From Patescibacteria group bacterium (lineage in GTDB: Bacteria; Patescibacteriota; Microgenomatia; Levybacterales; UBA12049): 64,000 bases of DNA. Positions 1 through 64,000 of the stretch are shown here, one piece after another. Both the position numbers and the translations under genes were made by a program. The notes under the pieces are model-generated. The model did no database searches. It was not told the DNA's origin and was given only the letters and a program-made list of their open reading frames with translations. The stretch covers positions 6,882 to 70,881 of the forward strand of contig DATKGY010000051.1 of NCBI GenBank assembly GCA_035510535.1, given 5' to 3'. Position 1 is the stretch's first letter. Each line of letters opens with the position of its first letter.

Positions 1-103
1 GAAGAGATTTTTTTGGCTAGAATAGTATTTTGAGTTCTGTTAATGATCACTTTCTCATTATACTAAACTGGAGAACGGATTTAATAAAAGGTATAATATA
101 GCG

Positions 104-1297
104 ATGTGGCAAAGAATTAAAAATATTTACCATTTTTTTGTAGCTATTCTCGCTAATATTCTATTCTTTTTTCCTTCAAGAGGAATGAAGGTAATAGCTG
201 TAACCGGAACGGACGGAAAAACAACTACAGTGAATTTAATTTACCATATTTTAAAAAGTTCGGGAGCAAAGGTTTCCATGATTTCAAGTATCAACGCGGT
301 AATTGACGGGAAAGCTTACGATACAGAGTTTCACCGCACAACTCCAACTTCGTTTTCTTTGCAAAGCTTCTTTAGAAAAGCAAGAAATAAAAAATCAGAG
401 TATTTTGTTTTAGAAGTTACGTCACATGCAATTGATCAGCATAGAATTGCAGGAATTCCTATCAAAGTCGGAGTTTTAACCAATGTTACAAATGAACACT
501 TGGATTACCATAAAACCTATGATAATTATTTAAAGACGAAGAGCGGGCTATTGAAAAAAGCAAAAATATGTATCGTTAACAGCGACGATAGCTCGTACAT
601 GTTTTTAGCAGATGTTAAAAGTAAAAAGGCTCAAGAAAATTGGATAACTTACGGACTTTCCGAAAGTGCTGATTATAATAAAAACACGTTTAATATCAAA
701 GGGAATAATTTGCTGGGAGAGTTTAATCAGTATAACGTTTTAGCCTCAGTTGCGGCGTGTAAAACTCTAGAAATAGCTGATGAAAGTATAAAAAAAGCGC
801 TTAAATCTTTTCGTGAACCCATTGGAAGAGTGGATTATGTATATCAAGAGGATTTTAGCGTAATGATTGATTTTGCTCATACGTCAAATGCGTCCGAACA
901 AATACTAAAAGCATTAAGACCAACAGTTAAGGGTAGCTTAATTCATGTTTTCGGAAGCGCCGGAGAAAGAGACGTACTAAAAAGACCATTTCTAGGGGAA
1001 ATTTCTTCAGAGTACTGCGACATTATTATTTTGACTGCCGAGGATCCAAGAACGGAAGATGTTGACGCAATTATTGCGGAAATTGAAGTTGGCGTAAAAA
1101 AGGGAAAGTGTGAAGTTATTAGAATACCCGATAGAAGGGAAGCAATTCAGGCTGCAATACAAATGGCTAAGAAAGACGATTTGGTACTAATTACCGGTAA
1201 ATCTCAGGAGGGTTCCATGAATTACGGTAAGGGAGAAGAGCCTTGGGATGAGTATAAAATGGTTAAGGAAGCCTTAGAGGCGAGAAATAAAACTTGA
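104..1297 (+). CDS. murE: Mur ligase family protein, MurE-like, short form without the usual N-terminal UDP-binding domain
   Basis: P-loop VTGTDGKTTT. Mur ligase motifs DFAHT and FGSAGERD. AEDPRTED resembles the MurE DNPR motif. First gene of the dcw-type cluster. The N-terminus is a hydrophobic stretch of about 27 aa. Confidence 0.6.
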   Translation: MWQRIKNIYHFFVAILANILFFFPSRGMKVIAVTGTDGKTTTVNLIYHILKSSGAKVSMISSINAVIDGKAYDTEFHRTTPTSFSLQSFFRKARNKKSEYFVLEVTSHAIDQHRIAGIPIKVGVLTNVTNEHLDYHKTYDNYLKTKSGLLKKAKICIVNSDDSSYMFLADVKSKKAQENWITYGLSESADYNKNTFNIKGNNLLGEFNQYNVLASVAACKTLEIADESIKKALKSFREPIGRVDYVYQEDFSVMIDFAHTSNASEQILKALRPTVKGSLIHVFGSAGERDVLKRPFLGEISSEYCDIIILTAEDPRTEDVDAIIAEIEVGVKKGKCEVIRIPDRREAIQAAIQMAKKDDLVLITGKSQEGSMNYGKGEEPWDEYKMVKEALEARNKT

Positions 1298-1300
1298 GCA

Positions 1301-2719
1301 ATGAATAAAATTAAAAATATTCATTTCGTAGGCATAAAAGGAGTAGGAATGACACCTCTGGCAATTATCGCAAAAGAGGCCGGTTTTAAAGTGTCGGGTT
1401 GCGATTTAGGCGAAGAATTTATTACAGATGCGCCTTTAAAAAAGGCTGGAATAGAGCCGTTAGTTGGTTTTTCGCAAGATCATTTAAAGGCTTGCGATCT
1501 TTTGATTACGACCGGTGCTCACGGTGGTTTTGAAAATATCGAAGTAATCAGAGCGAAAGAATTAGGAATTCCCGTTTGGACACAAGGACAAGCAGTTGGT
1601 AAGTTTATGGATGGGGAATTACTCAATAATAATTTTGAGGGGATTTCAGTAGCCGGCTCACATGGAAAGACTACCACTTCGGCAATGATCGCGACGGTAC
1701 TTAAGGAAAATAAACAAGATCCAGCTTTCCTGATTGGTACCGGTGACATTCCCTCGCTTGGTTCCTCCGGTCATTTTGGGCAAGGCAAATATTTTGTCGC
1801 CGAAGCAGACGAATACGCAACGGAGCCAAAATATGATCACACGCCAAAGTTTTTATGGCAACATCCGCATATTGGAGTGATTACCAACATTGAATTTGAT
1901 CATCCGGATTTATACATATCGATGGATCAACTAAGAGAAGCATTTCTAAATTTCGCTAAAAATATAAAGCAACCGGGAGCTCTAATTGCTTGTATAGATG
2001 ATTTGGAAACTGCGAGTGTTATAAAACAATATGCGGGAAAAGTAATTACCTATGGGTTTTTCAAGAACGCTGATTTCAGCCTGCAAAAGGTAAACGTATC
2101 TCCGGAAAAAACTTTCTTTTGGGTTAATGCAAAAGATACGCTACTTGGCGAGTTTTCTTTAAATATTGCCGGAGAGCAGAACGCCTTGAACGCTCTGGCG
2201 GCAATTATCGTCTGTTTGGAGTTGGGGATATCAATAGATAATATTAAAAAAGGTTTACTAGCGTTTAAAGGAACCAAGCGAAGATCGGAATTTGTAGGAA
2301 AAACTACGTCTGGAGCATTAATTTACGACGATTACGCTCATCATCCAACGGAGATAAAAAGCACTCTCGGTGCTTTTAAGAAAATGTATCCGAACAAAAA
2401 AATTGTTTGTATTTTTCAACCACATACTTACTCGCGAACCAAAAGTTTATTTGAACAATTTATATCCTCATTCAATCTTGCGAACGAATTAATCTTGGTA
2501 GATATATTTCCCTCGTTGAGGGAAAGTGTTGATGATACGATATCCTCAAAAATTTTAGCTGATAACGTTTCAAAAATTCAAAGAGACGTTTTATATATTG
2601 CTAAACTTGAAGATGTGGTAAAATATCTCAACCAAAAAGGCTTTAATGATGGTTATATAATTATAACAATGGGTGCCGGAGATGTTTATAAAATAGGAAA
2701 GGAATTAATTTATGAATAA
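1301..2719 (+). CDS. murC: UDP-N-acetylmuramate--L-alanine ligase
   Basis: N-terminal GIKGVGMTPLA Rossmann motif, GSHGKTTTS P-loop, DDYAHHPTEI. Length 472 aa and dcw context. Confidence 0.9.
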   Translation: MNKIKNIHFVGIKGVGMTPLAIIAKEAGFKVSGCDLGEEFITDAPLKKAGIEPLVGFSQDHLKACDLLITTGAHGGFENIEVIRAKELGIPVWTQGQAVGKFMDGELLNNNFEGISVAGSHGKTTTSAMIATVLKENKQDPAFLIGTGDIPSLGSSGHFGQGKYFVAEADEYATEPKYDHTPKFLWQHPHIGVITNIEFDHPDLYISMDQLREAFLNFAKNIKQPGALIACIDDLETASVIKQYAGKVITYGFFKNADFSLQKVNVSPEKTFFWVNAKDTLLGEFSLNIAGEQNALNALAAIIVCLELGISIDNIKKGLLAFKGTKRRSEFVGKTTSGALIYDDYAHHPTEIKSTLGAFKKMYPNKKIVCIFQPHTYSRTKSLFEQFISSFNLANELILVDIFPSLRESVDDTISSKILADNVSKIQRDVLYIAKLEDVVKYLNQKGFNDGYIIITMGAGDVYKIGKELIYE

Positions 2720-4043
2720 ATTTGTAATTAACGGCGGAAAAAAATTGAAAGGCGAAGTTTTTGTACTTGGGTCAAAAAATGTTGCTTTGAAAATTCTAGT
2801 GGCAGCTTGTTTAACCAAAGATGAAGTGATTGTTAGAAACGTACCTTTGATTTCAGATTTTATGATTATGGCTGAAATAATCCGTAATCTAGGAGGAGAA
2901 GTAAAGCTTAACGACCATAGCGTTTCAATAAGATTGGAAAATATTTTAAGTGAAAAAATATCGCTGGATAAAGCGGCCGAGATAAGAACTTCTTATATGT
3001 TTTTAGCTCCGCTTCTAGCAAGATTAGGAAAAGCCATTATTCCAAATCCGGGTGGTTGTAGAATCGGAGCAAGACCAATAGACAGAATCGTCGGGGGCTT
3101 AAAAAAAATGGGAGTTAAAATTCAGTACGACAGTAAGGACGGGTATTTTCATGCCTTAGCGCCCAAAGGTCTTACCGGTGCTACTTATGAATTTTCAAAA
3201 AGCACTCATACCGGTACAGAAACAATGCTTCTAGCGGCGGTTTTGGCTAAAGGCAAAACGGTATTAGAAAATGCGGCACAGGAACCGGAAGTTGATGAGC
3301 TGATAGGTTTACTAAATAGGATGGGAGCAAAGATAATCAGAGAAAACCCAAGGAAAATAGTTATTGAAGGTGTGACGAAATTACACGGTGCGGAATTTAC
3401 AATTGCGCCTGATAGAAACGAAGTGGTAACTTTCGCGGTTGCGGCTTTAATTACCCAAGGAGATATTTTCATACGCGACATAAAAAGCAAAGGCTTGGAA
3501 GAATTTTTAGAATTGGTTAAATATTGCGGGGGGGGAATTGAAGAAAAACAAAACGGAATAAGATTCTTTTACAAAGAGGAGTTAAAGCCCAGCAATGTGG
3601 TGACTTCTTTTTATCCTGGCTTTATGACCGATTGGCAAGGTCCGTGGGCAGTGCTAATGACCAAAGCCAATGGACAATCTTCAATTCACGAAACAGTTTA
3701 CGAGAATCGGTTTACGTATGTGGACGAGCTAAAAAAAATGGGAGCGAATATTGAATTTTACAAACCGGAGGTAAAAAATCCTGAAGAAGTATATAACTTT
3801 AACATTAAAGATGATAATGGTAAAAATTTTCACGCCATCAGAATTTTTGGGCCAACTACGCTACATAATGCAGCCTTAACAATATCGGATTTACGAGCCG
3901 GTGCGAGTCTTGTTCTGGCTGCTTTGGCGGCCAAAGGAGAAAGCGTACTTTTTGATATAGAGCATCTAGATAGAGGATATGAACAGTTTGAGCAAAGATT
4001 AAGTAATTTGGGAGCAAACATAAAAAGGATAAACGAAGAATAA
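2712..4043 (+). CDS. murA: UDP-N-acetylglucosamine 1-carboxyvinyltransferase
   Basis: 443 aa EPSP-synthase-fold protein with the NPGGCRIGARPID active-site Cys loop. Overlaps the murC stop by 8 nt. Confidence 0.9.
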   Translation: MNKFVINGGKKLKGEVFVLGSKNVALKILVAACLTKDEVIVRNVPLISDFMIMAEIIRNLGGEVKLNDHSVSIRLENILSEKISLDKAAEIRTSYMFLAPLLARLGKAIIPNPGGCRIGARPIDRIVGGLKKMGVKIQYDSKDGYFHALAPKGLTGATYEFSKSTHTGTETMLLAAVLAKGKTVLENAAQEPEVDELIGLLNRMGAKIIRENPRKIVIEGVTKLHGAEFTIAPDRNEVVTFAVAALITQGDIFIRDIKSKGLEEFLELVKYCGGGIEEKQNGIRFFYKEELKPSNVVTSFYPGFMTDWQGPWAVLMTKANGQSSIHETVYENRFTYVDELKKMGANIEFYKPEVKNPEEVYNFNIKDDNGKNFHAIRIFGPTTLHNAALTISDLRAGASLVLAALAAKGESVLFDIEHLDRGYEQFEQRLSNLGANIKRINEE

Positions 4044-4044
4044 T

Positions 4045-4785
4045 ATGTTAGAAAGATTTGGAGCTATAGTTTTGGCGGCAGGCGAAGGCAAGAGAATGCG
4101 GGATAAAACTGGTAATAAAGTTACCATGGAGCTTGCAGGTAGGCCAATGATTTTACATACCGCTGAGCTTTTAAAGGGACTCGATGTTTACCCGATCGTA
4201 ATAGTAGTTGGTTATCAAAAACATTCCGTTATGAGACTTTTTGGACACGATGTCTTATTTGCAGAACAGCGAAAAAGATTAGGAACGGCTCATGCAGTAC
4301 TAAAAGGGTTACACGAACTTCCAAACGACGTAGAAGACATTTTAATATTACAAGGAGATGACTCCGCATTTTACAAAAGAGAGATGATAAGAGAGCTTAT
4401 CGATACCCATAAGCAACATAAAGCTGCTTTAACTTTTTTAACAATCGATGTCGATAATCCAACAGGATTAGGAAGAGTAATTAGGGACGGAGAAGGGAGA
4501 GTAATGGGAATGGTGGAAGAAAAAGATGCAACGAATGAGCAAAGACAAATCCATGAAATCAACCCTGCGTGTTACGTAATGAACACAGGATTTTTAAGAA
4601 GGTATTTACCTAAAGTTAAAAAAAGCCCAGTCACGCGTGAATATTACCTTACGAACCTTATCGATATAGGTATTCAAAATGGCGAGAAGGTAGAAACAGT
4701 AAGAGCTGGAAGAATTCCTTGGAGAGGGGTAAACACAAGAGATGAGCTTCGGGAGGCAGAAAGAATGTTAGCCTCTAAAGAGTAG
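4045..4785 (+). CDS. Sugar-phosphate nucleotidyltransferase (GlmU N-terminal-domain-like)
   Basis: LAAGEGKRM signature of NTP_transferase enzymes. 246 aa with no acetyltransferase LbH domain. Confidence 0.6.
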   Translation: MLERFGAIVLAAGEGKRMRDKTGNKVTMELAGRPMILHTAELLKGLDVYPIVIVVGYQKHSVMRLFGHDVLFAEQRKRLGTAHAVLKGLHELPNDVEDILILQGDDSAFYKREMIRELIDTHKQHKAALTFLTIDVDNPTGLGRVIRDGEGRVMGMVEEKDATNEQRQIHEINPACYVMNTGFLRRYLPKVKKSPVTREYYLTNLIDIGIQNGEKVETVRAGRIPWRGVNTRDELREAERMLASKE

Positions 4786-4789
4786 TTGC

Positions 4790-5776
4790 ATGAGAAAAAA
4801 AATAAAAATTGTTGTAATAGGTGGCGGAACCGGTAGCTTTGTAGCTTTATCGGGTCTTAAAAAATATGAGGTTGACCTAGCCGCAATTATCACGATGATG
4901 GATAGCGGCGGCTCAAGCGGTAGATTACGCGATGAGCTCGGTGTGCTTCCTCCTGGCGACGTCAGGCAGTGCTTGGTTGCTTTGGCAAAATCCTCAAAGC
5001 TTTTGCGGGATATGTTTAATTATCGGTTTGAAGAAGGAGGATTAAAAGGACATACTTTTGGTAATATTTTTCTTTCAACCCTCACAAAAACTACCGGCAG
5101 TATGAAAAAGGCGATTGAGGAAGTTGGAAAAATCTTGCGTATCCGGGGGAGGGTAATCCCGGTTACTTATACCAAAAGCGATCTATGCATTGAGCTTGAA
5201 GATAGAACAATTATTGAAGGGGAGACGCATATCGATGAAGTTGAGAGCCGCGAAAAAAGAGCGAAAATAAAAAGAGCTTTTCTAAAACCTAAAGCCAAGG
5301 CTAATCCTGATGCTAAAAAAGCAATTAAGGAAGCAGATGCAATCATTATCGGACCGGGTGATTTATACACAAGCATTATTCCAAACCTTTTAGTAACAGG
5401 GATAAAAACCGCAATTAAAAATTCAAAAGGCAAGAAAATTTATGTTTTAAACCTGATGACTAAATATGGCCAAACAACTAAACATACCGCTAAGGATCAT
5501 ATTGAAGATTTAGAGCAATATACTGGGAAAGGTCAGCTAGATGTTATTTTGGTTAACAAAAAAATACCCAAACAAGAAACACTTGCCTGGTACAAGGATT
5601 TTGATGAACATCCCGTTGAAGATGATTTGAACGAAAAAAGTAAATTACAGGTAGTGAGAAAAAATTTGATAAACGACGTCATCTTGGTCGCTGATTCTTC
5701 AGATAGCTTAAAAAGAAGTATCATCAGGCACGATAGCGAAAAGTTAGCGAATGCTATAATGGAAATCCTCGGCTAA
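4790..5776 (+). CDS. YvcK/CofD-family protein (gluconeogenesis factor / UDP-sugar-binding morphogenesis protein family)
   Basis: N-terminal VVIGGGTGSF and MDSGGSSGRLRDELGVLPPGD motifs typical of the YvcK/CofD family. Confidence 0.7.
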   Translation: MRKKIKIVVIGGGTGSFVALSGLKKYEVDLAAIITMMDSGGSSGRLRDELGVLPPGDVRQCLVALAKSSKLLRDMFNYRFEEGGLKGHTFGNIFLSTLTKTTGSMKKAIEEVGKILRIRGRVIPVTYTKSDLCIELEDRTIIEGETHIDEVESREKRAKIKRAFLKPKAKANPDAKKAIKEADAIIIGPGDLYTSIIPNLLVTGIKTAIKNSKGKKIYVLNLMTKYGQTTKHTAKDHIEDLEQYTGKGQLDVILVNKKIPKQETLAWYKDFDEHPVEDDLNEKSKLQVVRKNLINDVILVADSSDSLKRSIIRHDSEKLANAIMEILG

Positions 5777-5827
5777 GAGGATACGTCCGATTGAATGTAT
5801 ACTCTCTAGGTATTATAATATCAATAT

Positions 5828-6838
5828 ATGACACAACTTTTGGGGCTAACACTGCTTTCTTTAGTCGTCACAGCAATTTTAATCATCCCCTTCATCGATT
5901 TTCTCTACAAAATAAAACTTAGAAGGCAAGATCAGGCAACCGTAGACCCATTCAATAAACCTACTCCGCTTTTTGACAAATTCAACAAATGGAAAGTGGG
6001 CACACCATTCGGAGGAGGGCTTTTAATTATTTGCGTTTCCACAGTGATATTTTTGTGGTCTTTTGGAATACTTAACGTAAAAATAAACCCTTTAGAAATA
6101 TTCGTTATCTTATTTACCTTTATTAGTTTTGGAGTGTTGGGCTTATATGATGATGGTAAGAAATTAGCCAACGGTGCGAAGGTACCTTTTTTTGGTTTAA
6201 GATTGAGGTACAAGTTTTTACTACAGCTAGCTATTGCCTTTATTCCGGCAACCATTCTCTATACAAAATTAGGTTATAGTTTCGTTTTTATTAGAGGAAT
6301 TGGGCTTACAGACATTGGGTTTTTGTATATTCCGTTTGCGGCGTTTGTGATTGTTGCTTTCGTGAACGCTTTCAATATCACCGACGGACTAGACGGATTG
6401 GCTCCGGGGTTAATGCTTATTGCTTTGGTTTCATTTTTGGCAATCTCCTATACGAATGTAGACCAATCATTGGGAATTTTTGTGGCAGTACTCATGGGAA
6501 GCATTGCCGCTTTCTTATATTTCAATATCTTTAAAGCCAGAATTTGGCTTGGAGATGTCGGTTCAATGTCTTTGGGAGCATCGCTGGCTATAATTGGCCT
6601 TTTAACCGGTAAAACTTTAGCAATCGTTGTTATTGGCGGAGTTTTTGTTTTGGAAGTCGGTTCATCTTTAATACAGCTTCTGAGCAAAAAATTCTTAAAA
6701 AGGAGAATCTTGCCGGCCGCACCCTTGCATTTATATTTCCTTAAAAGAGGTTGGGATGAGCCAAAAATTGTTATGAGAGCCTGGTTACTGGGCGCTTTCT
6801 TTGCAATTCTTGGTCTTTACCTCGCTTTCATTAAGTAA
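5828..6838 (+). CDS. mraY: Phospho-N-acetylmuramoyl-pentapeptide transferase
   Basis: Polytopic membrane protein with NAFNITDGLDGLA and GDVGSMSLG motifs. Confidence 0.9.
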   Translation: MTQLLGLTLLSLVVTAILIIPFIDFLYKIKLRRQDQATVDPFNKPTPLFDKFNKWKVGTPFGGGLLIICVSTVIFLWSFGILNVKINPLEIFVILFTFISFGVLGLYDDGKKLANGAKVPFFGLRLRYKFLLQLAIAFIPATILYTKLGYSFVFIRGIGLTDIGFLYIPFAAFVIVAFVNAFNITDGLDGLAPGLMLIALVSFLAISYTNVDQSLGIFVAVLMGSIAAFLYFNIFKARIWLGDVGSMSLGASLAIIGLLTGKTLAIVVIGGVFVLEVGSSLIQLLSKKFLKRRILPAAPLHLYFLKRGWDEPKIVMRAWLLGAFFAILGLYLAFIK

Positions 6839-7911
6839 TGAAAAGAATTGATTTAATTCTGCTCGTCTCCGTTTTATTCCTGACGTTTTTTGGCCTTTTC
6901 ATGATTTATGATGCTTCTTCTTTTGTGGCCTTCCGCGACTTTGTTGACAAATATCATTTTGTCAGAGACCAATTCTTTTGGATCATTTTGGGTCTGATTG
7001 CGCTTCTTTTTTTCTCCCGCTTTGATTATCATAAGCTTTACAACTTAGCGATACCGATATTACTCGTGGCGGTTGGATTATTGTTGGCAGTTTTTATTCC
7101 CGGAATTGGTGTAAAAACTTTGGGCGCCAGCAGATGGCTTAATTTAAGATTTACAACTCTGCAGCCTTCGGAATTTGTAAAAATTGCCCTAGCAATCTAT
7201 CTTGCCGCCTGGTTTTCAAAAAAAGAAAAAGGCCGGATTTGGGCTTTTCTATTACTCTTGTCGATGATAATTGCCTTAGTTATTTTAGAGCCGGATATGG
7301 GCACGGCAGTTATTGTTCTCGCCGAAGGAATTATTTTATATTTCCTATCAGGAGCCCGAACGCTATATTTTTTTATTCTCGCCCCGATTATCGCAGTGAT
7401 AGGCATTTTGTTTGCGAAGCTTGAGCCCTATCGGGCGGCCAGAGTCACGTCTTATTTAAATTTCAATCAAGACATCAGCAGTTCTTCTTATCATGTCAGG
7501 CAAATCTTAATTGCCCTAGGTTCAGGTGGGCTAACCGGAGTCGGTTTGGGCAATTCTTTACAAAAATATGCTTATCTTCCGGAAAACGCGACCGATTCAA
7601 TCTTTGCGATTATTGCCGAAGAATTGGGATTTATTGGAGCGCTTTTAATCATCGTAGTTTTTGTAATTATTATTTGGCGGGGGTTTTATATTGCTATTCA
7701 TGCCAAGGACCAATTTGGTAAGCTATTAGCAGGAGGAATTATAACTTTTTTAGCGATGCAAATTGTTATTAATTTAGCTGCCCAGACAGCGCTTTTACCT
7801 TTAACCGGTATTCCATTGCCTTTTATTTCATATGGGGGATCGGCGTTGATAATTAATCTCACGGCTGTCGGAATACTTTTAAACATTGCCAAGCAAGAAG
7901 AAAAAGTATGA
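6838..7911 (+). CDS. ftsW: SEDS-family peptidoglycan polymerase FtsW
   Basis: FtsW/RodA/SpoVE family (PENATDSIFAIIAEELGFIG, PLPFISYGGS). Located between mraY and murG. Confidence 0.8.
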   Translation: MKRIDLILLVSVLFLTFFGLFMIYDASSFVAFRDFVDKYHFVRDQFFWIILGLIALLFFSRFDYHKLYNLAIPILLVAVGLLLAVFIPGIGVKTLGASRWLNLRFTTLQPSEFVKIALAIYLAAWFSKKEKGRIWAFLLLLSMIIALVILEPDMGTAVIVLAEGIILYFLSGARTLYFFILAPIIAVIGILFAKLEPYRAARVTSYLNFNQDISSSSYHVRQILIALGSGGLTGVGLGNSLQKYAYLPENATDSIFAIIAEELGFIGALLIIVVFVIIIWRGFYIAIHAKDQFGKLLAGGIITFLAMQIVINLAAQTALLPLTGIPLPFISYGGSALIINLTAVGILLNIAKQEEKV

Positions 7912-9002
7912 AAATCGTAATCACCGGCGGACATTTATCACCGGCCTTAGCAGTTATAGAAAAGCTTGGAAACAGCGAAATTTATTATATTGGTAGAAAA
8001 CATAGCTTTGAAGGAGATAGCGCGACTTCTCTGGAATATGAAGAGATTGTAAAACTTCGCGTTCCTTTCTATTCAATCAATGCGGCCAGATTGCAAAGAA
8101 GATTTACTAAGCACACTATTCCATCTCTGACAAAATTCCCGGTGGGGTTTTTCCAGTCGTTAAAAATCCTAAGGCAAATTAAGCCGGATATTGTTCTAGG
8201 ATTTGGTGGTTATATTTCTTTGCCGGTAATTTTGGCGGCTTTCCTTCTTAGAATACCAATCGTCATTCATGAACAAACTTTGGAAGCCGGATTTGCCAAC
8301 AAAATAGAAGCTAAATTTGCTCAAAAAATTTGTATTTCATGGCAGTCATCGGAACAGTATTTTCCTAAACAAAAAACTGTTTTGACCGGAAATCCGTTAA
8401 GAGGAGTAGTTCTAAACGCAAAACCCTTTAGAGAAGAAACGGGTCTGCCCAAAATTTATATTACTGGGGGAAGCAGCGGGTCGCACGCAATAAATCTGCT
8501 CGTGGAAAAATCTTTGAAAGAGCTTTTGGAAAAATTTACTGTCGTTCATCAAACAGGAGATGCGAGAAGACATGCCGATTTCGAAAGACTGCAATCGGCA
8601 GTAAATAAACTTGATTCCCAGCTTGCCAAAAATTATCATTCACAAAGATTTTTTTCTCCCGAGGATACAGCGAATAATTTAAGCAGGTCTAATTTAGTGG
8701 TTGGTAGGGCGGGATTAAATACCGTGACAGAATTAATTTATTTTAAAACACCGGCTTTTTTAATTCCGTTACCCTTTTCCCAAAGAAATGAGCAATTAAA
8801 AAACGCCCTGTTCTTAAAAGGGTTGGGGCTGGGAGAAATTGGCCTACAAAACGAATTAACTCCGGAAATTTTTGTGGCAAAAATTTTAGCGATGCTTAAA
8901 AATTTAGAAAAGTATCGCCTGGAACAGAATGTTTTAGTTCCCGAAGCGGCCCAAAATATAGTTAAGGTGCTTAAAGATGTTGCGACAAAAAAGACTGCTT
9001 AA
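7908..9002 (+). CDS. murG: Lipid II synthase MurG (UDP-GlcNAc:lipid I GlcNAc transferase)
   Basis: GT28 fold. N-terminal ITGGHLSPALAV and C-terminal ITGGSSGSH motifs. dcw position. Confidence 0.85.
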   Translation: MKIVITGGHLSPALAVIEKLGNSEIYYIGRKHSFEGDSATSLEYEEIVKLRVPFYSINAARLQRRFTKHTIPSLTKFPVGFFQSLKILRQIKPDIVLGFGGYISLPVILAAFLLRIPIVIHEQTLEAGFANKIEAKFAQKICISWQSSEQYFPKQKTVLTGNPLRGVVLNAKPFREETGLPKIYITGGSSGSHAINLLVEKSLKELLEKFTVVHQTGDARRHADFERLQSAVNKLDSQLAKNYHSQRFFSPEDTANNLSRSNLVVGRAGLNTVTELIYFKTPAFLIPLPFSQRNEQLKNALFLKGLGLGEIGLQNELTPEIFVAKILAMLKNLEKYRLEQNVLVPEAAQNIVKVLKDVATKKTA

Positions 9003-9387
9003 AAAAGAAAAACTCAGGGTTAAAATGAAATTAGTCTTTGTTGTCGTCATTCTTTTATTAATAGCAACTATCGGACTGGAGTATTTCTATTTCAATTTCG
9101 TCAAAGCCTCAGTCATTAGCCCTTTGGCAAAAAGTAAGATATCTAATCAAACTAATTTAGAAAATGAACTGACTCAGAGAAGAATTCTTTTTACCAGTGT
9201 TACAGCCAGTTCGGATGGTTCGTTCGCCATAACTCTTTTGGATGGGGGAGAGGTAATTTTATCCTCAAAAAAAGATATTGGGAGCCAATTATCCTCTTTA
9301 CAACTGATCCTATCTAGTCTTACAATAGAAGGAAAGAAGCTGAGAATTTTAGATTTCAGGTTTGATAATCCAGTTGTTTCGTTTTAA
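8977..9387 (+). CDS. Small FtsQ-like bitopic division protein. The start may be 9025.
   Basis: Basic N-terminal tail, one TM helix (LVFVVVILLLIATIGL), short extracytoplasmic domain. The call rests only on its position between murG and ftsA. Confidence 0.4.
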   Translation: MLRQKRLLKKEKLRVKMKLVFVVVILLLIATIGLEYFYFNFVKASVISPLAKSKISNQTNLENELTQRRILFTSVTASSDGSFAITLLDGGEVILSSKKDIGSQLSSLQLILSSLTIEGKKLRILDFRFDNPVVSF

Positions 9388-10685
9388 TGCATATGAGTGA
9401 AGGAAAAATAGTTGTAGGTATAGATATCGGAACTTCCAAAATCGTGACTCTGATTGCCAAAGTTGATGAAGATGTTAATGTTTTGGGCGTTTCCGAATCT
9501 ATGGCAAACGGAATCAGAAAAGGACAGATAGTTGACATTGATGAGGCAGTTTTGTCTATTAATAATTCTTTAGAGGCTGCGGAAAGAATGGCTGGATATT
9601 CGGCTTCGCACATCGTTGCTTCAATTGGCGGCAGTCACATTGAATCGCAAAATTCACGGGGAGTGGTGGCAGTTGCGCATCCCGAAGGGGAAATAACGCC
9701 AAATGATTTAACCCGTGTGATTGATGCGGCCAGAGCCGTTTCCCTGCCTTCCAGCCGCGAAATAATTCACGTTTTGCCTAGGAGTTACATTGTTGACGGA
9801 CAGGAAGGAATAAAAGACCCGATCGGCATGACCGGAGTCAGATTGGAAGTTGATACGCACATCATTTCCGCTAACAGCACCTCAATTAAAAATATGGAAA
9901 AAGCTTTCTCGGAAGTCGGCGTGGATTTAGATGCGGTGGTTTTTAGCGGTTATGCCAGTTCTTTAGCGGTGTTATCGGATACAGAAAAAGAGCTGGGTGT
10001 CGTCTTGGTTGACATCGGAGCGGGAACCACAGACCTGTCCATTTATATTGACGGATCGGTCGCTTACTCTTCGGTAATTCCAATCGGCGCCAGGCATATT
10101 ACCAACGACTTGGCGATTGGCCTAAGAATTTCTCTTGAATCGGCGGAAAAAATAAAACTTTTCCTTTCAAATCCTACTAAAAAACAATTCAAACTTGAAG
10201 AAGAGGAAGCAGAAGAAAAACCCGAAAAATCCTCAAGCGACGAAATAGATTTAAGTGGCTTGGCGTTAGCTGAGGAACTGCGAAAAGTTTCCAAAAAAAC
10301 TTTAGTTGATGGTATTATCCGGCCAAGACTAAACGAATTGTTCACTATGATTGGTATTGAAATAAAAAAGAGCGGATTCGGTGGTCAGACGCCATCGGGG
10401 GTAGTAATTACCGGTGGGGGAGCTAAAACAGTTGGTATAACCGATGCGGCGAAACGTACACTGGCGATGCCGGTAAGAGTCGCGATTCCTACCAATGTCA
10501 AAGGGATAATCGATGAAATTGGCGAACCGTCATTTGCAACAGTGATTGGCTTAGCAAAATACGGCGGGACAATTGAAATTGTCTCTTCACTGCCGTTTGG
10601 TTTTACTATGCCATCAATTCCTTTTAAATTAAACAGCAAAATCTTTACAAAAGCTCTAGCGTTTTTCAAATCCTTCCTGCCCTAA
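9387..10685 (+). CDS. ftsA: Cell division protein FtsA
   Basis: Actin-fold motifs VGIDIGTSKI and VDIGAGTTDLSIY. Lies directly upstream of ftsZ. Confidence 0.85.
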   Translation: MHMSEGKIVVGIDIGTSKIVTLIAKVDEDVNVLGVSESMANGIRKGQIVDIDEAVLSINNSLEAAERMAGYSASHIVASIGGSHIESQNSRGVVAVAHPEGEITPNDLTRVIDAARAVSLPSSREIIHVLPRSYIVDGQEGIKDPIGMTGVRLEVDTHIISANSTSIKNMEKAFSEVGVDLDAVVFSGYASSLAVLSDTEKELGVVLVDIGAGTTDLSIYIDGSVAYSSVIPIGARHITNDLAIGLRISLESAEKIKLFLSNPTKKQFKLEEEEAEEKPEKSSSDEIDLSGLALAEELRKVSKKTLVDGIIRPRLNELFTMIGIEIKKSGFGGQTPSGVVITGGGAKTVGITDAAKRTLAMPVRVAIPTNVKGIIDEIGEPSFATVIGLAKYGGTIEIVSSLPFGFTMPSIPFKLNSKIFTKALAFFKSFLP

Positions 10686-10737
10686 ATGTGACTTGCAAAA
10701 TCACTTTTTATTTGCTAGTATGCCCATATAATTCGTT

Positions 10738-11859
10738 ATGTTAATAAAACCGCAAACAACTAATTTTGCCAAAATAAGAGTGGCGGGAATTGGAGGCGGT
10801 GGAAGCAATGCTTTGAATTCTATGATTTCTCAAAGCACAATTGCAGGAGTAGATTTTATCGCCATTAATACCGATGCCCAGTCGCTTCTCTTAAACCAGG
10901 CAGCCACTAAAATGCAAATCGGTGAAGATTTAACTAAGGGTTTGGGTTCGGGCGGAAATCCGGAAATTGGAAAGCAAGCAGCAGAAGAATCTTACGAAAA
11001 AGTCAAAGAAATGTTGGAGGGGACAGACATGCTCTTCTTGGCCGCGGGATTGGGCGGGGGGACAGGTTCGGGGGCAACTCCTGTAATTGCCAAAGCGGCT
11101 AAAGAAGTCGGAGCGCTAACGGTTGCAGTAGTCACAAAACCATTTGCGTTTGAAGGCACAAGGAGAATGGTTACCGCAGAGGACGCGATAGAAGAAATAA
11201 AGGATAAAGTTGATACTTTAATTGTTATCCCCAACCAAAGAATACTAGATGTAGTTGATAAAAAATTGTCTCTTTTGGAAGCGTTTAAAGTTGCCGATTC
11301 GGTTTTAACGCAGGGCGTGCAGGGTATTTCGGATTTAATTACCCTGCCGGGTTTAATTAATGTTGATTTTGCCGACGTTAAAACAATTATGGCAAACGCG
11401 GGTTCGGCTTTGATGGGCATTGGTACTGGAGTTGGGGAAAACAGGGCCCAAGCCGCCGCCAGAGCCGCAGTCGCATCGCCTCTTTTGGAGATCTCTATGA
11501 ATGGAGCTAGAGGAGTTTTGTTCAACATTATCGGCGGACCCGATTTAACCATGAACGAGGTTGACGAAGCGGCAAAAATTATTGCCTCGGAAGCGGATCC
11601 GGACGCTAACATCATTTTTGGCGCCACGATTGACGAAACCATGCATGACCAGCTCAAGATCACAGTAATTGCCACCGGTTTTGATTCAACCAGGCAAACG
11701 CTAAAAGAATTCATGACACCAACTATTAACCGGGTAATGGAACAATCTCAATCATCAAGCCCAGTAAATAATATTGAACCGCCGGTACCAAGCGAACCGC
11801 CGGTTGAAGAAGAAGACGACACCTGGGACATTCCCGCTTTTTTGAGGCAAAAGAACTAA
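10738..11859 (+). CDS. ftsZ: Cell division GTPase FtsZ
   Basis: GIGGGGSNA and [12 protein letters not shown] tubulin signature. C-terminal conserved peptide [11 protein letters not shown]. Confidence 0.95.
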
Positions 11860-11884
11860 AACTCTAGCTTCATATTTTTAATAG

Positions 11885-11905
11885 AGCACCTTCGGGTGCT
11901 TTTTT
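11885..11905 (+). terminator. Rho-independent terminator after ftsZ
   Basis: agcacc-ttcg-ggtgct hairpin followed by a T5 run. Confidence 0.7.
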
Positions 11906-12035
11906 ATTACTTAAAAGTACTACGGGAGTAGGCATAAAGTTCGTTGATATTAATGGGATGTAGGGTTATATATATCAGTGAAGTTTAGGCATAAAAATAG
12001 TGGAATTTATCGGATTTTTATAGTATAATAAATTC

Positions 12036-12059
12036 AATAAATCCACTGTTTACTCCCCT
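12036..12059 (+). repeat. 24-nt direct repeat, copy 1 (aataaatccactgtttactcccct), in the integrase 5-prime leader
   Basis: Matches 13077-13100 at 23 of 24 positions. Its 3-prime part forms the hairpin tactccc/gggagta that contains the integrase SD. Confidence 0.8.
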
Positions 12060-12070
12060 AGAAAGGGAGT

Positions 12071-13081
12071 ATGAAAATAGACGAAAAAGATTTCCTCTCA
12101 TTTATCACAATTAAGAAGAATTTAGCTAATCAAAGCGTTAGGCATTGTAGAATACGCCTTAGAGTCATTGTTAAGTGGCTAGACGGCAGGGAATTGACTA
12201 AACAGCTTGTTGAACAGTTCTTCATGGAGTTAAAAAACAAAGGCCAAAGAAATAACTCTTTAAATACATATTATTTTGTCTTTAGACAAATACTTGATTA
12301 CTTCAGAGACAGGGGAATCCAAGTAGATTTCTTAGATGGTTTCTCGTCATTTAAAAAAGAGAAGCCGGATATAGTTATTCTATCCATAGAAGAAATAGAA
12401 AAATTAATTAACACCTCGCTTACATATGGAAAGCTGCAGGGGAAAGATTGTACATTTCTAAATATTAGATATGGAATATTAACCATGTTCATTGCGTATA
12501 CGGGTTGTAGATTCTCTGAGGCGTCAAAACTAAAAATCAAAAATCTAGATTTAAGCGAAGGAAAGGCAACGTTTATTGACACTAAAACAAACGAGAATAG
12601 AACAGTATATTTCACAGATCCTTTAATTACCAATTTAAAAGAGTTAATTCTAGGTAGGAAAATTGATGATTTAGTGTTCAGAAATTCTCAAGAGAATGAA
12701 ATAAATCCCCAAGACTTCTCAACAGATATAAAAAGACGAGCTAAAAAAGCGGGTATTATTAAGAGAATGTATCCACACGTTTTAAGGCATAGTTATATAA
12801 CGCACATGCTAGAAGCGGGCGTGCCAATTACTGAAGTTGCTACGCTTGTTGGACATAAAGACATTCAAACAACTTATTCAACCTATATGCATCTTGCGGA
12901 TCAAACATTAAGGAAAGCATCAATGAGAAATCCACTGATTATAAAAAATGTAAATCCGGTTGAAATATTGAAGTCAATTAGAGAAGCAATTGAAAATTTC
13001 CATGTTGATAATGATTCTAGGTTTTTCTATGATTTTAGGGATAAAGGAAATGAGATAGAGTTTAAGTTACTAGTTAAATAA
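12071..13081 (+). CDS. Tyrosine-type site-specific recombinase/integrase
   Basis: C-terminal catalytic region HVLRHSYITHMLEAG...LVGHKDIQTTYSTYMH (HxxR ... H ... Y). N-terminal SAM-like core-binding domain. Confidence 0.9.
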   Translation: MKIDEKDFLSFITIKKNLANQSVRHCRIRLRVIVKWLDGRELTKQLVEQFFMELKNKGQRNNSLNTYYFVFRQILDYFRDRGIQVDFLDGFSSFKKEKPDIVILSIEEIEKLINTSLTYGKLQGKDCTFLNIRYGILTMFIAYTGCRFSEASKLKIKNLDLSEGKATFIDTKTNENRTVYFTDPLITNLKELILGRKIDDLVFRNSQENEINPQDFSTDIKRRAKKAGIIKRMYPHVLRHSYITHMLEAGVPITEVATLVGHKDIQTTYSTYMHLADQTLRKASMRNPLIIKNVNPVEILKSIREAIENFHVDNDSRFFYDFRDKGNEIEFKLLVK

Positions 13082-13100
13082 ATCCATTGTTTACTCCCCT
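13077..13100 (+). repeat. 24-nt direct repeat, copy 2 (aataaatccattgtttactcccct), overlapping the integrase stop codon
   Basis: 23 of 24 identity to 12036-12059. Confidence 0.8.
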
Positions 13101-13105
13101 CGTTG

Positions 13106-13369
13106 CTATGAACTTTGTGTACCTCCTTCCATAAATGCTTTAAATACTTGTAATAGTTCGTGTTTGTTGCAATACCAACCATCGTTAAAGAAATTACAGA
13201 CGCAATCATGCACACATAACGCTTTGCCATATGACACTTTAAGATATGCCTTTTCAAAATCAACATGGCTAATGATTGAAGAAATTCTTCTTTTCTCTCC
13301 ACTAGAGGTATACATCTTCATCAGCCCGTTTTTAAAATACAGTTTCAATAATATTTTTGTCTTTTTCAT
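13106..13369 (-). CDS. Hypothetical small protein (87 aa)
   Basis: ORF only. It competes with an overlapping plus-strand ORF at 13164-13415. No recognisable motif. Confidence 0.25.
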   Translation of the reverse strand: MKKTKILLKLYFKNGLMKMYTSSGEKRRISSIISHVDFEKAYLKVSYGKALCVHDCVCNFFNDGWYCNKHELLQVFKAFMEGGTQSS

Positions 13370-13371
13370 AT

Positions 13372-13398
13372 TGTCCGATTTGTCCGATTTGTCAACTT
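13372..13398. repeat. Tandem 9-nt repeats tgtccgatt x2 plus a degenerate third (tgtcaactt)
   Basis: Read directly from the sequence. Intergenic. Confidence 0.7.
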
Positions 13399-13430
13399 TT
13401 ACTAACTATTCTTAAATTTCTTATATAAGA

Positions 13431-13470
13431 GTAAAAAACTTAGTTTTACTTAGTTTTTACTAGTTTTTAC
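13431..13470. repeat. Iteron-like array: one inverted plus three direct copies of tagttttTAC
   Basis: The sequence reads gtaaaaaact / tagttttact / tagtttttac / tagtttttac, contiguous and downstream of the minus-strand module. Confidence 0.7.
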
Positions 13471-13503
13471 ATGCTATGTAACATATATAACTAGAACATA
13501 TGT

Positions 13504-13785
13504 TTACTTATCTTCTAATAAGGATTCTTTAATTAGCTCTTCGTTATACTTATCGATTACCTGTGAACAGAGATCTGTCCAATCGTCTTTGGTATGGGTT
13601 TTGAAAAGGGGAATCCATGATTTTCCATTAAAATAACTTGGAGCAGTAACGAAGTCTTTTCCGGTTTTTTCATCTCGGAAGATTTTAAAGCCACGCAATT
13701 GATGGGTGTCAAAATCTATTGTTGCCCTTGCTTTAACTTTTGAATCGTTACTTGTTTTTGTAATATTAATATTAATTAGCTTCAT
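13504..13785 (-). CDS. SpoVG-like small nucleic-acid-binding protein (putative)
   Basis: 93 aa. VKARATIDFDTHQLRGFKIFRDEKTGKDFVTAPSY resembles the SpoVG core (A.A.I.D..F.V..I.V.....G.FV.MPS). Confidence 0.4.
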   Translation of the reverse strand: MKLININITKTSNDSKVKARATIDFDTHQLRGFKIFRDEKTGKDFVTAPSYFNGKSWIPLFKTHTKDDWTDLCSQVIDKYNEELIKESLLEDK

Positions 13786-13787
13786 GT

Positions 13788-14015
13788 TTATTCCTGATAT
13801 AGGCGACTCTTTACGTTCTTAATAGCTGAAAAATAATCTTGTGGGTTAACTTGAACTTTTCTTTTCCAATAAGCCTCAATCAGGCTTTCTAATTCTTTGC
13901 TTCTTTTGAAGAGAAATATTGTTTTGTTTGGATAAGTTTTATCTAAAGAGTCGATAGGAAAATAAAGATTTAAAAAAGCGGATAACGCTAGGTCTGATGT
14001 TTGATAGTGCTCCAT
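13788..14015 (-). CDS. DUF5659-like small protein
   Basis: 75 aa. The pattern SDLALSAFLNL...IFLFKRS...EAYW resembles the DUF5659 family common in CPR mobile elements. Assigned from memory, not from a search. Confidence 0.4.
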   Translation of the reverse strand: MEHYQTSDLALSAFLNLYFPIDSLDKTYPNKTIFLFKRSKELESLIEAYWKRKVQVNPQDYFSAIKNVKSRLYQE

Positions 14016-14102
14016 AATTAATAGAAGTATAAATTGTGCTGGTTAATAAAACATTCTGCTAAAGTATGGATTTTCGGAGAAAAACTAAGTTATTTGTCGA
14101 TA

Positions 14103-14909
14103 CTACAGGGGGTAGATTTGATTAAAATAGGCTTTTGTTTCATCCAATATTTTAGCGCATTCCATCCTAGTAGGAACATAGTCCTTGCCAAAATACGATG
14201 GGGTTTTGTCTATTAATGCATTGATTATTTCATCGATCTCTCCCCACGAATGTCTTTCTAGATCTTTCCATATGTAAATCTTTACGCCTAATGCAAATCT
14301 ATTAATATCAATTTTTTGAAGTTTTTTTCTTGGAAGATTTTTCAATACTGGTTCAATCTCTGGCTTCCAATGTTCTTTAAGGTATTGATAGACATTGTCA
14401 ATCTTAACGTCTTCAGATAAAACAATAGATGGATAATTATTCCTGTAATAAATACTGATACCTGCTTGCCACCATTCGATGTCGTCTTGTGTTGTAGCGT
14501 ACGATGGGGGGAAATGAAAAGAAATAGGTTCATAAGCGAAAGGTATAGGTAAAATATCTGTTAGAATTTTCATGCTAATAAACATCGACCATTCTTCGGA
14601 GATTTTATATTTTTGCAAAAAATTTCTCATAAGAGTCAACATCTTAGTAAAAGTTTTTTCGTCTACCTTTTTCCTTATATTTGTAAAAAAATTAGGATCG
14701 CTGCGGTCGTATGGAATTAGTTTGATTTCAAGGTCTTGTCTAATCTTGGAGAGTTCCTTAGATAGGGTTGGATGATAAGTTAAGATAAGGGCATAAGCAA
14801 ATATAGAAGGCTCAAGTGAATCTTCATGCCAATCAACAATCTCAAAAAGTTTTTTGTTAAAAATAAATGATTTTAAAATTTTTCCAATCTTCATATTAAT
14901 GCTGAGCAT
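14103..14909 (-). CDS. Hypothetical protein (268 aa), first gene of the minus-strand module
   Basis: Long ORF with host-like AT-rich codon usage and no motif recognised. The start could be the internal MKIGKIL. Confidence 0.5.
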   Translation of the reverse strand: MLSINMKIGKILKSFIFNKKLFEIVDWHEDSLEPSIFAYALILTYHPTLSKELSKIRQDLEIKLIPYDRSDPNFFTNIRKKVDEKTFTKMLTLMRNFLQKYKISEEWSMFISMKILTDILPIPFAYEPISFHFPPSYATTQDDIEWWQAGISIYYRNNYPSIVLSEDVKIDNVYQYLKEHWKPEIEPVLKNLPRKKLQKIDINRFALGVKIYIWKDLERHSWGEIDEIINALIDKTPSYFGKDYVPTRMECAKILDETKAYFNQIYPL

Positions 14910-14994
14910 ATTTTACTACTTCTTTTTTATACTGTCTATTTTGTTGAATTTAGTTGAGTTTTCCGAGACTTTAAAAAATAGAATAGTAAGCCTA

Positions 14995-15070
14995 TTGACG
15001 CAAATAATATTATTTACTAAGATTTATTTAGAGACCTTGCTTGGGCAAACCTGCGGGGTCTCTATTTTTT
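14995..15070 (+). promoter_or_regulatory. Candidate promoter (TTGACG-17-TAAGAT) followed at once by a strong hairpin plus T-run
   Basis: ttgacg 14995-15000 and taagat 15018-15023. Hairpin tagagacc 15029-15036 / ggtctcta 15057-15064, then T6 at 15065-15070. Confidence 0.4.
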
Positions 15071-15121
15071 GACTTCAATCAAGAATAAGAGTATAAAAAG
15101 TAAAGTAGTTATTTATTATTT

Positions 15122-15850
15122 GTGCCTAAATCAAAGAAGCATATAAAGAAAATAGATGAAGCTAAACCAGTAAATATTCTAGCGGATAAGCAATTGCTGG
15201 TGGTTATCGTAGTTGTATTAATAATATGTGTTCTGATTGGAATTAAGACAGTAAGTTCTTATGTATTAAGCTCTAATATAGCCCCAACTCCCACAATAGA
15301 TTTACCTATTCCAACTCCAACTCCGACTGATACTCCTACTCCAACTCCTGAAATCAAAATTACTAATGTTCCAATTGCAGATCCTGGTAGTAAAACAACA
15401 GATACTGCAGTTAGGCAAACTGGAAAATATACCTTCGAAGGAAACCTACCATGTGATGACAGAATGGGAGATGCATCAGAAATATATGCTGCACTTAATA
15501 ATTATAGGCAGGTTCATGGAGCAAGCTCTCTTGCATGGAATGATAAGCTAGCATCTGTAGCACAAATGAGAGTTGGTCAAATTACAGCAAATGGGGGGAG
15601 ATCAGATAGCCATGCTGGATTTATTACTTTTACAAACGATCAAAGCAACTATGCGAAAGTTGGATTTAGTGAATTAAGTGAAAATACGGGAGGAACTGGG
15701 AACTGTCCTTTGCTTGGAGTTCATGTCATTGAATGGTTATTTGCTAGAGATGCGCCACATAATAATGCCCAATTGGATAGATGGGATGCAGTAGGAATTG
15801 CTGAAGGTCAAAATAATGTTGTAGTGATTTTTGGAAGAAGCCCTTTGTAG
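15122..15850 (+). CDS. Membrane-anchored secreted CAP/SCP (PR-1-like) domain protein with a Pro/Thr linker
   Basis: GTG start. TM helix LLVVIVVVLIICVLIGI, linker PTPTIDLPIPTPTPTDTPTPTPE, then a CAP-like core (YRQVHGASSLAWNDKLASVAQ...HAG). Confidence 0.6.
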   Translation: MPKSKKHIKKIDEAKPVNILADKQLLVVIVVVLIICVLIGIKTVSSYVLSSNIAPTPTIDLPIPTPTPTDTPTPTPEIKITNVPIADPGSKTTDTAVRQTGKYTFEGNLPCDDRMGDASEIYAALNNYRQVHGASSLAWNDKLASVAQMRVGQITANGGRSDSHAGFITFTNDQSNYAKVGFSELSENTGGTGNCPLLGVHVIEWLFARDAPHNNAQLDRWDAVGIAEGQNNVVVIFGRSPL

Positions 15851-16018
15851 GGAATAACATAAATAAACGAAAAATATTATAAATTTTATATCCCAGAGTA
15901 AATCGCTTAGCCTCAAAACAATTTTAGGGTAGGGAGTTTAGCCTCAAATCTATGTCGTAATATAGATGTTGTGCGACATAGAGCATATTAATTATTTATG
16001 TGATATAATTTATTTAAT

Positions 16019-16912
16019 ATGCCAGGAAGAGGGAGACCAAGAAAAAATCCTATTCCTGCCCCACAAATTCAAGCTACCACACCGGTAGCTGCTACGGTTG
16101 TTGTTCAAGCACCACCAAAGAATGTTTTATTTTTTATTGACCAAACAGAAGCTGGTATCGGTAGAAGGGACATAGAGCTTGTTGAAAAAGTCTTAGATGG
16201 TAAATCGGGAGATTTATTATATCTAGTATTACAAACATACGGCGGTGATGTATATTCTGCCGTTAAAATTATGCGCATTCTGCAATTCAAATTTAAGGAG
16301 ATAAAAGTTATTATTCCTGATTTTGTTTACAGTTCTGGTACGATAATGGCATTAGGTGGAGATACGCTTTATTTCGATGTTGACGCATGCATTGGACCTT
16401 TGGATAAACCAATGGAGAATCCAAGAGATGGTTCTGATATCTCCTCACTGGATATTACAAATACTTTAACAAATATTGCTTCTACGATTGAGTCAATCGC
16501 AACTTCTTTTTATGGAAGCCTCAGGGTGGATAGCAAGATTAAGCTTTCTAAAATTGAAGCTGCAAAATTAGCTTATGAATCTGCTGTAAATATTGTTAAC
16601 CCAATTATAAATAAAATTGATCCGTACTTTTTACAAAGTGGATACAGGCAAACCCAAATCGGTTTAAGATACGCCGTAGATATGTTAGCTAGCAGAATGA
16701 AAAGGAATAATATTAAAGAGGCTGTCGATACCGCTCTTGATTTAGTTAATAAATACCCTGCTCATAGTTATGGCATTTATCGTGAAGAAGCAAAATATAG
16801 TTTAAATCTGGAAACAGAAAATTTAGAAACCCTAGCAGAATGGGGCACACTTAAAGTTAAGTTTGATACATTAAAGAAGTCTTCAAATGCAATTGAATTT
16901 ATGGTATTCTAA
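16019..16912 (+). CDS. SDH-family Clp-fold serine protease (S49/ClpP-like) with an N-terminal AT-hook
   Basis: LVLQTYGGDVYSAVKIMRIL...YSSGTIMALGGDTLYF...GPLD matches the serine-dehydrogenase-proteinase / SppA-ClpP fold pattern. The N-terminus GRGRPRKNP is an AT-hook motif. Confidence 0.6.
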   Translation: MPGRGRPRKNPIPAPQIQATTPVAATVVVQAPPKNVLFFIDQTEAGIGRRDIELVEKVLDGKSGDLLYLVLQTYGGDVYSAVKIMRILQFKFKEIKVIIPDFVYSSGTIMALGGDTLYFDVDACIGPLDKPMENPRDGSDISSLDITNTLTNIASTIESIATSFYGSLRVDSKIKLSKIEAAKLAYESAVNIVNPIINKIDPYFLQSGYRQTQIGLRYAVDMLASRMKRNNIKEAVDTALDLVNKYPAHSYGIYREEAKYSLNLETENLETLAEWGTLKVKFDTLKKSSNAIEFMVF

Positions 16913-17139
16913 TTACATGTTGAGTGGATATTTATATTTTAGCGATACTAACAAAAGGGATATTAAAACTGAGCCTAATAATATAAAAGTTACTGATATT
17001 TTAGAAGGCGGTCGAGAGATATTTTCTGATTGGATTGAAAAGGAAGCAACTAAAGTATTAGAGGCCAGGAAATCCTCCAAAGTTGAAAAGAGAAAATAAT
17101 CTACACTTGTTTTTCCAACATAAAAAGTCTATATTATCC

Positions 17140-17221
17140 TTAGGTGTTTTTAGTAGGAATTGAAGCTAGAAACAAGGGATGTCTTGGATAATCCCGCATG
17201 GCCTTGACAGATATCATTTAA
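17140..17221 (+). repeat. Decayed ftsZ-tail scar unit (copy D)
   Basis: About 60-65% identical by hand alignment over about 80 nt to the unit at 18391-18469. The tail part gat aat ccc gca tgg cct tga is a degraded DIPAF... sequence. Confidence 0.55.
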
Positions 17222-17239
17222 CTTTGCCATTATAAATAT

Positions 17240-18388
17240 ATGGAACCAAATACACCAAATAATGATTTAATTGCAAAAGCGAAAATTGATACCCTAGATA
17301 TTGTTTCTCCTCAAGAAAATGATAGTTTGGGTTCTACTGCTTGGAGAGAATACTTAAATAGCGGTTCTCTGGGAGATGTATGGTCTGTTCCTGAAGGAAG
17401 TCCTTATGCTAGGTTTCAAAAAAGTAGCACTATAGACTCCATAGATAAATGTGATAGCGTAATCAAACCACGATATAGCAAAGGCGAACAAACGAGTGAA
17501 AAAGGAATAGATACTTTAATAGCCACAGGTGTTTTAGATTCACATACTGCAATTGTTTTAGATTCTGGGCATGCTCATAGCGTAGCAATGGCAGTTAAAT
17601 TAGCAGAGCAGGGTTATCAACCCGTTGTGATGTTAAATGATGAAGTAACTTCAAATAGATCAAATTCTGCTGAACAAGGATTAGCAACTTTATTATATTT
17701 TGCTGAACAAGTGAAAATTTTAAAAGCACAAGGTAAAATTAAATCAGATTCTCCTCCAGTTTTTATTTTAGATTTTCATCGTAGCTCTAGTTTCGTGCCT
17801 CAAGATTTTCCAACTGGAGAAGAATTGAGTCAAGCTGGAATAGATAAGGTAGTGTATCTCAATGAAGGAGATCAAAGTGGCGAAATTAATGCCAACTATC
17901 AGTCTACTGATAGACTATCAAGGGATTTAAAGTCAATTGCTTCCAATTGGGAAAGTGAGGGTCTTAATATAACTTATACAGGGGTATCTCCTTGGGTGGG
18001 AGAGCGTAACGCTTTTTTCTCACAGGGTTTAGTTCGTGGATTAAGTCGTAGATTAAATATGGGCGGCGCTTATGTTAGTGATGGTTATGCTTTTGAATCC
18101 GGATTGTCATATTCCAATATGGATCCTGAGGTATATGGAAAGAAAGATGCTTTAGGAATTGCAATGCATCACAATAGAGAAAGGTTTATTTTTACTAGAG
18201 AGGGTAAGTTGGAGGTAATCAATGAAAGTGGAGTGGCAAGAGCTATGCAACCTGAGGAAATCGAACAATTTCAAGAAGCAATAAGAAAAGCATTGGAGCT
18301 TCATCCAGACAACTTACAGATGATGGACGTATCTAATAGATTATCACAAGCAATTCAACCGATTAGTTTAGAAAATAAAGATAAATAG
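17240..18388 (+). CDS. Hypothetical protein (382 aa)
   Basis: Long ORF lying between two ftsZ-tail scars. No motif recognised. Confidence 0.5.
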   Translation: MEPNTPNNDLIAKAKIDTLDIVSPQENDSLGSTAWREYLNSGSLGDVWSVPEGSPYARFQKSSTIDSIDKCDSVIKPRYSKGEQTSEKGIDTLIATGVLDSHTAIVLDSGHAHSVAMAVKLAEQGYQPVVMLNDEVTSNRSNSAEQGLATLLYFAEQVKILKAQGKIKSDSPPVFILDFHRSSSFVPQDFPTGEELSQAGIDKVVYLNEGDQSGEINANYQSTDRLSRDLKSIASNWESEGLNITYTGVSPWVGERNAFFSQGLVRGLSRRLNMGGAYVSDGYAFESGLSYSNMDPEVYGKKDALGIAMHHNRERFIFTREGKLEVINESGVARAMQPEEIEQFQEAIRKALELHPDNLQMMDVSNRLSQAIQPISLENKDK

Positions 18389-18390
18389 GT

Positions 18391-18469
18391 TTAGGCGTTT
18401 TTAATAAAAGTAGAAGTTAGAAAAGGGGATAGATAAGACATTCCCGCCTTCCTTAGACAAAAAAATTAG
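18391..18469 (+). repeat. ftsZ-tail scar unit (copy B). The tail proper is 18437-18469.
   Basis: gac att ccc gcc ttc ctt aga caa aaa aat tag encodes [10 protein letters not shown]. It is 25 of 33 nt identical to ftsZ 11827-11859 and all differences are synonymous. Confidence 0.85.
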
Positions 18470-18490
18470 ATAGTAGGCGAGGCTCGCCAC

Positions 18491-18523
18491 TGGCGGCCCG
18501 CATTTTTGCGACAAAAGAATTAA
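18491..18523 (+). repeat. ftsZ-tail scar (copy C)
   Basis: tgg cgg ccc gca ttt ttg cga caa aag aat taa encodes [10 protein letters not shown]. Confidence 0.85.
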
Positions 18524-18589
18524 GCTCTTTAAATTTCAGAATGACCTATAGTTGATTTTTGAGTCTTATAATGAGATAATTAAATTTAT

Positions 18590-19195
18590 ATGGAAAGCTT
18601 GGAATATTTACCAAAATTATATTTTATTAAATCAATTCCAAATGAGGAGTATGCATATTTAACACAATTTTTGACTTATGTTGTTCCTGCATTTACAAGC
18701 GAAGCTCCTTTATCTTTTGCTGTTCATCTTGGGGCTGCATTTGCTAAATCTGGTTTTAGCATGAGAAAGCTTGGCTTAGATTCGGGAGTAAGCCACTCGG
18801 AAATATCACGTTTATTAAGTAATAGTAAGATACCAAAATTAGCTACGGCAGCACGCATTATTGAGAGTCTAAACTTAAGTGATGCACAAGCATTTAAAAT
18901 AGTTGTAGATTCAATTCCCCTTGATGTAAAAAGTAATTCTCTTAGATCGGTTTTCGCAGACGCTGCGCCCCAGTTAAGAGGAAGCTTTAGAGAGCAACTA
19001 AAAGGATATAGGCAGGCAAGAGATTTATCAATACCGTTATTAGCTGCTAGGGCTAAAATCGATAGAGCATTTGTGTGGAGAGTAGAATCCGAAGGAAGAC
19101 CTCTTGGATTTATTACATTTGCTGCTTTAGTTTCTGCATTAGGCTTAAATCCTAAACAAGTTCGTGGTTGCCTAATTGCCGCCGCTAATCAATAA
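18590..19195 (+). CDS. Transcriptional regulator with two XRE-type helix-turn-helix domains
   Basis: Two HTH units: MRKLGLDSGVSHSEISRLLSNSKIPKLATAARIIESLNL and LKGYRQARDLSIPLLAARAKIDRAFVWRVESEGR. Confidence 0.6.
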   Translation: MESLEYLPKLYFIKSIPNEEYAYLTQFLTYVVPAFTSEAPLSFAVHLGAAFAKSGFSMRKLGLDSGVSHSEISRLLSNSKIPKLATAARIIESLNLSDAQAFKIVVDSIPLDVKSNSLRSVFADAAPQLRGSFREQLKGYRQARDLSIPLLAARAKIDRAFVWRVESEGRPLGFITFAALVSALGLNPKQVRGCLIAAANQ

Positions 19196-19239
19196 ATTAA
19201 GTTCGCTCAAATTCTTTCAGAACTTCGCTTCGGCTACGG

Positions 19240-19270
19240 CCTGCATTCATTCTTAAGGCAGAAGAATTAA
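19240..19270 (+). repeat. ftsZ-tail scar (copy E) carrying a 4-nt duplication
   Basis: cct gca ttc [attc] tta agg cag aag aat taa. Removing the duplicated attc restores PAFLRQKN*. As it stands the in-frame reading is FLRQKN*. Confidence 0.8.
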
Positions 19271-19294
19271 ATCCCAAATTTTCCACCCCATAGT

Positions 19295-19322
19295 TTGACT
19301 TTCAAGATTTTTGTGGTATAAT
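19295..19322 (+). promoter_or_regulatory. Near-consensus sigma70-type promoter (TTGACT-16-TGgTATAAT) facing the flp operon
   Basis: ttgact 19295-19300 and tataat 19317-19322 with an upstream TGn extended -10. Confidence 0.5.
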
Positions 19323-19630
19323 CCATGCTTAGTGACAAAATAAACCCGGACTAATTTGCTGTCCGGAGTTTTGTTCTGTTACTTAGTTTTAATTGCACTT
19401 TGACAAGTTGCGAAAAATATTTTCATCAGATGGTGACGCCTTGGACATTAAGCGATTAGTGTCTAGAGCGTCATCATCAGATGATCATAGTAGTTACAAA
19501 GAAAGGAGGGTACTCGACATATTGCATTTTCAAAAGAAAGTAGTATGAAGGGAGTATCTATAAGTTAGTACGGATTAGGTTCGGTTTCACGGTTGTTCAA
19601 TCACGCAAGAGAATAGGAGTGAGGACTACG

Positions 19631-19774
19631 ATGTTTCGTTTTTCATCCAAAGGACAAGGTCTCGCTGAATACGCACTCATTCTCGCTCTCGTCGCCATCG
19701 TGGCTGTCGTTGCACTGCTCTTTCTGAGCGGCGAAATCAAGTCAATCCTGAGCATCATCGGCAAGTCGCTCTAG
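19631..19774 (+). CDS. flp: Flp-family type IVb pilin (47 aa). Absent from the ORF track because of its size.
   Basis: My translation is MFRFSSKGQGLAEYALILALVAIVAVVALLFLSGEIKSILSIIGKSL. It has the Flp processing motif G-xxxx-EY followed by a hydrophobic helix. SD ggag lies about 10 nt upstream. Confidence 0.75.
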   Translation: MFRFSSKGQGLAEYALILALVAIVAVVALLFLSGEIKSILSIIGKSL

Positions 19775-19917
19775 CGCGTCGCACTCGTCACTTGCTTAAC
19801 TGCAAGCTTTATTTTGAGTCAAACGCAGTATGGAGGTGGATACCCACAAGGCTTAAAAGCCAGCGTCTCCCGTCAAGTAACCGAGTCATCGAAGACTCAC
19901 GAGTCAAGGAGGAAACC

Positions 19918-21195
19918 GTGTTTAGTGTTCGTCGATTTTTCGCTGTATTCGCATGTGCTGCACTTTTGGGTGTTAGCATATTTGCGATCACGGCCAGTCC
20001 TGTCGTTCATCAACAATCAGTAGCTGCGTGGTCCCAACCGGGATTCACCGCGGTCTACGACTGCGACGGCAATGTCATCACCACCGTTAATCTCGCCAAC
20101 GAAGGCCAAAACGCGAACTACGATTATCAATTGGCATGGGGACCGGTAGGGCTTACCAAGCAGAGTGATCTGAACGCTCTCAACTGGACGACCTATACCG
20201 GCGCACAAGGGAACAACCAACAGACCATCGCGGCTGGAACTGGAGTTCTCTACGTACGCTGGGTAGCTGATTACAACAGTTGGAACTCGGCAACTCCTAG
20301 CGCAGCTAGCAATTGCACGGCGCCGCCTGACCCGCCTGTCATCACGCCTGTCTGCATGACGACGCTTCAGAGCGACCATTCAGCTGACGACCCCGGCTAC
20401 ACGGAGTACAACTGGTACATCGTGCTTCCCGGCGTCGCGAACGACTACAACATGGACTATTCAACAAACGGAACCGACTGGGTTGGACCTGATGACTGGT
20501 CTGATCAAAACGATCCCATTGCTGGCGGCGGCTGGGGCGGACCTATGACTACAACCTCGTACCCGAACTTCGGGATCGACGGCCACGAGTTGTGGGTTCG
20601 CTGGTCTGCCTACAGTAGTGTGGTTATCGGTCCGGTCGTAAATCCATACCCAGTTACGGCAGCTGGTCGTTCCTGCGGCACTCCTACGCCTCCGGCTCCT
20701 CCTGTCGTAAAGTGCGGCGGAACGGTTTCGTTCAGCAATGTCCCCGACGGCTGGAAACTGATCATCGAACCTGACGTCCTTGTTACCTCTGGTTTCGATT
20801 CCATCAGCCTGGCCCCCGGCGACTACACTTACCAATGGCGAGATGCCGATAACAACGACATGGTTGGCGGCACCTTCACCATCGGCGTCTGTCCGACTCC
20901 GACTCCGACACCCGCACCTACGTGCGTTGTCTCTGTCAGAGCAGACACGGTTGTCCAAGTCACGCCCGCACCTTGCGCAACTCCGGTTGTCACACCGACT
21001 CCGAAATCGACTTCGACTCCGGTCGCTTCGACCTCTGTCAAGCCAAAGAAAACTCCGGCAACTACCAGTATCGCTGGCGGTTCAGATGAATCAGACTCCA
21101 ACAGCATCCCGCTGTTCCCTCTGTTCATCTGCCTGATTCTTGGCGGAATTGGTGTTGGGGTGACTCTCATGGTCCAAAGGCGAGCGGCCCATTGA
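19918..21195 (+). CDS. Secreted or surface protein with an internal repeat, Pro/Thr linkers and a C-terminal TM anchor
   Basis: The likely start is GTG 19918, 5 nt after AAGGAGG; the ORF-track start 19792 lacks an SD. N-terminal signal/anchor FFAVFACAALLGVSIFAITA. Repeated motif LYVRWVADYNSW / LWVRWSAYSS. CPTPTPTPAPTC linker. C-terminal LFICLILGGIGVGVTLMV-QRRAAH. Confidence 0.65.
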   Translation: MFSVRRFFAVFACAALLGVSIFAITASPVVHQQSVAAWSQPGFTAVYDCDGNVITTVNLANEGQNANYDYQLAWGPVGLTKQSDLNALNWTTYTGAQGNNQQTIAAGTGVLYVRWVADYNSWNSATPSAASNCTAPPDPPVITPVCMTTLQSDHSADDPGYTEYNWYIVLPGVANDYNMDYSTNGTDWVGPDDWSDQNDPIAGGGWGGPMTTTSYPNFGIDGHELWVRWSAYSSVVIGPVVNPYPVTAAGRSCGTPTPPAPPVVKCGGTVSFSNVPDGWKLIIEPDVLVTSGFDSISLAPGDYTYQWRDADNNDMVGGTFTIGVCPTPTPTPAPTCVVSVRADTVVQVTPAPCATPVVTPTPKSTSTPVASTSVKPKKTPATTSIAGGSDESDSNSIPLFPLFICLILGGIGVGVTLMVQRRAAH

Positions 21196-21485
21196 CCTGC
21201 TAAACTAGCCTGATCCACCTGGATTTAGACTAGCTCGTAGTGGAGAAGCTCAGCCATAGCTTGGTACAAAGGATCCATTTAGGATCTAACGCCAAAGCTT
21301 CTTGATGCTGAGCAACTCCGATTTGGAGAAAGAAAGGACTACTATGTTCAAAAAACAACCCGTTTCGGGATATCCAATCACAGCTAACGCTGAGAAAGGT
21401 CCCGAACCATTTTCGCAACGCACTCAAGTGTTAAAGGCACCGCAAGGTGATAGACTCTAAAGAGTATTTACTGCACGCGCAGTCT

Positions 21486-21510
21486 GCTGACTTTCGTCAG
21501 CTACTTTTTT
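21486..21510 (+). terminator. Rho-independent terminator closing the high-GC segment
   Basis: gctgac-tttc-gtcagc hairpin, then tac plus a T7 run. Confidence 0.6.
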
Positions 21511-21554
21511 TATTTTATTACCCCATGGTGCCTTTTTTCCTTTTTGGGAGAGGA

Positions 21555-23705
21555 TTACTCTTTCGTAGGCTTAGAATATCTTTCTTTGGAGACGCGGATT
21601 ACCGTTTTTCTATTCTGGTTTTTACTCATAGGGAGTGGCAGAGTTTGCGCCAAAAACGGCGGGCAGGTAATACTATCTATTGAAAGTTTTGTTAAGATTT
21701 GATAATTTCCCAGAGCCAATAAATCTTCTTCTTTAAATCTTTCCCCTAATTCTTTAGCCAAATAGAAAGCGTCCCCGGCGCCGACTATGAATGAAATTAA
21801 GCTTCCGACATTACCAAAAATTGCCGCTCTGACATCTTCGGGAACTTGCGCCATATACTGATTTGCCATAATTAAATCTAAGTGATATTTTCTGGCCTCG
21901 GACAAAATTTTAATAAAGGAATTAGTAGCAAAATTTTGGAACTCGTCAACATACAGATAAAAATCCTTCCTTTGCTCTTCAGCTAAATCAACCCGATTCA
22001 TCGCCGCCAGTTGTAGTTTTGTAATTATCATCGCGCCCAAAAGTGAAGAATTATCTTCTCCTAATTTTCCCTGAGAAAGATTAAGCAGTACAATTTTTCC
22101 TTCGTTCATAATTTTTTCCAAATCAATGGTTGACTTAGGAGCGCCGATAATATTTCTAACAATATTAGAAGATATAAATTGACCAACCTTATTAAGAATA
22201 GGCGAAATAGATTCGCTCATTAACCGTGGCGTCATGGTTTCAAATTCATTCAGCCAGTAATTTTTTAAAACCGGATCGTTTAGCTTTGCGACAACTTTGT
22301 CCCGGTAACTTTTATCCGTTAATAAACCGGGAACTTCCAAAAAAGTCGAATCGGGAACTTCCAAAAGGGTCAAAATAGTATTTCTTAAAATATACTCAAG
22401 CCGTGGTCCCCAGGAATTTCCATAAAGTTTTTTAAAGATAGAAACAATACCGGAAGCAACTAGTTCTTTTTGCGTGTTCCCGACCTCAAGCGGATTAAGA
22501 TGAAAAGAGCTTGAAGAAGAATCTGACGGATCCAGATAAATTACGTCGTTAATCCGGTTTGACGGAATGTAATCCAAAATTATTTCTGTTAAGTCCCCAT
22601 GCGGATCAATTACCGCTACCCCTTCTCCATTTCTGATATCGTTGATCGCCATATTGGCGATGAGCGTGGATTTTCCGGCGCCGGTTTTCCCGATAATATA
22701 AGTATGTTTTCGTCTATCCTTTCCTTTGATGCCAAAATTCGTCAGTTTATTTTTAAATTCGGTATTAGCAAAAAAATTAATCTCCTGTTTTTCTGCGTCG
22801 CCCAAACCTTGAGCGATTGGTAAATTTTCCGGCGGTTCGGAAAAGATGGCTTTAGTCCAAGAAAGATTGTGAATTTTGGCCAGCTGTTCCGTCGGTAGGT
22901 GGTAAAGACTGGCAATTTCCGAAACATTTAAAACTTGATTTGACGGGATAAAAGACCTACTGCGCTTAATAAGTGCTCTTTCAAATCTGTCTTTTTGCCA
23001 AAGATGCGGGCGTCTTAAATAAAAGCTGTTGCCGATGGGATTATTAAAAATAGAAAATCCGTTGACAATATTAAAGAATAAACCCGGATTGTCACTTTTA
23101 ACTAAGATTCTTATACCGGTGCGGAAACCGTTTTGGCTGATTTTATCGGTAATAATTTTTTTATATTGATTAAGAGGGTTCTCTCTGTCCGGATCTGTGC
23201 TTTTAAGAATTGCCGTTTGGCCTTTTGTCTGCCAGCCGGTACCGATTGGTACCAGTAGGTATTGAATTACCGCTTTGTCATCTTTATCCAGTTTTGCCAA
23301 AATCCCTAAAATTGAGCTTAGCGGATCAACGTCCTTAAAATCTTTATAAGTTTTTATTGGGAACAAAGCTCCATGTTTTAATTTAAGCCTTCCTTCATAA
23401 AGTTCTCCCGGGGAACTTAAGATATCCGGTAAGTAGTCCTTATTTTTTGCAATTAGCGCTTTGGGGTATTGAGCGGTTAACTGACCTTCAATAAAAGTTT
23501 GGAATTTCTGCGGAATCACAATAAAAAAATGAGTTCTCTGCTCAAAGGTGGCAATCTCTAGGCTAATTGGTATCCCGCGCCTGTAAAAATAGACTATTTG
23601 ACGTTTTAAGTTAACCAGACTGGAGAGAAATTGCGTCATGGCTTCCGAAGTTTCCTCGGTATTTCTGGGTGTTTTAATTTCCAAAATAACTTTGTCGCTG
23701 TCCAT
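21555..23705 (-). CDS. FtsK/HerA/TraD-VirD4-superfamily P-loop ATPase (type IV coupling-protein-like), soluble
   Basis: Walker A IIGKTGAGKST and Walker B FYLYVDEFQNF. C-terminal ARKYHLDLIMANQY...GNVGSLISF resembles the TraD/TraG C-terminal domain. No TM helices seen at the N-terminus. Confidence 0.6.
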   Translation of the reverse strand: MDSDKVILEIKTPRNTEETSEAMTQFLSSLVNLKRQIVYFYRRGIPISLEIATFEQRTHFFIVIPQKFQTFIEGQLTAQYPKALIAKNKDYLPDILSSPGELYEGRLKLKHGALFPIKTYKDFKDVDPLSSILGILAKLDKDDKAVIQYLLVPIGTGWQTKGQTAILKSTDPDRENPLNQYKKIITDKISQNGFRTGIRILVKSDNPGLFFNIVNGFSIFNNPIGNSFYLRRPHLWQKDRFERALIKRSRSFIPSNQVLNVSEIASLYHLPTEQLAKIHNLSWTKAIFSEPPENLPIAQGLGDAEKQEINFFANTEFKNKLTNFGIKGKDRRKHTYIIGKTGAGKSTLIANMAINDIRNGEGVAVIDPHGDLTEIILDYIPSNRINDVIYLDPSDSSSSSFHLNPLEVGNTQKELVASGIVSIFKKLYGNSWGPRLEYILRNTILTLLEVPDSTFLEVPGLLTDKSYRDKVVAKLNDPVLKNYWLNEFETMTPRLMSESISPILNKVGQFISSNIVRNIIGAPKSTIDLEKIMNEGKIVLLNLSQGKLGEDNSSLLGAMIITKLQLAAMNRVDLAEEQRKDFYLYVDEFQNFATNSFIKILSEARKYHLDLIMANQYMAQVPEDVRAAIFGNVGSLISFIVGAGDAFYLAKELGERFKEEDLLALGNYQILTKLSIDSITCPPFLAQTLPLPMSKNQNRKTVIRVSKERYSKPTKE

Positions 23706-23780
23706 AAATAAATACTTAATATATGCTACTACCTTAATAATAGCAAATATCTTTCAATAAAGAAAAGAAATTGGAATTCA

Positions 23781-23809
23781 TTGTCAAATTAAGCATGGCA
23801 AGCTATAAT
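23781..23809 (+). promoter_or_regulatory. Candidate ileS promoter TTGTCA-17-TATAAT, with the ATG 7 nt after the -10 box
   Basis: ttgtca 23781-23786, tataat 23804-23809, ATG at 23817. No SD. Confidence 0.45.
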
Positions 23810-23816
23810 AGAATTT

Positions 23817-26741
23817 ATGTTTAAGCCTGTTGATCAACAAGTTGATTTTCCTAAACTGGAGAACGATTTATTAACAAAATGGACCAATGAGGGTTTGCAG
23901 CAAAAATATCTCCACAAGAATGATTCCTCCGAAAAAAGATTCTCCTTTTTAGACGGCCCGATTACCGCCAATAACCCCATGGGAGTACATCATGCTTGGG
24001 GAAGGACTTATAAAGACGTCTGGCAAAGATTTTACAATATGCGAGGTTTTAAACAGCGTTTCCAAAACGGTTTTGATTGTCAGGGTTTGTGGGTGGAAGT
24101 GGAAGTTGAAAAAGAATTGGGAGTGCGAAATAAAAAAGACATCGAAAACTTAGTCCCGGGAGACAAAAAAGCCTCAATTGCTAAATTTGTTGAACTTTGC
24201 AAGCAGAGGGTTAACAAATATAGCGCGATTCAAACCGAACAAAGCAAACGCCTGGGTTATTTTATGGATTGGGATAACTCCTATTACACCATGTCGGACG
24301 AAAACAACTACATGATTTGGCATTTTCTAAAAACCTGCAATGAGCGCGGTTGGATTTATAAAGGTACAGATAGCGTACCGTGGTGTCCAAGGTGCGAAAC
24401 CGCAATTTCTCAACATGAAATACTCACCGAAGACTATAAAGAATTAACCCATGATTCAATTTTCATTCAATATCCTCTGTCCGACAAAAAAGAAACTTAT
24501 CTATTGGTTTGGACAACTACTCCCTGGACTTTGCCGGGAAATGTGGCGGTGGCGATTGATATTACTAAAGATTATGTTGAGACAGGGGGAGAAGTTGCCG
24601 GAAACACTTACATTTTAATTAAAGAAGCGGCGGAAAGACTCAATTTGAAAATAAAGAAAACTTTTAAGGGGAAAGAATTAATTGGTGAACGCTACGCGTC
24701 GCCTTTTGATAATCTGCCGCGGGTTAAAGAAGCTTTTGGCGATTATCGGCATCGGGTAGTTGCGTCAAATCCGTTAATTCTGCCAATTTCAGTTGAGGAA
24801 GGAACCGGTCTTGTGCATGTAGCGCCGGGGCAGGGAATGGAAGACTACCGGTTGGGCAAAAAAGAAAAACTGCCGGTGATAGAGTTAATTGACGACGAAG
24901 CCTTCTACATAGATGGAATGAATGAGTTTTCCGGTCAAAGCGCCAAGAAGCATCCGGAAATAATTATTGAGTTTATAAAAAAGTCAGGTAATCTTTTTAA
25001 GACAGAAAAATATACTCACCGTTATCCGGCTTGCTGGCGGTGCAAAACGGAACTGGTTTGGAAAGTCACTAAAGAGTGGTATATCGCGATGGATGTTCCC
25101 GAAAGGTCAAAAGTCAAAGATCAAAGTTCAAAAACCTTGCGGGAGCAAATGAAAGATACAGCCAAAATGATTTCGTGGCGTCCCGAGTTTGGCTTAGAAA
25201 GAGAACTGGATTGGCTTTCCAACATGAGCGACTGGCTAATCAGTAAGAAAAACCGTTACTGGGGTTTGGCACTGCCGATTTTTGAATGCCAAGAATGTGG
25301 GCATTTTGAGGTTATCGGTTCAAAAGAAGAATTGCGAGAGAAAGCTGTGGACGGTTGGAAGGATTTTGAGGAACACACGCCCCATAAGCCGTTTATTGAT
25401 AGCGTCAAAATAAAATGTTCACAATGTGGAAAATTAGTGTCAAGAGTGGATGATGTTGGTAATGTTTGGCTGGACGCCGGAATTGTCGGTTTTTCCACTT
25501 ATCTTGATCCCAAAACGAAAAAATTAAGTTATACCACAGATAAAAAATATTGGCAGGAATGGTTCCCGGCGGATTTTATCACCGAGTCTTTCCCCGGACA
25601 GTTTAAAAACTGGTTCTACTCAATGATTGCGATGTCCACAGTTTTGGAAAAAAGAAATTCTTTCAAACTAGTTTTAGGCTACGGTTCAATGCTGGGCGAA
25701 GATGGCCGGCCAATGCACAAATCCTGGGGAAATATGATTGAATTTGGGCAGGGAGCGGAAAAAATCGGCGTTGATGTAATGCGCTGGATGTTTGTGACTC
25801 ACAATCCCGAGCAAAACCTGCTCTTTGGCTATAAAAAAGCCGATGAAACACGCCGGAAGTTTCATTTGATGCTTTGGAATGTCTACAATTTCTTTGTGAC
25901 TTACGCCAATATAGATAAATATCAAAAGTCAGAAGTTAAAAGTCAAAAGTCAGATAACATATTGGACCGATGGATACTTTCAAGACTTAATCAGGCCATC
26001 GAGACTACGACAAAGGGCTTAGAGGCTTACGATATTCAACGAGCAACGCTTTCCATCGAAAATTTTGTGAATGATCTGTCTCTTTGGTATATCCGAAGAA
26101 GTAGGGAGAGGGTCGGACCTTCCGCCGAAGATGAGCAAGATAAAAATGCATGTTACCAAACTTTACATTTGGTTCTTGTCACTTTGGCTAAGTTACTGGC
26201 GCCTTTTACACCGTTTATCGCCGAAGAAATTTATATCAATTTAACCGGTGAGGAATCTGTTCATCTTAGCGATTGGCCAACTGTTGACAAGAGTTTAATT
26301 GATGAAGAACTGGAAACAGAAATATTAAAAGCCAGGCAAGTCGTTGAAGCAGCGCACGCCTTAAGAAAGCAAGCCGAAATAAAAGTCAGAATCCCAATTA
26401 AAGATATGACGTATGATGGACCCGATGAATTATCAACAGAAGTTCTCAGAACCGTTAAGGACGAAGTAAATGCTTATAATCTTTCATTTGGTAAAAAAGC
26501 AGACGTCTATGCGGTAGCGGCTAAGACCAGTGACGATAATTTGGACTTAAACTTTGGCTTGGCCCGCGATATTGTCCGCAAAATTCAGGAAGAAAGAAAA
26601 AATCTGCAAACCCAACCAAACGAAAAAGTAAAGATTACGATTCCTTTCTGGCCAAAAGAACACGAAGCTTACATTAAAAGAAAGGCAATGGTTAATTCAA
26701 TTACCGAGGCAGAAAAATTTTCGGTGACAAAAGATGAATAG
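23817..26741 (+). CDS. ileS: Isoleucyl-tRNA synthetase
   Basis: 974 aa class I aaRS. HIGH-region PMGVHHAWGRT, zinc-knuckle CPRCETA / CWRCKTE, editing domain, KMSKS-region MHKSWGN. Confidence 0.9.
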   Translation: MFKPVDQQVDFPKLENDLLTKWTNEGLQQKYLHKNDSSEKRFSFLDGPITANNPMGVHHAWGRTYKDVWQRFYNMRGFKQRFQNGFDCQGLWVEVEVEKELGVRNKKDIENLVPGDKKASIAKFVELCKQRVNKYSAIQTEQSKRLGYFMDWDNSYYTMSDENNYMIWHFLKTCNERGWIYKGTDSVPWCPRCETAISQHEILTEDYKELTHDSIFIQYPLSDKKETYLLVWTTTPWTLPGNVAVAIDITKDYVETGGEVAGNTYILIKEAAERLNLKIKKTFKGKELIGERYASPFDNLPRVKEAFGDYRHRVVASNPLILPISVEEGTGLVHVAPGQGMEDYRLGKKEKLPVIELIDDEAFYIDGMNEFSGQSAKKHPEIIIEFIKKSGNLFKTEKYTHRYPACWRCKTELVWKVTKEWYIAMDVPERSKVKDQSSKTLREQMKDTAKMISWRPEFGLERELDWLSNMSDWLISKKNRYWGLALPIFECQECGHFEVIGSKEELREKAVDGWKDFEEHTPHKPFIDSVKIKCSQCGKLVSRVDDVGNVWLDAGIVGFSTYLDPKTKKLSYTTDKKYWQEWFPADFITESFPGQFKNWFYSMIAMSTVLEKRNSFKLVLGYGSMLGEDGRPMHKSWGNMIEFGQGAEKIGVDVMRWMFVTHNPEQNLLFGYKKADETRRKFHLMLWNVYNFFVTYANIDKYQKSEVKSQKSDNILDRWILSRLNQAIETTTKGLEAYDIQRATLSIENFVNDLSLWYIRRSRERVGPSAEDEQDKNACYQTLHLVLVTLAKLLAPFTPFIAEEIYINLTGEESVHLSDWPTVDKSLIDEELETEILKARQVVEAAHALRKQAEIKVRIPIKDMTYDGPDELSTEVLRTVKDEVNAYNLSFGKKADVYAVAAKTSDDNLDLNFGLARDIVRKIQEERKNLQTQPNEKVKITIPFWPKEHEAYIKRKAMVNSITEAEKFSVTKDE

Positions 26742-27810
26742 TAAAGGTTTGGGAATAGATTGGTTTTTAATAATTCCGGTTGGACTTCTCGTCATCATTA
26801 GCTTGGTAACTCTTTTTTCTTTAAACCCTGATTTTTTCAAGAGTCAGTTAATTTTTTTAATAGTATCGCTATTAGCTTTTGTTTTTTTCTCGCAGGCGAA
26901 TTATAAAATCCTTGATATTTATAGTAAGCCAATTTATATTGCTTCCTTAATACTTTTGATTTTAGTTTTACTATTGGGGATTGAGAGCAGGGGCTCAATG
27001 CGGTGGGTAGAGTTTTTGGGGCTTCGTGCTCAATTTTCGGAAATTTTAAAACCGTTTTTAGCAATCAGTTTTGCCAGTTACTTGGCCAACTTAAGAAACT
27101 ATAATTTCAGGAGCTTACTGAACATTTTTTTATTACTGGGACCAATTGCACTTCTAATTTTTTTCCAGCCCGACTTAGGCAACGCACTTTTATATGCCGG
27201 AGTTGTCTTGGTGACAACTGTTTATTTGGGTTTTCCACTAAAGTATTTCATGGGACTTTTCCTTCCCTTATTGGCAGTTTTTCCGTTGGTCTGGAAATTA
27301 CTGCACGAATATCAAAGGCAAAGAGTGCTGACTTTTCTTGATCCCGGAAAAGATCCCTTGGGAACCTCCTACAACGTTATTCAATCTGTGATTGCCGTCG
27401 GCTCAGGGATGTTGATGGGAAGAGGGTTAGGGCAAGGGACGCAGTCGGGACTGCGGTTTTTGCCCGAACGTCATACCGATTTTATTTTTGCCACCATTTC
27501 GGAACAGCTAGGATTTATCGGAACTGTAATCGTGTTATTTTGTTTTGTCCTAATTCTTTATAAAATATACACCATCTTTTTAAATTCTGATGATAAGTTT
27601 TCTAAAGCTTTTGCGGCTATTATCTTTTTTACTTTTTTAATCCAAATTTTTGTCAACATCGGAATGAATGTTGGCATTTTGCCAATTGTGGGCGTAACGC
27701 TACCACTTGTTTCCTACGGAGGAAGTTCACTTTTGTCCAATTTTATTTTCCTCGGTTTTCTGTCGGCGATTAGCAAAGGCCGCAGACAAGAGATCCTAGA
27801 AATTAAGTAG
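26734..27810 (+). CDS. rodA: SEDS-family protein RodA-like (second FtsW/RodA paralog)
   Basis: PERHTDFIFATISEQLGFIG and LPLVSYGGSS motifs. Overlaps the ileS stop by 8 nt. Confidence 0.75.
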   Translation: MNSKGLGIDWFLIIPVGLLVIISLVTLFSLNPDFFKSQLIFLIVSLLAFVFFSQANYKILDIYSKPIYIASLILLILVLLLGIESRGSMRWVEFLGLRAQFSEILKPFLAISFASYLANLRNYNFRSLLNIFLLLGPIALLIFFQPDLGNALLYAGVVLVTTVYLGFPLKYFMGLFLPLLAVFPLVWKLLHEYQRQRVLTFLDPGKDPLGTSYNVIQSVIAVGSGMLMGRGLGQGTQSGLRFLPERHTDFIFATISEQLGFIGTVIVLFCFVLILYKIYTIFLNSDDKFSKAFAAIIFFTFLIQIFVNIGMNVGILPIVGVTLPLVSYGGSSLLSNFIFLGFLSAISKGRRQEILEIK

Positions 27811-27834
27811 AAAATTTGTTATAATTCATAAATC

Positions 27835-28194
27835 ATGAAATACGCAGTTATTAAAACCGGAGGTAAGCAATACAAAGTTTCCGAAGGTGACGTTATTGAA
27901 ATCGACCGGATTTCCGGTAAAAACGGAAAAATTAGCTTTGAAGAAGTTCTTCTGTTGGTCAACGACGGTAAGATTAAAGTTGGTAAGCCATTTGTAGCAG
28001 GCGAAAAAGTTGAAGGAAAAATCTTAGAAGATTTTCGGGGAGTTAAAGTCAGAGTCTCAAAGTTTAAGTCCAAAGTCCGCTATAGAAGAACAACCGGTTT
28101 TAGAGCAGCATTAACTAAGATACAAGTTGAAAAAATCAGTGGCGTAACAAAAGAAAAACCAGTTGTTAAGAAAACTGCTAGTAGGAAGTCTTAA
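27835..28194 (+). CDS. rplU: 50S ribosomal protein L21
   Basis: MKYAVIKTGGKQYKVSEGD is the canonical L21 N-terminus. Confidence 0.9.
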   Translation: MKYAVIKTGGKQYKVSEGDVIEIDRISGKNGKISFEEVLLLVNDGKIKVGKPFVAGEKVEGKILEDFRGVKVRVSKFKSKVRYRRTTGFRAALTKIQVEKISGVTKEKPVVKKTASRKS

Positions 28195-28268
28195 TTGACC
28201 TCATTTGATATCTTGACAGTTTGTGAAAAGTCAAGTTAAAATAAGGCAAGTTTTCACGAAAGGAATTT

Positions 28269-28520
28269 ATGGCACATACCAAAGCACAGGGAGCAGTAAA
28301 AGGAAACAGAGATTCAAGAGCTAAGCGTTTGGGCGTTAAGATTTATGGTGGACAGGAAGCGCTGGCCGGAAGCATTTTAGTTAGGCAAAAAGGCACTAAC
28401 TTTAGAGCCGGGAAAAATGTTTCCATGGGTAAAGATTTTACTTTATTCGCTTTACAGGCAGGGAAAGTTTTGTTTAAGAAATTAAACGGTAAACGAATGA
28501 TTGAAGTATTAAATGGATAA
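28269..28520 (+). CDS. rpmA: 50S ribosomal protein L27
   Basis: [24 protein letters not shown] is the canonical L27 N-terminus. Confidence 0.9.
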
Positions 28521-29334
28521 TCAACAAAATATTATAGAGCTGGAAACAATTCTTTTACAGGCCAATCCTCTTCAGCCAAGAGGTATTATTTCCCCCGATT
28601 CACTCCAGGAATTAGTTGATTCAATCAGGGAACAGGGGATTTTAGAGCCGATTGTGGTGGCCAGAACTCCGGCCGGATATCAAATAATTGCCGGTGAAAG
28701 ACGCTGGAGAGCGGCTAAAGTATTGGGTTTGGAAAAAGTGCCGGTGGTAATTAAAGAGACAACGCCGCAGGGAATGTTGGAAATGTCAATCGTAGAGAAT
28801 GTGCAAAGAGAAGATTTAAATCCGATCGAAAGAGCGCAGGCCTACAAGAGATTGATCGACGAATTCGGACTGGGGACAAATGAAGTCGCCAGAAAAGTCA
28901 GCAAAAGCGCTCCGACCGTTTCCAACACGATCAGACTTTTGTCTTTGCCCGATGCCATTAAGGACGCCTTGGTGGCCGGAGTTATCACCGAAGGACATGT
29001 CAGGCCATTAATTTCTTTGGGAGATCCAAAACTGATGCTGGATTTATTCAAAAAGATTTTAAGGGAAAGCAGTACCGTCCGGGAAACCGAAGAAATGGCA
29101 AGACAGGCCAAAGGAGAAATTCAGCAAAAAGAACCACGAACAACTACTCATAAGCTTTGGGTACCGGAATTGGATGAAATGGCCAGAAATCTCGAAAAAA
29201 ATCAGGGATTCAGTAGGGTTTCCATTTCTCAAACAAGATCACAAGTCAAAGTTGTAATTGTGCATAAAGGTGATGTGGACGTAACAGGGCCAAAAGTCAA
29301 AGAAATTTATAATCTCTTAAGTAAAGCGGCTTAA
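28513..29334 (+). CDS. parB: ParB/Spo0J-family partition or nucleoid-binding protein
   Basis: ParB box [12 protein letters not shown] and an HTH region. Overlaps rpmA by 8 nt. Confidence 0.85.
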
Positions 29335-29912
29335 TAAGGGTTGTTGACCAACCTTATTCGGTCAAGCGGCCAGTAGACAAATAAAGATTTTCCGACAATT
29401 TCGTCTTTTGTGACAAAACCCCAAGTTCTTGAATCAGAACTCTCCGGTCGGTTATCTCCAAAAACAAAATACTGGTTGGCGGGGACGGTTACTGCTTTAT
29501 TTTCCGTAAGGAATGCTCCCTCATACGTTTTGACATCTGAATTAAGATAGGCGCTTTCATCCAAAAGCTTACCGTTTAAATAAACACTGCCTCCTTTAAT
29601 CATTACCGTATCGCCCGGGACGCCAATTACTCTTTTAATGTAATCTTTGGTTGGATCCGGCGGGGAAACAAACACCACAACATCACCCAGTTTTAGAGTG
29701 CCAAAACTGGCATGATAGATTTTAAAATCTTCAAAACCGATTAAATTAGTAATTACATACTCGCCGTTGTGGAAGTTTGGAAACATGGATTCTCCCTGGA
29801 CATTAAACGGACGGAAGAGAAAAGCGTAGATGACCAAAAAGATTGCAGCGGCAATTAAGAGGGTTTCGACGCCGTCGATTAAAAACGCGTAAACCTTCCG
29901 AATTAGTAACAT
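29331..29912 (-). CDS. lepB: Signal peptidase I
   Basis: Catalytic Ser box GESMFPN, Lys box YIKRVIGVPGD, and GDNRPESSDSR. Confidence 0.9.
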   Translation of the reverse strand: MLLIRKVYAFLIDGVETLLIAAAIFLVIYAFLFRPFNVQGESMFPNFHNGEYVITNLIGFEDFKIYHASFGTLKLGDVVVFVSPPDPTKDYIKRVIGVPGDTVMIKGGSVYLNGKLLDESAYLNSDVKTYEGAFLTENKAVTVPANQYFVFGDNRPESSDSRTWGFVTKDEIVGKSLFVYWPLDRIRLVNNPY

Positions 29913-29979
29913 TATTTAATTCTCCCAAGTTCAACTCGCTTTGTCAATGAGCGTAATTTGTGCTAAGATTTAGGAGCGA

Positions 29980-30051
29980 GGACTTGTAGCTCAGCGGTAG
30001 AGCGCTTCATTCACATTGAAGAAGTCAGAGGTTCGAATCCTCTCAGGTCCA
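29980..30051 (+). tRNA. tRNA-Val (anticodon CAC)
   Basis: Hand-folded cloverleaf. Acceptor GGACTTG/CAGGTCC, D-arm GCTC-AGCGGTA-GAGC, anticodon arm CTTCA-TTCACAT-TGAAG, T-arm AGAGG-TTCGAAT-CCTCT. No CCA is encoded. Confidence 0.85.
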
Positions 30052-30199
30052 CAATTAGGATGAGAAGCGCCGCTACGCAGTAGCTAATGCCCTTGTGGCA
30101 TCGTCCCCTTGGGGGAAATCTTTTCAAGTCCACTTAACCCTTGATTTTTAAACAAAAAAGTCTTATAATTATCTGAACTTCTTAAAGGCAGTATTTTTT

Positions 30200-30676
30200 A
30201 TGACAAGAAGAAGATTAGAATTCTCCCCAGAACAACCCACGGGAGGACCATTACCGGTAGATACGGATAAGGGAGTACTAGTTGATCCCCAAAGAGCAGT
30301 AGTGGCAAAAGATAGTCCAGTTTCTGTTAAGATTCTTTGGAAAGAAGCTGTAAAATTTCTTGGACTTTCATATAAGGCTCACGAAGAACTCGGAGAATCA
30401 GATCCTTTAGCATTGTATTTATTAGGAGCATATGGTGGATTACTTGATGTAATGGGGGTTAATCGAATATTTCGTGAAACAGAACAAGAATCATTGCTGG
30501 AAGAGGCTAGGACTAGATTAAGATATGCACACGCAGGGCATCCGATTCCCGATGACAAAGGCTATCCTAATGTCAATTATTACGCTGGCAGAATGGAAGC
30601 GGCGCTGTTTGCTTTAGGCGAGAGCGTAACTATTCCAACTACGGAAGTTCCTCCTGTATCTAAATATCTTCTTTAA
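30200..30676 (+). CDS. Hypothetical protein (158 aa)
   Basis: ORF with visibly higher GC than its neighbours, next to tRNA-Val. No motif recognised. Confidence 0.45.
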   Translation: MTRRRLEFSPEQPTGGPLPVDTDKGVLVDPQRAVVAKDSPVSVKILWKEAVKFLGLSYKAHEELGESDPLALYLLGAYGGLLDVMGVNRIFRETEQESLLEEARTRLRYAHAGHPIPDDKGYPNVNYYAGRMEAALFALGESVTIPTTEVPPVSKYLL

Positions 30677-30714
30677 CCATTATTTATAGAATCCGATCCC
30701 CTCACTCACAAAAG

Positions 30715-32640
30715 CTAGAAGCTGTTTATTAAATCCTTAATATCCGAGGTAATAACTTGATACGCCCCTTGACTCATTAACTTTTTGTCATAAAATCTTA
30801 AACTCTCTTCTATAAATCTCAATTTAAATTGTGTAAATATCTTAAACCTCTTGTTATAACTTTTTTCAATTCTATTAATTGACCAAATAAGTTTGTCTGC
30901 GACTTTTATGTTTATTTCATGTGAATTCTCTAAAGCTTTAATAGTTGCAATGAGCGAATCAAAAGTAACAGCAGGTTTTATGGTAGATTTACTCACGTCC
31001 TTATTATTAAAACTAAGATTTAGAACTTTAGGACTAGTTGGATTTGTAACCAGAGGTATTTCTTGTGAATTAACATTTCCATCCTGGTCATACAAAAGGA
31101 TATTACTATCGAAATTATTGGTTTGATTTGAGGAAAAAGTTATCTGGTAATTTTCGCTCTGTGGTTTTGGCACATAAACCATTTTCATTGGTTCGCCGGC
31201 CGATTGGCCATTATCAGCGTTATTTAGCGGTTGCTGCAGAGATTCAGTCCCAACGGAATTTCCAGAAGAATCCTCAATCTTAATATCCGTGTTTTGATCA
31301 GCGGTAATTAAAATATAAGATAAGTCGGTTTTAGCAGGCTTGAGCACGTTTAAGGAGAGATAAGTATTGCCGTAAGCAGCTAAGTCAGTTTTATTAGTAA
31401 AATAGGGATCGATAATACTAAAACTATTTGAAGTTGTTCCCGTAGCAACGACATAATGTCCAGGTTCTTCTAAAATTGCCGGTAATTTATTGGCTAGCAC
31501 ATCATTCAAGGGAAGGTTATTTGAGCCGGTAATTCTTGAATATTCTAGTCCGTCAAAAGCGGTAATCTTGTTTATTTTAATGGCTTGGTGCGACAGGCTG
31601 GAAATTGCCAGTGGATTAAGGTAGCCGGCGTGTTTTCCATCAATATAGCCGTTATTATTCCTAAGCCATGTATTTAAAGTTCCGGGATCTAGATTTGTTC
31701 CGTTGGGAAGCTTATTAATCCCGAAATATTTCAACACCATCGTATAGGACGTTAAAGCACAACCCCAACTCCTAATTGTTTTGGACATCGGGCTCCAGAG
31801 ATTTGCTCCGTCGTACACCTGGGAACCCCAAGGATTAGTTGTTTGTCTTAGAATAGGCACGTTTAGATTAATAGATGGAGCGGGAGTGGGAGAAACGGTT
31901 GGAATCGGCGTTGGAGTTGGGGTGGAAGTCGGGCTTGGTGTGGGTGTCGGTGTTGGGGTGGGGCTCGGTGCTTCAAGATCCGTAACTACAATATTATCAA
32001 AATAAGCTTCAGTAGGGGCTTGACTACCCGTACCAATTCTTAATCCAAGTCTCTCATTAGTAGGGAATTGATAATTAGAATCAATATAATCCACGATAGT
32101 CACTCCATTTAGGATAACTTGAATATGTTGATTGTTGAGGATGATTATTACATGATTAGTTTGATTATCAAGTAAAGGAGTTGGAGAAGTTTTTTGCTGG
32201 GGATAATCCCAGAAATTAGTCCAAAATGTATTTTCCCCTAAAAAATGAACTTCATAGGGATTGCAGGCGGTAGAAGAATCATTGCATATCCATCTAAAAT
32301 CAATATTTCTGTCGACTGTCTTAGTGTTAGCGTTAACAATTGGTAGGTAGTCAAAATCTATTTGATAATCTGGGGTATTAATCCTAGGACCAATAGCGTC
32401 GATTAGTATGCCTGAGGAGTTTATCCTTTCTCCATACATATTGTTACCATTAATATTCGTTATCTGCAGAGGCGTAGTTCCCCTGATTAAAGCCCATGCG
32501 TTCGCATCATTATTATTGTCGAAGTTATATTGGAAAATTACGTTTGAGGCGAAGGCTTTATTAAAAAGAATAGGAACGGCAGTTACTAACAAGACTACCG
32601 TTCCTATTAAAAAAATCCTTAGGGCAATCGGGACTTTCAT
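30715..32640 (-). CDS. Secreted two-domain protein: lectin/LamG- or DUF1080-like beta-sandwich, Pro/Thr linker, then a papain-fold C39-like peptidase domain
   Basis: Signal peptide. YFDNIVVTD ends the beta-sandwich domain. Linker PSPTPTPTPTPSPTSTPTPTPIPTVSPTPAPS. Candidate catalytic Cys in SWGCALTSYTMV and His in EPGHYVVATG. Confidence 0.55.
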   Translation of the reverse strand: MKVPIALRIFLIGTVVLLVTAVPILFNKAFASNVIFQYNFDNNNDANAWALIRGTTPLQITNINGNNMYGERINSSGILIDAIGPRINTPDYQIDFDYLPIVNANTKTVDRNIDFRWICNDSSTACNPYEVHFLGENTFWTNFWDYPQQKTSPTPLLDNQTNHVIIILNNQHIQVILNGVTIVDYIDSNYQFPTNERLGLRIGTGSQAPTEAYFDNIVVTDLEAPSPTPTPTPTPSPTSTPTPTPIPTVSPTPAPSINLNVPILRQTTNPWGSQVYDGANLWSPMSKTIRSWGCALTSYTMVLKYFGINKLPNGTNLDPGTLNTWLRNNNGYIDGKHAGYLNPLAISSLSHQAIKINKITAFDGLEYSRITGSNNLPLNDVLANKLPAILEEPGHYVVATGTTSNSFSIIDPYFTNKTDLAAYGNTYLSLNVLKPAKTDLSYILITADQNTDIKIEDSSGNSVGTESLQQPLNNADNGQSAGEPMKMVYVPKPQSENYQITFSSNQTNNFDSNILLYDQDGNVNSQEIPLVTNPTSPKVLNLSFNNKDVSKSTIKPAVTFDSLIATIKALENSHEINIKVADKLIWSINRIEKSYNKRFKIFTQFKLRFIEESLRFYDKKLMSQGAYQVITSDIKDLINSF

Positions 32641-32668
32641 AATTTATTATTGCAAGACTATTATTTAT

Positions 32669-32697
32669 TTGTCAAGAGCCAAAATTGATGCTAGAAT
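32669..32697 (+). promoter_or_regulatory. Candidate promoter TTGTCA-17-TAGAAT, with the ATG of the methyltransferase 6 nt downstream
   Basis: ttgtca 32669-32674, tagaat 32692-32697, ATG at 32704. Confidence 0.4.
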
Positions 32698-32703
32698 CAT
32701 ACA

Positions 32704-33492
32704 ATGGAAAAATCAAAAAAAAATATGCGCTTTAATAATTTATGTAAAGAAGCATTAGAAATAGAAAATGATAGGCAGAAACTTGCCTCAATGAACGAAT
32801 TCAATTTATTAGCGAGAAAATATAAACCATCCTTGCCGGAGATAAAGAATCTTAACACTTCTAATTTTTGGGACCAAAGGATAGATGAGAAGATTGATTA
32901 TGAGCCAGGTGATGGAATGACTATGGAAAGAGTCAATATTGCCTATAGATTTATGCCAAAAGACGCGAGAAAAGTATTTGATATTGGAGCGGGTTATGGA
33001 TACATAGAAAGATTATTAAGTAAAAACAGTCATATCAAGATTTTTGGCAATGATATCTCTGGAAACGCTGTTAAAAATTTACGAAAAAGATTTGAAGGAA
33101 ATTTCAGACTTGAATCAATTTATTCTATGAAGTATCCAAAGCACTCATTCGACGCAATTTTTGCTTTAGAAGTTTTTGAGCATGTTCCTCCAAGTAAAAT
33201 ATTCAAGCTCATGTCAGATATTAAAAATTTATTGAGAAAGAACGGATATTTAATACTTTCTGTGCCCACGAATGAAGGATTGGAAAAAATGAGAGACAAT
33301 CCCAATGGCCACGTAAGGATGTATACAGAAGCTTTAATAAGCGCAGAATTGAAAATGGCAGGATTTGAGGTTGTTAGCATAAAAACATTGCACGCTTTTA
33401 AAAATTTGTACAGACTCAAAAAAATTATTTCGATGATAACGAAGAACAGATGGAAGCCAAATGATATAATAGTCAAAGCAAGATTTATATGA
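32704..33492 (+). CDS. Class I SAM-dependent methyltransferase
   Basis: Motif I VFDIGAGYGYIE. Post-I and motif II region ALEVFEHV. Confidence 0.7.
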   Translation: MEKSKKNMRFNNLCKEALEIENDRQKLASMNEFNLLARKYKPSLPEIKNLNTSNFWDQRIDEKIDYEPGDGMTMERVNIAYRFMPKDARKVFDIGAGYGYIERLLSKNSHIKIFGNDISGNAVKNLRKRFEGNFRLESIYSMKYPKHSFDAIFALEVFEHVPPSKIFKLMSDIKNLLRKNGYLILSVPTNEGLEKMRDNPNGHVRMYTEALISAELKMAGFEVVSIKTLHAFKNLYRLKKIISMITKNRWKPNDIIVKARFI

Positions 33493-34562
33493 CGATTGTG
33501 TTTTTGGCTAGGAGGTTTTATCCCCAGATTGGCGGAGTAGAGAAGCATGTTCTGGAGGTAGGCAAGCGGTTGGTTAAAAAAGGCCATAAAGTTATCGTCA
33601 TCACGGAACTCGAAAAAAATACGAATGGTCAAAATTATCACTCTGTCTCCAAGAGCGCCAGGCTGACGGGAAAAGTCGCCGGAATCGAAATTTTCCGGAT
33701 TAACGCAGGCGCAAACGACTGGTTTAAGAAATTTCGGGTTTGGAAGCAGCTTTGGAAGCTAAAAAAAATAATCATAAGTGCTGACATTGTCCATTGTCAT
33801 GATGTCTTCTTCTGGTACCTTCCCTTCCGGTTTTTATATCCTACTAAAAAAGTCTTTACAACTTTCCACGGATATGAAGGAAATTCTATGCCGACAAAAA
33901 AAGCAATACTAATGCATAAGCTGGCCGAAAAGCTTTCTCATGGAAATATCTGTGTTGGAGATTTTTTAAAAAAATGGTACGGCACCAGACCAACTTTTAT
34001 AACCTATGGCGCAGTTGATAAAAAATTAATTGCGCAAGGTTCTAAATCTCAAAAACCGACTAAAGACGCGATTTTTATCGGAAGGCTGGAAGAAGAAGCC
34101 GGAATTCTAGAATATCTAAAAGTTTTAACTATTCTGAAAGGAAGGCATATGTCTTTGAGTCTAGATGTTTATGGGGACGGGGTTCTAAAAGATGAGTCAT
34201 TAAATTACTCAAAAAGCCATAATTTGAAGGTAAATTTCAAAGGGTTTGTTAATAGCGCCAGCGACTATATCAAGAATTATGAATATGTTTTTTGTTCAAG
34301 GTATTTAGGTATGCTTGAGGCAATGGCTTTGCAAAAACCGGTTTTTACACAATATAACAATGAGATAAAAAAAGATTATCTGCAAATGGCTCCGTTTGCA
34401 AAATATATTTCAATCACTAGTGATGCGGCTTTAATAAGTAATGCGGTGGAGAATTACATGGGAAAGAAAAATCTGGAAGTTGCACGAGCTTACCTTTGGG
34501 TAAAAAATGAAACCTGGGAGAAAATGGTTAATCTTTACTTAAGACTTTGGAACCGAGCTTAA
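33489..34562 (+). CDS. Glycosyltransferase, GT4-like (GT-B fold)
   Basis: N-terminal FYPQIGGVEKHV and GT-B architecture. Overlaps the upstream stop by 4 nt. Confidence 0.65.
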   Translation: MTIVFLARRFYPQIGGVEKHVLEVGKRLVKKGHKVIVITELEKNTNGQNYHSVSKSARLTGKVAGIEIFRINAGANDWFKKFRVWKQLWKLKKIIISADIVHCHDVFFWYLPFRFLYPTKKVFTTFHGYEGNSMPTKKAILMHKLAEKLSHGNICVGDFLKKWYGTRPTFITYGAVDKKLIAQGSKSQKPTKDAIFIGRLEEEAGILEYLKVLTILKGRHMSLSLDVYGDGVLKDESLNYSKSHNLKVNFKGFVNSASDYIKNYEYVFCSRYLGMLEAMALQKPVFTQYNNEIKKDYLQMAPFAKYISITSDAALISNAVENYMGKKNLEVARAYLWVKNETWEKMVNLYLRLWNRA

Positions 34563-36282
34563 ACCGTTTGCTCAAAAAATATATCAGCGAATAAAGCGTA
34601 ATCAAGATTAAGCTTATGATGCTTATAATTTTAGTTAATTGAAAAAGAAACAAATCTTGATAGGCTATTTTCAAAACTCCTTTCCCCTCCGACAGATTGA
34701 GAGTGATAATTCCATTCTTGTCAGGTTTCAACAAAATCGGCTTTCCGTTTAGAGTCGCTGTCCAGCCGGGAAAGTATAAAGTATTTTCATTCAATTTAAC
34801 CGGTGTTAATGCGTTAATCTTGTAGGTATGCAAAGTTGACGTTCTGGAAATTTCTATAACCTGGGCCTTACCCTGTGTAATTTCAATGTGTTTGGCCGGA
34901 ATTTTTGTAAACCATTGTTGTTTTGGGTTAACCCATTTTGGGAGCGCGTAAAAATGTTCATCTCCCCATTGGTAGCTTAAGGATAAATCACTCCTTAAGA
35001 TAGCATCATTTATCGTCGGTATGACTCTTCGGTTCCCCCAATTAAGAATTGTGGACCCGATGGCCAATAAAATTAGAGCATAGATTATCCATTTCCTTTT
35101 TATAGCTTTTGTAAAATAGCCGGCTAACAAAGACGTACAAAAAGCAACCGGAATTAAAATTCTTTGCGAACCGCTGTCTTTTATGAGAGGGAGATATTTC
35201 CAGATAAAACTAGAATATGGTAAAACAAAGAAAATATAGATTAAAAACAATGTTAACCACAATGCGATTATTTTCTTTGCGCTGCCGGCTCTTCTTCTAA
35301 GCAAAAGTATTATCAATAAGATTACGGTTAGGACTTGAGCGTATCCTAAAAGAAATGAAAGTTCTCCTTTTGGTCCCTGAAATAAAAATCCTAACCGCCA
35401 CGGAGAATATAGGAGATCCGCAATGGTTGGAAAATAAGGTAAATTCGAGGATGGGTGAGTAGATACAAATAGGTAGGGATAGTAGATGAGGGAGGCGGAC
35501 CACTGGAAAAAAGCGACCAATAATGAGATAAAAATAATTGCAAATGAATATAGCGCGGTTTTTGTAAATTGCTTCGCGGTTATGTAGACGTAAAGAATAA
35601 TTGCGGGAATTAGATATACGGCGACTGCAATATGGCTTAAGATTACTAATCCGAGCATTAATCCTGCGAGTAGGATGTAAACGATTTTCTTGCCGTTAAT
35701 AAATTTATGCAGAAAGTAAAAAATTAAGGGAATTAGAGTATAGGCAAGAATTTCTCCGATAGTAATCCGAAAATGGACGTCAATTAAATGATAAGGGGCA
35801 AATAAATAAAAGATTGAAACGGTAAAAGCAGTAAGCGTGTTTTTGAAATAATTCTTAGAGAAGAGGTACATAAACACTCCGGAGAGAAAAATATTTAAGG
35901 CAAGAAAATTTTTTAAGCTTGCGACAAAAGAAAACCCTAGGAAATGAAATAAGGAAATTATGTAGTAGGGAAGGATGTAATTAAAGGCAAATAGGGGATA
36001 GCCATAAGTTGCATTTAGGTCTCCGGCCCATGTTGGAATAACATTACCTTGCGAGAGTAAATTGTAAAACTCCATAGCTCTTCGGATATGCAAATCAAAG
36101 TCGCCGCTTTCGTAAACGCCTGCTCTGGCGATACTAATTATCGGTAGAACAGAAATTACCAGCAGTAAGGCAAATAAATTAATCTTTTTCTTGGGGAAAA
36201 TAAATTTGTAAAATAATGCTCCGCCCAAAACTATTAAAGAGCAAATTAGATTAATAGCTACCATTTGGTAAGGTCCAATCAT
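34528..36282 (-). CDS. Polytopic membrane protein, GT-C-like (PMT/ArnT/YfhO-type) putative glycosyltransferase
   Basis: 584 aa with more than 10 predicted TM helices and a C-terminal soluble domain. Sits in the glycosylation locus. The family assignment is an inference. Confidence 0.4.
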   Translation of the reverse strand: MIGPYQMVAINLICSLIVLGGALFYKFIFPKKKINLFALLLVISVLPIISIARAGVYESGDFDLHIRRAMEFYNLLSQGNVIPTWAGDLNATYGYPLFAFNYILPYYIISLFHFLGFSFVASLKNFLALNIFLSGVFMYLFSKNYFKNTLTAFTVSIFYLFAPYHLIDVHFRITIGEILAYTLIPLIFYFLHKFINGKKIVYILLAGLMLGLVILSHIAVAVYLIPAIILYVYITAKQFTKTALYSFAIIFISLLVAFFQWSASLIYYPYLFVSTHPSSNLPYFPTIADLLYSPWRLGFLFQGPKGELSFLLGYAQVLTVILLIILLLRRRAGSAKKIIALWLTLFLIYIFFVLPYSSFIWKYLPLIKDSGSQRILIPVAFCTSLLAGYFTKAIKRKWIIYALILLAIGSTILNWGNRRVIPTINDAILRSDLSLSYQWGDEHFYALPKWVNPKQQWFTKIPAKHIEITQGKAQVIEISRTSTLHTYKINALTPVKLNENTLYFPGWTATLNGKPILLKPDKNGIITLNLSEGKGVLKIAYQDLFLFQLTKIISIISLILITLYSLIYFLSKRFKLGSKVLSKD

Positions 36283-36286
36283 AACT

Positions 36287-38251
36287 TTATTTTATAGCAT
36301 ATAAGTAATAAGTTGGATATCCATTATAAACCGAAATAAGAGTGTATTTAGAAGAATTACAATTTGTAATACCGGTGTTTTTACAAAACCAGTTGATGTC
36401 CCCGCCTTTAATAAATAGTTTGGTAATCCCCCATTTCTTCAAAGCGGAAAATGACGAACTATTACCGTTAAAGATAAAATTAATATCAATAAACTTAAAA
36501 TTTGCATAATAGTAGCCGAATATTTGATAAGTTGCGACGTAGTCTTCTTTGGAAATATGTTTCGCAAACTTTCCTCCAAAATCGTAATAGCTGGAATTAT
36601 CTCTTAATAAGATTCTGGTCAGATAATTATTTTCGTTGGCAATGCTAAATGAATAAGGCAAGATAAGTAATTGATTAATAAAATAATAAATAAATAAAAT
36701 CAAAAGCACTAAACTTATAAGTAATTTAATCAATTTGAATTTAGAAACTATATTGTAGATTCCCAACGATGCAAGAAATATCAGGGGAATATAAAGCCCG
36801 ATTAGATAACGCCCGTAAATATATTGTGTTATCAGGTAAAAAAGAAATGTTATCAATAAAAAAATGAAAACGTTTAATTTTAGAAACTTCAGGTTATTTC
36901 TTAATCTATAAATTATTAAACATATTCCAATAAAAAACAGCGGACTAAAAACATTAATTAACGAACCAGGATTTAAAAGGTAAAGATTTATGCCTAAATA
37001 GTGAAACAATCCATAATAGTCTTTTTCGTAGCCGAAACTTGTCAGGTTCGTGAAGGCCGGGAATAGAGGATTGCCGGTAAGAATAAACGCTCTTAGAAAC
37101 CAAATAAAGGATGTTACAATTATTCCTGAACAAAAAATAAAAATATGCCTAAGCTTTTGTCTTAAGGGTTCATAAATTGTAATTAATAAAAAAACAATCG
37201 AAACAGGAATAAAGATAATTGTCCAAAGTTTAGTCGAAAGCATTGCTCCTAAGAAAATACCGGACAAAAGATACTCCTTGGTTGATAATTTTTTGCCGTT
37301 TAATAAAATTAGTAGCGAGAGCAATAAGTAAAATACCCACTGAAAGTCTGTGTAGGGGGAGGACGTTTCGTGAATGACAACCGGCGCTGTGGCAAATAGT
37401 AGTGGTACGTAGATAGCAAAACTATAGCCCTTGATTTTGGAAAACTGCAGTAAAGTTAATAAAATAAGTAAGTAAAATGCGAAATGGATATATCTGGCGG
37501 ATTCAACCGACCATAGGAATATGCCGGCCATGTAGGACATTTCGACCATCATCGGGGCGGCTGAAACATGCAGCTGTTCAAGTGGTGGAATCATTATGGT
37601 TTTCTTAGTAAGGTAAATTCGGGGAAAATCGACATGGTATTGGTCTTCCCTGATTTCAGGATTGATTAACGTTACAGAAGCCAAAAATATAAAAAGAGTT
37701 AACCATAGGAACACGAACTTATTAGTTTTTATTTCAAAGATAGCGGTTTTGATAAGAAGTTTTAAGTAAGAAGCTAATTTAAAAACATGGAAAAACGGAT
37801 ATAAGGCAATCAAAGATATGAGTAGAAGATAGGTAATTAAAATAGTGGTCGTGAGCAGCGAAAAAACACCTAGCAGTCCAATCCCCGTACAGAAAAGTAT
37901 ATATCCAAGTCCGATATCAATTAAATAATTAAAATTAGGAAAGTTAATTTTTAAAAGACGACGGATTTTTCCGCCCAATAAGTATGAGGCAACAATCAGA
38001 GCCATTGAAAGAAAAATGCCGGTAAAAAAAGTAATAAAAACACTTAAGTCGGGAAATCCGCCAATATAGTCATGTTTAAGTAAAACTATTCTGGCTAAAA
38101 TATTTGCAGGCAAACTAAAAAGCAACTTATCCAACATTCCTATGTATTCTAAGCTACAAGATGCTATAATTTCAACCATCATATAGAATATGCAAAAGCT
38201 TCGAACAACCTTAATTTGCACGGTACTTAACGAAGAAAAGACAATCGGCAA
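36287..38251 (-). CDS. Polytopic membrane protein, GT-C-like. Start ambiguous (38251, 38182 or 38137).
   Basis: 654 aa, many TM helices, C-terminal soluble domain. The longest ORF overlaps the divergent gene start at 38190, so an internal Met is likely. Confidence 0.4.
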   Translation of the reverse strand: MPIVFSSLSTVQIKVVRSFCIFYMMVEIIASCSLEYIGMLDKLLFSLPANILARIVLLKHDYIGGFPDLSVFITFFTGIFLSMALIVASYLLGGKIRRLLKINFPNFNYLIDIGLGYILFCTGIGLLGVFSLLTTTILITYLLLISLIALYPFFHVFKLASYLKLLIKTAIFEIKTNKFVFLWLTLFIFLASVTLINPEIREDQYHVDFPRIYLTKKTIMIPPLEQLHVSAAPMMVEMSYMAGIFLWSVESARYIHFAFYLLILLTLLQFSKIKGYSFAIYVPLLFATAPVVIHETSSPYTDFQWVFYLLLSLLILLNGKKLSTKEYLLSGIFLGAMLSTKLWTIIFIPVSIVFLLITIYEPLRQKLRHIFIFCSGIIVTSFIWFLRAFILTGNPLFPAFTNLTSFGYEKDYYGLFHYLGINLYLLNPGSLINVFSPLFFIGICLIIYRLRNNLKFLKLNVFIFLLITFLFYLITQYIYGRYLIGLYIPLIFLASLGIYNIVSKFKLIKLLISLVLLILFIYYFINQLLILPYSFSIANENNYLTRILLRDNSSYYDFGGKFAKHISKEDYVATYQIFGYYYANFKFIDINFIFNGNSSSFSALKKWGITKLFIKGGDINWFCKNTGITNCNSSKYTLISVYNGYPTYYLYAIK

Positions 38252-40808
38252 ATTCTTAGATTCAATAGCTAGTCAGTCGAAGTTTCCCAATGAAATAATC
38301 ATCGTTGATGGTGGCTCAGAAGATAAAACCGTACAAAAAATCTCCGAATTTAAATTCCCTTCCGCTACAAGTTTTCCGAACATAAAATTGTTGTTCAAAA
38401 ATGGCAACAGAGCTGCTGGTAGAAATGAGGCAATTAAAAAAGCATCAGGAGAGATAATTTTAATCTCCGATTCGGGGTGTGTTTTAGATAAAAATTGGGT
38501 TAGAAACATTCTGCAGCCGTTCAGCGATAAAAAAACGGATGTCGTAGCGGGATACTACAACGGATTTGCAAAAAATGTTTTTCAAAAATGCTTAATACCT
38601 TATGTGCTAGTGATGCCAGATAAAGTTAATAAGGACGAATTTCTACCGGCGACCAGATCAATGGCTTTTCGAAAACATGTGTGGGAAAAACTTGGGGGTT
38701 TTGATAAAAATCTTTCACACAATGAAGACTATGCATTCGCTAATAAAATTAAAGACGCTGGTTTTAATGTTTGTTTTCAGAAAAGCGCTATTGTTTATTG
38801 GCTTCCGCGGAAGAATATCTTCCAAGCTTTTAAGATGTTTTTTAGGTTTGCTTTAGGAGACGTACAGGCAGGTATCTTTCGCGAAAAAGTCCTCTATATT
38901 TTTTTGAGGTATATTTTAGCAGTTTATCTTTTAATACTAAGTTTTATTGAAAAATCTTTGTTGCCTAGTTTATTTTTAATACTTAGTTTGGCAGGCTATA
39001 TCAGTTGGTCGGTTTGGAAAAACTATAAATATGTTAAAGATCCCAAGGCGCTCATTTACTTACCCCTACTGCAGTTTACGTCCGATTTAGCGGTAATTTT
39101 GGGTTCAACTTTAGGTCTACTGCAAAAAATCTCGCTCAAAGCCTTGCGCAGTTTAATACTTAACAACAAAGGGGTGTCTTTAATAGTCGCATTATATATA
39201 GTATCGATGCTGGCTGTAATTACGTATGGAATTCCCAGCCCGTCTCATCCGTTTGATTATTTTATGGATGAATGGCATCAGTCGCAGTCGGTGCGTAATC
39301 TTTTCACATTGGGTACTCCAAATGTAACGGGTTCGGCCAATGGTTCAATCTTCCAGTTCTTTCTTTCCGGATTATATTTAATTCCTTTTTACGTTTTGCA
39401 TATCGTGAATCCTTTTGCCATAAAATCTTCGGTGTTAAATCTTGAAATGCAATCCAGATTGTTCGAGATATTCAAACTTAATACGCTTCTTTTTGGCGTC
39501 GCATCAATATCGCTTATCGCCTACATCGTCAAGAAATATGGCAAAATAGCGCCATTTTTGGCGGTTTTCCTATTTACCGTTAATCCGATTTGGCTGATGT
39601 TAAGTAATTATTTTAAATATGATATTGCTTTAATCTTTTGGAGCTTAATGTCGTTTTTATTTTTCGTCAGATATGCCGTAAAGCCTAATTTTACGGATTA
39701 TCTATTAGCCGGAATCTTTACCGCGCTAGCATTATCGACAAAGTTGCTAAGCCCTATGCCTTTATTTATCGTTTATATCTTAATCTTCTTTTTGTACACG
39801 CCCGACCTAAGAAAAAAGCTCAAAACTTTATTTGTTGGAATCGTTGCGACCATTTTTATTTTTTCCGCATTTGGGATTCCCGACGTAATTTTAGGAAGGG
39901 GAAGTTTATACGACTACCTTTATGCGAATCTTGTGCAAACGCCTATCTCTAACACTGCTAATTTTATTTTGGGGATGAATTATGAATGGTATTTTTTGAC
40001 AAAACTTTATCCGACAATTTTTGGTCGTGTCCTGTACGGATTGTTTTTGTTTTCTTTAGTTTGTGGTTTAATCGTAATTTTTCAGAAAGCTTTGCAAACG
40101 CGTTCGTTTTTATCGCTTAAAACATGGGCGCTTGAGAAAAATAAGCTGGGAACCTTAGCATTCCTGACATTTCTAATTTTCGCTGTCAGTTTGTATCCGC
40201 TAAAAGTTGAGGCGACCAACAACCGGGTTCTGGTTTTATTACCTTTTATGGTAATTATGGTAGCTTTGTTTCTAAATCACATTTGGTGGTGGTCAAAGAA
40301 TAAATTTGTAAAAGGTGCACTGATAATACTCGTAATTATCCTGCTCGGAATCCAATTCGCAGAAAGTTATTCATGGTTTCCCATAAAACTAAGCGCCGAT
40401 CCTAGGCAAACTTCTTCTAGCTGGATTATCCAAAATTTCCCCAAAGGAACATTAATTGGGATTGAGAATATTCCAATTTATCAACATCTCCCAAACATAA
40501 TTTTAAAAGAGTTCTATCTAGAACAATATGGGGTAGGAATTGACGCAAATTTTAAATATAATGTTATCAATAGTAGGAGTGCGTTTTTGCCTAAGGTTTT
40601 GGTAATAACCAATGATGAGTTGGAGAAGTCTTATTTGCGAAAATCCGATAAAACAAATTTGGTTAACAGGTTAAAAAACAATGGATATAAAGTTATCGTA
40701 CGGTTTAAGCCTGACTTTAAGTATTTCAAGATTTTTAATGATGAATTAGAATATTACATGTCAGGACTTGTCCAAGCGCCTAATACAATTTCCATTTATG
40801 AAAAATAA
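38190..40808 (+). CDS. Fusion protein: N-terminal GT2 glycosyltransferase plus a C-terminal polytopic GT-C (PMT/ArnT-like) domain
   Basis: GT2 motifs CTVLNEEKTI, IIIVDGGSEDKT, ISDSGC, NEDYAF in the first 230 aa or so. About 640 aa of TM-rich GT-C-like sequence follows. Confidence 0.6.
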   Translation: MQKLRTTLICTVLNEEKTIGKFLDSIASQSKFPNEIIIVDGGSEDKTVQKISEFKFPSATSFPNIKLLFKNGNRAAGRNEAIKKASGEIILISDSGCVLDKNWVRNILQPFSDKKTDVVAGYYNGFAKNVFQKCLIPYVLVMPDKVNKDEFLPATRSMAFRKHVWEKLGGFDKNLSHNEDYAFANKIKDAGFNVCFQKSAIVYWLPRKNIFQAFKMFFRFALGDVQAGIFREKVLYIFLRYILAVYLLILSFIEKSLLPSLFLILSLAGYISWSVWKNYKYVKDPKALIYLPLLQFTSDLAVILGSTLGLLQKISLKALRSLILNNKGVSLIVALYIVSMLAVITYGIPSPSHPFDYFMDEWHQSQSVRNLFTLGTPNVTGSANGSIFQFFLSGLYLIPFYVLHIVNPFAIKSSVLNLEMQSRLFEIFKLNTLLFGVASISLIAYIVKKYGKIAPFLAVFLFTVNPIWLMLSNYFKYDIALIFWSLMSFLFFVRYAVKPNFTDYLLAGIFTALALSTKLLSPMPLFIVYILIFFLYTPDLRKKLKTLFVGIVATIFIFSAFGIPDVILGRGSLYDYLYANLVQTPISNTANFILGMNYEWYFLTKLYPTIFGRVLYGLFLFSLVCGLIVIFQKALQTRSFLSLKTWALEKNKLGTLAFLTFLIFAVSLYPLKVEATNNRVLVLLPFMVIMVALFLNHIWWWSKNKFVKGALIILVIILLGIQFAESYSWFPIKLSADPRQTSSSWIIQNFPKGTLIGIENIPIYQHLPNIILKEFYLEQYGVGIDANFKYNVINSRSAFLPKVLVITNDELEKSYLRKSDKTNLVNRLKNNGYKVIVRFKPDFKYFKIFNDELEYYMSGLVQAPNTISIYEK

Positions 40809-41514
40809 TAGTGATATTTCAATTGTAATTCCGTCATACAACGAAGTTCAAAGCATAGCGGTTTTACTTAAGGGAATTGATATACAGCTTCCCGGCGCAA
40901 AAATTATTATCGTTGATGACTCGCTCCCCGCCGAAAATGCAAAATTAAAAAAGATCGTTGGCAGCAGGAAAGATATTATCTTAATTTCCCGACTGAAAAA
41001 GGCCGGTAGAGGAAGTGCCGTGATGGATGGATTTAGGCAGGCGCTCAAAGATAAAAAAATGCGTTACGTTTTTGAGATGGACTCGGATTTGGCTCATGAT
41101 CCCAAAGAATTTAAGCGGTTTTTGCAAAAAAGAGACGATTCGACGGGACTGATTATCGGTTCAAGGTATTTGCCGGGCGGAAAAATTATTAATATCGCCC
41201 CAAACAGGACAATTATGAGTAGAGTTATTAATAAGTTTTTATATTATTGGTTGGGGATGCGCCTCACCGACCATACCAGCGGATTCAGGCTTTACAACAG
41301 AAAAGCCGTAGAGTTTCTAACAAACGCAAAAATAGAATCAAAGGGTTTTATTGCTCTTTCGGAAACCGCTTATAAATTACATTTGGGAGGATTTAAAATC
41401 AGAGAAGTTCCGATTACGTGGAATTATCGGATTTACGGCAAGTCAAATGTTAGCTTGAGGGAATTATTCAATTCCTTAACCTTTGTAATAAAGATGAGGA
41501 TAGCTGCTAATTAA
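40798..41514 (+). CDS. Polyprenol-phosphate sugar synthase-like GT2 (Dpm1/ArnC/GtrB type)
   Basis: ISIVIPSYNE, IIIVDDSLP, MDSDLAHDP, GSRY and SGFRLY motifs. ATG 40798 is preferred over the ORF-track start 40768. Confidence 0.7.
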   Translation: MKNNSDISIVIPSYNEVQSIAVLLKGIDIQLPGAKIIIVDDSLPAENAKLKKIVGSRKDIILISRLKKAGRGSAVMDGFRQALKDKKMRYVFEMDSDLAHDPKEFKRFLQKRDDSTGLIIGSRYLPGGKIINIAPNRTIMSRVINKFLYYWLGMRLTDHTSGFRLYNRKAVEFLTNAKIESKGFIALSETAYKLHLGGFKIREVPITWNYRIYGKSNVSLRELFNSLTFVIKMRIAAN

Positions 41515-42725
41515 ATAATCTTAAGGACTGGAAGAGGAAAAATAAAATGTCCGCCGCTTTGTAAATATTTCTTCTCCCTTCTTAAAAACTCTTGTTTGAA
41601 AAACCAAGGTAGGATTAGCATATAATCGGGTTTGTCTTTTCTTGCCTGCACTTCGGAGATGATCGGAATACCCACGGAGGCAATAATTTTTCCCCATTTT
41701 TCCGGATTTCTTTCAACTGCTTTTTGGATTAAACTTTGATCTAGGCCAAAATATTGAAGAAGCGTATTGCCTCTGGTTGAAGCCCCATAAAGATAGACTT
41801 TTTTCCCATTCTTATTAACTTTTTGTATAAATTCAAATAGTTTCTGTTTATTGTGCTTAATCCTTTTGGCAAAATCCATGTACACTTTTTTATTGTTTAG
41901 CTTAAGCCTTTTTTCGTATTTTTCCATTTTTATAACAGCTTTTGTTTTTCTTCTTTGTCCTTTGCTGGTGATATAAGTGCGGAAACTGCCGCCGTTAAGC
42001 TCCCGCTCTTCCAGATCAAAAATTTCCAAATCATGTTTTGCCAACAAATGATTTAAAGACAAAAGAGAATAATACTCCAGATGTTCATGGACAATGTTGT
42101 CAAAAGCATTCTGCTTTAGCATTCCCACTAAATAGTTCTGTTGGATTATAAAGATGCCATTATCTTTCATGATTTTCTTGACATCCTCAACAAACTTGTT
42201 CGGATTTTCCATATCATAAAAGCAGGAAATTGCAGTAACGATATCGGCTTTTTTGTTCTTAAGAATTTTTTGGTAGGAATTGTAGTTAAAGAAATCATTC
42301 ACGACTTTGTCGGAATGCTTTTTAGCTTCTTTGGCAAACTTAGTGATTGGCTCAACCGCTACCCGAAAGATATTCTTAGGATAGTTTCTAAGTAACGTTC
42401 CGTCATTAGCGCCAATGTCAACCACGACAATATCTTTGTTTTTCTTTTTAATTCTTTTTAGAGCTTGCTTGGCAATTCCTTCAAGTTCATCTTGCATTGT
42501 TTGGTTAATGCCCGATTTGTAGCCATACCGTTCGGTGTACAAATATTTTTGGGGAGTGGTATATTCCAACTGCACCAAAAAGCATTGCTTACAGAGCATT
42601 AATTTTAAAGGAAATGATTTTGGTTTACGGTTCGTCTTGACAAAGTCCGAAAGGTATTGATTTCCCAAAGAAATAATTTCGATTAGGTTATTGGAATTAC
42701 AGGACCGGCAATTTTTAATTTTCAT
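41511..42725 (-). CDS. NDP-hexose C-methyltransferase family protein (TylCIII-like)
   Basis: N-terminal zinc-ribbon CRSCNS...CKQC, SAM motif VVDIGANDGTLL, and the C-terminal domain typical of sugar C-methyltransferases. Confidence 0.65.
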   Translation of the reverse strand: MKIKNCRSCNSNNLIEIISLGNQYLSDFVKTNRKPKSFPLKLMLCKQCFLVQLEYTTPQKYLYTERYGYKSGINQTMQDELEGIAKQALKRIKKKNKDIVVVDIGANDGTLLRNYPKNIFRVAVEPITKFAKEAKKHSDKVVNDFFNYNSYQKILKNKKADIVTAISCFYDMENPNKFVEDVKKIMKDNGIFIIQQNYLVGMLKQNAFDNIVHEHLEYYSLLSLNHLLAKHDLEIFDLEERELNGGSFRTYITSKGQRRKTKAVIKMEKYEKRLKLNNKKVYMDFAKRIKHNKQKLFEFIQKVNKNGKKVYLYGASTRGNTLLQYFGLDQSLIQKAVERNPEKWGKIIASVGIPIISEVQARKDKPDYMLILPWFFKQEFLRREKKYLQSGGHFIFPLPVLKII

Positions 42726-42861
42726 CTAAAACTTGAGGCAGTCGTTCTATTATAATCTGTGAATTGCGCACATTTCAAGTAGCTTATTGTGGCGTCTCAG
42801 AGTTCAAGATGTACGTTCACTTATAAACTAGTATCGTAGCTAAATTTGGGTAGGTTAATCT

Positions 42862-44529
42862 TTAAGATTGCCCAAAACCAATTTTTCTGTCTTTTCTGAC
42901 AGTTTCGTAGTTTGCTATCACCGTTGCTAATTCTTCAGTGGTTAGGGGGGTAAAAGATTCTCCTCCCATTTCTGCTCTAACTTTTCTGGCGAGTGCTCTT
43001 CTAATAACTTCCTCTATATCAGCGCCGCTAAAATCTTTAGTGATCGAAGACAAGCGTGCCAAATCAAATTGCACATTAAATACTGGTCCACCGCCTGCGG
43101 CTTCGGCTGTTTTTTGCGATTTAGCCATTTTTAGCCTGAGAATTTGTTCTCTCTGTTTTGCATCTGGTAATTGAACAGGGACCAATAAATCAAGCCTACC
43201 CGGCCTTTTGAGAGCTGGATCGACTACGTCGATTCTATTAGTTGTACCAACCACAACAATTCCATCGGATCTTTTATCAATGCCGTCGAGATTGGTTTGT
43301 AAAACAGTAACGATTCGACTATTAATTTCGTTAGATCTTTCACGATTTCCGCCAAGCGCATCTAGTTCATCAATTAAGATAATTACTGGTGTATGTTCTT
43401 GTGCTTGTTTAAAAACTTCATTAACAAGTCTCTCGGTGCGTCCGTAAAGAGAGTGAACAACGTCAGCAAGTCTAACAACGTAAATTGCCGCATTCGCTTC
43501 ATGAGCGAGAGCTCTTGTTAGCATAGTCTTTCCTGTACCAGGTGGTCCATATAAAAGAATTCCTTTTGGTGAACGCGTGCCTCGTCTTTCATAGGCTTGT
43601 GGGTTTCTCAAGGCGTCAACTACAGTTTTCAGTTCTTCTTTGGCTGCTTCGTTTCCGCCGATATCGTCGAAAGTTTCTTCGGGACGCTCAACCAACTCAA
43701 CCTTTGATTGAACTTCAGCGGCAATTTCTTCTTCACTATCAAAACCTGAAGCAGAAAGCATTTTTTTTCTGCGGATCACATTTTTTTCGGTAGAGTTTAA
43801 TTTATTGGCTAAATTTGCCGGCGGTTTTAATTCAATAGTTTTAGAAGGAACGTAACCTTCATAAACTGAATAGATGGACTCGGCTACATACCCTGCAAGC
43901 TCGGCATATCTTTGAAGACCGCTGGTAAAATCTTCCTGAGTTCTGTTTATTGCAGATTGATTCGAATGTAAGCAAAAATCAGAAGAAGGAGAAGCTGGTA
44001 CGACTATCATTGCCAAAGGACCAGGTAATTCCGGAATACGTAATGTGGGACGATGTAACTCGTATTCAACTTCAGGATCTGCAGAATCTTGAATAATAAG
44101 CTTGTTCCCATCAAGTTCCAAGCTAAAACCCGTATCCGTTAATCTTATTACAAGATCTCTTTGGATTTCTCTCAGTTTACGTTGGAGATCTCTCTGATCT
44201 GGTCTGAGACTAAACCTATCCTCGTCAAGCATATCTCGTTTAGGAACAAATACAGTTTTAATTTCGAAACCTAGCTCACTCGTGTCATAAATAATTCCAC
44301 TTCCGATGCCCTCAATTTCTTCATTGCTGCCATTTTTAACCGTAGCAAGCATAAGGGAATCATCTGCGCCGTTGGCCGTTGCAAGGGCTTCGTTATCTGC
44401 GACCTCATTTTTGTGCGTAAGCCAACGGTGAAGAAGAGGTGCGCCATTTACCACAAAAGTAACATGACCGTTGGATGGTCTTTCGTCAGAACCTCTATCA
44501 ATTCCAAAATGTGGTCTGTCCGCGTGCAT
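42862..44529 (-). CDS. Classical-clade AAA+ ATPase (single AAA module) with an uncharacterised N-terminal region of about 290 aa
   Basis: Walker A GPPGTGKT, Walker B ILIDELDA, second region of homology TNRIDVVDPALKRPGRLD. Confidence 0.75.
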   Translation of the reverse strand: MHADRPHFGIDRGSDERPSNGHVTFVVNGAPLLHRWLTHKNEVADNEALATANGADDSLMLATVKNGSNEEIEGIGSGIIYDTSELGFEIKTVFVPKRDMLDEDRFSLRPDQRDLQRKLREIQRDLVIRLTDTGFSLELDGNKLIIQDSADPEVEYELHRPTLRIPELPGPLAMIVVPASPSSDFCLHSNQSAINRTQEDFTSGLQRYAELAGYVAESIYSVYEGYVPSKTIELKPPANLANKLNSTEKNVIRRKKMLSASGFDSEEEIAAEVQSKVELVERPEETFDDIGGNEAAKEELKTVVDALRNPQAYERRGTRSPKGILLYGPPGTGKTMLTRALAHEANAAIYVVRLADVVHSLYGRTERLVNEVFKQAQEHTPVIILIDELDALGGNRERSNEINSRIVTVLQTNLDGIDKRSDGIVVVGTTNRIDVVDPALKRPGRLDLLVPVQLPDAKQREQILRLKMAKSQKTAEAAGGGPVFNVQFDLARLSSITKDFSGADIEEVIRRALARKVRAEMGGESFTPLTTEELATVIANYETVRKDRKIGFGQS

Positions 44530-44778
44530 AAGAGACGATTATATATTACATCTGTCAGGATGTCAATACACTATGGGTTATAGTTATTTAAAGGATAAAC
44601 CACTTTTTATAGTGTCTCATTTGTCTCATTTAGCCTCAAAGGTGAGACACCGCTATAATGATATAATGGGTCTAGAGCGGTATGCTCAGGGGGATTGGAT
44701 TCGAACAGCCTCAAAGTCCGACACTCAGATAAATAATCAGTGGAAATTTTTCTAAACTTATGTCATTATTAAAAAGAT

Positions 44779-45309
44779 ATGCAAGTTACGGATACGCCGC
44801 TTAATGGATTAAAAATTATCGAACCCGATCAGTTTGAGGATAACCGGGGATATTTTCTTAAATCTTTTGAGAAGAAAGTATTTAGCGAACAGGAGATCGA
44901 TTTTACAATAGTTCAGATAAATCATTCTTTCAATTTAGCTAAGGGAACGCTTCGGGGAATGCATTTTCAAGTTGAACCTTTTGCTCAGGCAAAACTTGTT
45001 TTTTGTCAAAGAGGAAAAGCTTTTGATGTGGCAATTGATTTACGAAAAGATTCGGCTACTTATAAAAAATGGTATGGTTTGGAGCTTTCGCAAGAAACGA
45101 AGCAGATTTTATATATTCCCAAGGGTTTTGCTCACGGTTTCCAAACCCTGGAGGACAATACGGAAGTAATCTATTTTATTTCAAACGAGTATTCCAAGGA
45201 ACATGAGTCGGGAGTTAAATGGAATGACCCTGTTTTTGCGGTGAATTGGCCCCTAGAGCCTACGGTGATTGCTGATAAAGATAAAAATTGGCCGGATTTC
45301 CAAGATTAA
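44779..45309 (+). CDS. rfbC: dTDP-4-dehydrorhamnose 3,5-epimerase-family cupin
   Basis: FEDNRGYF, LRGMHFQ, QAKLV, AFDVAIDLR and GFAHGF motifs. Confidence 0.8.
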   Translation: MQVTDTPLNGLKIIEPDQFEDNRGYFLKSFEKKVFSEQEIDFTIVQINHSFNLAKGTLRGMHFQVEPFAQAKLVFCQRGKAFDVAIDLRKDSATYKKWYGLELSQETKQILYIPKGFAHGFQTLEDNTEVIYFISNEYSKEHESGVKWNDPVFAVNWPLEPTVIADKDKNWPDFQD

Positions 45310-45383
45310 TACCTCCAGCTTCATTAAATCTTCCGATACAGTGTTATTCTAAGGCTAAAACTGTTATAATTTCTGTCATCAAC

Positions 45384-46493
45384 ATGAAGATTGCGGTATT
45401 CCATGAGCTTCACAAAGGCGGCGCCAGAAGAGGGACAAACGAGTTTGCTCATCAATTAAAAAAACGGGGGCATACGGTAGACTTATTTACAGTTGATAAT
45501 ATAATCGCAGAGGAAAAAGAATTTTATAATAAAATTAACGTTTATAAATTCAAGCCCGTTATCTGGAAAGGGCACGATTGGAGGAAAAAGCTTTATAAAG
45601 ATACGGTTGAGCTTTTTAAACTTTTTTTGCTGGACAGGCGGATAGCAAAAGATATAAACCAGAGGAAGTATGATCTAGTCTACGTCGCGGCTTCTCAATA
45701 TATCGAATCACCATTTATTCTTCAATTTTTAAAACAACCCACTTTTTTCTATTGCAACGACCCTTATTACAGAATTATTTATGAGCTGGAATTATTTCAC
45801 AAAGATAATCTCAATTTTCTAAAATTAAGATATGAATTTTTAAATAGATTTATCAGAAAGTATCTTGACCGCTGGAATATTGGTAAAGCAAAATATATTA
45901 TCGCCATTTCAGAATTTTCAAATCAATTATTTTACAACGCTTATAAAAGGAAGGGAGACGTTGTCTGTTATGGCGCGTATACTTCATTTTTTGTTCCTTC
46001 TAAAAAAGAGAAAAATATAGACATTTTATTCATTGGTTCTGCCGATGAGCTTGACGGTTACCCGCTTTTTAAAGAAATTATAAAGAAAATGAAATATAAG
46101 GTAAAATCCAAAGTAGTACTGTTTGAGAAAGAATGGTTAAACGATAAAGAGCTTTTGGATGTTTACCAAAGAAGTAAAATACTAATCGCTCTGGCACACA
46201 AAGAGCCTTTTGGGATGGTTCCTTTGGAGGCGATGTCCTGCGGAGCGATCGTGGTTGCCGTAAACGAAGGAGGACACAAAGAAACCATTAAGAACCATGA
46301 AACAGGGTTTTTGATTGAGAGAGACGCAGTTAAATTTGCTAAAAAAATTGATTGGCTATTGGAAAATCCGGATATCGTCAGGAAAATGAGTAGAAATGCC
46401 AGGCGGGAAATGATAAAGAACTGGGATTGGGATAAAAAAGGTGAGGAGCTTGAAAAATTATTACTAGATAAATTACATGGGTTACAAAACTAA
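45384..46493 (+). CDS. Glycosyltransferase GT4
   Basis: C-terminal EPFGMVPLEAMSCGAIVVA (E-x7-E region). Internal ATG 45384 is preferred over 45288, which overlaps rfbC. Confidence 0.7.
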   Translation: MKIAVFHELHKGGARRGTNEFAHQLKKRGHTVDLFTVDNIIAEEKEFYNKINVYKFKPVIWKGHDWRKKLYKDTVELFKLFLLDRRIAKDINQRKYDLVYVAASQYIESPFILQFLKQPTFFYCNDPYYRIIYELELFHKDNLNFLKLRYEFLNRFIRKYLDRWNIGKAKYIIAISEFSNQLFYNAYKRKGDVVCYGAYTSFFVPSKKEKNIDILFIGSADELDGYPLFKEIIKKMKYKVKSKVVLFEKEWLNDKELLDVYQRSKILIALAHKEPFGMVPLEAMSCGAIVVAVNEGGHKETIKNHETGFLIERDAVKFAKKIDWLLENPDIVRKMSRNARREMIKNWDWDKKGEELEKLLLDKLHGLQN

Positions 46494-47706
46494 AGCAATT
46501 AAAAGCGTTTCATGGATGGGAGCGCTCAATATATCGACTAGAATTATCAGCTTGGTTAAGTTTATGATAATTGCCAGGCTTTTGGTTCCGGCCGATTTGG
46601 GAGCGTTTGGTTTGGTCGTATTTATAGTTGGCGTTGCTGAAGTTTTCTCGGAACTAGGAATTCAAACATTCCTTATTCAATACAAAAAGAACATCAATAA
46701 ATTTATTGATTCCGCTTGGATTCTACAGATTATCAGAGGTGTCGGGCTATTTATAATAGTTGCACTTTTGGCATTTCCTGCTTCTTTATTTTTTAGACAG
46801 AGTGTTTTGTTTCAGCTAATATTATTAGGGGCATTAGTACCTTTGATAAAAAGTTTTGAAAATACTTATGTCATAAATTTTCAAAAGGAATTACATTTCC
46901 ATAAACAGTTTTTTTACAATTTAATAATTGTCGTTTCTGATTTTTTGGTTTCGGTGACATTGGCAATTATTCTTCATTCAGTGCTGGCGTTGGTTCTGGG
47001 TTTGGTACTTTCTTCTTTGGTGGGAATTATCTATTCATGGGTAGTTTTAAAAACCAGACCGAAAAGAAGTTTTAATCGGGAGAAAATTGGCGAGATTTTA
47101 CACTATGGAAAATGGATAAATATCAATAGCGTTATTTACTATACGATTACACAGATGGATACATTATTTATCGGACGGCTTTTAGGAACATCTGTTCTTG
47201 GGTTATACCAAGTTTCCCAAAATTTTTCTTATACTCCCATGCAAGAAGTCGCCGATGTGGTAGGACAGGTAAACTTTCCGGTTTATTCAAAAATTGCCGG
47301 CGATATCCAGAGGTTTAAAAAAGCTTACCTTAAAGTTGTCAGCGCATTATTTTTAGTGGAATTGGTAATCGGAATAATATTATTTGTTTTTTCCAGAGAA
47401 TTAATTTTACTGTTTTTAGGTAGTAGATGGTTGTCCGGAGAATCAATCTTTAGAATATTTGTTGTCTATGGTTTTATTTATGCGTTAGTTGGTACCAACG
47501 GCGCCTTTTTCCTATCAATTGGCAAACAGGCTTTCCTTACTAAGATAAATATTATCAGGATTTGTATTCTTATTCCGCTGATGTTGATATTAATTCATTT
47601 ATTTGGAGCAGTTGGTGCGGTTTACGCTTTTATAATAAGCCTTTTGATTATTGCGCCGATTTCTATTTTTAATACCGTTAAAGTGCTTACATCTGAATCA
47701 AAATAA
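46477..47706 (+). CDS. Polysaccharide/oligosaccharide flippase (Wzx, MOP superfamily)
   Basis: 409 aa, about 12 TM helices. N-terminal KSVSWMGALNISTRII is typical of the Wzx family. Confidence 0.65.
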   Translation: MGYKTKAIKSVSWMGALNISTRIISLVKFMIIARLLVPADLGAFGLVVFIVGVAEVFSELGIQTFLIQYKKNINKFIDSAWILQIIRGVGLFIIVALLAFPASLFFRQSVLFQLILLGALVPLIKSFENTYVINFQKELHFHKQFFYNLIIVVSDFLVSVTLAIILHSVLALVLGLVLSSLVGIIYSWVVLKTRPKRSFNREKIGEILHYGKWININSVIYYTITQMDTLFIGRLLGTSVLGLYQVSQNFSYTPMQEVADVVGQVNFPVYSKIAGDIQRFKKAYLKVVSALFLVELVIGIILFVFSRELILLFLGSRWLSGESIFRIFVVYGFIYALVGTNGAFFLSIGKQAFLTKINIIRICILIPLMLILIHLFGAVGAVYAFIISLLIIAPISIFNTVKVLTSESK

Positions 47707-47707
47707 A

Positions 47708-48589
47708 ATGATTAAAGTTTCAATTATTATTGTCAATTACAAAGTAAAAGAGAAACTGCTTGTTTGTCTAAAATCTATTTATGATTCAAAACCTCAATCA
47801 AGCTTTGAGATTATGGTGGTTGATAATGACGAAGTCAAAACGATTGAAAAAGATTTGAAGAGACGGTTCCCCAAAGTAAAATATATAAAAAGTTCGAAAA
47901 ACCTTGGGTACGGCGGGGGAAATAATCTGGGCGCAAAATACGCCAAAGGGGAGTATCTATTTTTCCTAAATCCAGATACATTGGTTTTCAAAGATACGAT
48001 AGATGAACTGGTTAGCTTTCTTTTCAAAAATAAAAACGTTGGTATTATCGCTCCGCTTCTCATAGATAAAAATAAAATACCTTTTAAGCTGCAGGGAACA
48101 ACGGAACTAACGCCATTAAAAGGAATCATATGTTTATCATTTATTGAAAAATTGTTTCCGAATAATCCAGTATCTAAAAATTATTGGTTGAAAGAGTGGA
48201 GCCATCAGACACTAAGGGAGGTAGGAGTTTGTCCGGGTACGGCTTTGATGGTACGTAGAGACTTATTTAGGAAGATAGGCGGTTTTGACGAAAGATTCTT
48301 CTTATACTTTGAGGAAGATGATTTGGCAAAACGAGTCAGAACGCAAGGATACAAAATATACATCACGCCAAAGTCAAAAATATTCCATGAAATTGGTGTA
48401 AGCACTAAGCGGTTTAGGAATGCGAAGGAGGTTTTCTCTAGGAGTAGATTTAGATATTTCAAGAAACATTACGGTATTTTTAGCGCCTTATTGGTTGAGT
48501 CATTCTTGAGTATTAATAAATTGTTTTTATTCTTATTTTTCATACTCTTTCTGGCTTCATTGTTGGTAATTATGACGTATAATAAATAA
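47708..48589 (+). CDS. Glycosyltransferase GT2
   Basis: VSIIIVNYK, MVVDNDE, GYGGGNN, EEDDL. ATG 47708 is preferred over 47651. Confidence 0.75.
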   Translation: MIKVSIIIVNYKVKEKLLVCLKSIYDSKPQSSFEIMVVDNDEVKTIEKDLKRRFPKVKYIKSSKNLGYGGGNNLGAKYAKGEYLFFLNPDTLVFKDTIDELVSFLFKNKNVGIIAPLLIDKNKIPFKLQGTTELTPLKGIICLSFIEKLFPNNPVSKNYWLKEWSHQTLREVGVCPGTALMVRRDLFRKIGGFDERFFLYFEEDDLAKRVRTQGYKIYITPKSKIFHEIGVSTKRFRNAKEVFSRSRFRYFKKHYGIFSALLVESFLSINKLFLFLFFILFLASLLVIMTYNK

Positions 48590-48590
48590 G

Positions 48591-49364
48591 ATGCTTAGCG
48601 TTATTATTCTTACAAAAAATGAGGAAGAAAATATACTAGATTGTCTGGAAACTGTCGGTTGGGCAGACGAGATTATCATCGTCGATGATTACTCGGAAGA
48701 TAGAACAGTTGAAATAGTTAAAGCGCAAAACCTTAAGAACTTAACGATTCTAAAACGGGAACTGGTTGGTGATTTTGCTAAACAACGAAATTATGCCTTG
48801 TCTTACGCCAAAAATGAATGGGTATTATTTATTGACGCTGACGAAAGGATATCGCCAAAGCTTAGACAAGAAATAAACGATTTTATAATTGAGGAAAAAA
48901 GCCAGCCGCTTTTTAATGGAATGTATATAAAAAGAAAAGATATCATGTGGGGAAAATTATTGAAGCATGGAGAGACAGGTAATATAAAACTATTAAGATT
49001 AGCCAGGAAAGATGCCGGAGCGTGGCAGGGTAAAGTTCATGAACAGTGGGTAGCGGAAGGGGAGACAGATATATTTGAAAATCACTTAGTGCATTATCCT
49101 CACCAAACAATTTCGGAATTTTTGTCCGAGATAAACTTTTATACAACTATTAGAGCCAAAGAGCTACAGAGCGGCGGAGAAAAATCATCCATTTTTAAAA
49201 TCATTTTTTACCCGAAAGCCAAATTCGCACAAAACTACTTTCTTAGATTAGGTTTTCTAGACGGAATAGAAGGTCTAGTGCAAGCAATCTTAATGAGCTT
49301 CCATTCTTTCTTGGTGCGCGCTAAGTTATGGACTTATTTAGACAAAAAACAGTTAAATGGTTAA
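48591..49364 (+). CDS. Glycosyltransferase GT2
   Basis: LSVIILTKNEE, IIIVDDYSEDRT and IDADE motifs. Confidence 0.75.
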   Translation: MLSVIILTKNEEENILDCLETVGWADEIIIVDDYSEDRTVEIVKAQNLKNLTILKRELVGDFAKQRNYALSYAKNEWVLFIDADERISPKLRQEINDFIIEEKSQPLFNGMYIKRKDIMWGKLLKHGETGNIKLLRLARKDAGAWQGKVHEQWVAEGETDIFENHLVHYPHQTISEFLSEINFYTTIRAKELQSGGEKSSIFKIIFYPKAKFAQNYFLRLGFLDGIEGLVQAILMSFHSFLVRAKLWTYLDKKQLNG

Positions 49365-50500
49365 AGGGGAATTGGGTACTTTTAGTCATATCCGTATCAG
49401 GATTAGTCCTAAGATTATTAGGACTAATTAACATCCGGCTAGCGGGGGACAATGTTATTTTTTGGTCTGCCGCGCGGTCAATAGTTGAAACGGGAAAACT
49501 TCCTTTACTTGGTCCAAGTGCCAGTGTTAACGCGAATTTTCATCTAGGGCCCGCTTATTACTATTTTTTAAGTATCCCTTACTTTCTAGGCAGCGGTAAT
49601 TTTAATTTCGCGATTGTTTTCTCCGCAGTAATTAACTCTTTTTCTATCCCGCTTTTATATTTAGTTTCGAGGAGTTGGTTTTCAAAGGGCGATAGTTTAA
49701 AAATTACAGCTCTTTTTGCCTTCAGTAGTTATATTGTTTCTGTACAAAGTTTTCCTTGGAATCCATACTTTCTTCCATTTCTAATCATTTTGTCTTTATA
49801 TTTCATAGTTAAGATAAACGAAAAGAAGTATTTTTTCTTTCCTTTATTGTGTATGGTTTGGGGCATTTCAATACAACTGCACGCTACGGCCCTATTTTTG
49901 TTGCCGGTTTTTGCATATTTACTGCCGCTTAAAAAAATTTCAGTCAAACAATATTTATTAGGATTAACAGCGTTTTTAATAGTTAATTCTTCCTGGCTCT
50001 ATGTTAATCTAACCACAAACTTTAGTCAGATGAAGGAAGCAATTCTAATATTTTCGTCAGGACCAACCGGCAATTGCACTTTTTCGTATTGGTTATTAAA
50101 TCATGGGCATGGAGAACGTTGTTTCGCATACCTAAGGAATACTTTATTCGCTTTCAGGTTTATGACAATGAGTTTATTCAATTCCGAAAATATGATTTTA
50201 GTTTTTTCGGCAATGATTATTACAATTTTATACTTTATAAAAGCTCAGATGTCTGAAAAGAAAATACTTCTGGTTTGGCTAGGCATTCCTATTGGTTTAT
50301 TTTTGTTTTATTCTTCAGGAATTTACCTGCATTATTTTTTGATACTTACGCCATTGCCATTTTTTCTGTTAGTAAAATTATTAGCAAAGCTTAATAAATT
50401 CGGACGAAAGGGAATACTTTTAGGTAAAGCAATTATTATTCTGACAATAATACTTAACATTGTAGGATATATTTATTCTTTGCAGTTTATAAGAGGATGA
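49328..50500 (+). CDS. Polytopic membrane protein, GT-C-like (ArnT/PMT-type), putative
   Basis: 390 aa, TM-rich, in the glycosylation locus. Family inferred. Confidence 0.4.
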   Translation: MDLFRQKTVKWLKGNWVLLVISVSGLVLRLLGLINIRLAGDNVIFWSAARSIVETGKLPLLGPSASVNANFHLGPAYYYFLSIPYFLGSGNFNFAIVFSAVINSFSIPLLYLVSRSWFSKGDSLKITALFAFSSYIVSVQSFPWNPYFLPFLIILSLYFIVKINEKKYFFFPLLCMVWGISIQLHATALFLLPVFAYLLPLKKISVKQYLLGLTAFLIVNSSWLYVNLTTNFSQMKEAILIFSSGPTGNCTFSYWLLNHGHGERCFAYLRNTLFAFRFMTMSLFNSENMILVFSAMIITILYFIKAQMSEKKILLVWLGIPIGLFLFYSSGIYLHYFLILTPLPFFLLVKLLAKLNKFGRKGILLGKAIIILTIILNIVGYIYSLQFIRG

Positions 50501-50585
50501 AAAGAATTTACTTTTTGGCTTACGTAATATTTGTAGTTATCACGCTGATTCTGTACCTGAATTATCTGCTTTGCAAAGGAGGAAT

Positions 50586-52208
50586 ATGTTTGCCTTAGCA
50601 ATTTTGATTGGTATTTATTCCTATCTTGTTTTTTCCTTGGGAATATTTGGTTTACTCAATCTGTCTGCCGTTTTGCTGACGACCGTTATCTATTTTTTAA
50701 TTTTGACAATTCTCTATCGGCAAAAATTCAAGTTTACATTGAGAGATCTTAGTATTGAAAAGCTGACGGTTTGGTTTAAGAAAAATAAGCTATTCAGTTT
50801 TGTTGCATTAATAATTTTAATTCAGGCATTAATCAATTTAATTGGAGTTTTAGGGCCAGAAATCTCTTTTGACAGCCTCTGGTATCATCTGACACTACCG
50901 AAATTATACATTGCCAGCGGGCACATTTTCCATATTCCGGGTTCAAGTCTTTATTATTCGGATGTGCCAAAGCTGACGGAAATGCTTTATACCTCGGCAA
51001 TGATTTTTAGCAACGATATACTGGCTAAGTTAATCCATTTTTCTTTTGGAATATTGATATTAGTCGCAATTTATAAAATCTCCCGCAAGTTTATGTCAAA
51101 AGAGTTTTCAGTATTGGCTGTAGCAATATTTTACGCCAATTTGGTCGTCGGCTGGGAATCAATAACGGCTTACGTTGATCTTTCAAGGACTTTTTTCGAA
51201 ATAATGGCACTCTGGGGATTTTTAAATTGGTTTGAAACAAAACAGAAGAAATGGTTGGTTATTTCAGCCGTAATTTTGGGATTGGCTGTTGCAGCCAAAT
51301 TGATTGCTGTGTTTTCCTTGCTAATATTTTTGGTGTTGTTTATTTACAAAAAGTTTTTACAAAAAGAAAAATGGTTGGTTGTAATCAAAAATTATTTAAT
51401 TTTCTGCTTTATGACAATTCTAATTCCATTGCCATGGCTTATTTTTTCCTATCTAAACACGGGTAATCCGTTATATCCGTACTTTACCACTCAATTGGCA
51501 GATTCGGGAATGACATTGGTTTTGCCCAACCTATTGAATTTCTTCGGTGATTTTTATAATTTTTTCTTAAGACTTAATGACCCGATTACGCCAATTTATC
51601 TAATTGTCCTGCCATTATTTATTTTAGGATTCAAAAAATTCAATTTCAGAGTTAAAACTTTGGCAATCTATGCAATGCTCGCCCTAATTATCTGGTACCT
51701 GACGGAGCAAGTCCGGGGAGGAAGATTCATCTTGCCTTATTTGCCGGTATTCTCTATTCTATCCGCTTACGTAGTTGGAAAAGTGCAGATGCGGAACTTG
51801 CGGATGTTTCTGGTCGGCGTTATCATTTTCGTCGGTTTAATTTCAATCGGATATAGGGGAATTGCCAACGCTAAGTTTGTGCCGGTTATTTTAGACAGAG
51901 AAACCAGGCCTGAGTTTTTAACAAAATACTTAAACTTTTCTTTCGGAGATTTTTACGATACCGACAATTATTTCCGGAATCACTTAACCAAAAATGATAC
52001 GGTACTCTTGTACGGTTTTGGCAGGCTTTATTATGTAGATTTTAACTTCATTGATTCAAGTTGGGTTAAAAAAGGCGACCGCTTTGATTATGTCGCGGTC
52101 CAAGACGGCGTACTTCCGCAAAGATTTTCCGATTGGCGGGAAATCTATTATAATAAGCTAACCAAAGTAAAATTGTATACAAAAGAAGGCCAACAATGGG
52201 TTTACTAA
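50586..52208 (+). CDS. Polytopic GT-C-like glycosyltransferase (PMT_2/ArnT-type), putative
   Basis: ATG 50586 is preceded by aaaggagg; the ORF-track TTG start at 50571 is less likely. TM-rich with a C-terminal soluble domain. Confidence 0.5.
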   Translation: MFALAILIGIYSYLVFSLGIFGLLNLSAVLLTTVIYFLILTILYRQKFKFTLRDLSIEKLTVWFKKNKLFSFVALIILIQALINLIGVLGPEISFDSLWYHLTLPKLYIASGHIFHIPGSSLYYSDVPKLTEMLYTSAMIFSNDILAKLIHFSFGILILVAIYKISRKFMSKEFSVLAVAIFYANLVVGWESITAYVDLSRTFFEIMALWGFLNWFETKQKKWLVISAVILGLAVAAKLIAVFSLLIFLVLFIYKKFLQKEKWLVVIKNYLIFCFMTILIPLPWLIFSYLNTGNPLYPYFTTQLADSGMTLVLPNLLNFFGDFYNFFLRLNDPITPIYLIVLPLFILGFKKFNFRVKTLAIYAMLALIIWYLTEQVRGGRFILPYLPVFSILSAYVVGKVQMRNLRMFLVGVIIFVGLISIGYRGIANAKFVPVILDRETRPEFLTKYLNFSFGDFYDTDNYFRNHLTKNDTVLLYGFGRLYYVDFNFIDSSWVKKGDRFDYVAVQDGVLPQRFSDWREIYYNKLTKVKLYTKEGQQWVY

Positions 52209-53395
52209 AAGCATTATTTATCATTTTTCTTCTGGCTTTTCCGGTTACGGAAGTTGGTAGAGTACCATTACCTAATGGGGTGGCGTTCTCGCTCAATGAC
52301 ATTCTGCTTGTCGCTGTAATTTTGGTTTGGTTGGGAAGCCACATTTTAAAAAGACGAAAGTTTGTCTTCGGAAAATTAGGTAAACCAATTGTTGTCTTTT
52401 CCGTGATTGGATTAATGTCTTTGTTGGTTAATCTTCCCAGCTTAGGCGTCAATAATTTATTTATATCGTCACTTTATTTGGTGCGTTGGGTTGCTTATGC
52501 CCTTATTTACGTTATTGTTAGCGAGTTTGAACCGAAGTTCAAAAACAAAATCTCTTATTGGTTGCTTTTCTCAGGTTCTATTGTTATTTTTTTGGGTTAT
52601 GTTCAATATTTTTTCTATCCAAACCTACGGAACCTTTTCTATTTAGGGTGGGATGTGCATCTTTACCGGATGTTTTCCAGTTTCCTGGATCCTAATTTTG
52701 CCGGAGCATTTTTTGTTTTATTCTTTATATTTTCTTTGGTTCTTGGTTTAAAACATTTCAGAAAAAAAGAGAATTTCAAGTCAGGAATAATTTTTCTTAT
52801 CGCTATCACCGATTTTATAGCAGTTTATTTAACGTATTCCCGCAGCGCGTTAATCATGCTCATCGTGACGGTTGTAACGTATCTAATAGTTCAAAGACAA
52901 AAAAGATTAATTGTAGCAGCAATAATTGGGTTAATCGCAATTATTTTCTTCCTACCAAAATCTTTTACCACCGAGGGAACAAATCTATTAAGAACCGCTT
53001 CCGGTGTTGCGAGGATAGAATCGCTGCAAACCGGCGTCAAGATCTTCCAACAAAGTCCTATTTTAGGAGTTGGATTTGACGCTTACCGCTATGCCCAGCA
53101 TAAGGTTGGACTAAATAGTCTTTATTGGCAAGTAATCCATTCGGGTGCGGGAACGGACAACGGCTTCTTGTTTATCCTCGCCACAGCGGGAATAGTTGGT
53201 CTGGCGGCTTTTTTGTACATATTGTTTAGTATTTTTTCGCTCGCAAAACAAAACCTCAAGAAAAATATTTATGCAGTGGTACTTTTTTCGGGACTGGCGG
53301 GACTAATCATTGACGGACTTTTCGTGAACAGTTTGTTTTACGTTTTGATTCTGGAGTGGGTATGGATTTTAAGTTCGCTTACTGAGAAAAGTTAA
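52196..53395 (+). CDS. O-antigen ligase / Wzy_C-domain membrane protein
   Basis: TYSRSALIMLIV...periplasmic loop...HSGAGTDNGFL is typical of the Wzy_C family. Confidence 0.65.
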   Translation: MGLLKALFIIFLLAFPVTEVGRVPLPNGVAFSLNDILLVAVILVWLGSHILKRRKFVFGKLGKPIVVFSVIGLMSLLVNLPSLGVNNLFISSLYLVRWVAYALIYVIVSEFEPKFKNKISYWLLFSGSIVIFLGYVQYFFYPNLRNLFYLGWDVHLYRMFSSFLDPNFAGAFFVLFFIFSLVLGLKHFRKKENFKSGIIFLIAITDFIAVYLTYSRSALIMLIVTVVTYLIVQRQKRLIVAAIIGLIAIIFFLPKSFTTEGTNLLRTASGVARIESLQTGVKIFQQSPILGVGFDAYRYAQHKVGLNSLYWQVIHSGAGTDNGFLFILATAGIVGLAAFLYILFSIFSLAKQNLKKNIYAVVLFSGLAGLIIDGLFVNSLFYVLILEWVWILSSLTEKS

Positions 53396-54098
53396 CTTTT
53401 AAATCTTTTTCGGCTTTATTTCCCGCTTGGTCAATAGCGACTATCTTAATTTGATTATCTCCGCTTTGCAGGGGAAGTGTGTAGGAAAAATTATTGTTGT
53501 CGTCAACCACTGCCCAAAAACCATTCACAGTTATACTTACCCCTGAATCCGTTTTCCCCGTAACGCTAATCGTATTCCCGGTGTTAACAGAATTTTTATT
53601 AAAACCTTGCCCATCTGAAGGCGATGAAACATCCAGCGCCGGCGGCGAATTTTTGTAAACTACGTCAATAGTGTCGGAGAAATCACTCTGCTTGTTGTTA
53701 AACTGCGCTTTCGCCTTAATTTGGTTGTCTACGCTGGTTAAGTCTTCGCTAAAACTAAAACTGCCATTTTTATCTGCATTAATTTGGTCAACGTTGCTGT
53801 TATTAACATAAAGTAACACTTGATAATCTTTTACCGATTGTCCGGAGATAACAATGTGGGCGCTACTTGTCGCTTGAGATAGGGGATTAAGCGTTGGAGC
53901 GGCAACATAATTTATCTGATTTCCGTTTTGAGTAGTCGTCTGGTTCTTGTTGCCGGAAATAAACAGGCTGAAGTTAACTAAAGCATCAATGCCAAACCTA
54001 AACAGCAAAAATAGGATTATCAAAATCCCGATAATGCTTAAAATCATCGTCCGCTTGGTCTTTTTCTCGAAATTTTTATTCAACCTCGATCTTCTCAT
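53379..54098 (-). CDS. Membrane-anchored extracytoplasmic protein with Ig-like beta-sandwich repeats
   Basis: N-terminal TM helix, then beta-rich repeats (GNTISVTGKTDSGVSITVNG...GDNQIKIVAIDQAGN). Confidence 0.45.
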   Translation of the reverse strand: MRRSRLNKNFEKKTKRTMILSIIGILIILFLLFRFGIDALVNFSLFISGNKNQTTTQNGNQINYVAAPTLNPLSQATSSAHIVISGQSVKDYQVLLYVNNSNVDQINADKNGSFSFSEDLTSVDNQIKAKAQFNNKQSDFSDTIDVVYKNSPPALDVSSPSDGQGFNKNSVNTGNTISVTGKTDSGVSITVNGFWAVVDDNNNFSYTLPLQSGDNQIKIVAIDQAGNKAEKDLKVNFSQ

Positions 54099-54490
54099 AT
54101 TTCATCAACGACCAACTCGTCATACCCGGTATTCTTATCAAAGACTCTTCTGAAGATTAAATTATCAAACTCAGCAATTACAACTTCTGCTGTTACTCCA
54201 ACGATCGACCCATTTTTTAAATGCCCGCCAAAAGCATTTCCTTTGTCATCTGAAAGAGCGATGTGTAAATGATCATTTCCTTTCTCTACGGTCCCGACGA
54301 GCGAGATTATCTCAAATGAACCAGTGTATGTTTTTATAACTTTTGCGCTGGCCATTCGGACAACAACTTTTGTTAGATTACCGACGCAAGTTAATATTAT
54401 TCCTGCTTTGATATTTTTCTCTTCAACGAATCTATCTATTTCCGTTCTCAAATCTTGTCCTGGTCTCAATCTAAATGCGTACGTTTTCAT
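54095..54490 (-). CDS. PPC (DUF296) domain protein
   Basis: 131 aa. YAFRLRPGQDL...ILTCVGNL...GHLH pattern of PPC/DUF296 proteins. Confidence 0.6.
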   Translation of the reverse strand: MKTYAFRLRPGQDLRTEIDRFVEEKNIKAGIILTCVGNLTKVVVRMASAKVIKTYTGSFEIISLVGTVEKGNDHLHIALSDDKGNAFGGHLKNGSIVGVTAEVVIAEFDNLIFRRVFDKNTGYDELVVDEI

Positions 54491-54515
54491 AAATGATATT
54501 ATTATTCGTTTTTTG

Positions 54516-54588
54516 AGCCGAAGGTGGGATTCGAACCCACGACTTACTCTTTACGAAAGAGTTACTCTACCAGCTGAGTTACTTCGGC
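54516..54588 (-). tRNA. tRNA-Thr (anticodon CGT)
   Basis: Hand-folded on the minus strand. Acceptor GCCGAAG/CTTCGGC, D-arm ACTC-AGCTGGTA-GAGT, anticodon arm ACTCT-TTCGTAA-AGAGT, T-arm GTGGG-TTCGAAT-CCCAC. Confidence 0.85.
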
Positions 54589-54635
54589 GCTACCTTATTT
54601 TATGAAATTATGTCCTAAAGAGCAAGATTTGAGGA

Positions 54636-55045
54636 TTATGTTCTAACTTTTCTTCTGCGGGCGACTTTAAGTTGCAAAAGAGATTTTGCCAGTTCGGCGT
54701 TGGCAACACGAAAGTCTTCTTCGGTCAGTTTTTCTTTCATCGCTTTTTGCGCCCGTTCTTTAGCTTCTTCAACTTTGGCAATTTCAATATCTTCGGCGTG
54801 AATGGCGTAGTCGGCCAAAACATTCACATGATTGTTTAAAACCTCCAAAAATCCGCCGGTAATAGCAAATAAATCGGAGTGCGAACCCTTTTTGATTACC
54901 ATTTCCCCAGGAGTAACTTTGGTAAGTAAATTAACGTGATTGGGAAGTATAGAAATCTCTCCGTCTATAGTAGGAATGGTTAATTCATCAACTTCTTCGG
55001 AAAGAACAACTTTTAGCGGGGTAATTATTTCTAAAACCAGTTTCA

Positions 55046-55046
<1 letters not shown>
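54636..55046 (-). CDS. atpC: F1 ATP synthase epsilon subunit
   Basis: 136 aa, last gene of the atp operon. Has the pattern expected of the N-terminal beta-sandwich followed by a C-terminal helical hairpin. Confidence 0.85.
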
Positions 55047-57290
<2,244 letters not shown>

Positions 57291-57293
57291 AGT

Positions 57294-58817
57294 TTAAGAA
57301 AAACTTTTTTTAAATCCTTCGGCTGCTTTTTCAATTTTCTTTAATAAATCCTCGGAAGGTTTCTGTCCGGTTGATAGCTCGTCTAATAGCTTTTGTTCTT
57401 TGCGCCGCATATAGTCGTGGAATTCCGTTTCAAAACGCGAAACATCTTCAATTGCGACATCATCCAAAGTCCCACTAGTTACCAGCCAGATGCTTAAGTA
57501 TTCTAAGGCTTCAGGCAAAGGTCCGTATTGCGGTTGTTTAAGAATTTCGACGGTTCGTTTTCCTCTTTCCAGCTGTTTGGTGGTGGCTTCGTCAAGTTCA
57601 CTGCCAAACTGGGCAAAAGCGGCTAAGTTATTATATTGCGCCAGTTCCAACCGCATTTTACCCGACAAAGATTTAATTGCGGATGTTTGTGCACTTCCAC
57701 CGACACGGGAAACCGAGTTGCCGGCATCAATCGCCGGTCTTATTCCGGCGTTAAATAGATCAGGCTGTAAGAAGATCTGCCCGTCGGTAATCGAGATGAC
57801 ATTAGTTGGGATATAGGCGGAAATGTCATTGGCTTGAGTTTCAATAATTGGTAAAGCCGTAATTGAGCCATTGCCGTTTTGCTTATTCATCTTAACGGCT
57901 CTTTCCAAAAGTCTGGAGTGGAGATAGAAAATATCGCCAGGATATGCTTCTCTTCCTGCGGGCCGTCTTAAAACCAAGGAAATCTGCCGGTAAGCCCAGG
58001 CGTGTTTAGTTAAATCATCATAGACAACCAAAACATCCTGACCTTTCTCCATAAAGTATTCGGCAATTGCCACGCCGGCATATGGCGCAAGGTATTGTAA
58101 TGCTGCCGGATCGGAAGCGGAAGCGACGACGACAATTGAGTAATCCATCGCACCGGTTTCCCTTAATTTTTCCACTACCTGGGCGATAGTACTTTGTTTT
58201 TGGCCGATAGCGACGTAAACACAAATCATCGGTTTTGCGCCTTTAATTTTACTGGCTTGTTTTTGGTTGATTATCGTGTCAATCGCAATGGCGGTTTTAC
58301 CAATTCCGCGGTCGCCGATAATCAGTTCCCGCTGCCCGCGGCCGATTGGAATCATCGTATCAATCGCCTTAATACCCGTTTTAACCGGTGTATTAACCGG
58401 TTCTCTTTGGATAACTCCGGCGGCAATTCGCTCCAGCGGCATGTGTTTACCGCCTTTAATTTTTGGTTTCCCGTCGAGCGGATCTCCCAAAGTCCCGACG
58501 ATCCTACCAATCAAGTTTTCCGAAACCTCGATACTTAAAAGTATACCGGTAGTTTTAACCGTGTCGTCCTCTTTAATGTCGGTGGATTTATCCAAAAGGA
58601 TAATCGAGCAATAATCTTCATCCAAATTTAAAACAACGCCTTGGGCGCCCTTATCAAAAATAACCAGCTCGGCCATCATCGCTTTGGATAGACCGGAGGC
58701 GACAATCACGCCGTCGGTATTTTTTTCGACAACACCGATATTCTTAGAAGCGCCGTCGGTCGTAAAGCTGGTCAGCTTTTTCTCTAATTGCTTAATAATT
58801 TCTTCAGAGCTGTTCAT
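57294..58817 (-). CDS. atpA: F1 ATP synthase alpha subunit
   Basis: GDRGIGKT P-loop, 507 aa. Confidence 0.95.
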   Translation of the reverse strand: MNSSEEIIKQLEKKLTSFTTDGASKNIGVVEKNTDGVIVASGLSKAMMAELVIFDKGAQGVVLNLDEDYCSIILLDKSTDIKEDDTVKTTGILLSIEVSENLIGRIVGTLGDPLDGKPKIKGGKHMPLERIAAGVIQREPVNTPVKTGIKAIDTMIPIGRGQRELIIGDRGIGKTAIAIDTIINQKQASKIKGAKPMICVYVAIGQKQSTIAQVVEKLRETGAMDYSIVVVASASDPAALQYLAPYAGVAIAEYFMEKGQDVLVVYDDLTKHAWAYRQISLVLRRPAGREAYPGDIFYLHSRLLERAVKMNKQNGNGSITALPIIETQANDISAYIPTNVISITDGQIFLQPDLFNAGIRPAIDAGNSVSRVGGSAQTSAIKSLSGKMRLELAQYNNLAAFAQFGSELDEATTKQLERGKRTVEILKQPQYGPLPEALEYLSIWLVTSGTLDDVAIEDVSRFETEFHDYMRRKEQKLLDELSTGQKPSEDLLKKIEKAAEGFKKSFS

Positions 58818-58819
58818 TC

Positions 58820-59170
58820 TTAGTTATTTATATATGATACCAAATTTTCGAAAGTATTTTTAAGGTTAAAATCATAGATAATGTCATTATCAACCAATTT
58901 TATTCCTGCAATAAGCGATTTGTCCTCGGAAAACTCCAGTCTTTTGCCTCGGAATATGGCTCCAAGTTCTTTTGTCAGTGCGCTTTTAGTATTCATGTCC
59001 GACATAATTACTTTCACTGTTTTAGCTTTCTCAAGGTTTTTTAAAAAGTTAATATATCGCTTAAGCTGGGTTCTGTTTAACAGTTTTGTAATCCGAGAGA
59101 CTCTTTTCCCGTCCAATAAGTTTCCTGAGTAGCTGGTTATTGCCAATTGTTTTATTTGCTTTGTCGTCAT
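58820..59170 (-). CDS. atpH: ATP synthase delta (OSCP) subunit, short form (116 aa)
   Basis: Position between atpF and atpA. Only the C-terminal OSCP-like part (LIAGIKLVDNDIIYDFNLKN) is recognisable. Confidence 0.65.
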   Translation of the reverse strand: MTTKQIKQLAITSYSGNLLDGKRVSRITKLLNRTQLKRYINFLKNLEKAKTVKVIMSDMNTKSALTKELGAIFRGKRLEFSEDKSLIAGIKLVDNDIIYDFNLKNTFENLVSYINN

Positions 59171-59172
59171 AA

Positions 59173-59676
59173 TTAATTTGCCTTTTTGATATTTTTAAGC
59201 GCTTTTTCCAGTATTTGTTTTTGTTCTCTTTCCCCAAAAACTCCTTGTAATGATTTCTCCAGCATTTCCTTAGCTAAAATACTAATTTTTTCTCCGAGCT
59301 CCGTTTCTATACGCTTTGCGTCCTGTTCTATCTGCGCTTTGGCGTCCAGCAGTATTTTTTCCGCCTGTTTTTTGGTATTTTCTTCTACTTCTTTGGAAAC
59401 TTCTAGCGCTTGTGTTTTAGCGTCGGCTATCAATGACTTTGTCTCCTCGTGCGCTTTGGCAAAAATCATTTTTTCCTGCTCAAGCGTTCTTTCAAGCGTA
59501 ACTCTTGCTTCTTCCGCCTGCTTAATTCCTTCCTTGATTTTATCTTCCCGCTTTTTAAGCATGCCTAAAACCGGCTTATACAGAAAGCGTTTGAGCAAAT
59601 AAAATATGATTAAGAAATTTATAATTTGGGCGCCCAACAAAATTGGGTCGACCCCAAAGTTTTTCAATATTTCCAT
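59173..59676 (-). CDS. atpF: Fo ATP synthase subunit b
   Basis: N-terminal TM helix plus a long charged coiled coil. Operon position. Confidence 0.85.
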   Translation of the reverse strand: MEILKNFGVDPILLGAQIINFLIIFYLLKRFLYKPVLGMLKKREDKIKEGIKQAEEARVTLERTLEQEKMIFAKAHEETKSLIADAKTQALEVSKEVEENTKKQAEKILLDAKAQIEQDAKRIETELGEKISILAKEMLEKSLQGVFGEREQKQILEKALKNIKKAN

Positions 59677-59680
59677 AAGC

Positions 59681-60633
<953 letters not shown>

Positions 60634-60718
60634 CCTCTTTATTTTAAAGATAACCCAAGCTCAAGTCAAGAAGAAAAACATATTTTCAATGAATCTTTTG
60701 TGATATAATTCAATTGTT

Positions 60719-61300
60719 ATGAGTCTTGAAGTGAGAACAGCAGCTGAGCAAGAAGCAAAAAAACAAGCTTGGCTTAAAGATTTATCTCAATTTATCGTAA
60801 AAGCAAATCTTGTAACTTGGGCAGGAGAAGGGAAAGAAGTACCTGCACAACGTCCTGGATATAAAGATTTGGAATATCCAAAACAAGAAACTCCTGGAGC
60901 AATTCCACAACAAGGATTTTACTTAAGAGATAGTTATACGGGATATTTTAGAGCGCCTGGTATGACCACTGTTTACTATAACGGAGAACCCGCTTGGACA
61001 ATGTCTTATGGTGGACACGGACAAACTGAAGGTCATGAAGACAAAGCAAATAGAACTTTTGGATTTCTAAGAGAAGCTCTTAAAAAAGTTACTCCTGAAC
61101 TTCCTTTCCGTGGGCCAAGAGAGTTGGTAATTGATGATAAAAAATATGAGTTTGAAATGCTTGAAGGAACAATTGAAGATGGAACGTGGAGAGAAAAAAT
61201 TACCGAAGGCGGAGAGCTTACTTTTACGCAGACTGGAATTGTCGGAATTGTTGTAGCTAGAGATCAAAACAGACAACCTGTCTACCCCTGGAATAGATAA
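60719..61300 (+). CDS. Conserved hypothetical protein, DUF5680-like
   Basis: The pattern WAGEG...YLRDSYTGYF...GEPAWTMSYGG recalls DUF5680. Assigned from memory, not from a search. Confidence 0.4.
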   Translation: MSLEVRTAAEQEAKKQAWLKDLSQFIVKANLVTWAGEGKEVPAQRPGYKDLEYPKQETPGAIPQQGFYLRDSYTGYFRAPGMTTVYYNGEPAWTMSYGGHGQTEGHEDKANRTFGFLREALKKVTPELPFRGPRELVIDDKKYEFEMLEGTIEDGTWREKITEGGELTFTQTGIVGIVVARDQNRQPVYPWNR

Positions 61301-61316
61301 AATAAAGCCTCCCAAG

Positions 61317-64000
61317 TCAAGAAGAAAAATCTCTAATTCCCCGGATTTTTTCAGCGATGATGACAGGTTTTTCATTTTTGGAATCAATTTTTCCATCAAT
61401 TAAGATGACGCTTTCTTTAACCAGGAAGCTTTTGTAGATATCAAATATCTTAGGGAAAACTACGCATTCCAAAGTGATGCCGTTTTCGTTGGCGATTGTC
61501 ACGAAAGCCATCTCTTTGCCGGATTTTTTAGTAAAAATACGCCTGACGGCTTCCACAATACCGCCAACAGTTACAACGGTTTGCTCTTTTTCTTCTTCAA
61601 GAAGTTCAATTTCATGAGTAATGACTCCCTTAATCCGCATTAAATTATCAAGTTGTGGATGAGCTGTGAGATAGAGGCCCAAAAACTCTTTTTCAAAAGC
61701 CAATTTTTCATCGGAGGTAAAGTCCTCAAAATCCTTAGCGGATGATTTTGGTGAAGCGTCAAGATTTACTTCGTCTCCAAATAAACTCGTTTGACCTTTA
61801 ACTCCTTGTTTTTTCTTTTTGGTCGAAGTGTCGACAATGTCAGGAAAATCGATTAAAAGCTGCGCCCTTTTACCGAATAAATCCATAGCGCCGGCCTTAA
61901 TTAAACTCTCCATAGTCTTTTTATTAATAGTGCTAAGTTCAACTCTGGTACAAAAGTCCTCAAAAGATTTGAAATCTCCGTTGGCTCTGTTTTCAATTAT
62001 GTTTTTAATTGCTGCCGTACCGACGTTTTTAATTGCCGAAAGTCCGAACCGAATTCTCGTGCCTTCCTCAATTGAAAAATCTTCGTCCGATTTGTTAATA
62101 TCGGGAGGAAGAACCTGAACTTTTAGTCTTTTACATTCTGCCACCGCCTGGGCAATTTTTTCATTTTTTACCGGCCCAGTTGTGCCCCTGGATTCGGCGG
62201 TTAGAAGTGCGGTCATAAACTCAACGGAATAATGCGCTTTTAAATAAGCGGTACGAAAAGCAATTGTGGCGTAACAGGCGGCGTGAGCCTTCCCAAAACC
62301 GTAACCGGCAAAAGGTTCAAAAAGCGTCCATAATACCTCAGCCTTTGGTTTTTGCATGCCATTGTCAACGCAGCCTTGCACAAAGTGGTCGTGTTCTTTT
62401 TTCATTTCCAAGGCAATCTTTTTACCGACGGCTTTTCTTAATTTGTCTGCTTCCAACCATGAGTATCCGGCCACTTTGATAGCGGTTAATAAAAGATCAT
62501 CCTGAAAGGTGATGATGCCATAAGATTCTTTTAAAACATCTTCCAGCCTTGGATCAGGATATTTAATTAGTTTCGGATTATTCTTCCGCTTTATAAACTC
62601 CGGGATATTAGCCATCGGACCGGGTCGGTAAAGCGCCACCATCGCTTGTAAATCAAAAATTGTGGTTGGTTTTAACTCTTTGATATACCGCCTCATTCCG
62701 GGAGATTCCAGCTGAAAAATGCCGGTTGTTTCACCTGAGGCCAAAAGTTCGTATGTTTTTACGTCCTCAAACGGAATTGTGGAAAAATCAACTGTTTTGC
62801 CTTGATTGGCCTGAATAAATCTTAAACTCTCCTGAATAATAGTCAAATTGCGAAGTCCCAGAAAGTCCATTTTTAAAAGTCCGACGCCGTCGTAATCAGC
62901 ACCAATAGAATACATATCATATTGGGTGATAATTTTGTCACCGTTAGACTCTCTTTGTAGAGGCGTGTACTCGGTAATATCTTTATCGGCGATAACCACA
63001 CCGGCGGCGTGTACCGATGCGTGGCGCGCCACGCCTTCGACTTTCCTGGCTAAATCTAAGATTTTACGGGTATCTTCTTCAATACTGTAGGCAATCTTAA
63101 GTTCCGGACTCTGTTCTAGCGCTTTATCAATAGTCATTGCATGACCTTGCCAGCCGGGCGGAATCATTTTTGAAATACGATCGGGGATAGCGTAAGGATA
63201 GCCCAAAACCCTTCCGATGTCTCTAACCGAGCCCCTGGCTTCCATAGTCCCAAAAGTAATAATTTGGGCAACTTTATCGCGGCCGTATTTTTCGGTGACA
63301 TATTCAATAACTTCATCGCGCCGATTATCCGCAAAATCTAAGTCAATATCTGGAGGAGAAGGCCGCATCGGATTTAGAAATCTTTCGAAAGGCAATTTAA
63401 AATATAAGGGATCAATATCGGAGATGCTTAAAGCATAAGAAACAATTGAGCCGGCATTGGAACCTCTTCCCGGACCAACGGTTATTCCCTGCGCTTTGGC
63501 CCAGTTGACAAAATCGGCCACAATTAAAATATATGTTTCATAGCCCTTTTTAAGAATAATAGACAGTTCATAATCGGCTCTGTCGGTAATTTCCTTAGTG
63601 ACTGTTTTGTATCTTTTCTTTAAGCCTTCGGTAACTTTAACTTGAATAAACTCGGCCGCCGTTTTACCATCGGGTACTTCCAAAATTGGCATAATCCATT
63701 TACCCAAAGGGATTTCTACGTTGCACATTGCGGCGATTTTGACCGTATTTTCAATTGCCTCCGGCGTTTGGACAAACAAACCGGTCATTTCTTCAGGCGA
63801 TTTAATATAAAAATCAGGAGAGGAGATCATTGAAAGTTTCCGGCCTTTGGTATCAACGGTAGTTTGGGTTTGAATGCAAAGTAGTGCTTCTTGGGCATCT
63901 GCGTCGGTATCGTGCACATAGTGGTTATCATTTGTAGCGACTAGAGGAATACCTAATTTCTTCGACATCTCTATCAATTTCGCATTCAAAACTTCCTGAT
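61317..64000 (-). CDS. dnaE: DNA polymerase III alpha subunit (DnaE). N-terminal PHP domain is truncated by the window edge.
   Basis: LLKMDFLGLRNLT, GKAHAACYA, HhH and OB-fold regions. The ORF stays open to the window end. Confidence 0.9.
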   Translation of the reverse strand, partial: QEVLNAKLIEMSKKLGIPLVATNDNHYVHDTDADAQEALLCIQTQTTVDTKGRKLSMISSPDFYIKSPEEMTGLFVQTPEAIENTVKIAAMCNVEIPLGKWIMPILEVPDGKTAAEFIQVKVTEGLKKRYKTVTKEITDRADYELSIILKKGYETYILIVADFVNWAKAQGITVGPGRGSNAGSIVSYALSISDIDPLYFKLPFERFLNPMRPSPPDIDLDFADNRRDEVIEYVTEKYGRDKVAQIITFGTMEARGSVRDIGRVLGYPYAIPDRISKMIPPGWQGHAMTIDKALEQSPELKIAYSIEEDTRKILDLARKVEGVARHASVHAAGVVIADKDITEYTPLQRESNGDKIITQYDMYSIGADYDGVGLLKMDFLGLRNLTIIQESLRFIQANQGKTVDFSTIPFEDVKTYELLASGETTGIFQLESPGMRRYIKELKPTTIFDLQAMVALYRPGPMANIPEFIKRKNNPKLIKYPDPRLEDVLKESYGIITFQDDLLLTAIKVAGYSWLEADKLRKAVGKKIALEMKKEHDHFVQGCVDNGMQKPKAEVLWTLFEPFAGYGFGKAHAACYATIAFRTAYLKAHYSVEFMTALLTAESRGTTGPVKNEKIAQAVAECKRLKVQVLPPDINKSDEDFSIEEGTRIRFGLSAIKNVGTAAIKNIIENRANGDFKSFEDFCTRVELSTINKKTMESLIKAGAMDLFGKRAQLLIDFPDIVDTSTKKKKQGVKGQTSLFGDEVNLDASPKSSAKDFEDFTSDEKLAFEKEFLGLYLTAHPQLDNLMRIKGVITHEIELLEEEKEQTVVTVGGIVEAVRRIFTKKSGKEMAFVTIANENGITLECVVFPKIFDIYKSFLVKESVILIDGKIDSKNEKPVIIAEKIRGIRDFSS

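Follow-up and report, generated by a model that had tools for sequence, protein, structure and literature searches.

The window analysed here is a stretch of 64,000 nucleotides from an uncultured ultrasmall Patescibacteria/CPR bacterium, probably a Levybacteria-like one, and its positions 32704–53395 hold a real, dense and conserved 21-kb gene cluster for a lipid-linked surface glycan. Genes were assigned against Pfam, NCBIfam and PDB. The locus encodes a SAM-dependent methyltransferase, two GT4 enzymes, three GT2 domains, a DPMS/ArnC-like GT2, a sugar C-methyltransferase, RmlC, a Wzx flippase, a Wzy_C protein and five GT-C-fold proteins, here called A to E. Together with the flanking genes, the features are:

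30715–32640, minus strand: anchored protein with ConA-like domain, PT linker and Peptidase_C39_2 (Pfam, translation)
32704–33492, plus strand: SAM-dependent methyltransferase (Pfam Methyltransf_23/11/25)
33489–34562, plus strand: GT4a, cytoplasmic GT-B glycosyltransferase (Pfam Glyco_transf_4 and Glycos_transf_1)
34528–36282, minus strand: GT-C protein A, PTPS_related/YfhO-like TM bundle (Pfam PTPS_related 3e-11, PMT_2 borderline)
36287–38182, minus strand: GT-C protein B, TM bundle and C-terminal soluble domain, paralogue of E
38190–40808, plus strand: fusion protein C (Pfam GT2 1.7e-21 and PMT_2 4.7e-9, residues 432–557)
40798–41514, plus strand: DPMS/ArnC-like GT2, 238 aa, no transmembrane helices
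41511–42725, minus strand: NDP-sugar C-methyltransferase (Pfam Methyltransf_14 4.9e-48, Methyltransf_13 2.3e-13)
42862–44529, minus strand: AAA+ ATPase, IetA-like (Pfam AAA 1e-34, PADLOC IetA 2e-40)
44779–45309, plus strand: rmlC, dTDP-4-dehydrorhamnose 3,5-epimerase (Pfam 1.3e-66, NCBIfam rmlC 198.6 bits)
45288–46493, plus strand: GT4b, cytoplasmic glycosyltransferase (Pfam Glycos_transf_1 4e-26)
46477–47706, plus strand: Wzx/MOP flippase (Pfam Polysacc_synt_3 7e-64, NCBIfam MOP flippase 2.8e-54)
47708–48589, plus strand: GT2x, rhamnosyltransferase-like GT2 with one C-terminal transmembrane helix (Pfam GT2 1.2e-20)
48591–49364, plus strand: GT2y, cytoplasmic GT2 overlapping the start of D (Pfam GT2 1.6e-20)
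49328–50500, plus strand: GT-C protein D, minimal (390 aa), membrane helices only; homologues carry PF13231
50586–52208, plus strand: GT-C protein E (Pfam PMT_2 27.5 bits, PMT 23.2 bits, both barely over cut-off)
52196–53395, plus strand: Wzy_C-domain protein (Pfam Wzy_C 7e-17)
53379–54098, minus strand: Ig-like (Glucodextran_B) membrane-anchored protein (Pfam Glucodextran_B 2.4e-15)

An earlier note on this DNA had described a 21-kb glycosylation locus, and this was borne out: all open reading frames that it listed are present, with coordinates that are right or off by a few codons. The three GT2 and two GT4 enzymes, Wzx, Wzy_C, RmlC (listed there as rfbC), the C-methyltransferase and the SAM methyltransferase were confirmed by Pfam/NCBIfam matches. 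The stop of the SAM methyltransferase gene overlaps the start of GT4a, GT4a and A converge and overlap, the DPMS-like gene starts 11 nt before the end of C, and rmlC opens a long plus-strand operon. A possibly starts at ATG 36264, GT4b at TTG 45288 or the in-frame start codon 45384, GT2x at ATG 47708, and E at ATG 50586, a checked start preceded by a GGAGG ribosome-binding site. For B, the gene proposed at 36287–38251 stood but its start did not: ATG 38182 rather than TTG 38251 is the likely start codon, and B is called as 631 aa on the 100%-identical contig L092.

The five polytopic proteins, previously described as GT-C-like paralogues, all belong to the GT-C superfamily according to profile matches, AF2/Foldseek comparisons and the homology of B and E. 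Each of the five has acidic residues in the first outer loop that are invariant or near-invariant (E58 and D61 in the A family, E176 and D180 in the B/E family, D360 and E361 in the C family, D41 in the D family). However, only B and E are closely related (27% identity over 516 aa, E about 1e-31 to 1e-32). BLASTP among the five relates only B to E and B to C (4e-6), and the kinship of D with the GT-C part of C (hhalign, 96% probability) and with A (79%) is visible solely by profile comparison. None of the five is a GT39 member; PMT_4TMC is absent, and PF02366 was found only in E, just at threshold. PMT_2 lies above the gathering score in C and E. The family of A (more than 560 homologues) has near-invariant E58 and D61 beside invariant Y57, S59, G60, F62 and H65, and its model (AF2 pLDDT 85) gave EmbC, STT3, Pmt4, PglB, ArnT and AftD as top Foldseek matches. 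An outer beta-sandwich at residues 466–541, which resembles GH C-terminal domains in Foldseek, precedes the last transmembrane helix of A, and its C-terminus has a weak YfhO match in Pfam. B gave no Pfam match and matched the NCBIfam LIC_10190 family at 3.5e-7; E176, D180, Y182 and H183 are invariant in the B/E family, and in E a TM bundle is followed by about 115 aa of soluble C-terminal domain. C begins with a cytoplasmic GT2 domain (residues 1 to about 230), followed by membrane helices, a GT-C part (about 330–725) and, at the C-terminus, a soluble domain. Its more than 400 full-length homologues (46–83% identity) are named Levybacteria or Patescibacteria, with D40, D45, D94, E179 and D180 invariant in the GT2 part and H353, P354, F355, D360, E361, W362 and H363 in the first outer loop. 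D itself gave no Pfam match, but D41 is invariant in its family and the top 38 Foldseek matches of its model (AF2 pLDDT 92.6) are all GT-C enzymes, including AglB/STT3, ArnT, ALG9/12/3, Pmt4 and PimE. The size-matched structural neighbours of D are ALG3, ALG12 and PimE, which work on lipid-linked acceptors, and since D, like ALG and PimE enzymes, consists of membrane helices only, it probably uses a lipid-linked acceptor as well.

The Dpm1/ArnC-like synthase recognized earlier at 40798–41514 has the P. furiosus dolichol-P-mannose synthase 5mlz (3.3e-20) and ArnC (2e-8) as best solved relatives. It scored below cut-off with the NCBIfam ArnC, AglJ, PgfS and PpgS models, and we regard it as a candidate polyprenol-phosphate sugar synthase. 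GT-C folds, conserved first-loop acidic residues and this co-encoded enzyme together make transfer from polyprenol-P-sugars on the outer face the expected chemistry, as had been proposed. Gram-positive GT-Cs of the PMT_2 type mostly decorate LTA, WTA and cell-wall polysaccharides (PMC8035078). RmlC passes the NCBIfam equivalog cut-off of 155.75 bits, the C-methyltransferase has the layout Zn-ribbon, methyltransferase domain and C-methyltransferase C-terminal domain, and the SAM methyltransferase probably acts in glycan O-methylation. GT2x matched NCBIfam rhamnosyltran at 5e-15, under cut-off, and its counterpart in relatives is residues 1–270 of a 725-aa protein that fuses GT2 to GT-C (70% identity to the fusion N-terminus in L005, 50% in L003). 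The best solved relatives of GT2y in PDB are GmaR (5e-14), SunS (3.5e-10) and TarS (2e-9). The Wzy_C protein matched NCBIfam repeat-unit polymerase weakly (4e-4), and sequence comparison gave no relative of solved structure; it may polymerize repeat units, act as a ligase or be an O-oligosaccharyltransferase like PglL. Scans of the open reading frames, down to 120 aa across the window and down to 100 aa within the locus, turned up neither a phosphoglycosyl transferase nor GtrA, LCP or a chain-length regulator, and MraY of the dcw cluster was the sole polyprenol-phosphate transferase found. No STT3/AglB-type oligosaccharyltransferase was identified by sequence in the locus.

Synteny at a fixed chromosomal site is seen in at least seven related metagenomic contigs (L003, L005, L084, L086, L089, L090 and L091), and relatives carry six GT-Cs compared to five here. 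By tblastn, frame genes are 58–89% identical among relatives, whereas Wzx and GT4b reach merely 33–37% (37% and 33–34%, respectively) and gene order is altered. GT4a is 52–83% identical in L084–L088, the DPMS-like GT2 68–89% in relatives, and, in L003 and L005, GT2y 71–80% and E 64–73%. The C-methyltransferase is kept in L003, L005, L084 and L090, and the SAM methyltransferase is confined to the close relatives L084, L086 and L092. The Glucodextran_B protein, a convergent conserved neighbour, closes the locus and is 62–88% identical in L003, L005 and L089. Judged by these identities, a conserved frame around a divergent Wzx/GT4 core is the pattern of serotype-variable surface-polysaccharide loci. 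The AAA+ ATPase was rejected as a glycosylation gene; it is missing from the same slot in relatives and gave no tblastn match in any related locus.

What the genes encode, the GT-C folds, the conserved residues of the catalytic loop, the synteny and the mosaic conservation were observed directly; the scheme built on them is inferred in its order of steps, sugars, donors and acceptor. The best explanation, which we favor with moderate confidence, is that a glycan of the cell envelope is assembled step by step on polyprenol in a monoderm member of the Patescibacteria. An oligosaccharide would be built on a polyprenol carrier by the cytoplasmic GT4 and GT2 enzymes, including the GT2 domain of C, from nucleotide donors that may include a 6-deoxy or 3-C-methyl hexose (RmlC and C-methyltransferase), and O-methyl groups would be added by the SAM methyltransferase. 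As the locus contains no phosphoglycosyl transferase, the DPMS-like GT2 may prime synthesis with polyprenol monophosphate as acceptor, in the manner of WpsA/GacI, and may supply polyprenol-P-monosaccharide donors as well. The lipid-linked glycan would be flipped by Wzx, and at the outer face the five GT-Cs, with polyprenol-P-sugars as donors, would each be responsible for adding or transferring a specific sugar or linkage. A, B, C and E, with their outer soluble domains, probably act on the growing polymer or in the final transfer, and repeat units would be polymerized or ligated by Wzy_C.

The same parts occur in L. lactis PSP synthesis, namely WpsA/B acting on C55-P, cytoplasmic GTs, a Wzx flippase, a polymerase and a GT-C ligase (PMC10821137), and PMT_2 GT-Cs act on LTA, WTA, CWPS and the B. 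anthracis Wzx/Wzy SCWP (PMC8035078). Closest to the locus are the Gram-positive Rha-CWPS loci, especially L. lactis cwps/PSP and S. pyogenes GAC (PMC10821137, PMC9574508), with which it shares a DPMS-like GT2 putatively charging polyprenol monophosphate, cytoplasmic GT2/GT4 elongation, a Wzx-type flippase, a polymerase, external GT-Cs, an rml gene and a conserved frame with a serotype-like variable core. In contrast to these loci, it belongs to a Patescibacteria bacterium, encodes five GT-Cs (six in relatives) instead of one to three, has GT2-GT-C fusions and a sugar C-methyltransferase, and lacks a small GacJ/WpsB-like partner gene; the window is also devoid of a rhamnan ABC transporter, a TagO-type initiator and LCP. 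Matches to characterized enzymes, those of the Rha-CWPS loci included, are far under the family cut-offs, so there is no orthology to any studied system. CsbB/GtcA/YfhO, GtrB/GtrA/GtrC and GacI/J/K/L likewise pair a GT-A polyprenol-P-sugar synthase with a polytopic GT-C with outer-loop acidic residues, with PMT_2- or YfhO-type Pfam signatures (PMC8035078). Unlike in such multi-component transmembrane systems, there is no GtrA-type flippase gene here and Wzx is the sole flippase, one synthase is common to several GT-Cs, and the fused GT2 domain of C is not DPMS-like by best match. GT4-type cytoplasmic steps, a MOP-family flippase, DPMS and a far-side GT-C series make up the logic of lipid-linked oligosaccharide and PIM/LM/LAM/AG assembly. 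The locus has the same step logic as these eukaryotic/archaeal and mycobacterial pathways; D is like ALG3/9/12 and PimE in size and fold, and A, like Emb/AftD, carries a sugar-binding-like beta-sandwich, a likeness at the fold level only (TM-scores 0.3–0.58, 10–16% identity).

The direct fusion in relatives of a rhamnosyltransferase-like GT2 to a GT-C also argues for an envelope glycan. Counting against it are the absence of a wall-attachment enzyme (LCP) or chain-length regulator from the window, the fact that Wzy_C proteins include protein O-oligosaccharyltransferases too, the apparent affinity of GT2y by sequence to GmaR and SunS, which are protein/peptide glycosyltransferases, and secreted PT-linker proteins that recur beside or inside the locus in three independent gene families. 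Alternatively, at least one GT-C would move monosaccharides from polyprenol-P-sugar to Thr/Ser of PT linkers, or Wzy_C would transfer the Wzx-flipped oligosaccharide en bloc as a PglL/WsaB-like O-oligosaccharyltransferase, which we consider unlikely. A good and direct precedent exists in monoderm streptococci, where sugars attached to disordered, Ser/Thr-rich regions by GtrB with PgtC2 and by PgfS with PgfM1/M2 guard these regions against proteolysis, with one or two GT-Cs in the Pgf and PgtC2 systems (PMC12041528). As in systems of the PgfS type, a GT-A donor synthase (here DPMS-like) occurs with GT-C transferases with conserved outer-loop acids, and candidate Thr/Pro-rich linkers are found in exported proteins encoded nearby; the Pfam PMT model is touched by E and many C homologues. 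However, the PgfS model scores 47 bits with a cut-off of 500, GT39 architecture with PMT_4TMC is missing, a complete Wzx/Wzy-type oligosaccharide route is present too, and the substrates are putative. To our knowledge, bacterial protein-O-glycosylation systems have one or two GT-Cs, not five or six.

The earlier note had proposed three secreted proteins with long PT linkers as substrates. All three have PT linkers, but only that of 30715–32640 is long (about 33 aa); the linker of 15122–15850 (about 24 aa) is interrupted, 19918–21195 has two short PT stretches, and both of these proteins are probably cargo of an integrated (mobile) element. The C39/PT protein at 30715–32640 does adjoin the locus here, but as the occupant of a variable slot rather than a fixed partner: it is retained only in the close relatives L084 and L086 (A identity 79–83% and 71%) and in the 100%-identical contig L092, and is missing from this slot in L085, L087, L089, L090 and L091, five of nine sampled related genomes. 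In L084 and L086 the PT linker of the orthologue measures 43–45 aa, and conservation of a 33–45-aa linker speaks for glycosylation, as do a 503-aa secreted PT-linker protein embedded within the L003 locus and an anchored one 3 kb from A in L085. Strict PT-run proteins occurred in the 1.4 Mb of fetched Patescibacteria loci only in close-clade loci, beside or inside the locus; with no distant same-clade background in this set, the co-location may reflect a mere clade habit. No PT-run open reading frame was present in the fetched flanks of six relatives (L005, L087, L088, L089, L090 and L091), and in about 78 further Patescibacteria loci, each centred on a D-like GT-C, such proteins were essentially lacking nearby. 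With a patchy co-location as the evidence, no GT39 member, and two of the three substrates on a probable mobile element, the earlier assignment of PT linkers as the glycan acceptor is doubtful.

That two pathways share one site appears quite improbable to us. GT4a, A, B and C, together with the DPMS-like GT2 and the C-methyltransferase, form the left arm, which would be a lineage-wide housekeeping lipoglycan or glycolipid pathway, like mycobacterial PIM/LM/LAM, where GT4 enzymes prime and GT-Cs then elongate from polyprenol-P-sugar. The genes from rmlC to Wzy_C, the right arm, would make a separate strain-variable Wzx/Wzy surface polysaccharide with its own GT-C decorators, D and E. A and C indeed have hundreds of full-length homologues across Patescibacteria (45–83% identity), and GT4a-A, the most widely retained gene pair, persists in L085, L087 and L088, which lack the right arm; in L088 the A-family gene cluster adjoins mraY-ftsW-murG-ftsA-ftsZ. 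All of the right arm lies in one plus-strand operon, which contains the divergent Wzx/GT4 core, and an accessory slot, filled by the AAA+ ATPase here and by a secreted protein in L003, sits exactly between the arms. However, at least seven related contigs have both arms side by side, only one DPMS-like donor synthase is encoded for five GT-Cs, and rmlC and the C-methyltransferase, plausibly acting on the same nucleotide sugar, are split between them.

For the favored assembly of an envelope glycan, the most likely end product is a polysaccharide associated with the wall, or a lipoglycan, part of which varies between strains. If the PT linkers are glycosylated, the glycan would shield them from proteolysis.

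The window has a G+C content of approximately 37%. In addition to the features listed below, it carries valS, a rodA/ftsW gene, parB, a signal peptidase gene, two tRNA genes, an F-type ATP synthase operon and dnaE. The glycan gene cluster is located between the signal peptidase and tRNA-Val genes on one side and the ATP synthase operon on the other. All open reading frames (ORFs) that had been listed for it in the earlier note were recovered by an ORF check, and their family assignments were confirmed by searches against Pfam, NCBIfam and PDB.

Features of the window considered here (reverse strand where indicated)
104-11859: dcw cell-wall and division cluster (mur ligases, murA, mraY, ftsW, murG, ftsA, ftsZ)
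12071-23705: probable integrated element, between ftsZ and valS
30715-32640, reverse strand: PT-linker protein (anchor, ConA-like domain, PT run of about 33 aa, Peptidase_C39_2)
32704-33492: SAM methyltransferase
33489-34562: GT4a, a GT4 glycosyltransferase
34528-36282, reverse strand: A, polytopic GT-C protein (Pfam PTPS_related, 3e-11; PMT_2 borderline)
36287-38182, reverse strand: B, polytopic GT-C protein (no Pfam match; start codon uncertain)
38190-40808: C, GT2 domain fused to a PMT_2 membrane module
40798-41514: DPMS-like GT2, 238 aa
41511-42725, reverse strand: sugar C-methyltransferase
42862-44529, reverse strand: AAA+ ATPase (IetA anti-phage models, PADLOC 2e-40; NCBIfam match below cut-off)
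44779-45309: rmlC (score above the NCBIfam equivalog cut-off)
45288-46493: GT4b, a GT4 glycosyltransferase (start codon uncertain)
46477-47706: Wzx (Polysacc_synt_3, 7e-64)
47708-48589: GT2x, a GT2 glycosyltransferase
48591-49364: GT2y, a GT2 glycosyltransferase
49328-50500: D, polytopic GT-C protein (no Pfam match of its own)
50586-52208: E, polytopic GT-C protein (PMT_2 above gathering score)
52196-53395: Wzy_C protein (Pfam Wzy_C, 7e-17)
53379-54098, reverse strand: membrane-anchored Glucodextran_B/Ig-like protein, in convergent orientation at the end of the locus

In NCBIfam, rmlC was the sole gene with an equivalog-level match, while none of the transferases had one. Compared with PDB sequences, GT4a gave no more than a marginal match, to a DGDG synthase. 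The Glucodextran_B/Ig-like protein is conserved at 62-88% identity in the related metagenomic loci L003, L005 and L089 and might be a chain-length or assembly factor.

Sequence searches of PDB with the membrane parts of proteins A to E and with the Wzy_C protein returned no solved relative, and fold prediction was therefore needed. An AlphaFold2 model of D, built from 41 sequences, had a mean pLDDT of 92.6, and its first 38 Foldseek matches were all GT-C enzymes (AglB/STT3, ArnT, ALG9/12/3, Pmt4, PimE, AftA and Emb); most of the 59 homologues of D carry PF13231. The model of A (pLDDT 85) matched EmbC, STT3, Pmt4, PglB, ArnT and AftD best. Its residues 466-541 are predicted to form a separate outer beta-sandwich similar to domains found at the C-terminus of glycoside hydrolases; the last transmembrane helix comes after it. 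C and E exceed the Pfam PMT_2 gathering score, and B shares 27% identity with E across 516 residues (E=1e-32). Thus, all five proteins belong to the GT-C superfamily, D and A by their predicted models, C and E by PMT_2, and B by homology to E. They had been described as five paralogs; however, BLASTP and profile comparisons place them in at least three to four distinct families rather than among close paralogues. The profile comparisons related the family of D to the GT-C module of C with 96% probability (E=3e-9); for A, the probability was lower (79%). A linker (residues 233-347) joins the GT2 and GT-C parts of C, with a proposed membrane topology for which hydropathy was indecisive.

The earlier note had made the GT-C assignment depend on acidic residues in the first loop, and these were present in all families: the D family has an invariant D41, the A family near-invariant (≥90%) E58 and D61 within Y-E-S-G-D-F, the C family an invariant D360-E361 pair within H-P-F-x-Y-x-M-D-E-W-H, and the orthologues of B and E invariant E176 and D180 within P-E-x-x-x-D-x-Y-H. 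Hydropathy and the models place the residues in what is probably the first extracytoplasmic loop. Among the five, E alone reached PF02366, with 23.2 bits against a cut-off of 22.7, and precomputed matches to PF02366 are present in some homologues of C. Since no PMT_4TMC match was found by Pfam in any of them, none has the GT39 (Pmt) architecture.

The product of 40798-41514 had been proposed to be a Dpm1/ArnC-like polyprenol-phosphate sugar synthase. Its GT-A domain is homologous to DPMS/ArnC over the full length, with matches to the dolichol-P-mannose synthase of P. furiosus (5mlz; 3.3e-20, residues 15-242) and to ArnC in PDB (2e-8), while the NCBIfam models ArnC, AglJ, PgfS and PpgS all scored below their equivalog cut-offs. 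These matches support the proposal of a putative synthase of this type. The protein has no transmembrane helix of its own, and no small membrane ORF, as for a GacJ/WpsB-like partner, is adjacent. The gene overlaps the end of the gene for the polytopic fusion C, which may be the membrane partner.

Two further GT2 domains were considered as candidates for a similar role. GT2y was rejected as a second DPMS-like synthase serving D, as its nearest solved relatives are GmaR (5e-14), SunS (3.5e-10) and TarS, not DPMS/ArnC. GmaR is a flagellin O-GlcNAc transferase and SunS an S-glycosyltransferase, both acting on proteins or peptides, and the likeness of GT2y to them may reflect the general GT-A fold alone. 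A DPMS-like function of the N-terminal GT2 domain of C was likewise unsupported, as its best matches were TarS-like and TIGR04283/MftF-like; a weak match was obtained to PDB 6yv7, deposited merely as 'Glycosyl transferase, family 2'.

The locus thus encodes together a putative GT-A synthase, a flippase and five GT-C proteins, and pairs the Wzx flippase with a Wzy-type protein. The Wzy_C sequence does not separate polymerases, ligases and O-oligosaccharyltransferases, and PglL/WsaB-type O-oligosaccharyltransferases also carry this domain. Of the ORFs scanned across the 64-kb window, none encodes a GtrA-family protein, an initiating phosphoglycosyl transferase, a chain-length regulator or an LCP wall ligase; MraY of the dcw cluster is the sole polyprenol-phosphate transferase-type gene product. 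Genes for an initiator, a chain-length regulator and LCP proteins could lie elsewhere in the genome.

A scan of genome collections with the D alignment yielded Patescibacteria MAGs almost exclusively, and Candidatus Levybacteria and 'Patescibacteria group bacterium' were the sources of the named homologues of C. Full-length homologues sharing 45-83% identity number in the hundreds for A and likewise for C, and one ENA contig encodes A at 100% identity. The locus is syntenic in L003, L005, L084, L086, L089, L090 and L091 within a common chromosomal frame that runs from valS, rodA, L21, L27, parB and signal peptidase through a variable slot to GT4a, A, B and C and on to Wzy_C, the Ig-like anchored protein and ATP synthase. 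According to tblastn, identity among the relatives is 58-89% for A, B, C, GT4a, the DPMS-like GT2, the C-methyltransferase, rmlC, E, Wzy_C and the Ig-like protein, and 55-58% for D. Wzx and GT4b (45288-47706) are only 33-37% identical to their counterparts in L003, L005 and L084, where their order is swapped, while the flanking genes are 70-89% identical in the same relatives. On these identities, we consider the Wzx/GT4b region a serotype-like replaceable cassette.

In the relatives, a GT2-GT-C fusion of 725-731 aa takes the place of GT2x (L005 7090-9267, L003 7094-9271, and L089, L090 and L091). GT2x is 70% identical to the first 270 residues of this fusion, comprises the GT2 part and one transmembrane helix, and stops 2 nt before the next gene, which leaves the window strain with one GT-C less than the relatives; the GT-C part that is missing has a paralogue in D. 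In the more distant relatives L085, L087 and L088, a GT4a-A(-B-C) module occurs without the right arm (rmlC to Wzy_C). That the locus harbors two pathways, a conserved left arm (GT4a to C-methyltransferase) and a variable right arm, appears distinctly improbable to us. In L088, a cluster at 519-21743 combines a GT-C of the A family with a YfhO protein, a PMT protein, a further PMT_2 protein, a 238-aa DPMS-like GT2 and amino-sugar genes, and directly adjoins mraY-ftsW-murG-ftsA-ftsZ, which physically links the GT-C family to the cell-wall synthesis cluster. In L085 (19334-21755) and L087 (9231-15437), a sortase gene and a gene for a SpaA-repeat surface protein of 2174-2527 aa are a few kb away from the GT4a-A-B-C module.

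Not every gene of the span is for glycosylation, the exception being the AAA+ ATPase gene at 42862-44529. This gene occupies the slot between the C-methyltransferase gene and rmlC, alone and with no IetS protease gene adjoining. The same slot is empty in L005, L084 and L090 and encodes a 503-aa secreted PT-linker protein in L003. We rejected the ATPase as a member of the glycan pathway on account of its matches to IetA-like defence ATPases and its absence from the slot in the relatives. The slot looks like an insertion site for accessory genes within the glycan locus.

The earlier note had further proposed that the locus O-glycosylates the PT linkers of three secreted proteins, one of which abuts it. 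The linkers are real, but those encoded at 15122-15850 and 19918-21195 are shorter, and both sit between the genes for an integrase and for a VirD4/HerA-like ATPase, in a region of aberrant G+C. This region (12071-23705) encodes a tyrosine integrase (phrog_1, 2e-51), HTH regulators, a ClpP-like SDH protease-family protein and a VirD4/TrwB/HerA-like ATPase (phrog_5156, 3e-81), with G+C ranging from 0.32 to 0.50, and is probably an integrated element. A 27-nt direct repeat (12033-12059 and 13074-13100; 93% identical, spacing 1041 nt) brackets the integrase gene alone and may represent a duplication or a site of the att or dif type. The third gene, 30715-32640, does adjoin the locus and has orthologues in L084 and L086 that keep PT runs of 43-45 aa, but its position is the variable slot and it is absent from L085, L087, L089, L090 and L091. 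When a strict definition of PT runs was applied to 1.41 Mb of fetched Patescibacteria loci, only five ORFs qualified, all beside or inside the locus in the close clade, a co-location that cannot be called an enrichment because the fetched DNA of this clade is all centred on the locus and provides no background rate. They are the C39 orthologues in L084 and L086, the 503-aa protein encoded between the C-methyltransferase and Wzx genes of L003 and of its duplicate L004, and, in L085, a small anchored protein whose gene is 3 kb away from A. No such ORF was found in six other close-clade loci.

Protein O-glycosylation is mechanistically sound as a function. By analogy, streptococci offer a closer precedent than the actinobacterial one put forward previously: a GT-A Und-P-sugar synthase and a GT-C (GtrB/PgtC2 or PgfS/PgfM1) O-glycosylate Ser/Thr-rich disordered exported regions and shield them against proteolysis (PMC12041528). 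This precedent and the position of all five strict PT-run ORFs speak for it, and the Wzy_C protein, through the domain shared with PglL/WsaB-type enzymes, would provide a second possible route. However, none of the five GT-Cs shows the GT39 architecture, and known bacterial protein O-glycosylation systems use one or two GT-Cs, not five or six. As the main function of the locus, we therefore regard it as unlikely. Rather unlikely, too, is an ER-like stepwise lipid-linked-oligosaccharide pathway in this Levybacteria-like clade with its product transferred onto Thr/Pro-rich linkers of exported surface proteins. Cytoplasmic GT4/GT2 enzymes, a MOP flippase, the DPMS-like synthase and an outer-face GT-C series including GT2-GT-C fusions would be its parts, with the lineage-wide fusions coupling an inner-face and an outer-face step in a single polypeptide. 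If true, it would represent a general, strain-variable protein O-glycosylation shaping the episymbiont surface toward hosts and phages, and a protein-linker acceptor would add CPR to Firmicutes and Actinobacteria as groups in which GT-A/GT-C systems O-glycosylate disordered regions.

On balance, we favor a polyprenol-linked glycan pathway and lean toward a glycan or lipid acceptor; its donors, acceptor and product we infer. Its parts would serve both membrane faces: cytoplasmic GT4/GT2 enzymes, an O-methyltransferase, the MOP flippase, the DPMS-like synthase, the GT-Cs and the Wzy_C protein. RmlC and the C-methyltransferase would tailor a nucleotide sugar, presumably to a 3-C-methyl-6-deoxyhexose given the TylC3/KijD1-type family of the latter. 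Several features lean toward such an acceptor rather than a protein. D is built of membrane helices alone, as are ALG3/9/12 and PimE, whose donors and acceptors are both lipid-linked. A carries a beta-sandwich of a type common on carbohydrate-active enzymes and matches Emb and AftD. In the fusion of the relatives, a rhamnosyltransferase-like cytoplasmic domain is joined directly to GT-C transmembrane helix 1, an arrangement that makes sense if both halves share one lipid-linked intermediate. Five or six GT-Cs per locus are typical of glycopolymer assembly, as for mycobacterial AG/LAM, and a conserved frame around a divergent Wzx/GT core is usual in surface-polysaccharide loci under diversifying selection. 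That the locus has no initiator agrees with the PSP model of L. lactis, in which the repeat unit is begun on C55-monophosphate by the DPMS-like GT2 WpsA, lengthened by cytoplasmic transferases and exported by a Wzx-type flippase, after which GT-Cs polymerise or attach the product outside (PMC10821137). In Gram-positive bacteria, GT-Cs of the PMT_2 type are the outer-face glycosyltransferases for LTA, WTA, Rha-CWPS and the Wzx/Wzy SCWP of B. anthracis (PMC8035078).

The locus resembles the Rha-CWPS loci of lactococci and streptococci in multi-component transmembrane glycosylation and a Wzx/Wzy-type route. It falls outside all characterised orthologous groups, since its matches to named enzymes, except for rmlC, are far below curated cut-offs. 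It is distinctive in the number of GT-Cs, the lineage-wide GT2-GT-C fusions, the C-methyl sugar gene, a DPMS-like enzyme that lacks transmembrane helices and is translationally coupled to the fusion protein, and the phylum. A literature search on glycosylation and envelope glycans in CPR/Patescibacteria, on these genes and on GT-A/GT-C fusions returned no relevant study, and we know of no experimental work on Patescibacteria envelope glycans. The surface of these bacteria is their contact with the host cells they depend on. Based on its fixed site, the conserved frame, the lineage-wide homologues of A and of the fusions, and the serotype-like core, the locus makes a good candidate for the gene cluster that mainly determines the surface glycan of the clade, and its GT2-GT-C fusions would be compact enzymes for probing how inner- and outer-face glycosylation are coupled.
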